In this document: piece by piece, positions 1 to 60,894 of the stretch | Numbering within the stretch: position 1 is the stretch's first letter | Layout: the number at the start of each line of letters is the position of its first letter | From: an uncultured virus (IMG/VR IMGVR_UViG_3300035661_004061) | Taxonomy: Duplodnaviria > Heunggongvirae > Uroviricota > Caudoviricetes | Virus record (IMG/VR): IMGVR_UViG_3300035661_004061 | Strand: one strand, 5' to 3' | DNA: 60,894 bases | The notes under the pieces: generated by a model | Seen by the model: only the letters and a program-made list of their open reading frames with translations | Databases searched by the model: none | What the model was told of the DNA's origin: nothing | Position numbers and translations under genes: made by a program

Positions 1-671
1 CTATATTTTAAATCCATCAAAGAATAATAATTTAATAGTACATTTTCAAATAAACTATTGTTTTTTTTCAAAATTGTTTCTGTAACATTTGATTTATGAC
101 AAATATTTTTTGAAATAAAATGTAAATTCGATTTGTGATTTTTTAATACATAATTTGTTGAAGATAAATCTAAATTTAAATTCCATGTTGGAACAGATTC
201 TCTTTTTCTAAATTTTTTTAAGGCTATTTCATTTGGAATAATATTAGAACCAGCATAACCGCCTTGTATAAAAGCTTTTATGTATGGTTCTTTTTCAATC
301 AATTTGGATAGTGTATATAAACTTCCTCCACAAAATACAATTAAATTTTTATCAATAATATTTTTATTTAAAAAATCATTTAATTTTATATATAAAGTTT
401 TATCATTTATAATATCATTATATTCATATAATGATTTATGAATATTTTTATCGTTATCATAATTTGTTATATCACCAGATATAATTAATTTAACGTCATT
501 ATAATTTAATTTTTTTAAAATATTCATTAATACATTAAGTTCTTCGTTAGAAGGATTGTGTATAGATATATATTTTATATTATAGTTATGTTCAATAGCA
601 TAAATAAGTGTCAATATATCATCTATATCCTCCCTTATTTCAATGTCCATCCATATTTCTTTCTTTTTCAT
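1..671 (-). CDS. Nucleoside hydrolase (IU-NH)-like protein, 3' end runs off the window
   Basis: Not in the ORF track; translated by hand from ATG at 671: MKKKEIWMDIEIREDIDDILTLIYA... has a DxDxxxDD-like N-terminal motif (D-I-E-I-R-E-D-I-D-D), then FCGGS, IQGGYAG and PTWNLNLD, matching the IU-NH motif order. The frame stays open to position 1. Confidence 0.7.
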   Translation of the reverse strand, partial: MKKKEIWMDIEIREDIDDILTLIYAIEHNYNIKYISIHNPSNEELNVLMNILKKLNYNDVKLIISGDITNYDNDKNIHKSLYEYNDIINDKTLYIKLNDFLNKNIIDKNLIVFCGGSLYTLSKLIEKEPYIKAFIQGGYAGSNIIPNEIALKKFRKRESVPTWNLNLDLSSTNYVLKNHKSNLHFISKNICHKSNVTETILKKNNSLFENVLLNYYSLMDLKY

Positions 672-727
672 TCTTTTTCCCTTAATTTACATTTTTATTT
701 ATTTTGATTTATAATATCAAAATGACA

Positions 728-1399
728 TTAATTATACATATTCAAAAGAATATTGTAATCATAAAATCCATATAGACCACATGAAAAAAATTGATGAATT
801 TCAATTAATTTTATTTCATTGTTCCTTAATATAGCAAAATCCATAGTATATGAATTATATTTATCAAAATTATTAATATATTTTTCAATTATATTAATAT
901 TCGGAAATATTTTAAAATCACCTGAATAATTTTTAATACCAACTAATTTTTTTCTATATATGAAACAACGATATTCAGAAACAATTTCTAATGGTTCAGA
1001 AATTACATATATTCTTTCATCATCTGGTAAATGTATATATTTATCATAAATATCAGTAATACCTTTAAATATATCTTTTTCTTTAATAAAATCATCTCTT
1101 TTTATATCATTTTTAGTTCCAATTTTCAATTTTCTATCTATTAATTTAGGAAAATCTAAAAGATTAATAGGTTTTATATCAATATTAAAAAAATATTTAT
1201 AAAATTTCAAAACAAATTCTATACTTCCAATTGGTATATATTTTTTATATTTTTGATATTCTATTTTATCAATAGAAACTTTAATATATTTTATAGTGGT
1301 ATTGTTGTTGAGCCAATTATTTACTTTAATAGCTTCTAAAATTTGAAATGAAAAATCATATACTATTTCTTTGTTAATAATTTCTATTAGATATTTCAT
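728..1399 (-). CDS. ATP-grasp domain protein (DUF4343 / R2K-like)
   Basis: Motifs PIGSIEFV, FIK, SEYRCFI, YTMDFAI and IEIHQFFSCGLYG. Confidence 0.75.
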   Translation of the reverse strand: MKYLIEIINKEIVYDFSFQILEAIKVNNWLNNNTTIKYIKVSIDKIEYQKYKKYIPIGSIEFVLKFYKYFFNIDIKPINLLDFPKLIDRKLKIGTKNDIKRDDFIKEKDIFKGITDIYDKYIHLPDDERIYVISEPLEIVSEYRCFIYRKKLVGIKNYSGDFKIFPNINIIEKYINNFDKYNSYTMDFAILRNNEIKLIEIHQFFSCGLYGFYDYNILLNMYN

Positions 1400-1504
1400 T
1401 TAATTCCTTCTTATATATTTACATATTATATCAAAATAATAATACTATTTGATAATTATTAAAAATAATAATATAATTTCTTATCATTTGAAAATTAAAA
1501 ATTT

Positions 1505-2809
1505 TTAAAAAGCTTTATTTTTTAACTTCCAAATAATAATAGCATAAATGGCAGCTAAATAATTTCCAATTAACATTCCTATCATAATTCCTTGAAATCC
1601 CCCATATTTTTGTCCTATAATAGGAATTAAAAAAACTGAAATTATAGATCTAAACATTGATAAAGAAGTAGACCAATATCCCATTTTTTGTGCAGCAAAT
1701 CCAGATCTTATAATTGTATGTATTCCCCAAGGAATAAATCCAAAAGACAATAAAATCATTGTATAGATAGACCTGTTTATAGATTCTTGAGTTTCAAGAT
1801 ATAAATTTGATATATTATTAGAAAAAATAATAAATAAAAATGTTAAAAACAATGTATAATAAACAATAATTCTTAATGAAATATCAAAAGATTTTTTAAC
1901 TTTTAATTTGTTTTTTGAACCTATATATTTACTCATTAAAATCATTAATCCTGTACTTGTAGCACTAGCTACAACAACAAATAAAATTTCTAATTTGGTA
2001 TATACAGCAAACGCACTTATAGCTGTTGTACCTTCTTTTGCTAATAAAATAGATAACATAAATAAAGCCATAGGAAATAATAATCCTTGAAAAGTTAAAG
2101 GTATAGCAATCTTTAATATTTTTTTCATTAAAATTATTAATTTTAATTTTGGTATTTTTATTTGTATTAATCCCTTTTTATTTAAATACCAATATAAAAC
2201 TAAAAAGTGAATAATTTTTGCAATCACGGTTCCTAATGCGGCACCAGTAACCCCAAGAGGATTTAAAAATCCATTTATTCCAAAAATTAATATATAATTT
2301 AATCCTATATTTAAAAATGTTGCTAAAACATTTAAAAATGTTCCATTTTTAGCTAATGAAACGCCATTTAAACCAAATGTTCCAATCATAATTAACGATT
2401 CAAAAATTATAATAGACAACCATATATAACCATATTCAAAAGCGTATTTTGATACTTCTTCCGAAACACCATAGCTATTAATAATATATTTAAGTGAAAG
2501 ATATCCAATAATAGTTAATATTAATGAAAAAATAACTGAAATCAAAACTCCAATAGTTATTTTTTGTGCAACCCTATTATGAAAACCTCCCCCGTAAGCA
2601 GAAGCAACAACAATACTTATTGAAGAAGCATATCCTCCTAACATACTAACTATTGCTAAAAGAATAGGGAAAAACAAATTAACACCAGCTAATGCCTTTT
2701 CGGAAATAGTAGATATGAAATAAGCATCTATGACTGAATGAATACTTATTACAATCATTGTAATTACAATAGGTATAAATATTTTTAGAAATTCTTTAGT
2801 TATAGTCAT
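1505..2809 (-). CDS. MATE-family efflux transporter
   Basis: About 12 hydrophobic segments; VIDAYFIS, NIGLNYILIFG and LGVTGAALGTVIA are MATE signatures. Confidence 0.9.
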   Translation of the reverse strand: MTITKEFLKIFIPIVITMIVISIHSVIDAYFISTISEKALAGVNLFFPILLAIVSMLGGYASSISIVVASAYGGGFHNRVAQKITIGVLISVIFSLILTIIGYLSLKYIINSYGVSEEVSKYAFEYGYIWLSIIIFESLIMIGTFGLNGVSLAKNGTFLNVLATFLNIGLNYILIFGINGFLNPLGVTGAALGTVIAKIIHFLVLYWYLNKKGLIQIKIPKLKLIILMKKILKIAIPLTFQGLLFPMALFMLSILLAKEGTTAISAFAVYTKLEILFVVVASATSTGLMILMSKYIGSKNKLKVKKSFDISLRIIVYYTLFLTFLFIIFSNNISNLYLETQESINRSIYTMILLSFGFIPWGIHTIIRSGFAAQKMGYWSTSLSMFRSIISVFLIPIIGQKYGGFQGIMIGMLIGNYLAAIYAIIIWKLKNKAF

Positions 2810-2841
2810 TTATAATTACTTTCATTATGAATTTTTCAATA

Positions 2842-3306
2842 TTAATTAACAGGTAAAAGTCCTAAATCTCGTAAATTCATTAATCTTTTACAAAATTCAT
2901 TTTTTGTTAAAACTGTTTCTTTTTCTTTATTTTTTCCAATAGAATGAGATAATGTTGATTTTCCACTTGCTTTTAAAGCATTTCTAAAAGATTCAGATTG
3001 TTCATACATACAATTATAAGCTTTATTTATTAATAATTGATAATCTTTTGATTTTCGTGGATAAGACTTTCCTTTCCACCATAAAGTTTGTTTAGATTGC
3101 CAATAGGAATTTCTTCCAGAACCTTTTCTTTTTGCATCAAACCCAGATAAAGAACAAGTTATAATTTGTGCCTCTTGATTTTCAAATTTTAATGCTTGCA
3201 AAAAACCTTCCATTGAAGAACATTCTATTCCATCAACAATAAATTTATTATGACTAAAATTTGATAAAGCATTAGAAGGGTATGAACCTTTACTATTTAT
3301 TTCCAT
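2842..3306 (-). CDS. NADAR-superfamily protein, phage T4 gp30.3-like
   Basis: YPSNALSNF, SMEGFLQALKF, QTLWWKG, FRNALKAS, HSIG and VLTKNEF match the Phage_30_3/NADAR pattern. Confidence 0.8.
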   Translation of the reverse strand: MEINSKGSYPSNALSNFSHNKFIVDGIECSSMEGFLQALKFENQEAQIITCSLSGFDAKRKGSGRNSYWQSKQTLWWKGKSYPRKSKDYQLLINKAYNCMYEQSESFRNALKASGKSTLSHSIGKNKEKETVLTKNEFCKRLMNLRDLGLLPVN

Positions 3307-3332
3307 TTAAGTTACCTTTTTATTTTTTCTTT

Positions 3333-5102
3333 TCACGATTGTATTAAAATTTTATTAGAAATTTCAGTTAAAGTTGGATAATAATCTTTTTCTTTATCAT
3401 AAAATACATAAAAACTTTCAAATACTGGGAAAACTTCTTTATATGTCATATAATCGTCTTCATCGATTAAATGTAAATCATCTTTTAATATAATCAAATA
3501 ATTTTCATACAATTCTCTTATATTATTGATTTCGTTTTGAGTAATAATATCATTGTTTAAAACTGAACGGATTTTATTTCTATAAGGTTTACTAATTGCT
3601 AAAAAATCAAATTTATAAAAAATAACTAATTGTCCTAGCATATATTTTTTAAATGAATTTGTAATTAATAATTCATTAGACATATTATTCATATTATCTT
3701 TTAATTTATTATTATAATAGAATTGATTTAAAACATAATTAAATGTTTGTTCTATTATTGTATCTACTTTCATATTATATTCTTCTTGAATATTTATAAG
3801 ACTGTCGAATTCAAATACAGAATGTAAATTAGATTTTTGAATAATATTTTCATTATCAGTATACCATAATTTAAATATTTCTATATTTTGATACATATTT
3901 TCAAAGTTTTGGTCTGTCCATTTAAAATCCTCAATAAAAAATGGTGAAAATTTAAGTTTAAAATCTTCTAAAACTTCTAAATTTTTATTATTTAACAATT
4001 TGATATAATAACTATCATCACCTTTTAAACAATATTGTACATTAGCATACAAAATGTCTTTTATTTCAAGATTAGGATTTTCATTTAAAATACTTTTAAA
4101 TAATGGATAAATTTTCCTTTTATTGAAATCGTAATCAATATTATTTTCTACCAATTTATGAATAAATAACATATCAGCAAACACCATAGTTAATGCTTCA
4201 CTCATCATTCTATAAATAACATAAACGTTTTTATAATCTTGTTTTGAATATGATTCTTTACCTTCAAAAACAAGATCTGGCATCATAAAATGACATAAAT
4301 CGTGAACGGCAAAAGTAATTTCATGAATTTCATCTTTTTTTGCAACTAATGGAATACCACTATTTAATCCAGGCAACCAATAATTTTTTTCTCGTCGATT
4401 TTTAGCTGAACGAAAAAATGCACCATTATTCATAGCTGAATTAAAAATAAACTCAAATTCTTCTTTAACATTATCTAATATTAAATATTTATTTGTATGA
4501 ATAAAATCAATAACTTTATTATCAAATTCTATACTTCTTTCTTGGTTTTGTTTATTAAAATTTAGGTCAAGTTTTTCTTTATAATAAATATTTTCTTTGA
4601 TGAATTTAGAAATAAGTTTATTACGAGGTGAAATTTTAATATTTCTGTTATTTAATTCATGGTAACTTAATCCAGTTGTAGATACTACAAAAATGTCATC
4701 CCATGAAAAAGTTTCAACTTCTTTTTTTGATAAATCAATCCAACCGTTAATAGTTTCAGTCCATTTTTCATATTTATTTTCTTTAGTATAAAAATATAAT
4801 ACTGTTTTATTGTATACCATTTCCATATCTGTATTTTTTTCAGAAATTTCGTCTGTTTTTCGATTGTATAAATCAGAAATGTCCCACATAATTGAAATAA
4901 CATCAAAATCTTGATCATTAAATAATGTGTCTTTTAATAATTTTAAATATTCCTTTTGTTCAACATAAGAACAATCTTTAAAATCTTTTTCAAAAATTGA
5001 TTTTTTCATTTCAACTTCTATATCATATTTTTTAAATATTTTAACATATTCTTCATATTTTTTAATATTATTTGTTAATAAAATAACTTTTTTCTTTTTC
5101 AT
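3333..5102 (-). CDS. Fusion of a degenerate HAM1/ITPase-like N-terminal domain and an uncharacterised His/Glu-rich helical domain
   Basis: LLTNNIKKYEE (cf. TxNxxKxxE), INGWI, FSWDDIF (cf. FGWDPIF) and KISPR (cf. ISHR); the C-terminal part has HEITFAVHDLCH and MMSEA. Confidence 0.6.
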   Translation of the reverse strand: MKKKKVILLTNNIKKYEEYVKIFKKYDIEVEMKKSIFEKDFKDCSYVEQKEYLKLLKDTLFNDQDFDVISIMWDISDLYNRKTDEISEKNTDMEMVYNKTVLYFYTKENKYEKWTETINGWIDLSKKEVETFSWDDIFVVSTTGLSYHELNNRNIKISPRNKLISKFIKENIYYKEKLDLNFNKQNQERSIEFDNKVIDFIHTNKYLILDNVKEEFEFIFNSAMNNGAFFRSAKNRREKNYWLPGLNSGIPLVAKKDEIHEITFAVHDLCHFMMPDLVFEGKESYSKQDYKNVYVIYRMMSEALTMVFADMLFIHKLVENNIDYDFNKRKIYPLFKSILNENPNLEIKDILYANVQYCLKGDDSYYIKLLNNKNLEVLEDFKLKFSPFFIEDFKWTDQNFENMYQNIEIFKLWYTDNENIIQKSNLHSVFEFDSLINIQEEYNMKVDTIIEQTFNYVLNQFYYNNKLKDNMNNMSNELLITNSFKKYMLGQLVIFYKFDFLAISKPYRNKIRSVLNNDIITQNEINNIRELYENYLIILKDDLHLIDEDDYMTYKEVFPVFESFYVFYDKEKDYYPTLTEISNKILIQS

Positions 5103-5253
5103 AATATTCCTTAATATACAAATGTTTTATATTAAATGATTATATCAAAATAAGTTTAAAATAAAATAAAACAAATAATATAATTTATTTTTATAATAAA
5201 TAAAATAAATTAAAAATGTTATACTTCATTCTAAAAAATTTAAAAGGTTGAAA

Positions 5254-6036
5254 ATGAATAAATATCAATTATCACATAAAAAACTTATAGAAAATTCAGG
5301 AGGAGAAGTTGAAGATGTTTTTGTTTTAAAAACAGGTGTTATAATTACCAAAACTTCAAATATTACACAAGAAGCACAAGAATTATTTAAATCTTTAAAT
5401 ATTGATTTTGATTTAAATGATAAAAAAACAGAAACAAAAGCACATGCTGAATTTAATAGTCGTTTAACTTATTTATCATTTTTAGATAATGCTTCTAATA
5501 ATAATAATTATATTAATAAAATGATTAATGAATTTCAACATTTATCTATATTTAATGATGAATATGTGACGTTTTTAATAGCAGGGTGTTCCGTAGAAAC
5601 TGAACTTGAATTTATCGCACATAATGAAGCAAAAGTTGCACGATTAACTTCATCAAAAACAAAAGCACAAAATGAACCTTTATATAAAATAATTGATTCT
5701 ATTTCAATTGATAGAGAAACTCAAAAATCCTTTATTAAAGATTTTATTAAACTAAAAGAAGCTTATAAAGAACAATTTAAAACAAACGATAATTCTATAA
5801 ATAATGAAGTTTTTAATCTTTTTACAACTGGAAACAAAGCTGTTTCTTTTACTATAACAATGTCTATTAAAGATTGGCACAAAACATTAATTGGGAGATT
5901 GTCAGAACATGGTGTCGAATATGAAATGCTTCAAATATGTGAAGAAATAGCTTTACAATTAAATAATATTTATCCTTATTTCTTTAAAACAATTTCCGAA
6001 TATTATTTAATGAATAATGGAAAAAAATATGAATGA
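5254..6036 (+). CDS. Divergent ThyX (flavin-dependent thymidylate synthase)-fold protein
   Basis: SRLTYLSF, QHLSIF..VTFLIAGCS and ITMSIKDW...RL.....EM follow ThyX motif order, but RHRx7S is replaced by AHNEAKVARLTSS. Alternative TTG start at 5248. Confidence 0.6.
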   Translation: MNKYQLSHKKLIENSGGEVEDVFVLKTGVIITKTSNITQEAQELFKSLNIDFDLNDKKTETKAHAEFNSRLTYLSFLDNASNNNNYINKMINEFQHLSIFNDEYVTFLIAGCSVETELEFIAHNEAKVARLTSSKTKAQNEPLYKIIDSISIDRETQKSFIKDFIKLKEAYKEQFKTNDNSINNEVFNLFTTGNKAVSFTITMSIKDWHKTLIGRLSEHGVEYEMLQICEEIALQLNNIYPYFFKTISEYYLMNNGKKYE

Positions 6037-6505
6037 CTTTCAACAACATATTTTAAAAAGTAAAAATATTATTAAATTAAAAAGAAAATTTAATAAATTT
6101 AATTTTAATAACAAACACATTTTAGAAATTGGAATTGGAACTGGACAATTTACAAAATGTTTTTATAATAAAAAACTTTTTTTAACTGCTTTTGAAATAG
6201 ATAAAAATCTTAAATATCAAATTTATAAAAACAAACTAAATAAAAAAAATGTAAAAATTGTATTTAAACCATTTGAATTATCAGAAATTTTTAAATATAA
6301 AAAATATATTATTATTTCTGCACCTCCATATATATTATTAGAAGGATTATCAAAAGAAATAAAGAAATATAAAATGAAATTTCTTTTAATGGTAGGAGAA
6401 AGATATCTTAAATATTTTGAAAAATTTAAAATAATACAAAAAATTGAAGGTAAAGAATTTATACCATTAAGTAGAGGAAATCATTTTATTATATCTAATA
6501 TTTAG
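6017..6505 (+). CDS. Minimal KsgA/Erm-like SAM-dependent adenine methyltransferase
   Basis: QHIL, LEIGIGTG (motif I), AFEID and SAPPY (NPPY-like motif IV); no C-terminal helical domain. Overlaps the upstream gene; the start may be 6029. Confidence 0.7.
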   Translation: MEKNMNDFQQHILKSKNIIKLKRKFNKFNFNNKHILEIGIGTGQFTKCFYNKKLFLTAFEIDKNLKYQIYKNKLNKKNVKIVFKPFELSEIFKYKKYIIISAPPYILLEGLSKEIKKYKMKFLLMVGERYLKYFEKFKIIQKIEGKEFIPLSRGNHFIISNI

Positions 6506-6701
6506 ATATTATTTTTGAAAAAAATCTAAAAAATGTTTTAATAAATTTTCCTCAATTTTAAAGTAATACATATTAAAATAATATAAATCCAAATCATTTA
6601 TAGAATCTAAACTATAATTATCAAAAACTAAAATATATTCATTGTTTATTATTTGGATATCAAAATCAACTTCTTCTCTTTTTTAATATAATATAGAATT
6701 T

Positions 6702-7160
6702 TTAATATTTTAAAATTCCAAATAATAATTTTTTTAATATTGGACTATTTATAGAACAACTTAACATTTTAATATCTTTAATAATTCCTATTTGTTTATA
6801 TATCAAATCTATTTTATTTACGAATGTAAGTGTAGGTTCAATGTTATTTCTTTTTATAGAACGTCTTAAATTTCCAAAACCTTTAAAATTTAATATTTTT
6901 GGTATTAATTCTTCTTTATTAATTAATAAATTTTCAAAAGTATTTGATATATCAAGTAAAGATATTTTTTCTTTATTATATTCTTCTGATTTTTCATATA
7001 TACTATCTTTTAATCTATCAGAAACATTTTTAATTATTTTTTCTTTTGAATAGTCATTAATCAAATACCATATTTTAGACAATTCCCAATAATCTATTTT
7101 TACTAACCATTGTCTTATTTGTAAATCATTTAAATCTAATAAATAATCATCTAAATTCAT
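6702..7160 (-). CDS. FliG C-terminal-like domain protein
   Basis: LNDLQIRQWLVKID...KEKIIKNVSDR resembles the FliG_C pattern LDDRxIQxxLRxVD...EKIFxNMSxR. Confidence 0.5.
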   Translation of the reverse strand: MNLDDYLLDLNDLQIRQWLVKIDYWELSKIWYLINDYSKEKIIKNVSDRLKDSIYEKSEEYNKEKISLLDISNTFENLLINKEELIPKILNFKGFGNLRRSIKRNNIEPTLTFVNKIDLIYKQIGIIKDIKMLSCSINSPILKKLLFGILKY

Positions 7161-7366
7161 TTTATACCTTTAAATGGTAAATGGTTTGTGAAATTTTTCA
7201 TAACTCATTTGAATAGATTTTCGTTCTTTATCATGTTTTTTATTATTTTTTCTTCTTCAATAAAATATGAACGACATATAGTTTTATTTTTTAATTCTTT
7301 TGCTATGACTTTTAATGAATATAGTAAATCTTCTATTTTTTTATTTTCCATTATAATTTCCTTTAA

Positions 7367-7618
7367 TTATAATTTTGAAAAATCTATTTCAAAATTTTCT
7401 TTGTCTTTTTCTATTATATCATAATCATCAATTATAATCAAAATACCATCTTTATCATAAACATTTGTTTCTTTATTTTCAAAAATAGGAATTTCTTTAT
7501 TATTTAATAAAGAATTAATAATTTTAGATGCTTGATTTACAGTTAATAAATTAATGTTTTTATCTTTATATCCATTTTTAATCAAAATGTGTTTTTGTTT
7601 TGTTGTTATTAAAGACAT
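7367..7618 (-). CDS. Hypothetical protein
   Basis: 83-aa ORF with an AAGGA RBS upstream. Confidence 0.55.
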   Translation of the reverse strand: MSLITTKQKHILIKNGYKDKNINLLTVNQASKIINSLLNNKEIPIFENKETNVYDKDGILIIIDDYDIIEKDKENFEIDFSKL

Positions 7619-7793
7619 ATTTTTTAATCCTTATAAATCTATAAAATATTAATAGACAATTCAATTAACATTATAACTATAATTAGTTTTAAAACAAAGA
7701 AAAAATAAAATTAAAAAGTTTTCTTTGTTTTAAATAATTTTTTATAAATAATTTTTATATAATGAATATATAAATATAGAAAAAGGAATCATT

Positions 7794-8162
7794 ATGTTCG
7801 AAAATGAAGATTTAAAAATTTTATTAAAAGATGAAAAAATTAAACAAAATGAAAAATATTTAATAGCTATGAAGTTAGGTTTTGAAAATAGGAAAGAAAT
7901 TTATGAAATAGTTGCTAAAAAAGAATATAAAATTGGACATAATTCTCAAGTATTTGCTATATTATCTAAAAAAAAATTATGTATATTTAAAAATAAATAT
8001 ATTGTAACTGAAAAAGGTGATCAATATATTTTGGATTTATTAAATAAAAACGATCATTTCATAAACAAAATAAATAATATTCAAAAAGAAATAGATAAAC
8101 AAAAATCCATTTATATTTCAAAAATAAATTCAGAAGAAAACGAAATTTCATATAATTTTTAA
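7794..8162 (+). CDS. Hypothetical protein
   Basis: 122-aa ORF with AAGGA RBS and a TATAAT upstream. Confidence 0.65.
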   Translation: MFENEDLKILLKDEKIKQNEKYLIAMKLGFENRKEIYEIVAKKEYKIGHNSQVFAILSKKKLCIFKNKYIVTEKGDQYILDLLNKNDHFINKINNIQKEIDKQKSIYISKINSEENEISYNF

Positions 8163-8249
8163 AACTGTATATTTTTTGCACAATATTTATGTAATTGTCG
8201 TTGATATTTTTATTATAATTTGTATATTTTTTAATACAAAGGAAATAAA

Positions 8250-9572
8250 ATGTTAAAAATTTTAATGATAATGTTCTTTTTTACAATTTCATTATTTGCG
8301 GGAGAACCTGTTTTAGATAAAGGTGATACCTCATTTATGTTAATATCAACAGCATTAGTTGTTTTTATGGCACCAGTAGGATTATCATTATTTTATAGTG
8401 GTATGACAAAAAGTAAAAATATTGTAAATTCATTTTTAATGGTTTTTATGGGATTTTTCATTTCATTCATAGCATGGATTATAATCGGTTATTCTATTGC
8501 TTTCGGAATAGCTGACGAAAGTTTAAATAAATATATAGGCGGATTTTCATATATTCTTTTAAATGGAATATCTTGGGAAGAATTAGCTAATGTAAAATTA
8601 GGTCAATTATATCCTAAATTAATATTTATTTTATTTCAAGGATCCTTTGCTGGAATAACAGTAGCTATTATAGCTGGTTCAATTGTTGAAAGAATGAAAT
8701 TTTCAACTTGGATGATATTTTCGTTTTTATGGACTATTTTAGTTTATGCTCCTATTGCACATATAGTATGGGGGGGAGGATTTTTATTTGATTTAGGAAC
8801 ATTAGATTTTGCTGGTGGAACAGTGATTCATATGACAGGAGGATTAGCAGGTTTAATTTTAGCTATTTTAATTGGTAAAAGATTAGAAAATTATTCTGAA
8901 GAATATAAACCTTCAAGTGTGATTTTTACCTCAACTGGTGCTGGACTTTTATTATTAGGATGGTTTGGTTTTAATGGTGGTTCATCATTTGGTGCTAATG
9001 GAATAACAGGATTAGCTTATACAACAACAATAATAGCTGCATCAATAGGTTCTATTTCATGGTCTATAATGGAATATATGAAATATAATAAAATAACATT
9101 ATTAGGTGCTTCTTCTGGATTGGTTTCAGGACTTGTAGCGATAACACCAGCTTCTGGATTTGTTTCTGTTGGCGGTTCATTATTAATAGGTATAGGTGGA
9201 ACTTTTGTCGCATTTATAGCAGTAAAAATTTTAAAAGAAAAATTTAAATATGATGATAGTTTAGATGCTTTTGGAATACATTTTATAGCTGGTGCTTTTG
9301 GTGCATTATCAACAGGAATATTAGCATTAAATGATAAAAATTTATTATGGGATGGACCTTTAAAATCACATGATGACAGAATTGGACAAATAATTGTTCA
9401 AGGAGAATCAATTCTTATAGTTTCAATTATTATTATAGTAGGAACTTTAATTTCATATTATATTTCTAAATTATTATCTGGAGGTGCTAGAGTAGAATTA
9501 AATATCGAAAAAGAAGGATTAGATAAAAAACTTCATGGTGAAATAGGTTTTTCAATAGATAAATCTTTATAA
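8250..9572 (+). CDS. amtB: Ammonium transporter
   Basis: FYSGM, GSIVERMKF, LDFAGGTVIH, WFGFNGGS, GLVAITPA and DDSLDAFGIH (twin His). Confidence 0.95.
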   Translation: MLKILMIMFFFTISLFAGEPVLDKGDTSFMLISTALVVFMAPVGLSLFYSGMTKSKNIVNSFLMVFMGFFISFIAWIIIGYSIAFGIADESLNKYIGGFSYILLNGISWEELANVKLGQLYPKLIFILFQGSFAGITVAIIAGSIVERMKFSTWMIFSFLWTILVYAPIAHIVWGGGFLFDLGTLDFAGGTVIHMTGGLAGLILAILIGKRLENYSEEYKPSSVIFTSTGAGLLLLGWFGFNGGSSFGANGITGLAYTTTIIAASIGSISWSIMEYMKYNKITLLGASSGLVSGLVAITPASGFVSVGGSLLIGIGGTFVAFIAVKILKEKFKYDDSLDAFGIHFIAGAFGALSTGILALNDKNLLWDGPLKSHDDRIGQIIVQGESILIVSIIIIVGTLISYYISKLLSGGARVELNIEKEGLDKKLHGEIGFSIDKSL

Positions 9573-9579
9573 GAATTAA

Positions 9580-9613
9580 TATAATTTTATTAAATAAATT
9601 TAATAAAATTATA
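9580..9613. terminator. Perfect A/T-only inverted repeat (16-bp arms), probable bidirectional terminator
   Basis: tataattttattaaat-aa-atttaataaaattata lies between convergent amtB and the pseudogene. Confidence 0.5.
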
Positions 9614-9643
9614 ATTATTGTATCATAAATTAAATCAAGAATT

Positions 9644-10261
9644 TTAAAAGGATATTTTTATTTTATATTCTTCTCTTTCTTCTTCACTTAATTCAGGGTA
9701 ATTATATTGAAACATATCACTTATAGAAAATATTTTCAAATAATCTACTAATGGTTTATCAACAAAATAAATTTCCTCATTTTTAAAATCTTTACCATAT
9801 TTTTTGGTAAAGATTTTAACTGATTCTATGTATTTTAATTCTAATTCTTCTTCAGATAAATTTAAAAATTCTTTTTTTATTTCTTCGGATGAATAACGAT
9901 AACCATAACGTTCCGTCAATTTATAAGTTTTTTCACAAACTTCAATTTTATATTCTCTTGTTTCTTATACTAAATCTTTAAGATGTAAATGATTATTTTG
10001 ATTCATCCACTTAATAATATTTCCTTTATAATATTCCCAATGAGATTTAGGTATATAAGACATTTTTAAATATCCTGTTTCTAAACCATTTATATACATA
10101 GTTAATTGGTTTACTATCCACCCCCTATTTTCATATTCTGTATCAATATCATATTTAAATTTTATAATAGTTCCATCTTTTTTTTTAACTATTGATTGTT
10201 TTAATGAAGATATTTTATATTCGTGAAGTAAATGATTTTTTTATGGTTATTTTCTAATCAT
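9644..10261 (-). pseudogene. Disrupted, truncated paralogue of the 12821..13810 gene
   Basis: One frame reads MIRK*P*KNHLLHEYK...MYINGLETGYLKMSYIPKSHWEYYKGN...KDLV*ETREYKIEVC...YFVDKPLVDY and is colinear with 12821..13810. It has three in-frame TAA (one at 9965-9967). The track ORF 9644..9919 is its 3' fragment. Confidence 0.85.
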
Positions 10262-10324
10262 TTTTTAATCCTAATTTATTTTTTATATAAAATATATTAT
10301 AAAAAATAAATAAAAATTAATTTC

Positions 10325-10359
10325 TTATATAAAATAAACTTAAAGTTTATTTTATATAA
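10325..10359. terminator. Perfect inverted repeat (17-bp arms) over the DUF4337 stop codon
   Basis: ttatataaaataaactt-a-aagtttattttatataa. Confidence 0.5.
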
Positions 10360-10885
10360 ATAGTAAAAATCCGTCGATAAAGTAAGAAATTCCAACAATA
10401 CCACTACTTATACCAATATACCATATATATTTCTTTTTAAGCAATCCTGAAATTGTTGATAATAAAATAGTGATTTGTAAAAAAATAACAGCCATTCCAA
10501 AATTTTTAGAATGTACTTGTGATTCGTCTCTTGTTTTTTCTAATCCTTCTGCTTTAATTTTAGCTTCTTTTTTTTCATTTTCATATTTTTCTATTTTTGA
10601 TTTATATTCTTTAATTTTTGTTGAATATAATTCAACAGTTTTAGGATCTTTTCCTACAATATCCATTTCTAATCTTTCAGCCTGCATTTTATATAAATCA
10701 GCTTTAATATTTTTAGATTGATAAAAAGCCCAATTATCAGATACCTCCGATTGACTCATTACAGCTTTTGTGGAGTATCCTCCTCCTTTAAATGTTGCTA
10801 ATGTTGCACAAACAGCGAATATAACTGTTGTAAGTGCTAAATAACTTAACCATTTTTCTTTTTTTTCTGTTTCTGTATCCGCCAT
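10352..10885 (-). CDS. DUF4337-family membrane protein
   Basis: ALTTVIFAVCA, SDNWAFYQSKNIK, a coiled coil and AVIFLQITILL. Confidence 0.8.
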   Translation of the reverse strand: MADTETEKKEKWLSYLALTTVIFAVCATLATFKGGGYSTKAVMSQSEVSDNWAFYQSKNIKADLYKMQAERLEMDIVGKDPKTVELYSTKIKEYKSKIEKYENEKKEAKIKAEGLEKTRDESQVHSKNFGMAVIFLQITILLSTISGLLKKKYIWYIGISSGIVGISYFIDGFLLFI

Positions 10886-10941
10886 TTTTTCCCTTTTTAT
10901 TTAATTTAAATAGAATATATTACTATGTTAAGGTAATTTTG

Positions 10942-12246
10942 TCAAATATTTTTATTTAAACCTTTTATAATACAATATTTTTTATTGTTAACTAAATCTT
11001 TTAATAAATTCATATTATTTTTCATTTTATCAAATGTCAAATCTTCAATAAGTTTATATACTGCTGTTCCAGAATCTTCTTCAAACCATTTTGAAATTCT
11101 ATTCCAATCATTGTGTTCAAACATATCTTTTGCAAATCCTATATATTCTTTTTGATTTAATAATCTCATAGCTGTTTTTAATTTTAAGGAATCTAAAAAC
11201 ATTATATGATTTTCTTCAGTAAAAGTATCAGCACATTCGTTTATAGATTTTACAAATAATTCAAACATCAAATCTTCTGTTCCTGGTGAAACATCACAAG
11301 CAAACATTAATCTTTGACTATAATTAGTTTGTTCAACATCAAATGTAATTCCATATGTTAATCCATTTTTTTCTCTTATATAATCGTTTAATGATATTCC
11401 AGGTGCCATAGAACTTAAATATCTTGAAGTAAATTTAGTAATATATACATCATCATAACGATCAAAAATTATAGAAGTCATGACTTGTTCTGAATCTGTT
11501 TCTTCTAAATATTCCCCAATATGATGTTTTCCTAATAATTCTTTATATTCTTTATTATATTTTTCATCCATATTATCATTAATATGAAAACGATTAATTT
11601 CATTTTCTACTTTTGCTAAAATAGTATTTAAATCCATAATTTTAGGGTCATAAACAATAACAAATGTATGGTCTTCATTATTTAAAAAGATATTTTTGAT
11701 TTCAATACAATCTTCTAATTTTAAATTATCAATAATTTCTACTGAACCTATAATATTATCATCTTTTTCATATCCAAATTGTTGTGTTGATAATTGTAAA
11801 TAAAAACTTGTTTGTGAATCATCTTTATATCTTTTAGCTTCGTTTGAAACTACGTTTCGTTCCATTTCAAATTCTTCTTGTGAAATCTTTGTTAAATCAT
11901 TAAATGCTACATTACAAGCTATGTTAATAGCCTTATCAATTTTGTTCATAGTTGTTTCATAATAATAATTAATTCTATCATAACTAGTTGAAGCATTATA
12001 ACTACCATTTTGTTTCAAAGATTCATTTAAATCTTCAGAAGTATAATCTTTTGTGGATTTAAATGATAAATGTTCAATTAAATGAGAAATTCCATATACT
12101 TTTTTACCTTTAAGTTTTTCATATACTCTTTCAATATTAGATCCCTTCCAATTTATAATTTCAATTTTAAAAAAATTAGTATCAGGAAGTTTCACTATAG
12201 AATATTTTCTATTGTTTTGTATAACTTGTTTTATTGATTTATTCAT
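10942..12246 (-). CDS. M16-family (insulinase) zinc peptidase
   Basis: GISHLIEHLSF (HxxEH), YNASTS, ERNVVSNE and IREKNGLTY. Confidence 0.9.
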   Translation of the reverse strand: MNKSIKQVIQNNRKYSIVKLPDTNFFKIEIINWKGSNIERVYEKLKGKKVYGISHLIEHLSFKSTKDYTSEDLNESLKQNGSYNASTSYDRINYYYETTMNKIDKAINIACNVAFNDLTKISQEEFEMERNVVSNEAKRYKDDSQTSFYLQLSTQQFGYEKDDNIIGSVEIIDNLKLEDCIEIKNIFLNNEDHTFVIVYDPKIMDLNTILAKVENEINRFHINDNMDEKYNKEYKELLGKHHIGEYLEETDSEQVMTSIIFDRYDDVYITKFTSRYLSSMAPGISLNDYIREKNGLTYGITFDVEQTNYSQRLMFACDVSPGTEDLMFELFVKSINECADTFTEENHIMFLDSLKLKTAMRLLNQKEYIGFAKDMFEHNDWNRISKWFEEDSGTAVYKLIEDLTFDKMKNNMNLLKDLVNNKKYCIIKGLNKNI

Positions 12247-12454
12247 TAAACCTCTTTCTTATTAAAATTTTATGAATGGTATCATAATTAAGTTAGAAAT
12301 AAAAACATTTTAAAATAATTTTATAAAAATTTAATAATATTTATTTAATATATAATTATTTTATATCTTTATTTAATAATATAATTATTTTGGATATTTG
12401 TTAATTGTTTTCCAGTTATTCTTATAAGTGCTCGAATTTTTGTTTGTTTCACAA

Positions 12455-12485
12455 ACACCAACCACCTGAAGGTGGTGGTCTTAAA
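12455..12485. mobile_element. Possible IS200/IS605-type terminal hairpin remnant
   Basis: A GC-rich imperfect palindrome ccaaccacctgaaggtggtgg in an otherwise AT-rich intergenic region; no transposase nearby. Confidence 0.3.
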
Positions 12486-12637
12486 AATTAGAATTAAGAT
12501 AAAAGATTTAAAATGTTTATATTATTTATATTAATTCCATCTTTTTTATATGGACACGGAGTACGAAATATTCAAGAAGAATCTGCAAAAGAATTAAAAA
12601 ATATACATTTATTCTAATATATGATTAAAATGGTTAT

Positions 12638-12808
12638 ATGAAATTAAATCAAAATGGCGTTCCATTAACAACAGCTGAATTGAATAAAGATGTGTGGAAA
12701 ACAGGTCAAGAAACAAGTGGAATATTTTTATTATTTATTACGATTGTAATATTAATAATATTATGGTTTTTAATTATTTTGCTCGATAATAAATCTAAAA
12801 AAGAATAA
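12638..12808 (+). pseudogene. Small membrane ORF, probably the 3' remnant of a disrupted exported/membrane gene
   Basis: MKLNQNGVPLTT...GIFLLFITIVILIILWFLIILLDNKSKKE. An upstream signal-peptide-like segment (LFILIPSFLYGHG) is in another frame and is separated by stops. Confidence 0.4.
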
Positions 12809-12820
12809 ATAAATTTTATT

Positions 12821-13810
12821 TCATATTTCTAAAAATTTTTCAATCATTTCTTTATTAATAGAAGTATTTTCTTCTTTTGCTGTTAAAACTTTATTTTCTA
12901 AAATTAGCAGTTTGTCAGAAGAAATAGATTGTCTTTTTTTAGATTTATCAAATACATGTGGTTCTTCAGTGAAATTAAATATTTTTTTCTTTTTAATAGA
13001 TTCCCATACTTTTTCTGATTTTTCATTTAATAATCCAGCATATAATCTTTGATTATTCATTCCTACCCATTTAGCAGCTTGTAAATATAAATATTTTGCA
13101 TAACCCTTACCTTGAAATTCAATATTATATTGTTCAGGTATTTCTCTTTTTTCCAAATCTGATAAACGATATTTATTATCAAAAGCTATATTTGAATATA
13201 AATATTTCCATTTTTCTTCAAGCTCTGAATAATTATACTTTATCATTTCCGAAGTATCATAAATTATAGAATAATCTACTAATGGTTTATCAACAAAATA
13301 AGATTTATCATTTTCATATTCTTTTTTAAAAGTCTTATTAAAAAATATAACTGACTTTTTATATTCTTCATCTAAAATTGTATCATCAATTTTTTCTAAA
13401 TTTTCATAAATTTCAGTATTTAATTCAAAATTAAAAATATTATTTCTTTTTTTGCAAACTTCTATTTTATATTCTCTTGAATTTTCCGTTATTCCTTTTA
13501 AATAAATTTTATTTTCTTGAATCATCCATTTTAAAACATTACCTTTATAATATTCCCAATGAGATTTAGGTATATAAGATATTTTCATATATCCAGATTC
13601 CAAACCATTTATATACATTAACAGTTTATTTACAACCCAACCTTTATTTTCAAGATCAATATCTAATTCATATTTAAATTTAATAATATTTCCATTTTTT
13701 AATTTAATTTTTGATTGTTTGTCAGAAGGAACTTTATATTCATAAGGTAAAAAATTTTTTTTTGTTTTTTTTCTACCATTCATTCGTTTTAGTTCTGGTA
13801 AATTATTCAT
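12821..13810 (-). CDS. Hypothetical protein with a C-terminal GNAT-like acetyl-CoA-binding motif
   Basis: EFQGKGYAKYLY (GNAT motif A) followed by NEKSEKVWES. Confidence 0.6.
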   Translation of the reverse strand: MNNLPELKRMNGRKKTKKNFLPYEYKVPSDKQSKIKLKNGNIIKFKYELDIDLENKGWVVNKLLMYINGLESGYMKISYIPKSHWEYYKGNVLKWMIQENKIYLKGITENSREYKIEVCKKRNNIFNFELNTEIYENLEKIDDTILDEEYKKSVIFFNKTFKKEYENDKSYFVDKPLVDYSIIYDTSEMIKYNYSELEEKWKYLYSNIAFDNKYRLSDLEKREIPEQYNIEFQGKGYAKYLYLQAAKWVGMNNQRLYAGLLNEKSEKVWESIKKKKIFNFTEEPHVFDKSKKRQSISSDKLLILENKVLTAKEENTSINKEMIEKFLEI

Positions 13811-14203
13811 TATTTAAATATCACAATTTTTGAATATGAAGATATTTCAGTTTTTAACAATTTTTTTAATCTGTCTTGTTCACTTTTTTCTTTATTTTTT
13901 TCCATCATTTTAACTACCTTTATTATATTTTAATATATTATAATAAAAACAATTAAAAAAAATTCTTAATTAAAAAAGATTGAAGTTATTTTTTTTTAGA
14001 ATATAATTTTAAAAATAAAATCAATAAAGGAAAAATTAAATTGCAAAAGAAGAATTAGAAAAACAATTAAAAGATTTAAATGAATTAATAAATGCAAAAC
14101 TTTATATAATTAAAATCGTCCCAAAAGATGAACAAGAAAAACTATAAAATGAAATAAACGGACTTGTTGAAAAAATAAACAATATTATTGAATTATTAAA
14201 TTC

Positions 14204-15091
14204 TTAAATATCAGGTAATTCTATAGTTAAAATTTTAGAAACATGATTATTTGAAGAATAACCTAAAGTATTAGAAATTAGATTTATCTTTTCACCATTA
14301 TTTAATTCAATTAAATGATTACAATTAAAATGACTATGACCAAAAATCCAGTGTTTTCCTTTAAATTTATTTAAAAATTCTTTTCCATCAAAAGAATAAA
14401 ATCCAGTAGTAGGTGAATCTTTCCAAAATTGATTTTGATGTTCTTTTTCAATAGAAGGATTTATATGTGTTATCATTATATCACAATTTTCAACAATATT
14501 ATTGATTTTTTCATTTTCTATTTTAGATAATTCATTAAATTTATACATAGATTTTATATCACTATCTGGCATTGAACATTCCCATAATTCTTGTAAATCG
14601 TCAAATTCTCTATATTGAAAAGAAGGATGTTTTCCTAAAGAAATACGATGAATACTTGAATATTTTCCGTCATACCATCCCATCGTTCCTCCTATTTTTA
14701 TTCCATTTATATTTACAAGTTCACCATCTAACAAAATAATTCCATTTTCTTTATAAAGTTTTTTAGCGTTTTCGATTTTATCTTTATAAGAATTATATAA
14801 AGGTTGTTGTATTGGTTCTTTTTTTTCATTATAAAGATATAAAACCCGATTATGTAAACAATGTAAATCATGATTTCCAAATACACATATAATTTCTTTA
14901 TAAAATAATTTTTTTAAAGTTTTTAAAAAATTAACATTTTGAATATTAACTTCTCCCATATCACCAGCTATAATGAGAATTTCTCCTTTTGGTTCTAATT
15001 TATTCCAAAATTTTCGAATATTATCAATGTTTGGGTTTATTTCAGAAAAATGGGAATTAATATGAATATCACTTATAATATCTATTAACAT
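14204..15091 (-). CDS. Calcineurin-like metallophosphoesterase
   Basis: SDIH, AGD, GNHD, THINP and FGHSH. Confidence 0.9.
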   Translation of the reverse strand: MLIDIISDIHINSHFSEINPNIDNIRKFWNKLEPKGEILIIAGDMGEVNIQNVNFLKTLKKLFYKEIICVFGNHDLHCLHNRVLYLYNEKKEPIQQPLYNSYKDKIENAKKLYKENGIILLDGELVNINGIKIGGTMGWYDGKYSSIHRISLGKHPSFQYREFDDLQELWECSMPDSDIKSMYKFNELSKIENEKINNIVENCDIMITHINPSIEKEHQNQFWKDSPTTGFYSFDGKEFLNKFKGKHWIFGHSHFNCNHLIELNNGEKINLISNTLGYSSNNHVSKILTIELPDI

Positions 15092-15160
15092 TTGTTTTCC
15101 TTTTATTTATAATTATATCTTAATTTTATTAAATTAACCTAAAATTAAAATTTTTATTTT

Positions 15161-15520
15161 TTACATTTCTGGTTGAAATGATTGAATTTTTTCTTTATAA
15201 AATTTTTCTTCTTCTTCTTTTTTTAATTTATTTTTAGAATTTATAATAGATGAAATAGTATGACCAATTTTATAATTTTCTCTATCAATTACATTATGAC
15301 CAGTATCATTCAATTTTAAATGAGAATTGATTTCATTAAGATATTCTATTCTTAATGTTTCCAAATCTTCTTTCATAGTTTTTAATGATAATATTCTCTC
15401 TTTTAATTCTTTTTCTAATATATTCATAAATTTTGTTTTTAATAATTTAGACATTGTTTTACCATCTAATTCTCTTATATGATTTACAGTTTCTATAATT
15501 TTGTCAGTTCTTTTTTCCAT
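15161..15520 (-). CDS. Hypothetical coiled-coil protein
   Basis: 119-aa ORF with an AAGGA RBS. Confidence 0.6.
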   Translation of the reverse strand: MEKRTDKIIETVNHIRELDGKTMSKLLKTKFMNILEKELKERILSLKTMKEDLETLRIEYLNEINSHLKLNDTGHNVIDRENYKIGHTISSIINSKNKLKKEEEEKFYKEKIQSFQPEM

Positions 15521-15606
15521 TATTTTTCCTTATATATAAAATTATTAATATATTATAAGAAATAATCATATATTTAAATCAATAAAATGAAAATATTAAT
15601 TATTTG

Positions 15607-16116
15607 TTACGGTTGCATTAATTTTGTAAAATTTTTAGCTAGTTCAAAATTAGAATATTCTTTATCTCCTGTTATTTCTTTTATAAATAAACTTTTTAAA
15701 GTTTCGTTAAAAATATATGTATCACATTCTCTTTCAGTTTCAAATTCCATTTCAAATGTAGATAAACCTAAATTAAAATATAAATCAATGCAAGAAGATT
15801 TTCCACTTTTAAAATTCATTCTAACCTTGATAATACTATTAATTATATTATTTTCTAATTCTTTGTAAGTATCTTCATCAATTTCATCTTCAATTTCTTT
15901 TCTTATTTTTCCATGTCCAAATTTAACAGTTTTTGTATAAATGATTTCGTTTGTTTCAATATTTGTTATTGAACGAATACGAACTTCTTTTTCATCATTT
16001 TTTTCAATATATGATTGAATTATACATTGACTTTCAAATCTTTTTTCATTTTGACTTATATAATCTAAAGTTTTATCGAAATTTAATAAAAATTTTCTTT
16101 CAATTTCCAATGCCAT
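15607..16116 (-). CDS. CYTH (triphosphate tunnel metalloenzyme) domain protein
   Basis: EIERKFL, IQSY, EVRIR, RKEIE, IKVR, EMEF and EITGDKEYSN. Confidence 0.9.
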   Translation of the reverse strand: MALEIERKFLLNFDKTLDYISQNEKRFESQCIIQSYIEKNDEKEVRIRSITNIETNEIIYTKTVKFGHGKIRKEIEDEIDEDTYKELENNIINSIIKVRMNFKSGKSSCIDLYFNLGLSTFEMEFETERECDTYIFNETLKSLFIKEITGDKEYSNFELAKNFTKLMQP

Positions 16117-16330
16117 TTTTATTCCTTATATTTAATATTTTTATAATTATATCACAAAAATATTAAATAAATAAGATTTTTTAATTTAATTCTAAATCAT
16201 AATTTTGTAATTCTTCTTTAGATTTTTCAATAAAACCTTTTTCGAATAATAATTTTACTATTTTTTTTGTTGATTTACTTATTATATATTATAAAATAAT
16301 TATGTGTAAACATTTTTCAAAATTCTAAAA

Positions 16331-16366
16331 AATTCATCTCCACCATTAATGGTGGAGTTTTCTTTT
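16331..16366. mobile_element. Perfect 20-bp palindrome resembling an IS200/IS605 (tnpB-type) end; alternatively a terminator
   Basis: aattcat-ctccaccattaatggtggag-ttttct; the palindrome spans 16338-16357. Confidence 0.35.
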
Positions 16367-16401
16367 TCCTACTTCGATAAATATTATATTTTATATAAAC
16401 T

Positions 16402-16884
16402 TTAACTTTGAATTTTTTCAAGGTTTTCTAATAACATTTCATAATACATTAAATCTTCATCTTCAATATTTATGTTTTTATATGGATTAAATGTTAAATT
16501 ATCGTATTTTTTTAATCTTTCATATTCTTCTTGAGGAATGATTACAGCTTTTTTATTTGCTTTTTCATCAAAAATCAAAATAGTATTGTTTTCTATTAAT
16601 TTAGAAAATTCTTCTTCTGTATATAATTCAAAATCAAAACAAGAAATTCCTAAAGAATAAGAAGTTTCTTCTTTCATCTTTTCAGATATAATTAATTTCA
16701 TGAATACATAATTCATATAAAGATTTAAATCTACTTTATTTTCTTTTGTCATTTCATTAATAAAATCCATATATTCGTCTTCTAATTCCAAATCAATTTT
16801 AGAATTAAATTTATCTTGATTATTATTATAATAATCTTTATATGAATTAGGTATTTTATCAATATTATATATATATTTATCCAT
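16402..16884 (-). CDS. Hypothetical protein with a Phd/YefM-antitoxin-like C-terminal segment
   Basis: ILIFDEKANKKAVIIPQEEYERL resembles the Phd/YefM core motif. Confidence 0.45.
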   Translation of the reverse strand: MDKYIYNIDKIPNSYKDYYNNNQDKFNSKIDLELEDEYMDFINEMTKENKVDLNLYMNYVFMKLIISEKMKEETSYSLGISCFDFELYTEEEFSKLIENNTILIFDEKANKKAVIIPQEEYERLKKYDNLTFNPYKNINIEDEDLMYYEMLLENLEKIQS

Positions 16885-16966
16885 TTTATTTCCTTTATTT
16901 ATTTTTACAATCTATCAACGTATCTTTTTGAATTATATTAATATTTTTATATGAATCAAAAACTTG

Positions 16967-17494
16967 TTATTCTTCCGAATCATTTAAATCATTAAAATTT
17001 AATTCGTCCAATATTTCCCATTTTTCACTTTGTGACAATACATGATTATTTTCAAATAATTCTAAATGATTTTTATAAAAATTATCTAAATAACGTTTTT
17101 CTTTTAATTTTTGTTCTAATTCTTCGGACAAATGTTTAAAATTTCTTCTTAATTTTCTATTATTTTCATCTATTTTTATTTCAAATAATCTATTACCTGT
17201 TCCATTACTTAATAAACAATCCATAATAACAGTTCCATTAAAATCTTTTAATTGTTCTTCTATTCTATTATATTGTTTTCCTGGATTGTTATATGAATTT
17301 GCGTAAATAATAATTAAATTATCTTCAACTTTTTCAATTATAAAAAAATCTTCTTCTAAATCAGATTGTTTATTTGAAATCATAGATTTTATATCAGTTA
17401 ATAAATTAATCACTTCATATCTATTTTCATTATTCCATGAAATATTATCCAATATTTCTTTAAATTGTATTTTAATTTCATTAAGATTTTCCAT
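16967..17494 (-). CDS. RnlB/LsoB-like antitoxin domain protein (orphan in this window)
   Basis: IIYANSYNNP...IEEQL..FNGTVIMDCLLSNG..NR matches the RnlB-family pattern as recalled. Confidence 0.55.
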   Translation of the reverse strand: MENLNEIKIQFKEILDNISWNNENRYEVINLLTDIKSMISNKQSDLEEDFFIIEKVEDNLIIIYANSYNNPGKQYNRIEEQLKDFNGTVIMDCLLSNGTGNRLFEIKIDENNRKLRRNFKHLSEELEQKLKEKRYLDNFYKNHLELFENNHVLSQSEKWEILDELNFNDLNDSEE

Positions 17495-17516
17495 TTTTAT
17501 CCTTTTAATTTAAATA

Positions 17517-17723
17517 TCATTTGACATAAGCAAATTTAACAATGTAATCATACAAATTGGAATGTTCATTGTTAATTTTATCAAATTCAATAATATCTAT
17601 TTTAAAACCTTCTTTTTCAAAAGGTTTTAAACTTTCTTCAATAGAATTTCTTAATAATGTTCCATAATTAGAACATATTTGAATAACTACAAATTCCCAA
17701 TCTTCATTTTTTTTATATAACAT
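17517..17723 (-). CDS. Small hypothetical protein translationally coupled to aspS
   Basis: Its start overlaps the aspS stop (TAATG) at 17723. Confidence 0.6.
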   Translation of the reverse strand: MLYKKNEDWEFVVIQICSNYGTLLRNSIEESLKPFEKEGFKIDIIEFDKINNEHSNLYDYIVKFAYVK

Positions 17724-19579
17724 TAATGTTCCTTAATAGAAGGTTGATTAAGTTTTAAACTTAATTCTTTCAATTGTTCCTTTGAAACAATAGAAGGAGC
17801 ATTTGTTAATGGACAACCAGCATTTTGTGTTTTAGGGAAAGCAATAACATCTCTAATTGAATCTAAATTTAATAATAACATAATAAATCTGTCTAAACCT
17901 AATGCAAATCCTCCATGAGGAGGAGTACCATATTCCAACGCATCAACTAAAAAACCAAAGTTTTCACGAATTTGTTCATTGTTAAAACCTAAAATTTCAA
18001 AAATTTTATTTTGAATTTCTATATCATGGATACGAATACTTCCACCTCCAATTTCTACACCATTCATAACAAAGTCATAACTTTCACTATATACTTCTTC
18101 TAATGTTCGTATTCCTTCAAAATATTCTGAAAGATGTTTCAAATTAGGAGAAGTAAAAGGATGATGCATAGCTTTTGTTTTACCTTCTTCTATTTCAAAC
18201 ATAGGAAAATTAATAATCCAAATATAAGAAGAATATTCTTTATTAATTAAACCAAAATCTTCGGCTAATTTATTTCTCATTCTCCCCATATAATCCCAAA
18301 CACGATGTTTATCTCCTGCTCCAAAGAAAATTCTATCATTTTCTTCCAATTTACAGTGTGTAATCAATTCATTTAAAGTTTCTTCTGAAAGAAATTTAGT
18401 TAATGGACCTTTTAATTTTAAAACCCCTTCTTCTTTTTGAACTTGAAAATATGCTAAACCTTTTGCACCAAACTTAGTGACAAATGTTTCTAAATCTTTT
18501 TGATAAGTTTTAGAAATTTCAGAATCTTTATTTTTCAAAACTAATGCCTTAATTCTGTTGTTTTTAATTTTAGCAATATTTGAAAATACTTCAAATGAAC
18601 TTTTTTCAAAAATATCTTTAACATCTATCATTGGAAACCAATATCTAACGTCTGGTTTATCTGAACCAAAATGTTCCATAGCATAATCGTATGACATAAC
18701 AGGAAAATGAATATCTTCTATCATAAATTCTTCAAGTTCATGAATAATATGAATATCTTTTATTTCTCTTGTTCGAACTTTATGTATCATTTTTTCTGTA
18801 GTATAAATTGTTTTAATCATATTTTCTACATTTTTCATTACATCTTCTTTTTTCACAAAAGACATTTCAAAGTCTACTTGTTCAAATTCAGGCTGTCTAT
18901 CAGCTCTTAAATCTTCATCTCTAAAACATTTAGCTATTTGATAATATTTTTCAAATCCACTTGTCATCAATAATTGTTTAAATAATTGTGGAGATTGTGG
19001 TAAAGCATAAAATTCTCCATTATGAACCCGACTAGGAACTAAATAATCTCTTGCACCTTCTGGTGTAGATTTAGTTAAAATAGGTGTAGAAACTTCTATA
19101 AAATCACTATTATGAAAATAGTTTCTAATATTATGTGAAATATCAGATTTAAATTTAAAAATATTAAAATTTTCTTCTGAACGTAAATCTATATATCTAT
19201 GTTTAAGTTTTAATTCATTGTTTACATTTTTATCTTTATGTGTAAATGGTAGAGTTTTTGATTTGTTTAATATAGTAATATCATTAATCATTAATTCAAT
19301 AGAACCATTTTTAAGATTTTTATTTTCAAGTCCTTCTTTTCGTTGAACAATATTTCCAGTAATAGATACAACAAAACCTTCTTTTAATTTATGATATTGT
19401 TCAAATTTATCACCTAAAATTTCAGGATTAGCAACAGTTTGAATAACTTCACCTTTATCTTTGACATCGATAAAATAAACTCCACCATGATCACGAATAT
19501 TTTCAACCCATCCCTTAACCGTTACTTCTTTGTTGACCATAAAATTTAAAATGCTAGTTTCTGAACGAATTAATTCCAT
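17723..19579 (-). CDS. aspS: Aspartyl-tRNA synthetase, probably non-discriminating
   Basis: RDHGG, PEGARDY, LPQSPQLFKQLLM, CFRDEDLRADRQPEF, GGGSIRIH, PPHGGFALGLDR and IRDVIAFPK. Confidence 0.97.
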   Translation of the reverse strand: MELIRSETSILNFMVNKEVTVKGWVENIRDHGGVYFIDVKDKGEVIQTVANPEILGDKFEQYHKLKEGFVVSITGNIVQRKEGLENKNLKNGSIELMINDITILNKSKTLPFTHKDKNVNNELKLKHRYIDLRSEENFNIFKFKSDISHNIRNYFHNSDFIEVSTPILTKSTPEGARDYLVPSRVHNGEFYALPQSPQLFKQLLMTSGFEKYYQIAKCFRDEDLRADRQPEFEQVDFEMSFVKKEDVMKNVENMIKTIYTTEKMIHKVRTREIKDIHIIHELEEFMIEDIHFPVMSYDYAMEHFGSDKPDVRYWFPMIDVKDIFEKSSFEVFSNIAKIKNNRIKALVLKNKDSEISKTYQKDLETFVTKFGAKGLAYFQVQKEEGVLKLKGPLTKFLSEETLNELITHCKLEENDRIFFGAGDKHRVWDYMGRMRNKLAEDFGLINKEYSSYIWIINFPMFEIEEGKTKAMHHPFTSPNLKHLSEYFEGIRTLEEVYSESYDFVMNGVEIGGGSIRIHDIEIQNKIFEILGFNNEQIRENFGFLVDALEYGTPPHGGFALGLDRFIMLLLNLDSIRDVIAFPKTQNAGCPLTNAPSIVSKEQLKELSLKLNQPSIKEH

Positions 19580-19597
19580 TTATTTATCCTTATATTT

Positions 19598-20074
19598 TTA
19601 TATTTTTTTTACTTGACCAGAATAATCTAATGTTTTGATAAATTCTTCTGCATCTTTTTGTTCTTGAGTTTTTTCTTTAATTTTTTTAACAAGTTTAGTT
19701 GTAGAATTAATAACTTTTTCAGTTCTTTCTTCTTTTTTTTGTTCTGTTTTAACAGTATCTTGAATGGTTTCTACTTTTTTGACTTTATTTAAATTTTGAG
19801 TTGTTTTATTTTTATTAAAATTTGGATCAAATTTTTTACCTTTATAATTTGAATTTTTATTATAAAGATTAGTATTAGATATTTCTTCATTTGTATCTTC
19901 TTGTTTTTGAATATTAAAACTAGGAACTTTGAAATTTTCATCACAAAAATCTTCATTATTAATTTTTTCATTTAATAAATATACAAATTGTCCGTTTTCT
20001 AAAAACGCCACAACACCAGAAATACCTAATACTTTTTTCCCATTAATCATTGTTTTAATATTTAGATTACTCAT
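19598..20074 (-). CDS. Hypothetical protein
   Basis: 158-aa ORF with an AAGGA RBS; first gene of the aspS run. Confidence 0.65.
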   Translation of the reverse strand: MSNLNIKTMINGKKVLGISGVVAFLENGQFVYLLNEKINNEDFCDENFKVPSFNIQKQEDTNEEISNTNLYNKNSNYKGKKFDPNFNKNKTTQNLNKVKKVETIQDTVKTEQKKEERTEKVINSTTKLVKKIKEKTQEQKDAEEFIKTLDYSGQVKKI

Positions 20075-20234
20075 TTTTTATTCCTTAACTTATTTATGTA
20101 TCATGATTATACCTTATTTTGTCTTAAAAATAAATAAAAATTTGAGTATTTTATACATTTTTTATCATAAATGATTTTTTTGTTCATTTTTTTATAAAAT
20201 ATATATAAATAAAATATTATAAAAAGGATTAATA

Positions 20235-20552
20235 ATGATAAGTTTAAAATCTAAATTTAAAAAGTTAATGGCAATAAGTGGAGGAGTTATTGAAGATTTT
20301 CAAAGTGGAAAATCATTAGCAGCTGGTGCATTTGCTTCGTTATTAGCTATTGGAGCAGGATTAGTAGTTAATGATACTTCATTATTAATGAGCTGGCCTG
20401 AATTATTTACTGTTTTCACAGGTGGTGCAGCTGTAATTCATTCTATGTTACCAAGTAGTAAAACTTCCCAAGCAATTGATAAATACAATCAAGAAGAAAA
20501 CAAAAAACAAGATTTAGCTGATAAACAAACAGAATATCAATTTGGAATGTAA
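20235..20552 (+). CDS. Small two-TM membrane protein
   Basis: Two Ala/Gly-rich hydrophobic segments; AAGGA RBS. Confidence 0.7.
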   Translation: MISLKSKFKKLMAISGGVIEDFQSGKSLAAGAFASLLAIGAGLVVNDTSLLMSWPELFTVFTGGAAVIHSMLPSSKTSQAIDKYNQEENKKQDLADKQTEYQFGM

Positions 20553-20577
20553 TTATTAATTTATAAGGAAAATTTAA

Positions 20578-22998
20578 ATGAATGAAATTATATCAAATAA
20601 TTTATTAAATAATAATTGTGATATAACTATTTTAGAAGAAAATCATATTAATATTACAGAAATTATTACAGAAATCGTTACAAACTATAAAAATTATAAT
20701 AGATTAGAACTTGAAATATATAATTTTTTATTAAATAAAATTTTATTAAATACTGAAAATACATTATTAAATAAAAATAATATTATTATTTCAAGTAAAA
20801 GAGTAAAAGACATTTTAAAAAATATTGAATTTCAAATGATGAAAGTCAATGATGAAAAAAATCTACAAATATTTGATTCTTTTGTCAAAATTAATCAAAT
20901 ATTTGTAGAAAAATCATTTATTTTTGTAAAAAAAATAAATGTTAAAGATATTTCAAAACAAAAAAAATTAAAAATTAAAATAAGAGAAAATATCAATTCT
21001 TTAAATAAAGTTTTATATGTAAATCATTTCTTTTATTCAAAAGAAATATTACCTTTATCTCAAAATAAAAATAAAAAATATTTTTATGATATGACTTCCA
21101 AATATGAAAAATCAAAAAATTTTGAAACATTGGAAGAAAGTTTTAATTATTTAAATAAATTAAAAAATAATATTTCAAATGATTTTAAATTAAAACATAA
21201 AATGTTAGAAATAAGAAAAAATTTAAATCTTTTAAAAAATAGATATGATAAAGAATGGATAAGTTCAATTGATTTAGAATATAAAGAAAATGAAATTTCT
21301 GAAATAGGTATTACATTAAAAAATATTAAAACTAAAAAATTAATTGTTAAAAATTATATAATCGAAGATTTTCTTTTATATAAAAAAAAATATACTCCTT
21401 TTAATTTTGGAATTTCAGAAGTTGTCAATCTTAAAACAGCATTAGAAAAAATAAAATATTATTTAAAATTTTCAAATATTATTGTTGGGAATTCAATAAA
21501 TTCAGATATTGAATTATTACAAAAAGAAGGTTTGAAATTTGATAATAAATTTATATTTGATTTAAATACATTTAATTCTTATTTTTATAAAGACATTGGT
21601 AACAAAACTCATATATCATTAGAACAAATGAGTAAAAATTTATCAATAAATGCTAAAAATTTTCATAATGCTGGTAATGATAGTTATTATTCAGTAAGAT
21701 GTTTTTATAAATATATAAATAAATATATAAAAATGGATTTTGATAAAATTAATAAAAATCAAAATAATAATAAATCTAAAATTGAAGAAGAAATAACTTT
21801 AAATTCTTTAACAAAAGATAATTATAAAAGAAAAATATTATTTTTTAAAAAACAATTAAATAATGAAAAAATAAAAGAATATAAATATTTAAAAACTTAC
21901 AATTTAAAATTTTTAGAATTGTATTCAATAAGTGATATTGGGATTTTTTTTAAAAATGAAAAACCGATAAATGTTTTAAATGCTTTTGAAAAGATATTAA
22001 ATAAAAATTTTTTTAATATTAATTTTTTAAATATAAATGGATTATTATATTTAGATATTCATAATTATATTATATTTTTAAATGAGTTAAAACAAGAATT
22101 AAACTATGAATTAGATAATGATATAAATGAAGATATTTATAAAACTTTATCTTTAAATAGTTTAATTTATAACCAACAAGAATCTTTACTTTCATTAAAT
22201 TTTAAATTTAGAACTTTTAATAAAGATAATACTTTTTCAAATCATAAATTAATTTTTTCTGAAGAAAATATAAAATTAAAAAAAATTATAAAAGAAGAAG
22301 AAATTCAAGAACATAATAATTTTAATAATTCCAAAGTTCAAATAGATACAATAGATACAATAGATACAAAAGAAAAAATAAAAAATAAACTTAAAATTTT
22401 ATCTAATAAAAATGTATTATCAGGTTATAAATACGAAGAACTTATAAAAATAATTAAAGAAAGTATTAATGAATTTTCAACAGAACAATTACCGATAGAT
22501 AAATATCATACTATTTTAAAAGAAATAATATATCGTAAAAATAAAAATTATAAATTTCAAAAATTATCACTTGAAAAAATGAAAAATGAAAGAATGATAA
22601 ATGTAAATAATGTTTCTTTGATATTTCGGATAAAAAATTCAAGAGATATATTAAATATACTAGAAAAAAATTTTATTCCAAACAAAATAAAAGATATAAA
22701 TTTAAGAAATAAATTGAATTTTTCAACATTAAACAAAGGTAATGAATTATATTGTGATTTAGAAAGTTTTATATATTTAGTAAAAAATGCTTGTTTTCAA
22801 TTAAATATAGACTTTTATTCAAATATTAAATTACAAAGAGAATTAATTAAATATATCGAAAATTTTAGTATTTTATCTGAAAATTTATCACTTGAATTTA
22901 ATAATATTGTTATATATGATAATTTAGAAAGAACAGAAGAAATTAAAAATATAAATTTAATAAATAATTCAAAAAATGAAGAAATGATAAATATTTAA
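20578..22998 (+). CDS. Large protein with a central DEDDh 3'-5' exonuclease domain (Gfd2/YDR514C-like)
   Basis: SIDLE..EIGI (ExoI), IVGNSINSDI (ExoII) and FHNAGNDSYY (ExoIII). Confidence 0.75.
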   Translation: MNEIISNNLLNNNCDITILEENHINITEIITEIVTNYKNYNRLELEIYNFLLNKILLNTENTLLNKNNIIISSKRVKDILKNIEFQMMKVNDEKNLQIFDSFVKINQIFVEKSFIFVKKINVKDISKQKKLKIKIRENINSLNKVLYVNHFFYSKEILPLSQNKNKKYFYDMTSKYEKSKNFETLEESFNYLNKLKNNISNDFKLKHKMLEIRKNLNLLKNRYDKEWISSIDLEYKENEISEIGITLKNIKTKKLIVKNYIIEDFLLYKKKYTPFNFGISEVVNLKTALEKIKYYLKFSNIIVGNSINSDIELLQKEGLKFDNKFIFDLNTFNSYFYKDIGNKTHISLEQMSKNLSINAKNFHNAGNDSYYSVRCFYKYINKYIKMDFDKINKNQNNNKSKIEEEITLNSLTKDNYKRKILFFKKQLNNEKIKEYKYLKTYNLKFLELYSISDIGIFFKNEKPINVLNAFEKILNKNFFNINFLNINGLLYLDIHNYIIFLNELKQELNYELDNDINEDIYKTLSLNSLIYNQQESLLSLNFKFRTFNKDNTFSNHKLIFSEENIKLKKIIKEEEIQEHNNFNNSKVQIDTIDTIDTKEKIKNKLKILSNKNVLSGYKYEELIKIIKESINEFSTEQLPIDKYHTILKEIIYRKNKNYKFQKLSLEKMKNERMINVNNVSLIFRIKNSRDILNILEKNFIPNKIKDINLRNKLNFSTLNKGNELYCDLESFIYLVKNACFQLNIDFYSNIKLQRELIKYIENFSILSENLSLEFNNIVIYDNLERTEEIKNINLINNSKNEEMINI

Positions 22999-23071
22999 AA
23001 TTATTTTTTTACTATATATTTATACAAAATTTTATTATAATGTTAAAAATAGATTAAAAAGGGTAGAAAAG

Positions 23072-26000
23072 ATGATAAGAAGTAAAAATGTTAAAAGTTC
23101 TTTATTCAAGATTTTTGAAGATAATGCAAAAATATTTATATTTGATACAGAAACTTCCGGTTTAGGAACAAGAAATAACCCAGCAGAAATGATAGAATTT
23201 TCAGGTTTAAAATATAATTTAAAAAAAGATTTAAAATTAGATTTTAATGAAAAAACAAAAGAATTAAGTGTTAATTTCAATGGGAAAACATTGATATTTA
23301 AAACTAAAGAAACAAATGTAAATACTACTTCTAATGATTTTAAAATAAAATTAGATAATGATGAAGAATTAATTATAAAATATAATATTCCAGTAATAAA
23401 GAAAAAAAATAAATTTGTATTACCTTTTAATAGTTTTGGAGAATTTCAATTAGAAGAAACGATTGATCAAATGTATTCTTCTAATAAAAACATTGAACCT
23501 GGTGCTACTAATGTTCATAAAATTTATAATAAATCCCAAATTATTAATGAAGATAATATTGATGAATTGAAAAATTATGGAAGAACTATTTTAAATTCAT
23601 ATAAAGAAAAATATTATGATAAAAAAATAGATAGTCTTACTAAAAGCATTGATAAAAAAGAAGAACAAATCAAAAAAATAGATAATAATAGAAAAAAAAC
23701 AGATACAGAAATTAAATTATTAGAAATTATGACTAATGAATTTAAATTTATGAAAAATGAATTAAAAGGACTAAAAGAAAACTTAACAATAATTAAAAAA
23801 TATATCCAATCAGTTGAAAAAAGTAAAACAACAAACGAAATATCTGAAACTGTATTATTATTTTTTAAAGTATTTAATTTTAGAAATAACTCTGATTCTT
23901 CACCGTTAGAAAAAGAAACTATTGATAAATTAAAAGAAATATTAAATAATAACGATAATGTATTGGTTGGACATAATATTTTTAATTTTGATATTAAAAA
24001 CATATTAGAACCAGTAATCGGAGATGTTTCAAATCCAAATGTAATGGATACTATGTTTTTCCCTATGGAATATAATAAAAAATCAAAAACAAGAGCAACA
24101 TTAGATAAATTTATTAATATTGGAATAGAAAATGTTTTTTCTAATTTAAAAAAAGAAATCGAAAGTTTTCAAAAAATTAATAAAAAATTTGAAGATGAAA
24201 AAGAAAAAGAAATATTTGAAAATAAAAAATCAGAATTTATAGATTTTTTTCAATTAAAAATATTTAGAAATAAAAAATTAACAGAAGAAGAAATAAAAAA
24301 TTTAAATATTTTAATGGAATATTTTAATAATATTGAAGGAATTAATACAAATTCTTATATTTCAAAAGAAGAATTGAATTATATAAATTATATAAATTCT
24401 TTAATTGAAGAAAGAGAAGGAATTCATACCTCTTTATTAGATATAAAATTAAATTTATTTGCATGGGAACATCAAATAATTGAATATATTTCATTACATG
24501 GTTTAGAAGATGTTTTGGTAGAAAATACAGTTATTAAAAATTTAGAAGAAGAAATTCCTAGTGAAACAACTGTAAAAGTTGATACTTATTTAGGTTTAAA
24601 AACAACTTTTTCAAAAGACGTTATTACTAAAAATACAGATATAGTTAATAAAGCAAAAGAATTAGGACTTAAAAATGTTGCTATATCAGATGCTAGTTTT
24701 ACAGATTTTTATGATAATCAAAAAATTATTGGAAAAGCAGACATAAAAAACATCATATCAGTAGAATTAAAATTAATATTTGATAATAATGAATATCCAG
24801 AATTTAATGATTCTAAAATCAATATAATTTTTCCAACTCAAAAAGATTATTTCAATGCTATTTTATTAATTAATGATTATAAAATTGAATATAATGATTT
24901 ATTACTTTTATTAAAACAAACAAATATTAAAACAATTATACCTTTGGAAATGGATAAATTATTTACAAAAGAAAAAAGTGAAATAAAAAACATATTTATT
25001 AAAGTATCTCCATATTCATTAGATAATTATGAAGTTGAAACAGAAAACAAAAAAGTATTATGGATTGAAAATAAATATACAGATAATACAAAAGAACAAA
25101 AAACATTACAATATTTATGGAAAAATATTTCAAGTAATACTACTATGAGTTTAGTTACTATGAATAATATATATAAATTTAGTGAAAATTATCAAGATTT
25201 CCATATACCTTCAAAAGAAGAATTAGGTGTTATTTTTCCAGCAGAAAAATTTAATGAAATTTATAAAAATAGTGATTTAATAGCAGAAGAATGTGAAAAT
25301 TTTGATATTGAAGCAAAACATTTACCAATTATTCCAACATTAACAAGATTACAAACAGAAATCAAAGAAAACCCTACAAATGCGGCAGAATATAAACATA
25401 TATTAACTGAATTTCTTAAAAAACAATGGAAATCAAAAGATATGGAAAGTTTATTAAAAATAAAAACTTTAAAAACTTATTTCAAAAATAAAATAAAAGA
25501 ATTTGATGAATTAAGTTATCAAGGATTACAAAATTTAAGTTTAGAAGAAAGAAATTTAATTAAAAAAATCATTAATACAGATCTTTCAATTATGAATAAA
25601 GAAGAATTATTAAAAATGTCAAATGAAGAATTAAATAAAAAAGGTAAAACTCTTAAAGAACAAGAATTAATAAATGAATTTAGAGAATTATATACATTTA
25701 AAAAACACGAATATGGTGATAGAATAAAATATGAATTAGATTCACTAGAAAACTTTGAAAACTATGAAATAGTTTTTAACTATTATTTTTTAATGAGAAA
25801 AATCTTAAAAGTTTTAGAAGCAAAGGGAATAAGTCATGGACCTGGACGTGGTTCAGCAGCTGGTTCAATTATAGCATTTTTAATGGAAATAACAGATATA
25901 GATCCTGTTGATGGAGATTTACTATTCGAAAGATTTATGAATCCAGAACGTGTATCGATGCCCGATATAGATACTGACCTTCCAATGAGTAAAGAAATTA

Positions 26001-29000
26001 CAAAAGATTTAATTATTGATATTTTAGAAGGTGCATTTAAATTAAGTGACGAAGAAGCAACAGAATTATTAGGACAATATGATTTTTATGATAAAGAAAT
26101 AATTAAAGCATCATTAAATAAATTAAGATATACAGCTAAAATTTCAACAGTCATGTATTCTTCTGAAAAAACAATATTCGGGGATATGTTTCGTTTATTA
26201 GGAATTCCAGGAAACCAATTAAGTCCAATTAAACGTTCTTATAATGCAGATATCAATATATCTGAAAATTTTTCTAGTATTCCAGAAGTAGATTCTTATA
26301 TAAATAGTTTGGATTTCATCATAAATGATTTAAAAAGTTTAGGTGATTTAATGAGTGCTAAAGGAAAACATGCTGGAGGTGTTAATATTTCAGGTGGTCC
26401 TGCAAACGCACATGCAATGAATGAAGATAATACAAATGTATTTACAAAAGATGTTGCATCAAATGAAAGTAAAATGGACTTACTTGGATTAATTGGACAA
26501 AAACTTATAGATGAATTAGATAGTGTCGAAGAAACTTCAGAAAAAACAGGAAGAACGGAATCTATTGATTATAATTTTTCAATTACAGAAGATTCAAATA
26601 TATGGGATTTAATACAAAACGGTAAAACAGCTAATGTATTCCAAATTGAATCAGATGGTATGAAAAAAATGTTAAAAAGATTAGCACCATTAGATTTTGA
26701 TACATTAGTTGCCGCACTTGCTTTATATAGACCAGGTCCTATGGAAGCTGGATCTGTTGATGAATATATTATTAATAAATATATTGATATTCAAAAAAAA
26801 TATTCAAGATTTGTTGAACCTATATTAGGAAAAAGAATTAAAAATGGTTCATTTTTAAAAGAAGAAAGTGATAAAATGTATGATTTTATTAATAATAATA
26901 AATTTAAAAAATTAGTTGATAAAGAATTGTTTTTTAATATTTTAAATGCTACACCTTATACAAAAACAAATGAATTTAAAAATAGAATCACTTCTTCATT
27001 AGATGAAGTGATAAATATTATTAAAAATGATCCAGATGCAACTGATGAAGAAGTATTAGACATTAAAAATAGTATTATTGAAGATCCTGAAAAACAACAA
27101 CAAGAATTAAAAACAATTGAAAAAGAATTTTTAAAATATTATAGAGATTTAAAAAGTATAGATAAAAGTATGGAAAAAACATTAGCTTTCGCAGCAAAAA
27201 TAGAAGACGAAATTAAAGGTTCTGAAACATATATAGATATAACAAAAGAAACTTATGGAACTATTATTTATCAAGAACAAATCATGCAAATAGCTTCAAG
27301 AATAGCTGGATTTACAAAAGGTGAATCAGATGCATTAAGAAAAGTTATTGCTAAATCTAAACAACTACAAATTATGAAATTTAAAAATCAATTGGTAGAA
27401 GGTTTTACAAATAGAATTGATAAAATAATATTTAAAAATGGTAATACAATTTATAGAAATCATGATTTTGAAACAGTATTAAATATTAATGGAGAAGAAA
27501 TAAACTTATATAATAGTCCATTTAAAGTTGTTGATAATAAATTACATATTTCTTATACACCTTCTTCTATTAAAAAAGATAAAATATTAGAATCTTTAAA
27601 AATTGAAAGTATAGAAGATTTAGATGAAATTGTTAAAACTGATATTAAAGAAGTAATAAATGTAAATACAATGAGTACAAAAGCAGCTACATATTTATTT
27701 GATAATATTGTTGGATTTGGTTCGTATGCGTTTAATAAATCTCACTCTGCTAGTTATGCTCGATTGACTTATAAAACAGCTTTTTATAAATATTATTATC
27801 CTGAAAAATTTTATGCTATATCTTTAAAATATGCTTCTAAAAAATCAATTCAAGCGTTATTAAGAGAAATTATAAATGAAACAGATATTAAAATTAAATT
27901 ACCAACTATAAATAAATTAAATAAAGAATTTGATTATGATCTAGATGACCATACAATATTATTTTCACCAAATAAATTAAAATCAATTAAAGATGATTCG
28001 ATTTACGCTATTTATAATGAAATTAATAAAGGAACTAAATTTGTTTCTTTGTTTGATATGAAATTAAAATTAGGAAGTTTGGCTGATAAAGCTACTATTA
28101 AACAATTAGGTGTTTCTAAAATTTTAGAAGAAATTTCAGGAAGTTTAACACCTAAAATATTTAGTGAATTTGACAGTGAAATAAATTTAGCATTGAAAAA
28201 TTTTACAGAAGATAGATTAACAGAGGTTGCTAAAAAAGTTTCAGATAGAAAAGATGTAAAAGATTTTAAAGAATATTTTAAATTAATTAATACAATTAAG
28301 AAAAATGATGTTGTAAATTTACAAATTGAAGAAAACAATACATTATTAACTTCTATTAAAGAAAAATATGAACATATGTCAGCTAATGAATTTTCTAAAA
28401 AAGACGAAAATGAAGTAGAATTAGGATTTAATGGTGAAAATGAACAAGAAGAAGATATAGACGAAAATGAATTATTATTAGAATTAGAAAGTTTAGAAAA
28501 AAAATTAAAACCTATTTCTGAAGAAGATAAAAAATTAATTCAATATATTGAAAATAAATATCAAAAAGAAATCAAAGAATATTATTCTTTAAGTTCAGAA
28601 GATGGAGACAAAAAATTATTATCATATATTGAAAACGAAATTGTTTCAGAAGAAAAACTAGAAAGATTTAAAGAAATGATAGAAAACAAAACTGATTTTA
28701 CTGCAGAAGAACAAGACGAAGTAAATATTAAACTTTTTGCAGAATATAATTTTTCAGGAACTAAAATTGATTTAACAAATAGAACTTTAAATCCAGAAGA
28801 ATTAGAAAAACAAATAAAAACATATTATCAAGATGTAAGAACACATTTACAATCTGTTCCTGATTATCAAAATAATGAAAAAATAGCTAATTTAAGAGAA
28901 CCTTATTATTATATTGGGAAAAATCCTAAAATAATAGTTATTACAGAAAATAGTATTTTTTCAAAAATAGATGATATATATTATATGGATAAAAAATTAA

Positions 29001-29722
29001 AAGAAGATAAAAGAAACTTTACAAATAATGATGGAAAAGTTATAGAATTTTCAAGATATATAGATTCAGTATCACAAAAAGAATATAAATATGAACCTAA
29101 AACAGGTAAATTGCAATTGTGTGATAAAAGTTCTGGAAAAACAGAATACAAAGATGTTCCAGATAGTCAAGTAAAATGTACATTCAATAATAACTTTGCT
29201 TATAAATTTTTTGAAGATTTAATTAAAGCGAACCCTTTATTAACAATGGACGATTTTGCTATAATGTCTTATTTTCCATTTAATAAATCTTCTATGCCAA
29301 AGAAAATGGTAGCTGATGCAGTTTATTCAAATAAATTAAAAAAATTATTACAAAATGTAAAACCTGGTATGATTATGCCAACTGGTATGGATTTAATTAA
29401 AGCTGTTAAAGGTATGCATTTCTTTAAAAGAGAAGAATTTGATACAGTATATCATGTTCCTTATCACTTTAATTTTGATGATAAATCTAAAAAAACAGAA
29501 GACCAAATATATACAAAAGTTGTGTTTTTTGAAAATCCAAATAAAGACTTTATTTTAAGTAAAGTTGAAGACGAAAAATCTAAAAAAGAGATTATGGAAC
29601 AAGTAAATAAAATAAAACGAGAATTAACCGAAACAATAAAAGATGTAAAAAATAATACAGTTGAAGAAAACTTAAAACATAATATTAATGTTGAAAATAA
29701 AGAAAATCTTAATATGGAATAA
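23072..29722 (+). CDS. dnaE: DNA polymerase III alpha (DnaE) with an N-terminal DEDDh exonuclease and a C-terminal UDG-like domain
   Basis: FDTETSG / VGHNIFNFDI / HTSLLDI; His-less PHP; GPGRGSAAGS, LLFERFMNPERVSMPDIDTD, HAGG, KMDLLGL, VFQIES, ALYRPGP, YQEQIM and YAFNKSH; C-terminal GKNPKIIVITE...VKPGMIMPTG...FFENP. Confidence 0.93.
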   Translation: MIRSKNVKSSLFKIFEDNAKIFIFDTETSGLGTRNNPAEMIEFSGLKYNLKKDLKLDFNEKTKELSVNFNGKTLIFKTKETNVNTTSNDFKIKLDNDEELIIKYNIPVIKKKNKFVLPFNSFGEFQLEETIDQMYSSNKNIEPGATNVHKIYNKSQIINEDNIDELKNYGRTILNSYKEKYYDKKIDSLTKSIDKKEEQIKKIDNNRKKTDTEIKLLEIMTNEFKFMKNELKGLKENLTIIKKYIQSVEKSKTTNEISETVLLFFKVFNFRNNSDSSPLEKETIDKLKEILNNNDNVLVGHNIFNFDIKNILEPVIGDVSNPNVMDTMFFPMEYNKKSKTRATLDKFINIGIENVFSNLKKEIESFQKINKKFEDEKEKEIFENKKSEFIDFFQLKIFRNKKLTEEEIKNLNILMEYFNNIEGINTNSYISKEELNYINYINSLIEEREGIHTSLLDIKLNLFAWEHQIIEYISLHGLEDVLVENTVIKNLEEEIPSETTVKVDTYLGLKTTFSKDVITKNTDIVNKAKELGLKNVAISDASFTDFYDNQKIIGKADIKNIISVELKLIFDNNEYPEFNDSKINIIFPTQKDYFNAILLINDYKIEYNDLLLLLKQTNIKTIIPLEMDKLFTKEKSEIKNIFIKVSPYSLDNYEVETENKKVLWIENKYTDNTKEQKTLQYLWKNISSNTTMSLVTMNNIYKFSENYQDFHIPSKEELGVIFPAEKFNEIYKNSDLIAEECENFDIEAKHLPIIPTLTRLQTEIKENPTNAAEYKHILTEFLKKQWKSKDMESLLKIKTLKTYFKNKIKEFDELSYQGLQNLSLEERNLIKKIINTDLSIMNKEELLKMSNEELNKKGKTLKEQELINEFRELYTFKKHEYGDRIKYELDSLENFENYEIVFNYYFLMRKILKVLEAKGISHGPGRGSAAGSIIAFLMEITDIDPVDGDLLFERFMNPERVSMPDIDTDLPMSKEITKDLIIDILEGAFKLSDEEATELLGQYDFYDKEIIKASLNKLRYTAKISTVMYSSEKTIFGDMFRLLGIPGNQLSPIKRSYNADINISENFSSIPEVDSYINSLDFIINDLKSLGDLMSAKGKHAGGVNISGGPANAHAMNEDNTNVFTKDVASNESKMDLLGLIGQKLIDELDSVEETSEKTGRTESIDYNFSITEDSNIWDLIQNGKTANVFQIESDGMKKMLKRLAPLDFDTLVAALALYRPGPMEAGSVDEYIINKYIDIQKKYSRFVEPILGKRIKNGSFLKEESDKMYDFINNNKFKKLVDKELFFNILNATPYTKTNEFKNRITSSLDEVINIIKNDPDATDEEVLDIKNSIIEDPEKQQQELKTIEKEFLKYYRDLKSIDKSMEKTLAFAAKIEDEIKGSETYIDITKETYGTIIYQEQIMQIASRIAGFTKGESDALRKVIAKSKQLQIMKFKNQLVEGFTNRIDKIIFKNGNTIYRNHDFETVLNINGEEINLYNSPFKVVDNKLHISYTPSSIKKDKILESLKIESIEDLDEIVKTDIKEVINVNTMSTKAATYLFDNIVGFGSYAFNKSHSASYARLTYKTAFYKYYYPEKFYAISLKYASKKSIQALLREIINETDIKIKLPTINKLNKEFDYDLDDHTILFSPNKLKSIKDDSIYAIYNEINKGTKFVSLFDMKLKLGSLADKATIKQLGVSKILEEISGSLTPKIFSEFDSEINLALKNFTEDRLTEVAKKVSDRKDVKDFKEYFKLINTIKKNDVVNLQIEENNTLLTSIKEKYEHMSANEFSKKDENEVELGFNGENEQEEDIDENELLLELESLEKKLKPISEEDKKLIQYIENKYQKEIKEYYSLSSEDGDKKLLSYIENEIVSEEKLERFKEMIENKTDFTAEEQDEVNIKLFAEYNFSGTKIDLTNRTLNPEELEKQIKTYYQDVRTHLQSVPDYQNNEKIANLREPYYYIGKNPKIIVITENSIFSKIDDIYYMDKKLKEDKRNFTNNDGKVIEFSRYIDSVSQKEYKYEPKTGKLQLCDKSSGKTEYKDVPDSQVKCTFNNNFAYKFFEDLIKANPLLTMDDFAIMSYFPFNKSSMPKKMVADAVYSNKLKKLLQNVKPGMIMPTGMDLIKAVKGMHFFKREEFDTVYHVPYHFNFDDKSKKTEDQIYTKVVFFENPNKDFILSKVEDEKSKKEIMEQVNKIKRELTETIKDVKNNTVEENLKHNINVENKENLNME

Positions 29723-29823
29723 AACATATAAAAATAGTTAAAAATATTAAAATGTTTGACTATTTATTAATAAAATATTATAATAATAGTCTAAAAAACT
29801 ATAACAAAGGCAAGGACATAAAA

Positions 29824-30873
29824 ATGAAGTATTTAGGACGAACAGTAGTAGTAGGAAAATTTATAAGTGCTGATGATGAAAAAGCTAAATTTGAAATAAA
29901 TGGACAAATATTTGATATACCAGCTATTCAAGATCAAGGAGACTTTAAAAGTCCTTTAAATAGAAGAGACGAATTTCCAGAAGATAGAACGATGAAAGAG
30001 TATTTAACACATCCAAGAAAATCAATGAAAAGAAAATTGAAAAAAAACGATTATGTTTTATTGACTTTACAAAGATATATGGAAGAACCTAATAAAATAG
30101 ATTATCAATTACAAAACGCAGTTACTTTTATAAGATCTGTAAATGTTGAAAATGAATTAGAATATAAAGGTTTTGTTTTTCACGCAGATGACGTTCAAAG
30201 ATTTTATAAAAAAGATGAGAATTTACCTTTATATCTTATAAAATTTTCTTCTGCTAAAAAAACAAAAGAAGAAATTTCTGAAATTGGTGAACAATTATTA
30301 AAAGAAGGAATAACAAACAAATTTGTATTTACTTATAAAGAAGGTGAAGAATTTAAAAGAAAAAATGTTGTATTAGAGATAAATGAAGAATTATTTAAAG
30401 CTGAAACAGATAAATATAGTTTTATAAATTTAGAAGAATTCAAAAAATTCCTTTTAGAATCAGAAAATCTTATATTTAATATTTCTTTCTTTCAAAGTGG
30501 AACTAAGAAAAAAGAAATAGTAGATAAATATGAAAGTGTTTTCCTTAAAAATGCTAAATCAAAAACACCTAAAAATGATATTGAAAAAATTTTAAATGAG
30601 GATATTGAAGCTTATTATTCTCATAGAAAAATTAGATTAGATAATGACTCATTTAAAGAAAAAGAAATTCATGGAAAAGTTATAAACGAAAAAGGTGATT
30701 ATTTAATGGCACCTTCAATAGTTTCTTTTAAACAATCTAGAAGTGCGGAAGATGAAGAAATGTCATTTTATTTAGTTTCTTCTATTGTTCCAGATGTTAT
30801 TGCTATGAGAAAAAGAGCATTAGATTATCTTAAAAAACAAATATCTCAAGAAGAAATTAATGAAGAAAAATAA
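29824..30873 (+). CDS. Hypothetical protein
   Basis: Long ORF directly after dnaE; the AAGGA RBS favours ATG 29824 over 29752. Confidence 0.75.
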   Translation: MKYLGRTVVVGKFISADDEKAKFEINGQIFDIPAIQDQGDFKSPLNRRDEFPEDRTMKEYLTHPRKSMKRKLKKNDYVLLTLQRYMEEPNKIDYQLQNAVTFIRSVNVENELEYKGFVFHADDVQRFYKKDENLPLYLIKFSSAKKTKEEISEIGEQLLKEGITNKFVFTYKEGEEFKRKNVVLEINEELFKAETDKYSFINLEEFKKFLLESENLIFNISFFQSGTKKKEIVDKYESVFLKNAKSKTPKNDIEKILNEDIEAYYSHRKIRLDNDSFKEKEIHGKVINEKGDYLMAPSIVSFKQSRSAEDEEMSFYLVSSIVPDVIAMRKRALDYLKKQISQEEINEEK

Positions 30874-30895
30874 TTCTATTGTATAGAATTATTTT
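30867..30895 (+). terminator. Inverted repeat (13-bp arms) over a stop codon
   Basis: aaaataattctat-tgt-atagaattatttt. Confidence 0.45.
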
Positions 30896-30912
30896 AATAA
30901 AAGGAATATTTA

Positions 30913-31413
30913 ATGAATGAACAAATAGATATAAATTTTAAACCAAGTGCTATCTATAATATAGTAAAATTTTTTTTATATACAATATTAATTTATTCTA
31001 TATTGTTTATAATAAATAATTTTTTTCCATCAATCACAAATACTATATTTTATGAAATGAATTATTCAGATTTAAAAATAACATTTGATTTATGGATGGT
31101 AGGACATATATTTGTAATATTATTATTAATCAAAAATATATTAAAAATTAGTCATATAAAATTATTTAATAATTATCATTTAACTAATGCAAATATTGTA
31201 ATAAGAAATGGACTTTTTAACAATAAAATATCATTACCTTTAAATGGTAGATTATTACTTGAAAGTAAACAAAATTTTATTCAAGTATTTATTAATCTTG
31301 TTGATATAGAATTAGAAGCAGACGGAGATTCTTCAGCACCAGAAGCTGTATTAAAAAATGTTTCTCCAAAATATTTCGATTTATTAAATGAATTAAAAAA
31401 TAATAGATATTAA
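30913..31413 (+). CDS. Membrane protein with a bacterial PH-like (bPH_2/YdbS-type) domain
   Basis: Two TM helices followed by YHLTN..IVIRNGLF...Q.FIQ.F. Confidence 0.6.
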   Translation: MNEQIDINFKPSAIYNIVKFFLYTILIYSILFIINNFFPSITNTIFYEMNYSDLKITFDLWMVGHIFVILLLIKNILKISHIKLFNNYHLTNANIVIRNGLFNNKISLPLNGRLLLESKQNFIQVFINLVDIELEADGDSSAPEAVLKNVSPKYFDLLNELKNNRY

Positions 31414-31422
31414 AGGTTATAA

Positions 31423-32613
31423 ATGTTTCAACCTAAAAGTTTATCCGTTATTATACTTAAACCTACAAAGGCATGTAATGCCACTTGTACTCATTGTTCT
31501 TCTCCTCCTGATAGTTCCGAAAAAATAACATTAAATGAATTTGAAGAAATTTGTAAAAAAATTGAATATTATGTATCACCTAATGTAAATATAATATGGC
31601 ATGGTGGGGAACCTTTATTAATGGGAACAGAATATTATTATAAAGCAAAAGAAATAGCTTTAAAATATTTTCCAAATATGTACTTTTCAATGCAAACGAA
31701 TATGTTGATTTATAATGATGATGTTTTTAAAATGTTTAATGACGTTTTTAAACACATGATTTCAACTTCTTACGATTATTATACTGATATTAGACAAATA
31801 AATGGAAATATTGAAAAATATAAAAATAAATTTAATATTAATATGGAAAATTATTCTAAAGATTTAAAAGAAAAATATAATGTTATTAATAAAATGTATG
31901 TTGTTAATGTTATAGATAGAAAAAATTTAAAACATGCTTTAGACATTTATAATATAGCCAAAGAAAAACAATTTAACTTACGAGTAAATTATATTTATTC
32001 AGTAGGAAGATCTTTAGAAGATGGATCTTTTAATAATAATTTCAATCCTTTAATTCATATAACTCCTCAAGAATATGGAGAATTTTTGATTACAATTGCT
32101 AAAAATTATTTCAATGATGTGGAAAATTATTTCAATTCATTGAATATAATAAGAGTTGTACCAATTTATGATATGTTAAAAAATTATTTAAATAATAACA
32201 ATTCTTCTTTAGCTTTTAGTTGTCCTTGGACAAATAGTTGTACAGGACATTTTTTAGGTATAGAACCAAATAAAAATGTTTATAATTGTCCAGATTTAGC
32301 AGATGTTGACGGTTATATTTTTGGAAATATTATTGAAAATTCAGCAAAAGAAGTATTTTTTTCTGATAACGCTAAATTTTTATCAAAAAGAAGATATAAT
32401 TTACCAGAAGATTGTTTAAAATGTGAATATTTACAAGCTTGTCAAGGAGGTTGTATGAGGGATTCTTATATTTATAATGGTGATATTCATGGGAAATTTT
32501 TCTTTTGTGAATCTTGGAAAATGTTGTTCCATTATTTTGATACAATAAAAAAAGAAAACCTGATTTTTATATATAAAAAAATAGAAAATTTTCATTATCA
32601 AAGTTCTAAATAA
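31423..32613 (+). CDS. Radical SAM / SPASM domain protein (AnSME-like)
   Basis: CNATCTHC, WHGGEPLL, MQTN and SPASM cysteines C..C..YNC..CLKCEYLQACQGGC..C. Confidence 0.92.
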   Translation: MFQPKSLSVIILKPTKACNATCTHCSSPPDSSEKITLNEFEEICKKIEYYVSPNVNIIWHGGEPLLMGTEYYYKAKEIALKYFPNMYFSMQTNMLIYNDDVFKMFNDVFKHMISTSYDYYTDIRQINGNIEKYKNKFNINMENYSKDLKEKYNVINKMYVVNVIDRKNLKHALDIYNIAKEKQFNLRVNYIYSVGRSLEDGSFNNNFNPLIHITPQEYGEFLITIAKNYFNDVENYFNSLNIIRVVPIYDMLKNYLNNNNSSLAFSCPWTNSCTGHFLGIEPNKNVYNCPDLADVDGYIFGNIIENSAKEVFFSDNAKFLSKRRYNLPEDCLKCEYLQACQGGCMRDSYIYNGDIHGKFFFCESWKMLFHYFDTIKKENLIFIYKKIENFHYQSSK

Positions 32614-32687
32614 TATCGTAAATTTCTATTTTACTCTAAATTTATTATAATATATAAAATTAAGTATCTAAAATAGGAAGTTTAAGT

Positions 32688-33623
32688 ATGAAAATTAATT
32701 TATATTTATATTTATTGTTTTTTTCTATATTAAATGCAAGTGAAATAAAAACAACATTTAGCCCATTTTTAGAATATGAAAAAGCATTAAAAATTGAAAC
32801 TGATAATCCGAAAAATGATAATTTTTTATTAAATAAAGAAAAACAAAAAGAAATAATATCAATTGATAATCTTATAACTCCACAAAATCCTTCTCAAAAT
32901 ATCATTATTAAAAATTCTGAAAACAATATATCAAATATCAAAGACCTTTCTACTAAAAAAAATAAAATAAAAAGTATATCTAAAAAATTTTCAAATAATA
33001 ATAATGAAGCTAAAAATAGAAACATAAATGAAATAACAAATATAAATATTTTGGACAAACCCAAATCTATAAAACAAGAAAAAATTCCAAATGAAACTAT
33101 TCAAAAAAAAGAAATAGAAAAAGATATAAATAATACGGTTGACATTAAATTAAGTGACAATCAAACTAAAAATGAAGAAATTATATTTTCAAAATTTTTT
33201 CATAATATATTTTCATTTTTGAATAATAATGATAATAATGAAAATATATCAGATAAAAAAGATACAAAAAATATTGATATTTATGCAAAATCATTTTTAA
33301 ATCAAGAATATAATTTTGGTGCTTCAAATATGAATTCTGTTGATTGTTCTTTGTTTACTAAAAATGTTTTTGAAAAAGCAGGAATAAATTTACCAAGAAC
33401 AACATTAGATCAATCTAAATTAGGAAAAGAAATTCTCCTTTCAGAAGTTTCAAAAGGTGATTTGATATTTTTTGAAACTTACAAAAAAGGTCCTTCTCAT
33501 GTAGGAATTTATTTAGGAGACGGAAATATAATTCATGCTTCTTCGACAGCTAAAAAAGTAATTATAGATTCATTAAACAAAATGAAATTAAAAATATTGT
33601 TTGTAAAAAGAATAACTTCTTAA
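32688..33623 (+). CDS. Secreted NlpC/P60 (C40) peptidoglycan peptidase
   Basis: Signal peptide, DCS, LPRT, GDLIFF, SHVGIYLG and IHAS. Confidence 0.92.
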   Translation: MKINLYLYLLFFSILNASEIKTTFSPFLEYEKALKIETDNPKNDNFLLNKEKQKEIISIDNLITPQNPSQNIIIKNSENNISNIKDLSTKKNKIKSISKKFSNNNNEAKNRNINEITNINILDKPKSIKQEKIPNETIQKKEIEKDINNTVDIKLSDNQTKNEEIIFSKFFHNIFSFLNNNDNNENISDKKDTKNIDIYAKSFLNQEYNFGASNMNSVDCSLFTKNVFEKAGINLPRTTLDQSKLGKEILLSEVSKGDLIFFETYKKGPSHVGIYLGDGNIIHASSTAKKVIIDSLNKMKLKILFVKRITS

Positions 33624-33695
33624 ATTTTTTAAATTATATCTTATATTAAGTTTTTATTTGTTATAATTATATAAAAATAATAAATAGGTATAAAA

Positions 33696-35078
33696 ATGAC
33701 AAATCAAGAAATAACATTATTAAAAATTTTTTTAGAAAATGAATTTTTATCAAAAGTTGAAAAAGAACAAAATAAATTTGGTGATAATGGAGAAATTCAT
33801 TATGTTGGTGGTGCTGTTAGAGATGAATATATGAATATTCTTTTAAAAACAAATAAAATCATAAAAGATATAGATATTGCTACTAATTTAATTCCTGAAA
33901 ATATTAAAGAAATATGTTTAGAAATGAATATTCAAACAATAGATACAGGTTTAGCACATGGAACAATAACTATGATGATTCCTATTAACAATGAATTTAT
34001 ACCTGTTGAAATAACCACATTTAGAAAAGATGTTGAAACAGATGGAAGAAATGCAACAATAGAATATGCCAGAACAATAGAAGAAGATTTAAGTAGAAGA
34101 GATTTTACATTTAATGCAATGGCTATAAATTTAAAAACAAAAGAATTATTAGATCCTTTTAATGGTATGACAGATTTAAAAGAAAAAAATATTAAATTTG
34201 TAGGAAGTGGAGTTGATAGAATTAAAGAAGATCATTTAAGAATGATAAGAATGATTCGATTTTTATTTCAATTAAAATTTAATATAAATGAAACTTATTT
34301 TAATGAAGTTAAAGAAGTATTTAATATAAATGTATTATCAAAAGAACGAATAAAAATGGAAATGGATAAAATTATAGATAATCTAAATCCTAAAAACCTT
34401 AAATATATGAATCTTTTATTTGATTCCAATATATTATCTTCAGATTCTAATTTTGATTTGTTTAATAGTAAAAATATAAACAAATTTTCTATATCAATCA
34501 TAGAAGAATATATGAAAAATAATAATAAAGAAAACAAAATATTATTAAAATATTATGAAATATTAGAAAATATAGATGAAAATCATTTAATTAAAGTATT
34601 AAAATTTTCAAATGGTGAAGTATCAAAATTAATACAAATTAAAAAAATTAAAGAAGAATTTAAACAAAGTAAAAATCTTAATATAAGTTTAAAAAAATTA
34701 TTAAATTCTAAAATAGATAAAGAATTATTAAATGATGTTTGTTCATTTGAATATAAATTAAATTATGTATATAATTTTAATAGTGAAGTAAATCATGTAA
34801 AAGAATTAAATAATATTATAAAACATAAAGAACCTTATGAATTAAAAGATTTAGATATTTCTTCACAAGAAGTGGAAAATGTATTGGTTTTAAAATTAAG
34901 TGGAAAAGATTTTAGAAAAGAATATATTGGTAAATGTTTAAAATTTTTAATACAAAAAGTAATTGAAAATAAAGATTTAAACAATAAAAACAAATTAAAA
35001 GATTTAGTTAATACTTTTTTAATTGAAGAAAATTTAATTAATAAACCAGAAATAAAAGAAGAATATGAATTAAAATAA
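33696..35078 (+). CDS. cca: Class II tRNA nucleotidyltransferase (CCA-adding / poly(A) polymerase family)
   Basis: YVGGAVRD, DIDIAT, HGT, EITTFR, EDLSRRDFTFNAMA, DPFNG, EDHLRMIR and SKERI. Confidence 0.88.
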   Translation: MTNQEITLLKIFLENEFLSKVEKEQNKFGDNGEIHYVGGAVRDEYMNILLKTNKIIKDIDIATNLIPENIKEICLEMNIQTIDTGLAHGTITMMIPINNEFIPVEITTFRKDVETDGRNATIEYARTIEEDLSRRDFTFNAMAINLKTKELLDPFNGMTDLKEKNIKFVGSGVDRIKEDHLRMIRMIRFLFQLKFNINETYFNEVKEVFNINVLSKERIKMEMDKIIDNLNPKNLKYMNLLFDSNILSSDSNFDLFNSKNINKFSISIIEEYMKNNNKENKILLKYYEILENIDENHLIKVLKFSNGEVSKLIQIKKIKEEFKQSKNLNISLKKLLNSKIDKELLNDVCSFEYKLNYVYNFNSEVNHVKELNNIIKHKEPYELKDLDISSQEVENVLVLKLSGKDFRKEYIGKCLKFLIQKVIENKDLNNKNKLKDLVNTFLIEENLINKPEIKEEYELK

Positions 35079-35089
35079 TTAAAACTTAA

Positions 35090-36124
35090 TTATTTTAAAT
35101 AATTTGAATTTCCTAAGTCAACTTTTAAATTAAAATTCATTTTAGTTCCTAATAAGTTGCTTATTTCAGATTGTTTTTCTTTTATATAAATAAATTTAGT
35201 TGATTTTCCATATTTTTTAATTAATTCATTTTTCATTTCTATTTTTGTTGTAATGTTATCTACTAAAACATTTTTAATTTCAGACATATTTGCTATATAT
35301 ATTTTCCCATCAGCAAAGTCTTTTATTGTTTCTATACTTTTGTTTCTATTTTCTGAAACTCTTTGAATAAAATTCATATAAGTAGGTGTTAACATATGTT
35401 TTTCTAAATATTCTTTTGATTCAGGTGTAACACCCTTAAAATAACTTAATGGTTCTTTATATTTTCCAGAAGTAATTGTTTCTTCTTTAATCCCTAATTT
35501 ATCAGCAAATTCTTTTATATTATAATTAGGCATTATAACACCAATAGACCCTATTATAGCGTTTCTATTAGCATTTAACGGATGTATTGACGAAGCTATA
35601 TAATAAGCACCAGAAGCCGCTACATTCTCTACATACATAGAAACTGGCATTTTATTTTCATTAAAATCTTTTAAATATTCAGAAAGTTCTTCACTTGCTG
35701 TTGGAGAACCACCACCACTATTCATAACAATCATAATTTCTTGCCAATTTTTAGAACTTTTATCTTCGTAAATTGTATCCATTTCCTCAATAATCAGGTC
35801 AACATATTCATTCGTGATTTCTTGATTTATATTTATAATCCCAATTTTAGGATCAAAATTGTTCATTTTAATATTTTCATCTAATCCCATTGAAACAAAT
35901 AAACTAAAAGCTAATAAAATAAAAGAAGAAATTACAAATAAATAAATTGTTATTTTTAAATTTAATAAAAAATATAATTTTTTTTCTTTTTTTAAATTTA
36001 TTGTTTTTAAAAATTCTTTTTGCATTTCTTCAATAGTTTTTTTTGAAGATTTTTTTTCTTCTTTTTTAGGTTCTTCTTTACCTACAGTGATTTCAAGTTC
36101 TTTATTATTCACAGTTTTGTCCAT
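35090..36124 (-). CDS. sppA: S49 signal peptide peptidase, short form
   Basis: N-terminal TM, NSGGGS, AASGAYYIAS, GSIGV and SGKYK. Confidence 0.88.
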   Translation of the reverse strand: MDKTVNNKELEITVGKEEPKKEEKKSSKKTIEEMQKEFLKTINLKKEKKLYFLLNLKITIYLFVISSFILLAFSLFVSMGLDENIKMNNFDPKIGIININQEITNEYVDLIIEEMDTIYEDKSSKNWQEIMIVMNSGGGSPTASEELSEYLKDFNENKMPVSMYVENVAASGAYYIASSIHPLNANRNAIIGSIGVIMPNYNIKEFADKLGIKEETITSGKYKEPLSYFKGVTPESKEYLEKHMLTPTYMNFIQRVSENRNKSIETIKDFADGKIYIANMSEIKNVLVDNITTKIEMKNELIKKYGKSTKFIYIKEKQSEISNLLGTKMNFNLKVDLGNSNYLK

Positions 36125-36131
36125 TTAAATT

Positions 36132-36605
36132 TTATTCCCCACTTCTATTTTTAATTTTATACAAAATATCTTCACTTAATATTAATTGATTAAACTCAAA
36201 ATAATATTCCATAAATAAAGCATCCAAATTTGGGAAAACATTAATATTTTGTAAATATTTATCATAAATAATTAACTTTTCCTCAATTTCTTTGTTTTCT
36301 TTTATTTTAAAAAATTCTCCATTACTTATTATTTCTATATATTCTAAATCTAATATACTTTTTCTTATTGTTTTTGAAATATATTTTCTATATTTTATTT
36401 CCGAAGTATCGTTTTTATCTTCCTGATTTCCATTTTCAATAAATTGAATATTTTTATTTTCAGATTCATTATTGTCATTAGATATTTTATTTTTGGGATT
36501 AAAATCTGTAATGATATTTTTATCAGTAGTTTCTGTTATATTTTCAATAGCATATAAGTTAAAAGATAGGAATGAAAATAAAATAAAACAAGATATTTTA
36601 AACAT
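36132..36605 (-). CDS. Hypothetical exported protein
   Basis: Signal peptide ending LYA. Confidence 0.6.
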   Translation of the reverse strand: MFKISCFILFSFLSFNLYAIENITETTDKNIITDFNPKNKISNDNNESENKNIQFIENGNQEDKNDTSEIKYRKYISKTIRKSILDLEYIEIISNGEFFKIKENKEIEEKLIIYDKYLQNINVFPNLDALFMEYYFEFNQLILSEDILYKIKNRSGE

Positions 36606-36669
36606 ATTTTCATTCCTTTTAATTTTAATGCTATTATAATATAATTTTTATAAAAAATCAAAATAAAAA

Positions 36670-38577
36670 TTAATGATTTGTAAAACCAACCACTTTTTCA
36701 GAACCTTCAAATGAAGATTTAACTTCTTTTTTAATTTCGTCCATAAAATCTTCAATTTTAAAAATTAGTTCTTCTTCACGAACAGCGACTTTGTAAGCCG
36801 TATTTTTGACAATTAGATCTATTTGACCACCAGTTAATTCTTGAGTAATTAATTTATTTACTTCAAATCCTTCCTCATAATCAGCATCTTTTGGAAGATG
36901 TAATTTCCAAATTTTTTCTCTTTCTATTTTAGAAGGAGTTTTAAATTCTATTTTATAATTAAATCTTCTACTAAAAGCTTTATCAATATTATCAATAAGA
37001 TTTGTAGTAGCTATTATTATTCCGTCAAATCTTTCTATTTGTTCTAAAAATATATTTTGCATTTGATTATGCATATTATCTGAACTTCCGTTTGGATTTT
37101 CATTTCTTTTACTTAAAAATTGGTCAGCCTCATTTAATAGAAGAATAGGTTTAATACCAGTTTCTTTAACTATTTTAGTATATGTATTAAAAATCTCTTT
37201 TACATTTTTTTCAGATTCTCCTACATACATACTTAAAAGTTTAGAACAATCGAAACTTATTATTTTTTTTCCAATAGAATTAGCAAAAGCAACCGCCGCC
37301 ATAGTTTTACCTGTTCCAGGTTTTCCATGAAAAATAATTTTAGATTCTATATCATTACCATCTTTTTTAATTCCCCATTTTATAAGTCTATCTATAACTG
37401 TTTTATTTGTTTGTTTTATCAAAGAATATAACACTTCTTCCGTATCTTTATTTAAAATAACATCATTAAGTGTAATTTCACTTTCTATAATTTCAAAAAT
37501 AGGACTACTTTTTACAGAATTATAAAATAATTGAATTTTTTTAACTCGATCATTTTCATGTGTTTCTTCAATATTATTATTATCAAAACTTAACAATATT
37601 AATGTGTTTTCTTCAATATAATATATATAATTTAATTGTCCTGTTAAAGGATTTACTAATTTTTCTAATTTAATTATATCGTTTTTTAATAAATTACTAG
37701 TATAAATATATTTTCTAAAATCAGTTGAAGACATTTCTTTTTCTTTGTCGATTAAAAACGCTAAATCATTTTCAATATCTATATATTCTTGTTCATCTGT
37801 AAAATATTCTTGTTTTATTAAAGATATAAGAATTAATGTTTCAACTTCTGTTAATTTATGTTCTTGACAAAAATTTATTAATTTATTATGAAAAGCATTA
37901 TCAATAGAACGTTTTATAATATTTTTTTCTAATTTTTTGATATAAGAATTTAAATTTTTATATATTGGGGATTTTTTTGAATCAATTCCATTCTTAACCA
38001 TTTTATTTAAATTAATAATATTTTCTATATAAATAAATTGATCATTTAAATATTCGTCATAATTTTTATATTTATCAATTTCTATTATTTCAGGAATTGT
38101 TATTTCACCTTTGTTAAGTAATTCTAAAAATTCATTACTAATAAATATTCTTTTATTCAAAAAAGAATATTCGTCTTCTATATTTTTTTCTTCGTTATAT
38201 ACAGAAACCCAACCAATAGAAATAAGATTTTTCATATTTTTTAAAAATTTTAGATATTTAAAATCATTCTTATCATTTTCAAAATATGATAATTCTATAT
38301 CTGTTTTTAATAACTCTTTTGAAGAAATATTTTCAGACAATAATTCTTCGGTTGCCTTCAAATCACCTTCTAATCCCATAAATCTTTTATCATGAAAATC
38401 TTGAATGATATAGTTAATTACAACATATTCATTATTTGTTTCCAATAAAAATTTCAAGATAAATCTCATTAATTCGAAATCGGTTTTGTTACAATTCATT
38501 TTATGAAAAATATTTAAGTCTTCATATTTTTCAGTTGTTAAAAATTCTAATAAATTACTTTTCTTTTGTGTGCTCAT
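36670..38577 (-). CDS. AAA+ ATPase (Campylobacterota-type, C-terminal AAA domain)
   Basis: GKPGTGKT, SMYVGESEKNV, LLLNEAD, ATTN and AFSRRF. Confidence 0.9.
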   Translation of the reverse strand: MSTQKKSNLLEFLTTEKYEDLNIFHKMNCNKTDFELMRFILKFLLETNNEYVVINYIIQDFHDKRFMGLEGDLKATEELLSENISSKELLKTDIELSYFENDKNDFKYLKFLKNMKNLISIGWVSVYNEEKNIEDEYSFLNKRIFISNEFLELLNKGEITIPEIIEIDKYKNYDEYLNDQFIYIENIINLNKMVKNGIDSKKSPIYKNLNSYIKKLEKNIIKRSIDNAFHNKLINFCQEHKLTEVETLILISLIKQEYFTDEQEYIDIENDLAFLIDKEKEMSSTDFRKYIYTSNLLKNDIIKLEKLVNPLTGQLNYIYYIEENTLILLSFDNNNIEETHENDRVKKIQLFYNSVKSSPIFEIIESEITLNDVILNKDTEEVLYSLIKQTNKTVIDRLIKWGIKKDGNDIESKIIFHGKPGTGKTMAAVAFANSIGKKIISFDCSKLLSMYVGESEKNVKEIFNTYTKIVKETGIKPILLLNEADQFLSKRNENPNGSSDNMHNQMQNIFLEQIERFDGIIIATTNLIDNIDKAFSRRFNYKIEFKTPSKIEREKIWKLHLPKDADYEEGFEVNKLITQELTGGQIDLIVKNTAYKVAVREEELIFKIEDFMDEIKKEVKSSFEGSEKVVGFTNH

Positions 38578-38647
38578 TAAACAAAACCCCTTTAATATTT
38601 CAGTTGAATGTTATTATACTTAAATAAATAATTAATTCAATTTTTTT

Positions 38648-39553
38648 TTATATATATTTCGTATAATTTAAAGGTTTTTTAAATTTCATACTATTATAAT
38701 CCCCAAAAATAAATGCGATGTGTTCTTCAACTTCCGATAAATTTCCATTTATATTTTCTACATTTAAAACTTTTGAATTTACGAAAACAACATTTAAATT
38801 ATTAAATTCAGGATAAATTTCTTTTATATTTTTTATAGCATTGTTGATAATATTTCTAGTATGTGTAATATATTTATAATTTGTTTTAAATATTTCATTA
38901 AATTCATTTAAAGTAATTGTAAAAAATCTTATATTATTTAATCTGTTATATTTTATTATTAATTCAGATAATTTTAAAGCGTATAATGAATGAAAAGAAT
39001 TCATTTTTTGAATATCTAAAATTGTAAAAGTATTATTAAAATTAATAATTTCATCAAAAATCTTTTTATCCAATAAAAACTTAATCTCATTATATTCAAT
39101 CGGAGCACCATTTTTATTATATTTTTCGAATTCACTTTTCCATAATAAACTAGTAATTATTGTTTTATCTTCATATTCTATTTTAAAGGGTTGGCTCAAG
39201 TTAAATATACTATTTTTTAAAATTTTATAAAATCCCTTTTTTGAACTAAATTGTAATATTTTTCTTAATTCTGAATACTTTAAAATCATTTTATAGTATT
39301 CCTTTCCTTCATCTTCTATAAGTCGCATATTTGTATCTTTTATATGTTCTTTATTTGTAATTAAAAATATTAAAGTATTGAATAATTTCAAATCCAAAAC
39401 ATTATTTAAATTTTCTCTTTTTATTAAGCAATCGTTTTTAATAAATAAATTTTTATCATACATTTTTTTACTGGCATAATTAACAGCTGAATTTAATTTA
39501 TTATTAGTAATAATATCCATATTCAATTTTTCTTTCACAATATTTTTTTCCAC
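38648..39553 (-). CDS. Rep_3-family (RepA/RepB) plasmid replication initiator
   Basis: FTILDI....FHSLYALKLSELI, ITLNEFNEIF...Y and INNAIKNI follow the Rep_3 pattern. GGAGG lies 7 nt upstream of GTG at 39553 (track start 39601). The gene is adjacent to direct repeats. Confidence 0.75.
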   Translation of the reverse strand: MEKNIVKEKLNMDIITNNKLNSAVNYASKKMYDKNLFIKNDCLIKRENLNNVLDLKLFNTLIFLITNKEHIKDTNMRLIEDEGKEYYKMILKYSELRKILQFSSKKGFYKILKNSIFNLSQPFKIEYEDKTIITSLLWKSEFEKYNKNGAPIEYNEIKFLLDKKIFDEIINFNNTFTILDIQKMNSFHSLYALKLSELIIKYNRLNNIRFFTITLNEFNEIFKTNYKYITHTRNIINNAIKNIKEIYPEFNNLNVVFVNSKVLNVENINGNLSEVEEHIAFIFGDYNSMKFKKPLNYTKYI

Positions 39554-39918
39554 AAATACACCTCCATAAGAATAACTATCAAAAAATAAAACTTTAAACA
39601 AATTTTAAATTTTCGTTATGAGAAAACAAAATTTATGTATTGATTATTATAAGAATCTAAAATTTCAAAAATCATTTTTTTTAGTTATGTTTCTAGTCTT
39701 AAAACAAAAGTTACTTTAATTAATCATAAAACTATTTTATTTTTAAATTATAACACATAATTAATTTTTATCAAATCTATAATTTAAAAATTAATTTTTA
39801 ACAATCTTTCCAAAATATATTGGTGGAAATTCCTATATGCTTTTTTATATGCATCCTTTTATTAATATATTATTCTTCCTTTGTCAGTCAAAACATTTTT
39901 AATAAGATAGTTTTGAAT

Positions 39919-40073
39919 ATTATTTTGTGCAAAAGTGTAGGTGTGATTTTACATATTATTGATTATTTTGTGCAAAAGTGTAGGTGTGATTTTACATATT
40001 ATTAATTATTTTGTGCAAAAGTGTAGGTGTGATTTTACATATTATTGATTATTTTGTGCAAAAGTGTAGGTGT
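39919..40073. repeat. Iteron-like array, about 3.6 tandem copies of a 43-bp unit; putative replication origin
   Basis: attattttgtgcaaaagtgtaggtgtgattttacatattatt(g/a) starts at 39919, 39962, 40005 and 40048; non-coding, upstream of rep, beside an AT-rich tract. Confidence 0.85.
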
Positions 40074-40082
40074 ATATATTTC

Positions 40083-41267
40083 TTAAAAAAAAGATATATC
40101 TAATTTTTCAGAATCACAAATAGAATTTTCATTTAATTGATTTAACAATTTTTTATTATTTTTTTTTAAAATATTATATTCTGTTTCATTTTTTTCTTTT
40201 AAAAATTTATTAAGTTTGTTTAAAATTTTTTTATTATTTAGATCATTAGAATTATTTAAAAATATTATTTTATTTTTATTTTCATTAAAAACTAAAACAT
40301 CTTTATCTAATAAATAAATATTTTCAAAATTTATATTATTTATTTTTTCAAAACAATCTATCATAAATTTTTTGCTATTATTTATTTCATTATTTGAATT
40401 ATATCCCGTTATAAAAGTTTCATTATTTTGAGTTTCAATAATAATATGATATTTATTTCCTTTTATATTTTTAATATTTGAAATACCTTCAATTTTTGTA
40501 AAATTAGATATGATATATTTTTGATTTATTCCTAATATTCCATAATTATTATTTCCACAAGCAAAAACTTCACCATATTCATTTTCTATAATTGTACTAT
40601 TACCTATACAAAATATAGTTTTGGGATTAAAAAAAGGAAGTTTTTTAAAATCCTTTGAAAAAAACAAATGTTCGTATCCAAGTTGTCCTTTTTGATTGTT
40701 TCCACGTCCCCAAACTTCCCCGTTTTCATCTTCTACGATTGTATGATTATCCCCACATATAATTTTTTTAGAATTTTTATATATTTCATCATTTAATAAA
40801 AATATATCATTTATATTATACATATTTTCTTTAGTTAATTGTCCATGAATATTTTTTCCACAACCCCAAACATCTCCATTTTCATCTTTAATGATTGTAT
40901 GATTTTCTCCGCCAACTATTATTTGTGGTTTTTTGATATTAAATTTTATTTTATTAAACCCTGTAATAATATTATTTGTAATTTTTGTATTTTGTATTTG
41001 TGATAATTCCCCATATTCAGTTAGACCTATTCCTATAATTTCATTTGTTTTATTACTAAAAATAATATTATTTTCCCTTATTAAAATAATATTTTTTAAA
41101 TTAATGAAATTGGTTGTTTCTTTTAAATCTATAAAATGGTTAGGCATGAAATTTCCTATAATATCTAATCCCAACTGTCCATAACGATTATTTCCAGATA
41201 CATATATTTTATTTTTGTAAGATATGTATATTTGTTTTTTAACAATATTTAAATCAAATATTTTCAT
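40083..41267 (-). CDS. RCC1/BLIP-II repeat beta-propeller protein
   Basis: Repeated GxNxxGQLG, GENHTII, CGDNHTIV and VWGCG units. Confidence 0.88.
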   Translation of the reverse strand: MKIFDLNIVKKQIYISYKNKIYVSGNNRYGQLGLDIIGNFMPNHFIDLKETTNFINLKNIILIRENNIIFSNKTNEIIGIGLTEYGELSQIQNTKITNNIITGFNKIKFNIKKPQIIVGGENHTIIKDENGDVWGCGKNIHGQLTKENMYNINDIFLLNDEIYKNSKKIICGDNHTIVEDENGEVWGRGNNQKGQLGYEHLFFSKDFKKLPFFNPKTIFCIGNSTIIENEYGEVFACGNNNYGILGINQKYIISNFTKIEGISNIKNIKGNKYHIIIETQNNETFITGYNSNNEINNSKKFMIDCFEKINNINFENIYLLDKDVLVFNENKNKIIFLNNSNDLNNKKILNKLNKFLKEKNETEYNILKKNNKKLLNQLNENSICDSEKLDISFF

Positions 41268-41284
41268 AATTCATCCTTAAAATT

Positions 41285-44200
41285 TTACATTAAATCTAAA
41301 TTGCATTCATGTAAAACTTTTTTAGTTTCATCACCAAAAATTTTATTCAAAGTTTCTTCAGATTCTTTGAAAAATCCTTTGTACAAATATCCAACTTTCA
41401 TTAATTCTTTAATAACAGATTTATTTATAACTTGTCTATTAACTTTATTCATCATATCTGTAAAATTTTTAAATGGTTGTTTTTCCAAAATTTCCAACAT
41501 AGCCGCTTTATTCGTTTTAAATAAATTAACAGTTTTCATAGGTTCTACAATTCTGTTTTTAACAATTGTGTAATTTTCTTTAGAATAATTTATAATAGCT
41601 TTATAAGAATCTTTTGAATTTATTTCTAAATCTAATTTGGGTTTATGTTCTTTAACCGCTAAATAAAACACAGGATAATGTTTGATTTTTAAATATAAAA
41701 AAGAATAACTATTCATTGCATAAGCAACACTATGACTTTTATTAAAAGCATATTTAGAAGAAGTTTCAATTTTATTAAATAAATATTCTATTGCTTCTTT
41801 TGATAAATTTTTATTTGAATTAGATAAAGTATTGATAACTTCTTCTTTAAATTTAGCTATTTCTGTTGTTTTTTTCTTACTAATAGCTTTTCTAATTTCA
41901 TTAGTTTCATCTAATGGAATACCTCCCATAATATTTAAAATTTCCATAATTTGTTCTTGATAAATAATAGTTCCATAAGTATTTTTTGTTATTTGTCTAT
42001 ATTTTTCATTACTTTCTAATTCTTTTTCCAAATCATTTTTTGATAAATATTTTACCTTATTTTTTATAAAATCTTCAATCATATTTTGTTCTTCATAATT
42101 ATTATGAAGTTTCTGTCTTAAAAAACTTTTCAATTGTTCTAATTGAGGGTTTTGACTTTTTTCTCTCCATTTTAATAATTCTTTCCATTCTTTAATATTC
42201 AATTCTTTTTCAAAAATAGTTTTATATTGAAAATACACTTCTTTAAAATTTTCATTTTTATTAGTATACAAAAATTCTATTTTTCTATTATTTAAATATT
42301 CTTTTTTAGATTCTAACGCCCCTGGTCTTATTAAAGCTAAAAAATCTGAAAGTTCATCAATATTTCTAGGTTCAACTTGTTTTAAATATTTTTCTTTACT
42401 TTCACGAATAACTTTTTTTTCAGAATCTAATTCAGGAATACCTATATAGTTTATTTTTAATAAATTATCCCATATTTCTTTGTTTTCAAAATCTAAATCT
42501 TTTGAATAAACAAATTGTGATTCTTTATCCAAATATTTAATTGCTGTTTCAACTATTGCTAAATTTTTTGAATTTAAAAAATCAAATTTTATTTTATTTA
42601 TATTTTGATCTATATTAAGAACTTTCATACCATCTTTATATTCAACATCATAATTGAAATTTTCACTATCTATAAAAATTGCAGAAGGATGTAAAATATA
42701 ATTAGATACTTCCCCAACTTGTTTTTCTATTAAATTTCTTAATAAAGGTTTTTCTTCATAAATTTTTTCCAATTCTTCTGGAATAGTATCAAAATCTTGT
42801 TGAACATTATCTAAATCATTTAAATCTTCCATATCTTCTAAATTTTCCATATCATAAGCAATTTCATCAATTTTTTTAGATATATTATTTATTTCTTCTG
42901 TTTTATAACCTACAATTCTCAATGTATTTGCAATAGCACCCTTTTTACCAATTTTATTAAAAACTTTTACTGTTGCTGTTTTTCCTTTATATTTTACATC
43001 CAAATATTTTAATAATTCTTCTTTAGCTTCTGCAGACATATTTAAATCGATGTCAGGGTAATCTTTTCTATTTTTATTTAAAAATCTTTCAAAATAAAGA
43101 TTATGTTTAATTGGATCTACTTGATGTAATCCCATCATATACGCAACAAAAGAACTTGCGGCAGAACCCCTCCCCATTGATATTTGATAATTTTTTTCTT
43201 TTAAAAATTCAGTTATATCTTTTAAAATAACAAAATATTTAAAGTAGTTATCATTTTCAAAACTTGCTAAAATTTCTAATTCTTGACTAATTCTATTCAT
43301 ATATAATGGTAGTTCTTCTTTTGAAATAGTTTTTTTAATATTAGGTGATTTCCAATTTTTTATCAAATGTTCTATATTAGGTTCTTCAAAAAATCTTTTA
43401 TCGTTTAAAACGTTTTCATCCCATAAATATAATAATAATTTTCTAAATGCTGAACTCATAAATTTCATTTTTTCTTCTTTGGTTTCAAGTAAATTTAATT
43501 TTTCTTCATTAACTAAAATATTTGGTAGATTAGGTTCTTCTTTTAATACAACATTTTCTTTAATAATATTTATTTTTTCATTAAATCTTTGTGTATTAGC
43601 TAAAATTTTAGAATATATTCCTTTTAATTTAATTTCATCATCAATTCTATTTTTTGCTTTCATTCGACTAGATTTAAATTCTATAAATTTTGAACTATGA
43701 ATAAATTTATTTTCTTCATATAAATTTTGGGGATTTTCAATTTCTTCATAAGATAATTTTTGATTACTTTGAATATGTTTATATAACATATAACTTTTAT
43801 AATCGGATTTATTAGTAAAACTATTATTATTAAAAAATATCGGTGAAAACGACCATTTATTAGGCAAATAATCTAATTCTATATCAGGTTCAACACCTAT
43901 TAAAACATTTGAATGTGTGATAAAATTATTTTTTAATAAAATTTTATTTAAACTATAAGGTAAAACTATAGTTACAGTATTAGGTAAATTATTTAAATTT
44001 TTTAAAGTAATTTGATTATCCAAAATTTTTGATTGAACAATTTGTATATCTTCTCTTTTAGTAAATAATAAATTTATATCATATAACCCACCAAAATTAA
44101 TTTTTAAATTAGGAATACATTTTAATTTATCTTCTGAAGTTGAAATTGTTTTATTTTTAAATTCTACATAATCTAAATATTTATTTAAATTTAAAAAATT

Positions 44201-45850
44201 TCTATCTGAAACAGAAAAAGATTTAATATTATTATCTTCTATAAATTTTATTACATCTTCATATTTACCCATTTTAAATTTATCATTTGTAGTATTTATA
44301 CCTAATGCTATATTAAAATTAGAAGTAGGTATTCCTAATTCAAGTGGAACTGTTTTTGTTACTTGAATTATATTCGATATTTTATCACTTAAATAATCTT
44401 CGTTTCCTTTGTTAAATTTAGAGTGCCATTCATTAAAATCTTTAACATCATTATTTGGTAATTTAATTTGTGGAACTTTATTATTTTCATCAGGATTAGA
44501 AATAATTGGTCCTATGACTTTGGACATATTTTCTATAAATTCAACACCACTAACGTCATTGTCTCCTAAAATATAAATATTTTTACCTAAAAACAACGAT
44601 AATTCTTGTTTCGATAATTGACTTCCAGCACCTGGAATTGAAATTGCTGGATGTTCTAATTGAACAGCTGTATTTGCATCTGTCCCACCTTCAAATATAA
44701 TAATAGTATCTGAAGTTTCTAATAAATCTTTATTATAAATAGTTAAAGGTCCGTATCCCATAAATCTAAATTCTTTTTTAACATTAGGATCTAAACTTCT
44801 AAATTGAATACCTTCAACTTGTCTTTCTTTTTCTCCAAATCCAGGTTGTCTAAAAAAAGGCATTATTACTTTATTGTTTTTAAATGGAATATCTTGATAT
44901 TTATTTAAAAAATCATATTTTTGTAAATAAAATATACCTTTAATAGTTTTAACAATTTCTTTTTCTTGATCATTTAATTTATTATTTTTCATTCTATCAT
45001 AAAAATTTTCCAAATATGAAATATCTTTATTCTTAATAAAAGAACTTTCTAAACAAATTTCAAAAAAATCTTCAATTTCAATAGTTAAAACTTTTTTACT
45101 AAATTTTTCTATCATAAATTTTTTCATAGGATGAATTTTACTATCTTCTAAATATAAAATTCCTCTATCTTTTAAGGTTTTTTCGTTAATATTTCTTGTT
45201 TCAAAATAATTTTTTAATTCTATTTGTGGAGAATTAGATAATTCTTTTTTCATGAAATTATAAAATTCTTTTAAAATTTCTTGTTTTGCTTCGATTTCTT
45301 CTTTCATATCATATTTTTGTGAAAATATAGAATTGACATCAAATTCTTCACCATACATTTCTTGATACAAATATTGAGAAACATTTATTATCATTTCTTC
45401 TTTTTTTAATATATCAATTGATATTTTTTCATTTTGTGAAATTTCTATTAAATTTTTTAAACTTTTTTCTAATTGGAATTTTTCTATTAATTCTTCACCA
45501 TAATTATATTCTTCTTCTGTTAAGTTATTTTGTTCTAAAACTTTTTTAAAATTTTTAGAATCAAAATTTCCTTTAATAGTCATAATTTTTGAAAAAAGAT
45601 TCCAATTATAATGCATTAAAAATTCTAATGAATTTGTTCCAGAAATACCACAAGCAAAACATTTAAAAATACTTCTACTATCTTTGATAGAAAGTGCAGG
45701 TGTTTTATCATTGTGTTTATGTCCAACTGTAAAACATCTTATTTTTAATTCAGGTATATTTATTGCCTTATCTTCTGTTACATTATTCAAACCAAAATCA
45801 ATATTTAATTTATTTTGTAATTTTACAGCTGTTCCTAATATTAAACCCAT
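41285..45850 (-). CDS. DnaG-type primase (CHC2 zinc finger + TOPRIM) fused to Pol III alpha (DnaE)
   Basis: RCF..GHKHNDKTPALSI...FKCFACG; QFRS; FEGGTDA, GDNDVSG, KDFNE; then His-less PHP, GRGSAAS, LYFERFLN..R.DYPDID, HPSA, KFDFL, ALIRPG, YQEQIM and YAFNKSH in one uninterrupted frame. Confidence 0.92.
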   Translation of the reverse strand: MGLILGTAVKLQNKLNIDFGLNNVTEDKAINIPELKIRCFTVGHKHNDKTPALSIKDSRSIFKCFACGISGTNSLEFLMHYNWNLFSKIMTIKGNFDSKNFKKVLEQNNLTEEEYNYGEELIEKFQLEKSLKNLIEISQNEKISIDILKKEEMIINVSQYLYQEMYGEEFDVNSIFSQKYDMKEEIEAKQEILKEFYNFMKKELSNSPQIELKNYFETRNINEKTLKDRGILYLEDSKIHPMKKFMIEKFSKKVLTIEIEDFFEICLESSFIKNKDISYLENFYDRMKNNKLNDQEKEIVKTIKGIFYLQKYDFLNKYQDIPFKNNKVIMPFFRQPGFGEKERQVEGIQFRSLDPNVKKEFRFMGYGPLTIYNKDLLETSDTIIIFEGGTDANTAVQLEHPAISIPGAGSQLSKQELSLFLGKNIYILGDNDVSGVEFIENMSKVIGPIISNPDENNKVPQIKLPNNDVKDFNEWHSKFNKGNEDYLSDKISNIIQVTKTVPLELGIPTSNFNIALGINTTNDKFKMGKYEDVIKFIEDNNIKSFSVSDRNFLNLNKYLDYVEFKNKTISTSEDKLKCIPNLKINFGGLYDINLLFTKREDIQIVQSKILDNQITLKNLNNLPNTVTIVLPYSLNKILLKNNFITHSNVLIGVEPDIELDYLPNKWSFSPIFFNNNSFTNKSDYKSYMLYKHIQSNQKLSYEEIENPQNLYEENKFIHSSKFIEFKSSRMKAKNRIDDEIKLKGIYSKILANTQRFNEKINIIKENVVLKEEPNLPNILVNEEKLNLLETKEEKMKFMSSAFRKLLLYLWDENVLNDKRFFEEPNIEHLIKNWKSPNIKKTISKEELPLYMNRISQELEILASFENDNYFKYFVILKDITEFLKEKNYQISMGRGSAASSFVAYMMGLHQVDPIKHNLYFERFLNKNRKDYPDIDLNMSAEAKEELLKYLDVKYKGKTATVKVFNKIGKKGAIANTLRIVGYKTEEINNISKKIDEIAYDMENLEDMEDLNDLDNVQQDFDTIPEELEKIYEEKPLLRNLIEKQVGEVSNYILHPSAIFIDSENFNYDVEYKDGMKVLNIDQNINKIKFDFLNSKNLAIVETAIKYLDKESQFVYSKDLDFENKEIWDNLLKINYIGIPELDSEKKVIRESKEKYLKQVEPRNIDELSDFLALIRPGALESKKEYLNNRKIEFLYTNKNENFKEVYFQYKTIFEKELNIKEWKELLKWREKSQNPQLEQLKSFLRQKLHNNYEEQNMIEDFIKNKVKYLSKNDLEKELESNEKYRQITKNTYGTIIYQEQIMEILNIMGGIPLDETNEIRKAISKKKTTEIAKFKEEVINTLSNSNKNLSKEAIEYLFNKIETSSKYAFNKSHSVAYAMNSYSFLYLKIKHYPVFYLAVKEHKPKLDLEINSKDSYKAIINYSKENYTIVKNRIVEPMKTVNLFKTNKAAMLEILEKQPFKNFTDMMNKVNRQVINKSVIKELMKVGYLYKGFFKESEETLNKIFGDETKKVLHECNLDLM

Positions 45851-46066
45851 TTTAAAATCCTTATTTTGTTCATTCTTTATATTTATATTTCTTTATTATA
45901 AAAAATTTTTAATATATATGTATTAAAAAATAATAAAATAATAATTTTTTATTTTAACATAAAAATTAAATTAAATTAAAAAATTTTAAATTTTCAGTTA
46001 TATTTTGACTTATTTAAATTTTTATATATAATTCGTTAAAATTATTGTATATAGGAGAAATCAAAA

Positions 46067-46426
46067 ATGTTAGAAATTCAAAAAGAAAGTATTTTAGTAG
46101 AAGAAAAAGACGGTACATTAAAAAATTATTCTAGTTTTAAAGAATTATTCGTAGAGTTTTCAAAAAATAATATAAAAATTAAAAAAATTACTGATTATGA
46201 AATTACAGCTATGAACGCAGATAATAAAGAAGTTAAATTTTCTTATGGTATGATTACACATACGGATCTTAAAGCTAATTTTGAATATGAAATAAATGAA
46301 CATAGAATTAAATCAAAAGAAAAAATTGAATCTTTGAAAGAAGACGGTATTTTCATATCAGAAAACGAATTAACTAAATTAAATGAACAATTTTCATTTT
46401 TACCAGAAGATATAATAGATAATTAA
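46067..46426 (+). CDS. Hypothetical protein
   Basis: AGGAG RBS, 119 aa, first gene of a four-gene run. Confidence 0.7.
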   Translation: MLEIQKESILVEEKDGTLKNYSSFKELFVEFSKNNIKIKKITDYEITAMNADNKEVKFSYGMITHTDLKANFEYEINEHRIKSKEKIESLKEDGIFISENELTKLNEQFSFLPEDIIDN

Positions 46427-46447
46427 GATAATTTTAAAAGGATTGAT

Positions 46448-46936
46448 ATGACAGAAGAAATCTATAGTGATTTTTTTATTAAAGGTGTTGTTCATAAAAA
46501 TGACGATAGTTTAGAAAATTTTATTAATTATATTTTTGGATATGATGAAAGTATATATTTAAAAAATATTTTAAATACAAAATTTTTTAAAAGTGATTAT
46601 AATGGAAGTGGGATAGATAAGTTATTTCCTTTATCAAGCATGCCTAAAAATGGAAATTGTTATAAAAATACTTTTTATAATAAAAAAAATAGAGAAACAC
46701 AAATTCATATAACTATTGAAGAAAATGAAGAACAATTTGAGTATTTAATTCAAACTATTTCAGAATTAATAAATGAAAGTTCTGATTTTTATGCTTATTA
46801 TAGAAATGAAAAAATGTTATTACCAAAATTATATAAAATAAATTCTTATAGTGTTGAAGAAATATTAATTAACAATTCAGAAGAATATAAAAAAATATGG
46901 AACACTAATTTTAAAAATTTAAATATAAAATATTAA
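46448..46936 (+). CDS. Hypothetical protein
   Basis: AAGGA RBS, 162 aa. Confidence 0.65.
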   Translation: MTEEIYSDFFIKGVVHKNDDSLENFINYIFGYDESIYLKNILNTKFFKSDYNGSGIDKLFPLSSMPKNGNCYKNTFYNKKNRETQIHITIEENEEQFEYLIQTISELINESSDFYAYYRNEKMLLPKLYKINSYSVEEILINNSEEYKKIWNTNFKNLNIKY

Positions 46937-46950
46937 TAATTAATATAATT

Positions 46951-47886
46951 ATGACACAAGAAAATATATTTAATATTTTATTAGGAATGGCTATTGGCGA
47001 TTCAATAGGAATTTCGTACAAAAATTATTTTCAAAATGATATTTTTCTTGAAAAAAAACAATTTTTCTTGGAAAAATTAGAATCAAAAGGTTCTTGTCTT
47101 TATGAAACTGACCAATATAATTACACTGATAATATAGATATTATATTGTTTTTTATATCACATTTTATAAATGAAATTTATGATGTTAATGAAGAAAAAT
47201 TATCTTTAGTTTTGAATAAATGGTTTGATAAATATGACCCTTTTAATATAGATGGTTCATTAAGAATGAAAATATTTAGTAATATTATAAATTCAGAAAA
47301 TTCTTCAAGTTTTTATATGTTAAGGTTAGTATTACCATTAATAATATTAAAACATAATAATTTTGAAAACATTAATAAAGATGAAATAAAAAAAAGAATA
47401 TATTTTATAGCAAGATTTTCAAATAAAGATAAACAATTTTTTAAAACATTTCATTTATTATTTGATATGTTTTTTGAATCTGAAATGACTTTTTCTGAAA
47501 TTAAAACAAATCACATAGAAATAATTGAAGAAATTTATAGTATTGAAGAATTATTTAATGATCACATATATTCAACTTTGAAAATTCTTATGGAAGAATT
47601 GGAAAAAGAAGAAAATATAATTATTTCAATAAAAAATATAATTAGTTATAACATAAGTCCAGAAATAATTATACCATTATTTATATCGTTAAGATTATTA
47701 AAAAATCAAAATGAATTATTGGAATTTGAATATAATAATTTTTTATCAAATCAAAATATTAATAAATTATCCTCGACATTTAATGATATTTATAATAAAA
47801 TTTCGGAAGCTGAAAAAAAATTTTTTTTAAGAAAGAAAGAGGAAAATTATAATGAGGAAAACAGAGAACAAACAAAAAGTATTTAA
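46951..47886 (+). CDS. Degenerate ADP-ribosylglycohydrolase (ARH/DraG)-like protein
   Basis: LLGMAIGDSIG and YTDNID (canonical TDDT); the C-terminal DxD motif is not evident. Confidence 0.6.
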   Translation: MTQENIFNILLGMAIGDSIGISYKNYFQNDIFLEKKQFFLEKLESKGSCLYETDQYNYTDNIDIILFFISHFINEIYDVNEEKLSLVLNKWFDKYDPFNIDGSLRMKIFSNIINSENSSSFYMLRLVLPLIILKHNNFENINKDEIKKRIYFIARFSNKDKQFFKTFHLLFDMFFESEMTFSEIKTNHIEIIEEIYSIEELFNDHIYSTLKILMEELEKEENIIISIKNIISYNISPEIIIPLFISLRLLKNQNELLEFEYNNFLSNQNINKLSSTFNDIYNKISEAEKKFFLRKKEENYNEENREQTKSI

Positions 47887-47896
47887 AAGGAAATAC

Positions 47897-48376
47897 ATGA
47901 CTTCATATGAATTATTAAATAAAATTATTGAAGAAAATAAATTTGAAATCACAACTCCAATTAATATTGAAAAAATAGCTGAAATATTAAATATTAATAT
48001 ATTACATGATAATTTTTTTGAAATTATAGAACCTTTTAGATTTGAAAAAATAGCAGGAAAATTTAATATTTTAATTAATAAACATGAAATAAGTGATCAA
48101 AGAATTAAAAATTTTATTGTATCTTTGGGGATTATGAAAAAATGTAATGAAAATAGAAATATAAATGATGAAGAATTAAAAAAATATGCTATTAAACTAT
48201 TAACACCAATTGATACATTAAATAAAGAATTAAAAAAATATACTAAAAATTATTATTCAAAATTTAATAAAAAACCTTCATTAAAAGAAACTATTTCTTT
48301 TATATCAAATAAATTTAATATAGAAGAAAGTAGAGCAAAAGAAAGAATTTTATTTATAGAAAAAAATATATTTTAA
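47897..48376 (+). CDS. ImmA/IrrE (M78)-like protein lacking HEXXH
   Basis: PINIEKIAEILNI, ILIN, RIKNFIVSLGI (cf. RxxFTIAHELGH) and YAIKLLTP (cf. FAxxLLMP). The RBS favours 47897 over 47852. Confidence 0.55.
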   Translation: MTSYELLNKIIEENKFEITTPINIEKIAEILNINILHDNFFEIIEPFRFEKIAGKFNILINKHEISDQRIKNFIVSLGIMKKCNENRNINDEELKKYAIKLLTPIDTLNKELKKYTKNYYSKFNKKPSLKETISFISNKFNIEESRAKERILFIEKNIF

Positions 48377-48404
48377 CTTTTGATATTAAATTTTTTTATT
48401 TTAT

Positions 48405-48941
48405 TTACATAGAAACTTCTAATTTTTCTTCTTGTAATAAAATAAGTTTTTGACATTCAACTTCGATATCTTTAACAATATTTTTTTGTGTTAACGATAA
48501 TTTTCGATTTTTCTTAATAAAAATTAATAAATCAACTGTATCTATAACATATTTATGTCTAGGATTATCAGATATATTAGCTAATCGGTCAACTAATTTA
48601 ATAGTTAAAGCATAACTTGAAATTCCTTTCATTTTTTGTTTTAAATATTCATTTTTTCCCAATCTTTTTATTTCATTTTCATCATTAGTTAATTCATAAA
48701 CAATTCCAGATACAAGGCTTCCAAAATGTTTTTGAATTTCTTCAATAGTAGCATTAGTGTCTTCTAATGTATCGTGTAAAAGTGCAGCTACTAAAAGGTC
48801 GTCCATTCTTTTTGATTTTTTATAACTAGCTAATAGGTAACTAACAATAATAGGATGAGTAACATACGGTGAATTAGTTTCTCTACGGATTTGTCCTTTG
48901 TGTTTTTCAATAGCAAATTTAATAGCTTTTAATACTTTCAT
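48405..48941 (-). CDS. Stand-alone HD-domain RelA/SpoT-type hydrolase (Mesh1/SAH-like)
   Basis: HKGQIR, PYVTHP, AALLHDTLEDT and IKLVDRLAN. Confidence 0.88.
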   Translation of the reverse strand: MKVLKAIKFAIEKHKGQIRRETNSPYVTHPIIVSYLLASYKKSKRMDDLLVAALLHDTLEDTNATIEEIQKHFGSLVSGIVYELTNDENEIKRLGKNEYLKQKMKGISSYALTIKLVDRLANISDNPRHKYVIDTVDLLIFIKKNRKLSLTQKNIVKDIEVECQKLILLQEEKLEVSM

Positions 48942-49103
48942 AATAAAATTCCTTTTTAGTTTAATTTATATATTATATATTATATTTCCTTAAATTAGTA
49001 TTAAACTTAAAAAAAATATAAATTTATAATAGTTTTTTATTATTTTGATAAAAAATTTTTATTATTTTTTTATAATATCTTAAAATATATAAAAGGGATT
49101 AAC

Positions 49104-49556
49104 ATGAAAATAGATAAAGAAATAGAAAGCAAGTTATTAGATTATATTCAAAATAATTTAAAAGCTATTCAATTAGAAAATAATTTAAGGGACGAAGAAA
49201 CTTTTCCTTCTGAAGAAACTTTAAATCAAAATCTTTTAATAAAGGATGAAAAATTATTAAAAGAACTTAAATTTATATTAAAAAATAGAAAAAGTATGAA
49301 AATAAGTAATTTTTCTAATTTATTTATTGATATAAAAAATGATAAATTTCATTACGAATTAACTTCTAATAATACTATAATTCGTTTGAACAATTCTATA
49401 AATGATAAAATTTCAATAGATGTTCAAATTGAAGAATCTATTGTCGAATGTGAAGATTATAGTTTAGCTGAACAAGAACATTTAACCGAAGAATATTTTG
49501 CTGAAGGTGATAGACGTTATGACCAAATGAAAGATGATTTATTAATGGGTAATTAA
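49104..49556 (+). CDS. Hypothetical protein
   Basis: 150-aa ORF with RBS and an acidic C-terminus. Confidence 0.65.
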   Translation: MKIDKEIESKLLDYIQNNLKAIQLENNLRDEETFPSEETLNQNLLIKDEKLLKELKFILKNRKSMKISNFSNLFIDIKNDKFHYELTSNNTIIRLNNSINDKISIDVQIEESIVECEDYSLAEQEHLTEEYFAEGDRRYDQMKDDLLMGN

Positions 49557-49568
49557 AAAAGAATTATT

Positions 49569-50345
49569 ATGGAAAAAGAAATCACTATATTGGATTTAAT
49601 GAATAATGAATTTTGTTATGATAAAAATGGTAAAATAATTAAAAATATTAAAGAAAAAGAAAAAATTAGAAATATAATAATTGATACTAAAATTTTCAAG
49701 TTAAAAGAAGTGCCATTATGTTTAAAAGAATTTTCTAATTTAATAGAAATAAAGATAATAAATAATGAACTTGAAAATATAAATAATTTAAATGATAAAA
49801 TATTTGATACCGTTGAATATTTAGATTTTAGTAATAATAAAATTCAAGAAATTCCTAAATTTATATCTAATTTTAAATTATTAAAAAGTTTAAATTTTTC
49901 TTTTAATTTTATAAAAAATTTATCATATTTAGAAGAATTAATAAATTTAGAAAATTTAAATATGAAAAATAATCTATTAATTAATATGAGAGGAATATCT
50001 ACATTATTGAAATTAAAATCTCTCTATTTAAATAATAATAAAATTAAATTGATTGAAGATATAGATATATTGAAAAAACACAAATCATATGATTTAAAAT
50101 ATTTTCAAATAGATTCAGAACATTTAAAATACAGTAAACTAAATAGTGAATTTTTAAAAGGAACTGTTTTTAATAAAACAGTTATTCATATTTCAATAGA
50201 TGTATATCAAAAATTAAAAATATTAAATGAAAATTATTTAAAAAAATTAAAAATAATTCAAAAGAAAAAATTTAATAAATTAAATAATATATATTCTAAA
50301 AAAATAGAACCTAATTATCAGGAAGAAAATATTATATATTTTTAA
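49569..50345 (+). CDS. Leucine-rich repeat protein
   Basis: Repeated LxxLxLxxNxI units (LDFSNNKI, LNFSFNFI, LNMKNNLL, LYLNNNKI). Confidence 0.88.
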   Translation: MEKEITILDLMNNEFCYDKNGKIIKNIKEKEKIRNIIIDTKIFKLKEVPLCLKEFSNLIEIKIINNELENINNLNDKIFDTVEYLDFSNNKIQEIPKFISNFKLLKSLNFSFNFIKNLSYLEELINLENLNMKNNLLINMRGISTLLKLKSLYLNNNKIKLIEDIDILKKHKSYDLKYFQIDSEHLKYSKLNSEFLKGTVFNKTVIHISIDVYQKLKILNENYLKKLKIIQKKKFNKLNNIYSKKIEPNYQEENIIYF

Positions 50346-50510
50346 TTTTATAAACTATTTTAATTGAAAGTTTGTAAACAAACAGCTGAAATTAAAACAA
50401 TAGTATGTATTCTCATTACTATTTTCATCATTTTTTATGGTTTTAAAATTAGATTTTTTATCATATTTCCACTTTTTTATTTTATTATAAAAAATAAAAT
50501 AAATATATAA

Positions 50511-53408
50511 TTAATTATTATTTAAAAAATCCAATTTAACACCATTACTTGTTTTAATAAAACCTTGAATTAAAATTTTTCCACTATGAATTTCTTGATG
50601 ATGTTTTTCACAAACTGGTAAAATGTTAAATTTTCTATTTTTATGTATATGTCCAATAAGTCCTGTATCTTTATTTGCTTTGTTTTGTTCTAAAATATGA
50701 TGTGAGTGTTCAGCATTTGAATCACAAAAATAACATTTTTCTATAATAACTTCATTATTATATTTTGATTTTTTTATTTCTTCTTCACCTAATAATAAAT
50801 CTGTTTTAGTTAAAATTTTTTGATCAATTATTTTTTTTCGAATATTATAAGCCCTTTGAATAAATTTTTCATCTAAATCCATAGCTTTTGCTACTTCTAA
50901 TCCATATATAGCTTCACCGGCACCTTCTTCAATATTTCTATAATATATTAATTCTTTTGTTGTTTGATCATAATGTACTTTTAAATGATAATTTTTCACA
51001 TTTTTTAAAATTGTAATTTCTTCCATAGTTGATAATTCATGTAAATGTGTTGCAAAAATTGTTTTTGATTTTCGTTCAGATAATTCTATAACAGCACTTG
51101 ATACGATTGATAATCCTGATGTCGTTTCAGTTCCATGACTTATTTCATCACCTAATACAAGTGTATTTTCGTCTGCATTTCTTAAAATATTTCTCAATTC
51201 TGTCATTTCAACAGCAAAAGAACTTAATCCCTTCATAATATTATCTTCACCTGAAATTCTAGTATAAATTTTAGTGAAAGGTTTAAATTTAAAATAAGAT
51301 GCTGGAACATAAAAACCTGATTGTGCTAATATTATTGAAATACCAACAGATTTCATATAAACACTTTTTCCAGCTGCATTGACACCATACAATAACATCG
51401 TATCAATGTAATTATTGCCTAAATTTACATCATTTGGAATATATGAATAATTATTTTCAATAATTTCAACAATAGGATGCCGCAATTGTTTTGCTTCTAT
51501 AAATGAAGTGTTATAAGAATCTTCAATTATAGGTTTAATATAATTATACTTAAAGGCTGTTTTTGCATTACTTTTAATAACATCTAAATTAGAAACATAT
51601 TTAGATAATTCACCAAATAGTTTTTCATATTTAGAAGAAAAAATTTTTAATTCATTAATATAACTATCTTTTACTTCTTTAATTAATTTGTTTTTTAATA
51701 ATAAAATTTTATCTGATATAACATTAAATACTTCAAAAGTAATTTTTTTATTATTAGTCAATATCTTAATATCTAAATCTTTATATTTAATATTATATTC
51801 TTTGTCTAAATTAATATTAACAACATAATTTTCATTTTTTATCATTTTTTCTATTTCTTTATATTTTGAATTAGAAATTGTAATATAATAACCTTCTTTA
51901 TCAGTCCGATCTAATTTAAATACATTATCAATTTTAACAGATTTATTTAATTCTTTAATTATTAATTCAAAATATACCGTATATTTAGTAATATCATTAA
52001 CTATTTCATCTATATTTTGTTCATACCCTTTTTTAAAAAAATTTTCGCCAATATCATTTAAATTATGTTTTGCCATTTCATCGATTACAAATAAATTATT
52101 ATATTCATTTTTAAAATCTATTAACATTTTAAAAGTATTATCAGATATTAAATTTAAATTTATATTACTTTTATCTAAATTTATAAGATTTATAATTGAT
52201 TCATATGAGTTAGTTAAAAGTACAAATTCCGCTGGATTTAATTTTTCTAAAATTATTTTTCTTTGTAATCGTTCAATATCATAAATATTATTAAGTTCAT
52301 TTTCAAAGATTTTATAATGTGGTATCATTTTTTCAATAAAATCATAGTTTTTATTCAATTCTTCAACATTAATAATAGGATTTAATAATTTAAATTTTAA
52401 TAATCGTCTTCCAAGCGCTGTACTAGTATTATTAATAATATCAAATACACTACTTATATTACTATCATTAACATTTTTAGATATTAAATTTAATTGATTT
52501 ATTGAATTATTAGCTAATTTTAAATATTTGTTTTCCGTCCATATTTCAGGTTTTTCTATTTTTTTAATAATATTAGGGTTATGTTCATATGAAAAATTTA
52601 ATAAATAAATATAACTATTTAATGCTGTTTTTGTTTTTTCTAAATCTAACAATTCTATTGTTGTCAACATTGAATTATTATCGAATATAGTTGATAATAA
52701 AGTTTCTTGATAATTTAAATTTAAATATTCTTTATTAATTTGATTGAAATGATATGGAATATTTTTAATATTTAATAAATTCAATAAATTTTCTTTTGTT
52801 AAACTTTGTGTATCATTTATGATTACTATTTCTTTTGGATAATTAGAAGAAACAAAAGTTTCACATTCATTAAAAGATAACATATTATCATTTTTGGTAC
52901 TATATGTTTCAAAAATAATATTTTGTCCAGTAGAAAGATCAATACAAGAAGATCCAATGGTATAATTATTTCCATATTCTTCTTGTATATAAAGAGAAAT
53001 TAAATTATTAGAATCTTTATGATTAAAATCTATATAAGTTCCTGGACTTAATATTTCAGTTACCTCTCTTTGAGGATTTGGTGGTTCAGTAATTTGTTCA
53101 ATAATAACAACAGTATATTTATTTAATTTTAATATAACATCTAAATATCTTTTCCAAGAAACAGTTGGAATTCCAGCTAATAAAGGATTTTTTCTATTGA
53201 CTTCAGATATCGATTTATTTCGTCGAGTCATTTGAATATTAAGAATTTCCGATATTTCTTTTACTTTTCCTAATTTTTCAATATCATTATCTATCCCATA
53301 TATTTCGAAGAAAGATCCAACTTCCATAAAAACAACAGTATCATTACCATATTTTTTTTCATAAAATTCTTGATAATCAAAATATTCTTCAATTAAACTT
53401 TTTTTCAA
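50511..53408 (-). CDS. mutS: MutS7 (MutS with a C-terminal HNH-like endonuclease domain)
   Basis: MEVGSFFEIY (mismatch binding), RHPIVE, GVNAAGKS, SSFAVEM, GDEISHGTE and FATHLH; C-terminal CYFC...HSHHI...N...VCEKHH...H. Confidence 0.92.
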   Translation of the reverse strand: MKKSLIEEYFDYQEFYEKKYGNDTVVFMEVGSFFEIYGIDNDIEKLGKVKEISEILNIQMTRRNKSISEVNRKNPLLAGIPTVSWKRYLDVILKLNKYTVVIIEQITEPPNPQREVTEILSPGTYIDFNHKDSNNLISLYIQEEYGNNYTIGSSCIDLSTGQNIIFETYSTKNDNMLSFNECETFVSSNYPKEIVIINDTQSLTKENLLNLLNIKNIPYHFNQINKEYLNLNYQETLLSTIFDNNSMLTTIELLDLEKTKTALNSYIYLLNFSYEHNPNIIKKIEKPEIWTENKYLKLANNSINQLNLISKNVNDSNISSVFDIINNTSTALGRRLLKFKLLNPIINVEELNKNYDFIEKMIPHYKIFENELNNIYDIERLQRKIILEKLNPAEFVLLTNSYESIINLINLDKSNINLNLISDNTFKMLIDFKNEYNNLFVIDEMAKHNLNDIGENFFKKGYEQNIDEIVNDITKYTVYFELIIKELNKSVKIDNVFKLDRTDKEGYYITISNSKYKEIEKMIKNENYVVNINLDKEYNIKYKDLDIKILTNNKKITFEVFNVISDKILLLKNKLIKEVKDSYINELKIFSSKYEKLFGELSKYVSNLDVIKSNAKTAFKYNYIKPIIEDSYNTSFIEAKQLRHPIVEIIENNYSYIPNDVNLGNNYIDTMLLYGVNAAGKSVYMKSVGISIILAQSGFYVPASYFKFKPFTKIYTRISGEDNIMKGLSSFAVEMTELRNILRNADENTLVLGDEISHGTETTSGLSIVSSAVIELSERKSKTIFATHLHELSTMEEITILKNVKNYHLKVHYDQTTKELIYYRNIEEGAGEAIYGLEVAKAMDLDEKFIQRAYNIRKKIIDQKILTKTDLLLGEEEIKKSKYNNEVIIEKCYFCDSNAEHSHHILEQNKANKDTGLIGHIHKNRKFNILPVCEKHHQEIHSGKILIQGFIKTSNGVKLDFLNNN

Positions 53409-53474
53409 TATAGACCTTTATTTTTATTAAATTTTATTATTATATCAAAATTTTACTTAATTTTTGTTTAAAAT

Positions 53475-53690
53475 TTAAGATTCCCAATTTTCGCAAGTAT
53501 GGTCACAAGGCAACGAACCTAATAATTTTCCAAGTCCATTATCTTTCCTAATTTTCATTTTATCTTTATTTCCAAATTCAAAAACACTTTTTGAATTATA
53601 ACAATGAAAAGTTTTTCCTGTTGTCATTCCTTCTTTTGAAAATTTACAATTATGACAACCATTATAATCAGGAGTATACCAAAAACACAT
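53475..53690 (-). CDS. Small Cys-rich protein (possibly metal-binding)
   Basis: 71 aa with 6 Cys including CxxC and CxxxC; AAGGA RBS. Confidence 0.6.
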   Translation of the reverse strand: MCFWYTPDYNGCHNCKFSKEGMTTGKTFHCYNSKSVFEFGNKDKMKIRKDNGLGKLLGSLPCDHTCENWES

Positions 53691-53847
53691 TTTATTTCCT
53701 TTTTAAATTATATTTTATTTATTATAAGTATATATTACCATAATATATCTAAAATGAAAAGTTAATTTTTATTAAAATAATTTTATAATTGAAAATTTTT
53801 ATTTAATTGTTATAATTTTAATGCATTATTTTAAAAAGGAAATAAAG

Positions 53848-55233
53848 ATGAAAAAAACAATAATTTTATCCATATTATTATCACAATTTATATACGCTAG
53901 TTCTATAACAGAAGATAAAGAAAAAAACATTGTTATTTACAACAATTTAGGATTTGTTTCGGAGACAAAATCAGCTTCTATAAATAATGGTAATAGCGAA
54001 ATAAAATACGAAAATGTATCTCCTAATATTATAGAAGATAGTGTATCTATATTATTTCCAAAAGAAGTATTTCTTCAAGAACAAAATTTTCAATATGATA
54101 CAATGAATTTTAATAATATTTTAAAATATAATTTAAATAAAGAAGTAGAATATAAAGATTATATAAATAGAAATGAATTTATTATAAAAAAAGGAAAATT
54201 ACTATCTTTTGAACCAACAATTATGATTGTTGACAATGAATCTAATAAAATATTAAATGTTTATAATGATTCAATTATCATAAAAGATTTACCAGAAAAC
54301 ATGTCAATTAAACCTTCTTTGATTTGGAAATTAAATTCAAAAAAAGAAATAAAAAATACTGATATTAAATTAAGTTATTTAACTAATAATATAAGTTGGA
54401 AAACAGATTATACAGCTACTATTAATAATAATTTATTGAATTTAAATGGTTGGATAACAATCAATAATCAATCAGATATAAATTATAATGGATATAATCT
54501 AACTGTATTATCTGGTGAAGTCAATAAAGCTGAAATTTATAGACCAGAAAGAATAATGATGATGAAAAATTCAATATCAGATGCTTCATTTGGAGGGAAT
54601 ATTGTTGATAAAGAAATTTCAGGATATCATATTTATAAAATTCCTTTTAAAACAGATATACCTTCTTTATCAAAAAAACAAGTATCTTTATTAAATAATA
54701 ATATTAAAAATTTTAATAAAATAAATAAAATTATTATTAATTATATTGACGGAAATCAAATTTTAAATTTTGATCAATTTATTGAATTTAAAAACAATAA
54801 AGATAACGGGTTAGGTATTCCATTACCTTATGGGATTATACGTTTTTATGAAAATCAAAATAATGATAATTATTTTATTGGTGAAAACAATATAGGAAAT
54901 GTTCCAAATAATGAAAATGTTTCAATTTCTATTGGAAAGAATTTTGATTCTAAATTAGAAATTTTTATGAAAGAAAGGAATTTACAAAAAGGAAATGAAA
55001 GTCTTAAATATGTAATGGAAATTCGAAATAATAGTAAAACAAAACAAAAATACAATATAATACAAAAAAATCCATTATCTAATTTTAAATTAGATAATAT
55101 AGATTTTAAAGATTTTTCTTCAAATGGTGTATATGATTTTAAAATAAAAAATATCGATGAATTAGAATATAATTTTGAATTAGAACCAGAATCCAAAATA
55201 AACATAGAAATGCAAGTTAAAAGAAAATATTAA
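53848..55233 (+). CDS. Exported DUF4139-family protein
   Basis: Signal peptide; IYNNLGFVSE, EQNFQYD, KPSLIW, LSYLT..ISW..DY, LGIPLP.G.IRFY and FIGEN.I. The RBS favours ATG 53848. Confidence 0.8.
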   Translation: MKKTIILSILLSQFIYASSITEDKEKNIVIYNNLGFVSETKSASINNGNSEIKYENVSPNIIEDSVSILFPKEVFLQEQNFQYDTMNFNNILKYNLNKEVEYKDYINRNEFIIKKGKLLSFEPTIMIVDNESNKILNVYNDSIIIKDLPENMSIKPSLIWKLNSKKEIKNTDIKLSYLTNNISWKTDYTATINNNLLNLNGWITINNQSDINYNGYNLTVLSGEVNKAEIYRPERIMMMKNSISDASFGGNIVDKEISGYHIYKIPFKTDIPSLSKKQVSLLNNNIKNFNKINKIIINYIDGNQILNFDQFIEFKNNKDNGLGIPLPYGIIRFYENQNNDNYFIGENNIGNVPNNENVSISIGKNFDSKLEIFMKERNLQKGNESLKYVMEIRNNSKTKQKYNIIQKNPLSNFKLDNIDFKDFSSNGVYDFKIKNIDELEYNFELEPESKINIEMQVKRKY

Positions 55234-55248
55234 TTTTTTTCAACTTTA

Positions 55249-57060
55249 TTATTTTCTATGTATTGAATATATATCTTCAATTAAATCTTTTTCTATTGAA
55301 TATTCTGTAATATTTGTTTTATCTGAAAGTTCTTTTAATTCCCGTAAAGGATTTCCTATTTTAAATGATATTAAATTGTCTTTTGTCCATTTACCACTAT
55401 TATTTAATATATATGAACTATTAAAAGAAGTTAAAATATCATTGATTTTTTCTTCACATATTTCAATATTATCTTCTTTGATTTTTATTTTTTCTTTATA
55501 ATTTTTAATTAAATTTAATGCATTTATGTAAATTTTATATCTATTCATTAATCCAACTGGAACTGTTTTTCTCAAACTTTTTAATTCTTTTATATGTTCT
55601 TTCATTTTTTCAAATATAAATTCATTACTTTTTAAATTATCAATTAAAAGTTTATTTTCTTTTAATAAAACTATTTTCTCATCATTATTCTTTTTTATTT
55701 TTTTATTTAATTCTTTTAAATCCCCGTCATATTTTAATAATGGGAAAATTTGAAAAGTATTATAGTTTCCGTGAATATTATTTATTATTATTTTTTCAGA
55801 AGCACATAATAATGTATTTGAACCTACATTATCTATTGTGATAGTTTTTGCGAAAACTTTACCACCAGAACTTTGTTTTATTATAACATGATCAGCTTCT
55901 ATATATCCTCCATCTAAAAATTCAACTTCAACATTATTACCTATAAATTTTCCTTTTAATATTTTTATTTTTCCTTCTTCTGAATTTATAATAGAAGTTT
56001 TATGAACCATTCCTTCTACTACAATGTTTTTTGTATGAATATTACTATGGGAACCTATTATACCTTTTGTATTTAAATTTTGTACTTCTATTTTACTTCC
56101 ATAACCTACACTATCATTTACATGATTATTTTCAGAAATATTAATATAAATATCTGAATTTAAATTTGTATTTATATCACCAGTAGTTTTAAAATCGACT
56201 TTTTTAATATTAATTTCATTTAAAATATCATATTTATTTCCATTTTTATATACATAACCATTTATTAAAGATTTATATATTATTTTATCTTCAAATTCTT
56301 TAATTAAAAAATTATTAGAAAATTCAAATTTACCCTTGAAAAGTTCTTTGGGTTCAGGTTCATTTTTATAAATACCAAAACAATCTCTACTAGGAGAACC
56401 ATTTTTTGATTTTATATATTCAAACAAAATTTCATTTTCTAAAACAGAAGATAAAAAATGTCGATTTGAATGTTCAAAATTTTCCTTTTTAATATTTTGT
56501 TTATATAATTCAATAAATTTATCATTTATTGTTTTTTCACCTTCAATTCCTTCAGATATTAAAATCATTATATCTTCTTTAACTTCATAAATTTGATTGA
56601 CTTGAACTTTTTCAAAAAAATCATTTAAATTTTCATTATTAACAAAATCAAATACATATAATAAAAGTTTGTTTTTTACTTTCTTTTTGTTTATATAATT
56701 TGTAAAATCTTTTATAAAATCTTTATGATATTTAAATATACTACCAGATTTAATTGACAAAAATACTTTTGTATTTGATTTATTAATAGCTATTTTTATT
56801 ATAGAATTATCAAAATCACTACGATCTTTGATTGATTGAATTTCAATTGTATAAATTTGTTCTATTTTAAAATCTTCATTTAAAAAATCTTCTTTTGTAA
56901 AATTTTCTATTTTATCGTTTATAAATATATTTATATTTTCTTCGTCTTTAAAAGAAGTATAAACTTCTAATATTTCAAAATCTATATTATTTGGCAATAC
57001 TTTATAAGTTTTACAATAATCTAATAATGTTTTATTAATATCATTTGTTTGTAAAATCAA
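55249..57060 (-). CDS. Flagellar assembly protein A (FapA/DUF342)-like, Campylobacterota type
   Basis: EYIKSKNG..RDCFG, INGYV, VDFKTTGDI, a beta-helix-like stretch and a C-terminal coiled coil; TTG start. Confidence 0.7.
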   Translation of the reverse strand: MILQTNDINKTLLDYCKTYKVLPNNIDFEILEVYTSFKDEENINIFINDKIENFTKEDFLNEDFKIEQIYTIEIQSIKDRSDFDNSIIKIAINKSNTKVFLSIKSGSIFKYHKDFIKDFTNYINKKKVKNKLLLYVFDFVNNENLNDFFEKVQVNQIYEVKEDIMILISEGIEGEKTINDKFIELYKQNIKKENFEHSNRHFLSSVLENEILFEYIKSKNGSPSRDCFGIYKNEPEPKELFKGKFEFSNNFLIKEFEDKIIYKSLINGYVYKNGNKYDILNEINIKKVDFKTTGDINTNLNSDIYINISENNHVNDSVGYGSKIEVQNLNTKGIIGSHSNIHTKNIVVEGMVHKTSIINSEEGKIKILKGKFIGNNVEVEFLDGGYIEADHVIIKQSSGGKVFAKTITIDNVGSNTLLCASEKIIINNIHGNYNTFQIFPLLKYDGDLKELNKKIKKNNDEKIVLLKENKLLIDNLKSNEFIFEKMKEHIKELKSLRKTVPVGLMNRYKIYINALNLIKNYKEKIKIKEDNIEICEEKINDILTSFNSSYILNNSGKWTKDNLISFKIGNPLRELKELSDKTNITEYSIEKDLIEDIYSIHRK

Positions 57061-57069
57061 AAATATTCC

Positions 57070-58431
57070 TTATTTTTTTAATTTAATTATATAATCATCG
57101 TTTATTAATAAATAATTATTATTTTTATTTATTATATATAATTCATTATCTATAACGATATCGACATTATCATAAATTTGTTGAATTTTTATATATTTAT
57201 TATTTTTTAATTTAAATATTGTTTGTTCATTAAGAATAAAAATTTTTTTATTAAAAAATTCGTCTGTTTTCTTATCATATATTTCAATATTATAAGAAAC
57301 TTCATTTAATTTAGAAAATATACTATCGTATTCTTTATTTATATCATATTCTTTCAAGAACATATATTCTTTTTCAAAATCAAAATCATTGTAATTTATG
57401 TTTATGTTGAAATTATTATTATTTATTTCTTTATATATATTAAAATATATTTCTTTTTCTTTATTTAAAAATTTATTTAAATAAAGATTTTTATTATTTA
57501 TATAATTAATTTCTAACAAATGAATGTTATATATATATTGTGATAATAAATCATATTTGTTGTATTTTAATTTATTATTATTTAAACATTTTTTATTTTC
57601 AGATAAATCTAATAAATTATTAGAACTATTATTATCTTTTTGTGTAAGATTTAAATCCAATAAATTATTAGAACTATTATTATCTTTTTGTGTAAGATTT
57701 AAATCCAATAAATTATTAGAACTATTGTTATCTTTTTTATTACAAAGATAATTATTATCTTCGTAATATTTATTATTTTCTAAAATTTCTTCTCTTAATA
57801 TTTTAACTTTATTAATATAATTAATATAATAAATATTTTCATAATTAAATAATTTTAAAAGTTCTTCTTCTTTCTTTTTTAAATTTAAATAAATATAATT
57901 TCTTTCTTCTTCGGTTAAATTCTTCATTTTTTCTGTTAATTCTTTATTTCTAAATAAAAAATTTGGTTTAAAATTTATAATAATAATATCATTTTTTTCA
58001 ATTTTATCATTAATATATACATTGTTTTTATTAACTAATTCAAAAATTTCATAATCATTTATTTTTAAAGTATTAAAATATTTTTTTAATATTTTTTCAT
58101 AATAATCTTTATAAGTTATTATTTGATATTTATTTTTAATCCTATTAAAATTTAAATATTTGTCTATTTGTTTATTTTTATCATATAAATAAAAATCATT
58201 AACGTCAATATTAAGTTCATTTCCATATTGAGATTTAAAATTTAATTTATTTGTATTTATATAATATAAATTATTTTTAATAATATTTTGATTATTTATA
58301 GTTTTAAATTCAAATGCTTTATATTCTATTGCACTTGAATTTGTTAAAATGTTTTTATTTGTTAAAGGTTTAATAGAACAACCAGAATACATAAAAATTA
58401 TATATACTGATATTAAAACTTTTTTAATCAT
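57070..58431 (-). CDS. Predicted lipoprotein with an internal 16-aa tandem repeat
   Basis: Lipobox-like MYSGC; starts immediately after the recA stop. Confidence 0.7.
   Translation of the reverse strand: MIKKVLISVYIIFMYSGCSIKPLTNKNILTNSSAIEYKAFEFKTINNQNIIKNNLYYINTNKLNFKSQYGNELNIDVNDFYLYDKNKQIDKYLNFNRIKNKYQIITYKDYYEKILKKYFNTLKINDYEIFELVNKNNVYINDKIEKNDIIIINFKPNFLFRNKELTEKMKNLTEEERNYIYLNLKKKEEELLKLFNYENIYYINYINKVKILREEILENNKYYEDNNYLCNKKDNNSSNNLLDLNLTQKDNNSSNNLLDLNLTQKDNNSSNNLLDLSENKKCLNNNKLKYNKYDLLSQYIYNIHLLEINYINNKNLYLNKFLNKEKEIYFNIYKEINNNNFNININYNDFDFEKEYMFLKEYDINKEYDSIFSKLNEVSYNIEIYDKKTDEFFNKKIFILNEQTIFKLKNNKYIKIQQIYDNVDIVIDNELYIINKNNNYLLINDDYIIKLKK
57605..57737. repeat. Coding tandem repeat, about 2.75 x 48 bp (KDNNSSNNLLDLNLTQ)
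   Basis: aataaattattagaacta recurs at 57611, 57659 and 57707. Confidence 0.9.
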
Positions 58432-59448
58432 TTAGATTCCTAATTTTTTCAAAACTTTTGCTTTTACTTCTGCTAATTTATCTGGATTAGATTTGAAAAA
58501 TTCTACTACTTTGTCCATTCCTTGTCCTAATTTAGTATCACCATAACTAAACCAAGAACCTGATTTTTCAATAATTTCATTTTTTACACCGAAATTAATA
58601 ATTTCATAAAATGGTGAAAATCCTTCTCCAAATATTAAATCAACTTGAACTTCTTTAAATGGAGGTGCCACTTTATTTTTAACAATTTTGACTTTTGTTA
58701 CTTTTCCATAAGCTTCTTCATTCTTTTTAAGAGTTGAAATTGCTCTAACATCAATACGAACAGAAGCATAAAATTTAAGTGCATTACCACCAGTTGTAGT
58801 TTCAGGGGAACCGTAACCCATCATACCAATTTTCATACGAAGTTGATTAATAAATATAACTGTTGTTTGGGTTTGATTTATAGAAGCTGTCATTTTTCTT
58901 AATGCTTTTGACATTAATCGAGCTTGAACACCTACTTGTTGGTCGTCCATTTCACCATCTAATTCAACTTTGGGAGTTAATGCAGCAACGGAGTCAATTA
59001 TAACTAAATCAACAGAACCAGATTTAATAATAGTATCAGCTATATCTAATGCTTGTTCACCGTAATCAGGTTGAGATACAAGTAAATTATCAACATCAAC
59101 ACCTAAATTTTTAGCATAAGCCACATCCAATGCATGTTCTGCATCAATAAACGCAACAATTCCACCAGCTTTTTGACACTCTGCAGCTATTTGTAATGTT
59201 AAAGTAGTTTTCCCTGAACTTTCAGGTCCATAAATTTCTATAACACGTCCTTTTGGAATTCCTCCGATACCTATTGCATTATCAATAGCTATTGAACCTG
59301 TACTGATTTTATCAATTTTTTCGATTGTTTTATCACCTAAACGAACCAAAGCATTTTTACCAAAACTTTTTTCAATAGTTTTCATCGCTAATTCTAACGA
59401 TTTTGCTTTACTGTCATTAACTTTATTTTCATTATCTGTTTTTGCCAT
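58432..59448 (-). CDS. recA: Recombinase A
   Basis: [55 protein letters not shown] and KNKVAPPFK. Confidence 0.98.
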
Positions 59449-59581
59449 TTTTTTTCCTTTATTTTAAAATCACCGTTATTATATAACAATAATAAAAAAT
59501 TTTCAAATATTTTTCAAATAAAAAAACTTTTTAATATATTTTTTTTATAATAAAGAAAATTAAAGAATTAAAGGTTTTTAA

Positions 59582-60894
59582 ATGGCAAAGAATATAAAAA
59601 AAATAGCAGAGTTTTGTGAAAAGAATTCTTCTAAATTTCCTTCATATTTTTATGGAGTAACAAACAATCCTATATTAAAAAATATGAAAACTATTATTAA
59701 AACTTCTGAACAAATTTCAAAAGATACAAATGGAAGAGGTTTAGCATATTTTGACGGAACTAATATTTTTATTCCAGATGTTATAAGTGAAGATAGAATA
59801 TTTACTAAAAAAGATGAAGACATAAGAAATTTAGCACTAATTATTAGAAGTGGCTATGAAATTCATGAATGTTCACACCCACAAGAAGATGTTCCTTCTA
59901 CTTTTTTAAATAGAATAAGAATTAATTATGAAAAAAAATATTTAGATAAAATAGATGATACAACTTCACAAGAAGAAATAGACATTATTTTAGAAGAATT
60001 AAGAAATGCTATCAAGGATGAATTTGATGTTAAATTTGGTAAAACATTAAATAAAAATGATTATGATAAATATTTAGGTGTCATTAATTTTAAAAAATTA
60101 AATGAACGTGCTTATGTTCATAGATGGTATAATTCAATGGTAGATATATTTATAGAAAATCAACAACCACATTATGCGAATAGTTTAGATGAATCTGAAA
60201 CAGTTAAAGAAATATTAAGAATAACTAGAAATAATATTTATATGAAAAATAATGAAGACTTAAAATCTGAAATAGAAAAAATTCAAAAATCAAATCCACA
60301 ATTAAGTGAAGAAGAAATTAAAAGAAAAATAATTTCAAAATCTTCAAATCTTATGAACTTAACACAAAAATTTATTGATCCAAGATTTAGAAAAGAATAT
60401 GAAGAAAGAGGATATTTTAATAATAAAGATTGGAAAATATTTTATAATAAATTAAATGATACTTTAGACCATTTATATAAAATAAATTTAACTTTAAATA
60501 ATATTCAATTTGAAGAATTAACATTAGAAAATAAATTAACACTTAAATTAAATTCAATGTATTTTAATGAAGCAGCTGGAAAAATCACAAGATGGTTATT
60601 AGATTCTGAAGAAGAACAAAAACAAGACCAAAAACAAGATGGCAAAGGTGAAGGTCAAGATAATAAAGAAGACCAAAAACAAGATGGCAAAGGTGAAGGT
60701 CAAGATAACAAAGAAGACCAAAAACAAGATGGCAAAGGTGAAGGACAAGATAACAAAGAAGACCAAAAACAAGATGGCAAAGGTGAAGGTCAAGATAACA
60801 AAGAAGATCAAAAACAAGATGGCAAAGGTGAAGGACAAGATAACAAAGAAGACCAAAAACAAGATGGCAAAGGTGAAGGTCAAGATAACAAAGA
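59582..60894 (+). CDS. CobT/VWA-partner-like protein (HEXXH N-terminal domain plus acidic repeat linker), 3'-truncated by the window
   Basis: Not in the ORF track; from ATG 59582: MAKNIKKIA...AYFDGTNIFIP...IHECSH...NSMVDIFIE... The frame is open to the window end and in register with the 45-bp repeats. Confidence 0.7.
   Translation, partial: MAKNIKKIAEFCEKNSSKFPSYFYGVTNNPILKNMKTIIKTSEQISKDTNGRGLAYFDGTNIFIPDVISEDRIFTKKDEDIRNLALIIRSGYEIHECSHPQEDVPSTFLNRIRINYEKKYLDKIDDTTSQEEIDIILEELRNAIKDEFDVKFGKTLNKNDYDKYLGVINFKKLNERAYVHRWYNSMVDIFIENQQPHYANSLDESETVKEILRITRNNIYMKNNEDLKSEIEKIQKSNPQLSEEEIKRKIISKSSNLMNLTQKFIDPRFRKEYEERGYFNNKDWKIFYNKLNDTLDHLYKINLTLNNIQFEELTLENKLTLKLNSMYFNEAAGKITRWLLDSEEEQKQDQKQDGKGEGQDNKEDQKQDGKGEGQDNKEDQKQDGKGEGQDNKEDQKQDGKGEGQDNKEDQKQDGKGEGQDNKEDQKQDGKGEGQDNK
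60626..60894 (+). repeat. Coding tandem repeat, at least 6 x 45 bp (DQKQDGKGEGQDNKE)
   Basis: ggcaaaggtg recurs at 60641, 60686, 60731, 60776, 60821 and 60866. Confidence 0.95.

Follow-up and report, generated by a model that had tools for sequence, protein, structure and literature searches.

The PolC, DnaE and DnaG proteins of Bacillus are the closest functional analogue of the locus described here. In two reports, DnaE of B. subtilis is described as extending RNA primers in a complex of DnaG, DnaE and the helicase, followed by a hand-off to PolC (PMC3664799, PMC5737612). A DnaQ domain is known to be 'fused to some DnaE1s' (PMC12926913). We have found no covalent fusion of DnaG and DnaE in print. 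The eukaryotic Pol alpha-primase, a multi-subunit complex, couples a primase to a polymerase devoid of proofreading, and the RNA primer receives a short DNA extension before a proofreading replicase takes over.

In the current analysis a window of 60,894 nucleotides (the whole stretch of DNA that was analysed, 61 kb) has been considered. It belongs to a very AT-rich element (~20% GC), no shorter than 123 kb, which is found in microbial mats and at hydrothermal vents. The stretch 36000-45900 is present in 8 runs of 6 studies (mats, sediments and vents), and the assembly is therefore not a one-off. The window encodes two DnaE-type polymerases, referred to as exo-DnaE (P0001) and primase-DnaE (P0002). 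The chances that they are ancient paralogues with different N-terminal fusions, cooperating in a replicon with an origin of its own, appear to us evenly balanced. The features considered are the following:

20578..22998, plus strand: ORF of 806 aa with an epsilon-like DEDDh_C domain (residues 247-377; Pfam PF21762, 50.9 bits)
23072..29722, plus strand: exo-DnaE, P0001, 2216 aa (Pfam, PHROG, NCBIfam, HMM domain map)
23072..24500, plus strand: exonuclease region of P0001 (motif scan, hhalign)
24596..24916, plus strand: degenerate PHP of P0001, residues 509-615 (alignment; Pfam 26.0 bits, under the cut-off of 26.4)
26738..27244, plus strand: fingers insert of P0001, residues 1223-1391 (RPG to TYG..YQEQ spacing)
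38648..39601, minus strand: predicted Rep_3/RepE-like iteron-binding replication initiator, 317 aa (NCBIfam, Foldseek)
39919..40073, no strand: four 43-bp direct repeats, candidate iterons (TRF score 303, repeat family D1)
41285..45850, minus strand: primase-DnaE, P0002, 1521 aa (Pfam, PHROG, NCBIfam, PDB 2au3)
41987..42319, minus strand: fingers insert of P0002, residues 1178-1288 (RPG to TYG..YQEQ spacing)
44429..45736, minus strand: primase part of P0002, from Zn ribbon (39-87) to Toprim (382-474) (Pfam, PHROG)

In P0001 an N-terminal DnaQ-like DEDDh exonuclease with large inserts is followed by the degenerate PHP; the palm, thumb and fingers of Pol III alpha, an HhH-like region and a family-specific C-terminal region of ~550 aa complete the protein (Pfam DNA_pol3_finger 131 bits, DNA_pol3_alpha 111 bits). 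The initial annotation had placed a proofreading exonuclease on this polymerase, and the assignment is upheld by the motifs ExoI (FDTETSG at 24), ExoII (GHNIFNFD at 300) and ExoIII (HTSLLD at 452) and by the similarity of the N-terminus to those of DnaQ-fused Bacteroidota DnaEs (hhalign probability 93%, E 3e-7), the region having no Pfam or PDB sequence match. The exonuclease is split by a beta-rich insert (~38-116) and a coiled-coil insert (~160-250), with 'VHKIY' near residue 148; in a single-sequence AF2 model of the region (pLDDT 41) the coiled coil alone is confident. Exonuclease residues D307, H452 and D457 and palm residues D965, D967 and D1136 are invariant in the family alignment. The ORF with the DEDDh_C domain lies 74 bp ahead of exo-DnaE, shares its strand and may encode an accessory protein.

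The domain organisation of P0002 includes a DnaG Zn ribbon, an RNAP-like region, Toprim, a degenerate PHP, the Pol III alpha core and HhH (Pfam DNA_pol3_alpha 145 bits, finger 90 bits, HHH_6 31 bits). A primase had been predicted on this second DnaE, and it is recognised by Zn_ribbon_DnaG (31 bits, cut-off 24.9; E 5e-8), by the PHROG primase families 849, 360 and 6088 and by Aquifex DnaG 2au3 (E 9.5e-5, plus colinear weak matches); Toprim_2 (E 0.021) and Toprim (E 0.043) fall below their own cut-offs. Residues C39, H44, C64, C67, E387, D430, D432, D933, D935 and D1090 are invariant in all six family members. The protein ends ~30 aa past HhH, with neither an OB fold nor a C-terminal domain, HMM coverage stopping at 878 of 1147. 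The whole family is devoid of any region beyond HhH, as would be expected of a short-patch primer extender.

Both polymerases have lost the PHP metal motif, as had been noticed earlier: the canonical DnaE P0255, taken as reference, reads 'HLHLHT...D...TDHG', in place of which P0001 has 'YLGLKTTFS..ISDA' and P0002 'ALGINTTND..VSDR'. Aligned on the ligand positions H, H, D, H, P0001 shows G, K, D, A and P0002 G, N, F, R, so that the first His position is Gly in both. With large low-complexity inserts also found in both proteins, one might suppose that one of the polymerases is catalytically inactive or in decay, with a scaffolding role only. We consider this scarcely credible, as both keep the three palm aspartates, which do not vary among the 6 members of either family alignment, the ORFs are unbroken over 1521 and 2216 codons, and full-length identity within the families is 33-51% (P0002) and 30-40% (P0001).

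A second common feature is a long insertion between RPG and YQEQ. The two motifs are 180 aa apart in P0001 and 122 aa apart in P0002, as compared with 39-58 aa in 52 of the 53 other scorable DnaEs, giving an excess of ~138 and ~80 aa respectively; the site is thus the same in both, as claimed, but the length of 100-150 aa given for both is too great for P0002. All 18 scorable members of the two clades carry the insert, and one of 53 others has one of comparable size. The insert of P0001 is homologous to that of compact exo-DnaE forms (hhalign 97%, E 1e-10), while relatedness between the P0001 and P0002 inserts is undetectable (hhalign probability 7.6%). The identical stretches TYGTIIYQEQIM and YAFNKSHS, pointed out as unusual, do occur in both but are the most conserved motifs of DnaE: YAFNKSHS is found in 13 of 80 DnaEs examined, and the 12-mer TYGTIIYQEQIM in 5 of the 80 (P0001 and four primase-DnaEs), with close variants being widespread.

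P0001 and P0002 each head one small and rare family. The primase-DnaE clade, with 6 rows, and the exo-DnaE clade, with 14, come out as sisters in all three trees; support is 98 (FastTree), SH-aLRT 99 (IQ-TREE LG+C20 PMSF quick) and 96.4/95 (Dayhoff-6 recoded), 95-99 overall. In the IQ-TREE analysis both group with viral DnaEs and not with bacterial DnaE or PolC. An N-terminal DnaG primase is present in 6 of 6 members of the one clade, and an N-terminal DEDDh ExoI motif in 14 of 14 of the other. The sister topology is best by 26-32 lnL (LG+F+G4) and by 8-13 lnL (recoded); the AU test retains placement with other viral DnaEs for primase-DnaE (p 0.38 and 0.18) and for exo-DnaE (p 0.17 and 0.22).

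That the cores entered independently from different AT-rich mobile elements, their grouping being an artefact of composition or long branches, seems to us somewhat unlikely. Composition is confounded with clade, the 20 clade rows being approximately the 20 FYMINK-richest of 49, and the surviving alternatives (p 0.17-0.38) agree with such an origin. The attachment points also differ on clade removal: when exo-DnaE is removed primase-DnaE lies within the viral group (support 99), and when primase-DnaE is removed exo-DnaE is unresolved at the base, at a different node. Moreover, P0001 and P0002 are no more similar to each other than to ordinary DnaEs; among the best 150 phmmer matches of the P0001 core there is no primase-DnaE, ordinary DnaEs scoring 196-243 bits, and the inserts, as noted, share no detectable homology. 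Against separate acquisition, the clade is kept under both Dayhoff-6 recoding and the C20 mixture, and bacterial rows with FYMINK near that of exo-DnaE rows (P0025 0.37, P0021 0.35, P0255 0.35) are not attracted into it; the common Gly at the first PHP His and the common insert site also speak for shared descent. We infer that P0001 and P0002 were produced by duplication within the lineage. The initial annotation had proposed an in-element duplication, with which the sister clades agree; a recent event within the element does not fit, since the cores are ~25% identical over the palm and each clade is already divided into several lineages, and any duplication would thus be ancient.

The two genes flank the putative initiator and the candidate iterons, as had been described, both within 10 kb of this module, with primase-DnaE ~1.2 kb from the iterons. 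Rep has no Pfam, PDB-sequence or PLSDB match, and NCBIfam RepM is matched at E 3.9e-7 with 29.7 bits, far below the cut-off of 250. A Foldseek search of the PDB with a low-confidence AF2 model (pLDDT 53) yields RepE54, Rep, pi and RctB structures and no others as far as about rank 49 (E 3e-4 to 1e-2, TM 0.25-0.38). The repeats (3.6 units, 98% identical, 43-bp period) precede rep by 318-472 bp, and their 19-bp core GTGCAAAAGTGTAGGTGTG occurs at 39927, 39970, 40013 and 40056 and nowhere else, none being expected (100 shuffles).

The window is most likely a portion of an extrachromosomal replicon, either a phage-plasmid or a huge phage, or possibly a megaplasmid. The earlier designation as a giant plasmid is open to doubt: the window contains phage-type genes, namely gp30.3, an RnlB-like antitoxin and an S49 protease with matches to head maturation proteases as well; genes for capsid, terminase, relaxase and T4SS were not seen in it. 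The genes for AspRS, a CCA-adding enzyme, RecA, MutS, ThyX, Amt and MatE might instead suggest part of a bacterial chromosome or chromid, in a cell with a small and very AT-rich genome, both enzymes being that cell's own replicases. This is very unlikely, as no tRNA was found in 61 kb, ribosomal-protein families are not among the Pfam matches, numerous ORFs have no family match in the libraries scanned, the replication module is of plasmid type, gp30.3 and the antitoxin are phage-type, and both polymerases group with viral DnaEs. No ORF scanned in the window matched DnaB, DnaN, DnaX or SSB families (Pfam, PHROGs, NCBIfam); the reported lack of helicase and clamp genes is thus borne out, and extends to the clamp loader and SSB.

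These features suggest a scheme in which the RepE-like initiator would start replication at the iteron origin of the element, which would supply two C-family polymerases of its own. The DnaG module of primase-DnaE may make an RNA primer, to be extended at once by its proofreading-less, tail-less DnaE core, in the manner of a bacterial-type counterpart of Pol alpha-primase, or of the DnaG-DnaE complex of Bacillus in covalent form; exo-DnaE, alone of the two in having a proofreader, would take over bulk proofread synthesis, like PolC. The two cores would be ancient paralogues in one mobile-element DnaE radiation, on each of which a different N-terminal fusion became fixed. Such a division of labour is proposed by analogy with PolC, DnaE and DnaG of Bacillus, and the cooperation of the enzymes and the order of hand-off are likewise inferred. 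The 'processive' role previously given to one of them is unsupported, because the canonical QxxLF-type clamp motif is absent from its usual place in both P0001 and P0002. Both this and the missing helicase, clamp, clamp loader and SSB genes in the 61 kb speak against the scheme.

The polymerases may instead serve different replication modes and not one fork: exo-DnaE iteron-driven theta replication in the plasmid state, and primase-DnaE the synthesis of the complementary strand once DNA has entered or been transferred (the task of Sog/TraC-type primases of plasmids), the lytic phase, or gap filling and repair. The genes do lie on opposite strands in separate gene strings, primase-DnaE leading the minus-strand string that runs from the divergent gap 45850-46067 into rep; RecA and MutS are nearby, and plasmids commonly carry primases dedicated to DNA transfer. 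We nevertheless judge such separate roles unlikely, in view of the ~1.2 kb between primase-DnaE and the iterons, the placement of the core outside bacterial DnaEs (in a tree where DnaE2 is absent as a labelled reference) and the fact that no relaxase, T4SS or imuA/imuB-like gene is seen in the window.

The proposed pair resembles the PolC, DnaE (DnaE3) and DnaG of B. subtilis and other Bacillota in having two C-family polymerases, one of which carries a DnaQ-type proofreader and would do the bulk synthesis. Unlike in Bacillus, primase and second polymerase form one covalent chain, and this polymerase lacks the OB and C-terminal domains; the proofreader is N-terminal, whereas that of PolC is inserted in PHP; the genes reside on a mobile element beside a Rep/iteron origin; and the cores group with viral DnaEs. 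The resemblance to Pol alpha-primase is one of function and not of homology, its AEP primase and B-family polymerase being unrelated to P0002, in which both activities would reside in one chain.

The DnaQ-fused DnaE1s of Bacteroidota share with P0001 the order of N-terminal DEDDh exonuclease (Pfam PF00929), PHP and polymerase core. They comprise 1400-1520 aa, have no fingers inserts and group with bacterial DnaE1, while P0001 has 2216 aa, ~270 aa of exonuclease inserts, two fingers inserts and a different C-terminal region.

The replication module is like those of mini-F RepE, R6K pi and P1 RepA in its directly repeated iterons upstream of rep and in the two-winged-helix initiator fold suggested by Foldseek on the low-confidence model; it differs in its marginal sequence similarity, its 43-bp iteron period and its 19-bp core. 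Rep and iterons are likewise in use among phage-plasmids. A DnaE gene of their own is also known from SSU5-type phage-plasmids and from further plasmids and phages, the PHP being often degenerate (L327, L329, L092), and DnaE-like matches are found in ~2000-2200 of 72,556 PLSDB records and ~1250-1300 of 50,697 phage records. Among the matches listed (50 phage, 24 plasmid), identity is below 32%, no record covers 80% of P0001 or P0002, and none reaches the primase or exonuclease part, matches starting at query residue 794 or beyond in P0001 and 815 or beyond in P0002. Each of five large IMG/VR phage records with DnaE that were checked has a single DnaE gene, in contrast to the two encoded here. 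The occurrence of primase-DnaE and exo-DnaE together is known for this element alone.

The two polymerase genes proposed in the initial annotation, each fused to an additional domain, have been confirmed:

23072-29722, plus strand: exo-DnaE (P0001), 2216 residues, a putative DnaQ-like exonuclease fused to DnaE
41285-45850, minus strand: primase-DnaE (P0002), 1521 residues, a DnaG-type primase fused to DnaE

Both proteins are C-family polymerases. The families DNA_pol3_alpha (PF07733) and DNA_pol3_finger (PF17657) have been assigned to P0001 with 111 and 131 bits and to P0002 with 145 and 90 bits, so that all four scores (90-145 bits) lie above the curated cut-offs (22-24). P0002 also matches Zn_ribbon_DnaG and HHH_6, at 31 bits each, and the PHP family scores 26.0 bits in P0001, slightly below its cut-off of 26.4. 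PHROG family 405 (DNA polymerase) matches both proteins with 354-364 bits. The catalytic palm aspartates are located in the motifs PDIDTD (D965, D967) and KMDLLGL (D1136) of P0001 and PDIDLN (D933, D935) and KFDFL (D1090) of P0002, and are invariant in 6/6 rows of each family alignment; in the E. coli numbering these three residues are D401, D403 and D555. Neither protein falls into the curated bacterial DnaE1, DnaE2, DnaE3 or PolC groups. The best NCBIfam scores, 305 bits for P0001 and 261 for P0002, stay under the equivalog cut-off of 1002, and in a tree in which DnaE2 references are not named both are placed outside a bacterial clade of 14 rows (97) and away from PolC. The GC content of the window is 15-25% along its whole length.

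P0002 carries the CHC2 zinc ribbon that marks a DnaG-type primase. In its N-terminal 500 residues Zn_ribbon_DnaG (PF01807) is matched with an E-value of 5e-8 (31-33 bits, cut-off 24.9), and residues C39, H44, C64 and C67 are invariant in 6/6 family members. Matches of this part in the PDB are the Aquifex DnaG (2au3, E-value 9.5e-5), with weak colinear stretches also in the RNAP and Toprim parts, and 1d0q. The Toprim_2 (E-value 0.021) and Toprim (0.043) matches of P0002 itself are weak and under the cut-off, while two relatives, P0006 (26.5 bits) and P0007 (29.3 bits), pass the Toprim_2 cut-off of 22.1. E387 and the D430-N-D432 motif of the Toprim part are invariant in the six-member primase-DnaE alignment, and three primase PHROGs match residues 45-482 (E-values 8e-7 to 1.5e-4).

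The putative exonuclease of P0001 has the three DEDDh motifs, namely ExoI (FDTETSG, residue 24), ExoII (GHNIFNFD, 300) and ExoIII (HTSLLD, 452). D307, H452 and D457 do not vary across the exo-DnaE family alignment. An ExoI motif of the form DxE-T-T-G is found at the start of 14/14 exo-type proteins, in 11 by pattern and in 3 variants by eye. The N-terminal profile of the P0001 family aligns with RNase_T-carrying N-termini of Bacteroidota DnaEs (hhalign probability 93%, E-value 3e-7). Residues 1-489 have no Pfam match, RNase_T included, even at an E-value of 10, and the region has none in a search of PDB sequences. Inserts totalling about 270 residues interrupt the domain. When the N-terminus is modelled by AF2 from its single sequence (pLDDT 41 overall), no usable fold results save for a coiled coil, a long hairpin inside the exonuclease (window 23550-23820, residues of about 160-250) with pLDDT up to 91. 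The gene is flanked on both sides by closely spaced reading frames:

20578-22998, plus strand: 806-residue ORF, 74 bp upstream of exo-DnaE, with an epsilon-like DEDDh_C domain (PF21762, 50.9 bits, residues 247-377)
29752-30873, plus strand: 373-residue ORF, 30 bp downstream of exo-DnaE, without family match

An ExoIII-like motif, HNAGND, is visible in the 806-residue protein, the remainder of which belongs to no family. In length the 373-residue protein is close to a beta clamp; its ESM Atlas model (pLDDT 0.38) gives no usable match.

Replacement of the PHP metal motif in both DnaEs has been borne out. At the positions of the first four ligands (H, H, D and H) of canonical DnaE, P0001 has G, K, D and A and P0002 has G, N, F and R. 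In a 2026 survey an inactive PHP is defined as any departure from HHDHEH[C/H]DH (PMC12926913), and by that definition both domains are inactive. Since inactive PHP domains are common in the C-family, their loss leaves the membership of the two proteins standing; other phage and plasmid DnaEs (loci L327, L329 and L092) are also degenerate at the ligands.

A long insertion at one and the same site had also been noted in both proteins. The spacing from the RPG motif to YQEQ is 98-423 residues in 18/18 scorable members of three related groups and 39-58 residues in 52/53 other DnaEs, the exception being P0353 (451). The insert of the P0001 family is homologous to that of a group of compact exo-DnaEs (hhalign 97%), but no homology to the primase-DnaE insert is detectable (hhalign 7.6%). 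The common site is thus real, but a common origin of the inserts is not supported by these profile comparisons. The identical strings pointed out in the two proteins fall in the most conserved motifs of DnaE and are weak evidence.

The two proteins differ at their C-terminal ends. P0002 ends after HHH_6 without OB or CTD, and the five full-length primase-DnaEs stop about 30 residues past the HhH, at HMM position 872-897 of 1147. The exo-DnaEs extend about 550 residues further, and P0001 reaches position 1094/1147, with the OB/CTD part aligned nominally only; P0001 has no HHH_6 or OB match in Pfam, and no Q..LF clamp motif is present in exo-DnaEs at the canonical DnaE location.

Both families are small. 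P0002 has five relatives (451-1309 bits), the next match being at 210 bits, and an initial search with P0001 gave four relatives of full length together with a shorter one. When the P0001 core was compared exhaustively with 1.84 billion representatives by phmmer, three long forms (P0250, P0252, P0262) were added, as were the compact exo-DnaEs of 1700-2260 residues (P0253, P0254, P0256, P0257 and P0272, with P0127). The compact forms are a sister group in which the spacing of the exonuclease motifs is normal (about 120 residues from ExoI to ExoII) and the fingers insert is as in the P0001 family. No primase-DnaE is present in the best 150 matches of this search, where ordinary DnaEs score 196-243 bits. 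Members of the two families are absent from the phage and plasmid collections and from the retrieved IMG/VR loci, and single-protein scans of IMG/VR gave no match. In alignment-based scans, IMG/VR, JGI metagenomes and GTDB genomes yielded, among the matches listed, ordinary or split DnaEs only (21-47% identity), and the IMG/VR scan with primase-DnaE gave 377 confirmed matches, of which the best 80 all lie outside the primase part. Among the 178 Aquificota genomes none encodes a P0002 relative at an E-value of 1e-50. Large IMG/VR records with DnaE (264-394 kb) have a single DnaE gene in 5/5 cases, one of them split.

Split DnaE genes, whose halves cover complementary parts of the HMM and which lack an insert, have been identified in 46/160 IMG/VR loci with long matches. 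The flanks of these loci are 10 kb, so that a second DnaE spaced as in the window would fall outside. They comprise two or three ORFs (L002, L003, L028, L082, L143 and others) with breaks near HMM position 398 or 570, and are fractured or intein-type arrangements.

The initial annotation derived the two polymerases from a duplication within the element. In trees of the palm-to-HhH core, trimmed by HMM coordinates, 6 primase-DnaEs are sister to 14 exo-DnaEs with support of 98 (FastTree, 80 rows), 99 (IQ-TREE, LG+C20+F+G4, PMSF with quick search, 49 rows) and 96.4/95 (Dayhoff-6 recoding, GTRX+FO+G4). With PolC as the outgroup, the FastTree and PMSF trees place this joint clade with phage and viral DnaEs, outside the bacterial clade of 14 rows. 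The 20 primase and exo rows coincide nearly exactly with the 20 rows of highest FYMINK content among the 49; on removal of the exo clade the primase clade moves inside the viral group (99), and on removal of the primase clade the basal position of the exo clade is not resolved. Placement with the viral group is not rejected by the AU test either for the primase clade (p 0.38 recoded, 0.18 LG) or for the exo clade (0.17 and 0.22). The sister topology is still the best, by 8-13 lnL units (recoded) and 26-32 (LG), in comparisons that rest on fast tree searches and for which the LG+F+G4 set included the PMSF topology. Sisterhood is the reading that these results favour with reasonable though limited confidence, short of proof. 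Any duplication would be old, since the two cores are only 25% identical across 386 palm residues.

Between the two polymerase genes lie an initiator-like gene and candidate iterons:

38648-39601, minus strand: Rep ORF, 317 residues
39919-40073: candidate iterons

The Rep ORF matches RepM of NCBIfam with an E-value of 3.9e-7 and 29.7 bits (cut-off 250) and has no match in Pfam (Rep_3 included), PDB sequences or PLSDB; at best it would be a remote relative of RepM, not RepM itself. Its AF2 model, built from three sequences, is poor (pLDDT 53), and the first 49 or so Foldseek matches of this model are without exception iteron-binding initiators, namely RepE54, Rep, pi and domains 2-3 of RctB (E-values 3e-4 to 1e-2, TM 0.25-0.38). 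The candidate iterons, 318-472 bp upstream of rep, consist of a 43-bp unit repeated directly 3.6 times at 98% identity. A 19-bp core of the repeat occurs in four copies, in the window solely at this site, and in none of 100 shuffles. DnaA boxes in the window are not enriched (23 found, 20.4 expected). A classical AAA ATPase of 635 residues (36670-38577, minus strand) adjoins rep. In NCBIfam it scores best against IteA, an anti-phage ATPase (89 bits, cut-off 510); its matches to clamp-loader/RFC families are no more than weak, so that a role as clamp loader is unlikely.

The nature of the element has been considered from its remaining genes, which include:

8250-9572: Amt ammonium transporter
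17723-19579: AspRS
31423-32613: radical SAM/SPASM protein
33696-35078: CCA-adding enzyme
50511-53408: MutS
58432-59448: RecA

ThyX-like, MatE and Ham1-like proteins are also encoded. AspRS, CCA-adding enzyme, ThyX, Amt, MatE, RecA and MutS are auxiliary genes of a kind typical of very large phages. Phage-like genes (gp30.3, an RnlB-like antitoxin, an S49 protease matching head maturation proteases too, and an NlpC/P60 domain) are present; Rep and the iterons are plasmid-like. No capsid, terminase, relaxase, T4SS or tRNA gene is seen within the 61 kb. A contig carrying an identical Rep is 122,894 bp long, which sets a minimum size for the element. A phage-plasmid or huge phage is on balance our preferred assignment; a megaplasmid, akin to the giant plasmid of the initial annotation, is a weaker though serious candidate, and a chromosomal origin is improbable. 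The tblastn matches of AspRS and MutS to phages are mostly apparent host DNA filed as phage and are therefore uninformative on relatives. The stretch 36000-45900 is present in 8 runs of 6 studies, which are metagenomes from microbial mats, sediments and hydrothermal vents, and no RNA run is among those listed.

The auxiliary gene set is large for a mobile element. Proteins with RCC1 repeats and LRR are also encoded, and near-perfect tandem repeats in frame occur inside an ORF at the window end (60620-60894, 45 bp x 6.1, 96%) and in a 453-residue ORF (57604-57737, 48 bp x 2.8, 97%).

The initial interpretation is supported in part. The two-polymerase theme on a mobile element is retained, but the cooperation of P0001 and P0002 is something we infer from gene content and architecture, and the duplication history of their cores is likewise inferred. 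Tentatively, an undescribed lineage of very AT-rich giant elements in mats, sediments and vents may possess a self-contained pair of C-family polymerases derived by one ancient duplication, in which single-chain DnaG-DnaE would prime and start every DNA chain, as a bacterial-type equivalent of Pol alpha-primase, and DnaQ-DnaE would take over, with no canonical clamp motif or OB/tau-binding tail. Billions of database proteins contain five relatives of primase-DnaE and roughly a dozen forms of exo-DnaE; two small uncharacterised families are thereby defined, and they point to a group of AT-rich elements that is unstudied.

The arrangement is a new architectural variant of a known theme, on a mobile element, and the primase-DnaE fusion is its most original part. 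Fusion of DnaQ to some of the DnaE1s is described in the 2026 survey (PMC12926913), in whose main text the word primase is absent, and a survey of jumbo phages treats Pol III alpha apart from DnaG (PMC7824862). In the full text of the literature, supplements aside, no covalent DnaG-DnaE fusion has been found, only the non-covalent complex of Bacillus. It is established that B. subtilis divides the roles between two C-family polymerases, and that its complex of DnaG, DnaE and helicase hands off to PolC (PMC3664799, PMC5737612). Whereas passage of the primer from primase to polymerase needs a three-protein complex in Bacillus, P0002 is a covalent fusion of DnaG and Pol III alpha, and would give a natural single-chain enzyme for studying the transfer of RNA primers to a C-family polymerase. 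Together with a paralogous exo-fused replicase, it would show that a mobile element, too, has arrived at the division of labour between two polymerases known in Bacillota and eukaryotes, and has done so from a single polymerase family.
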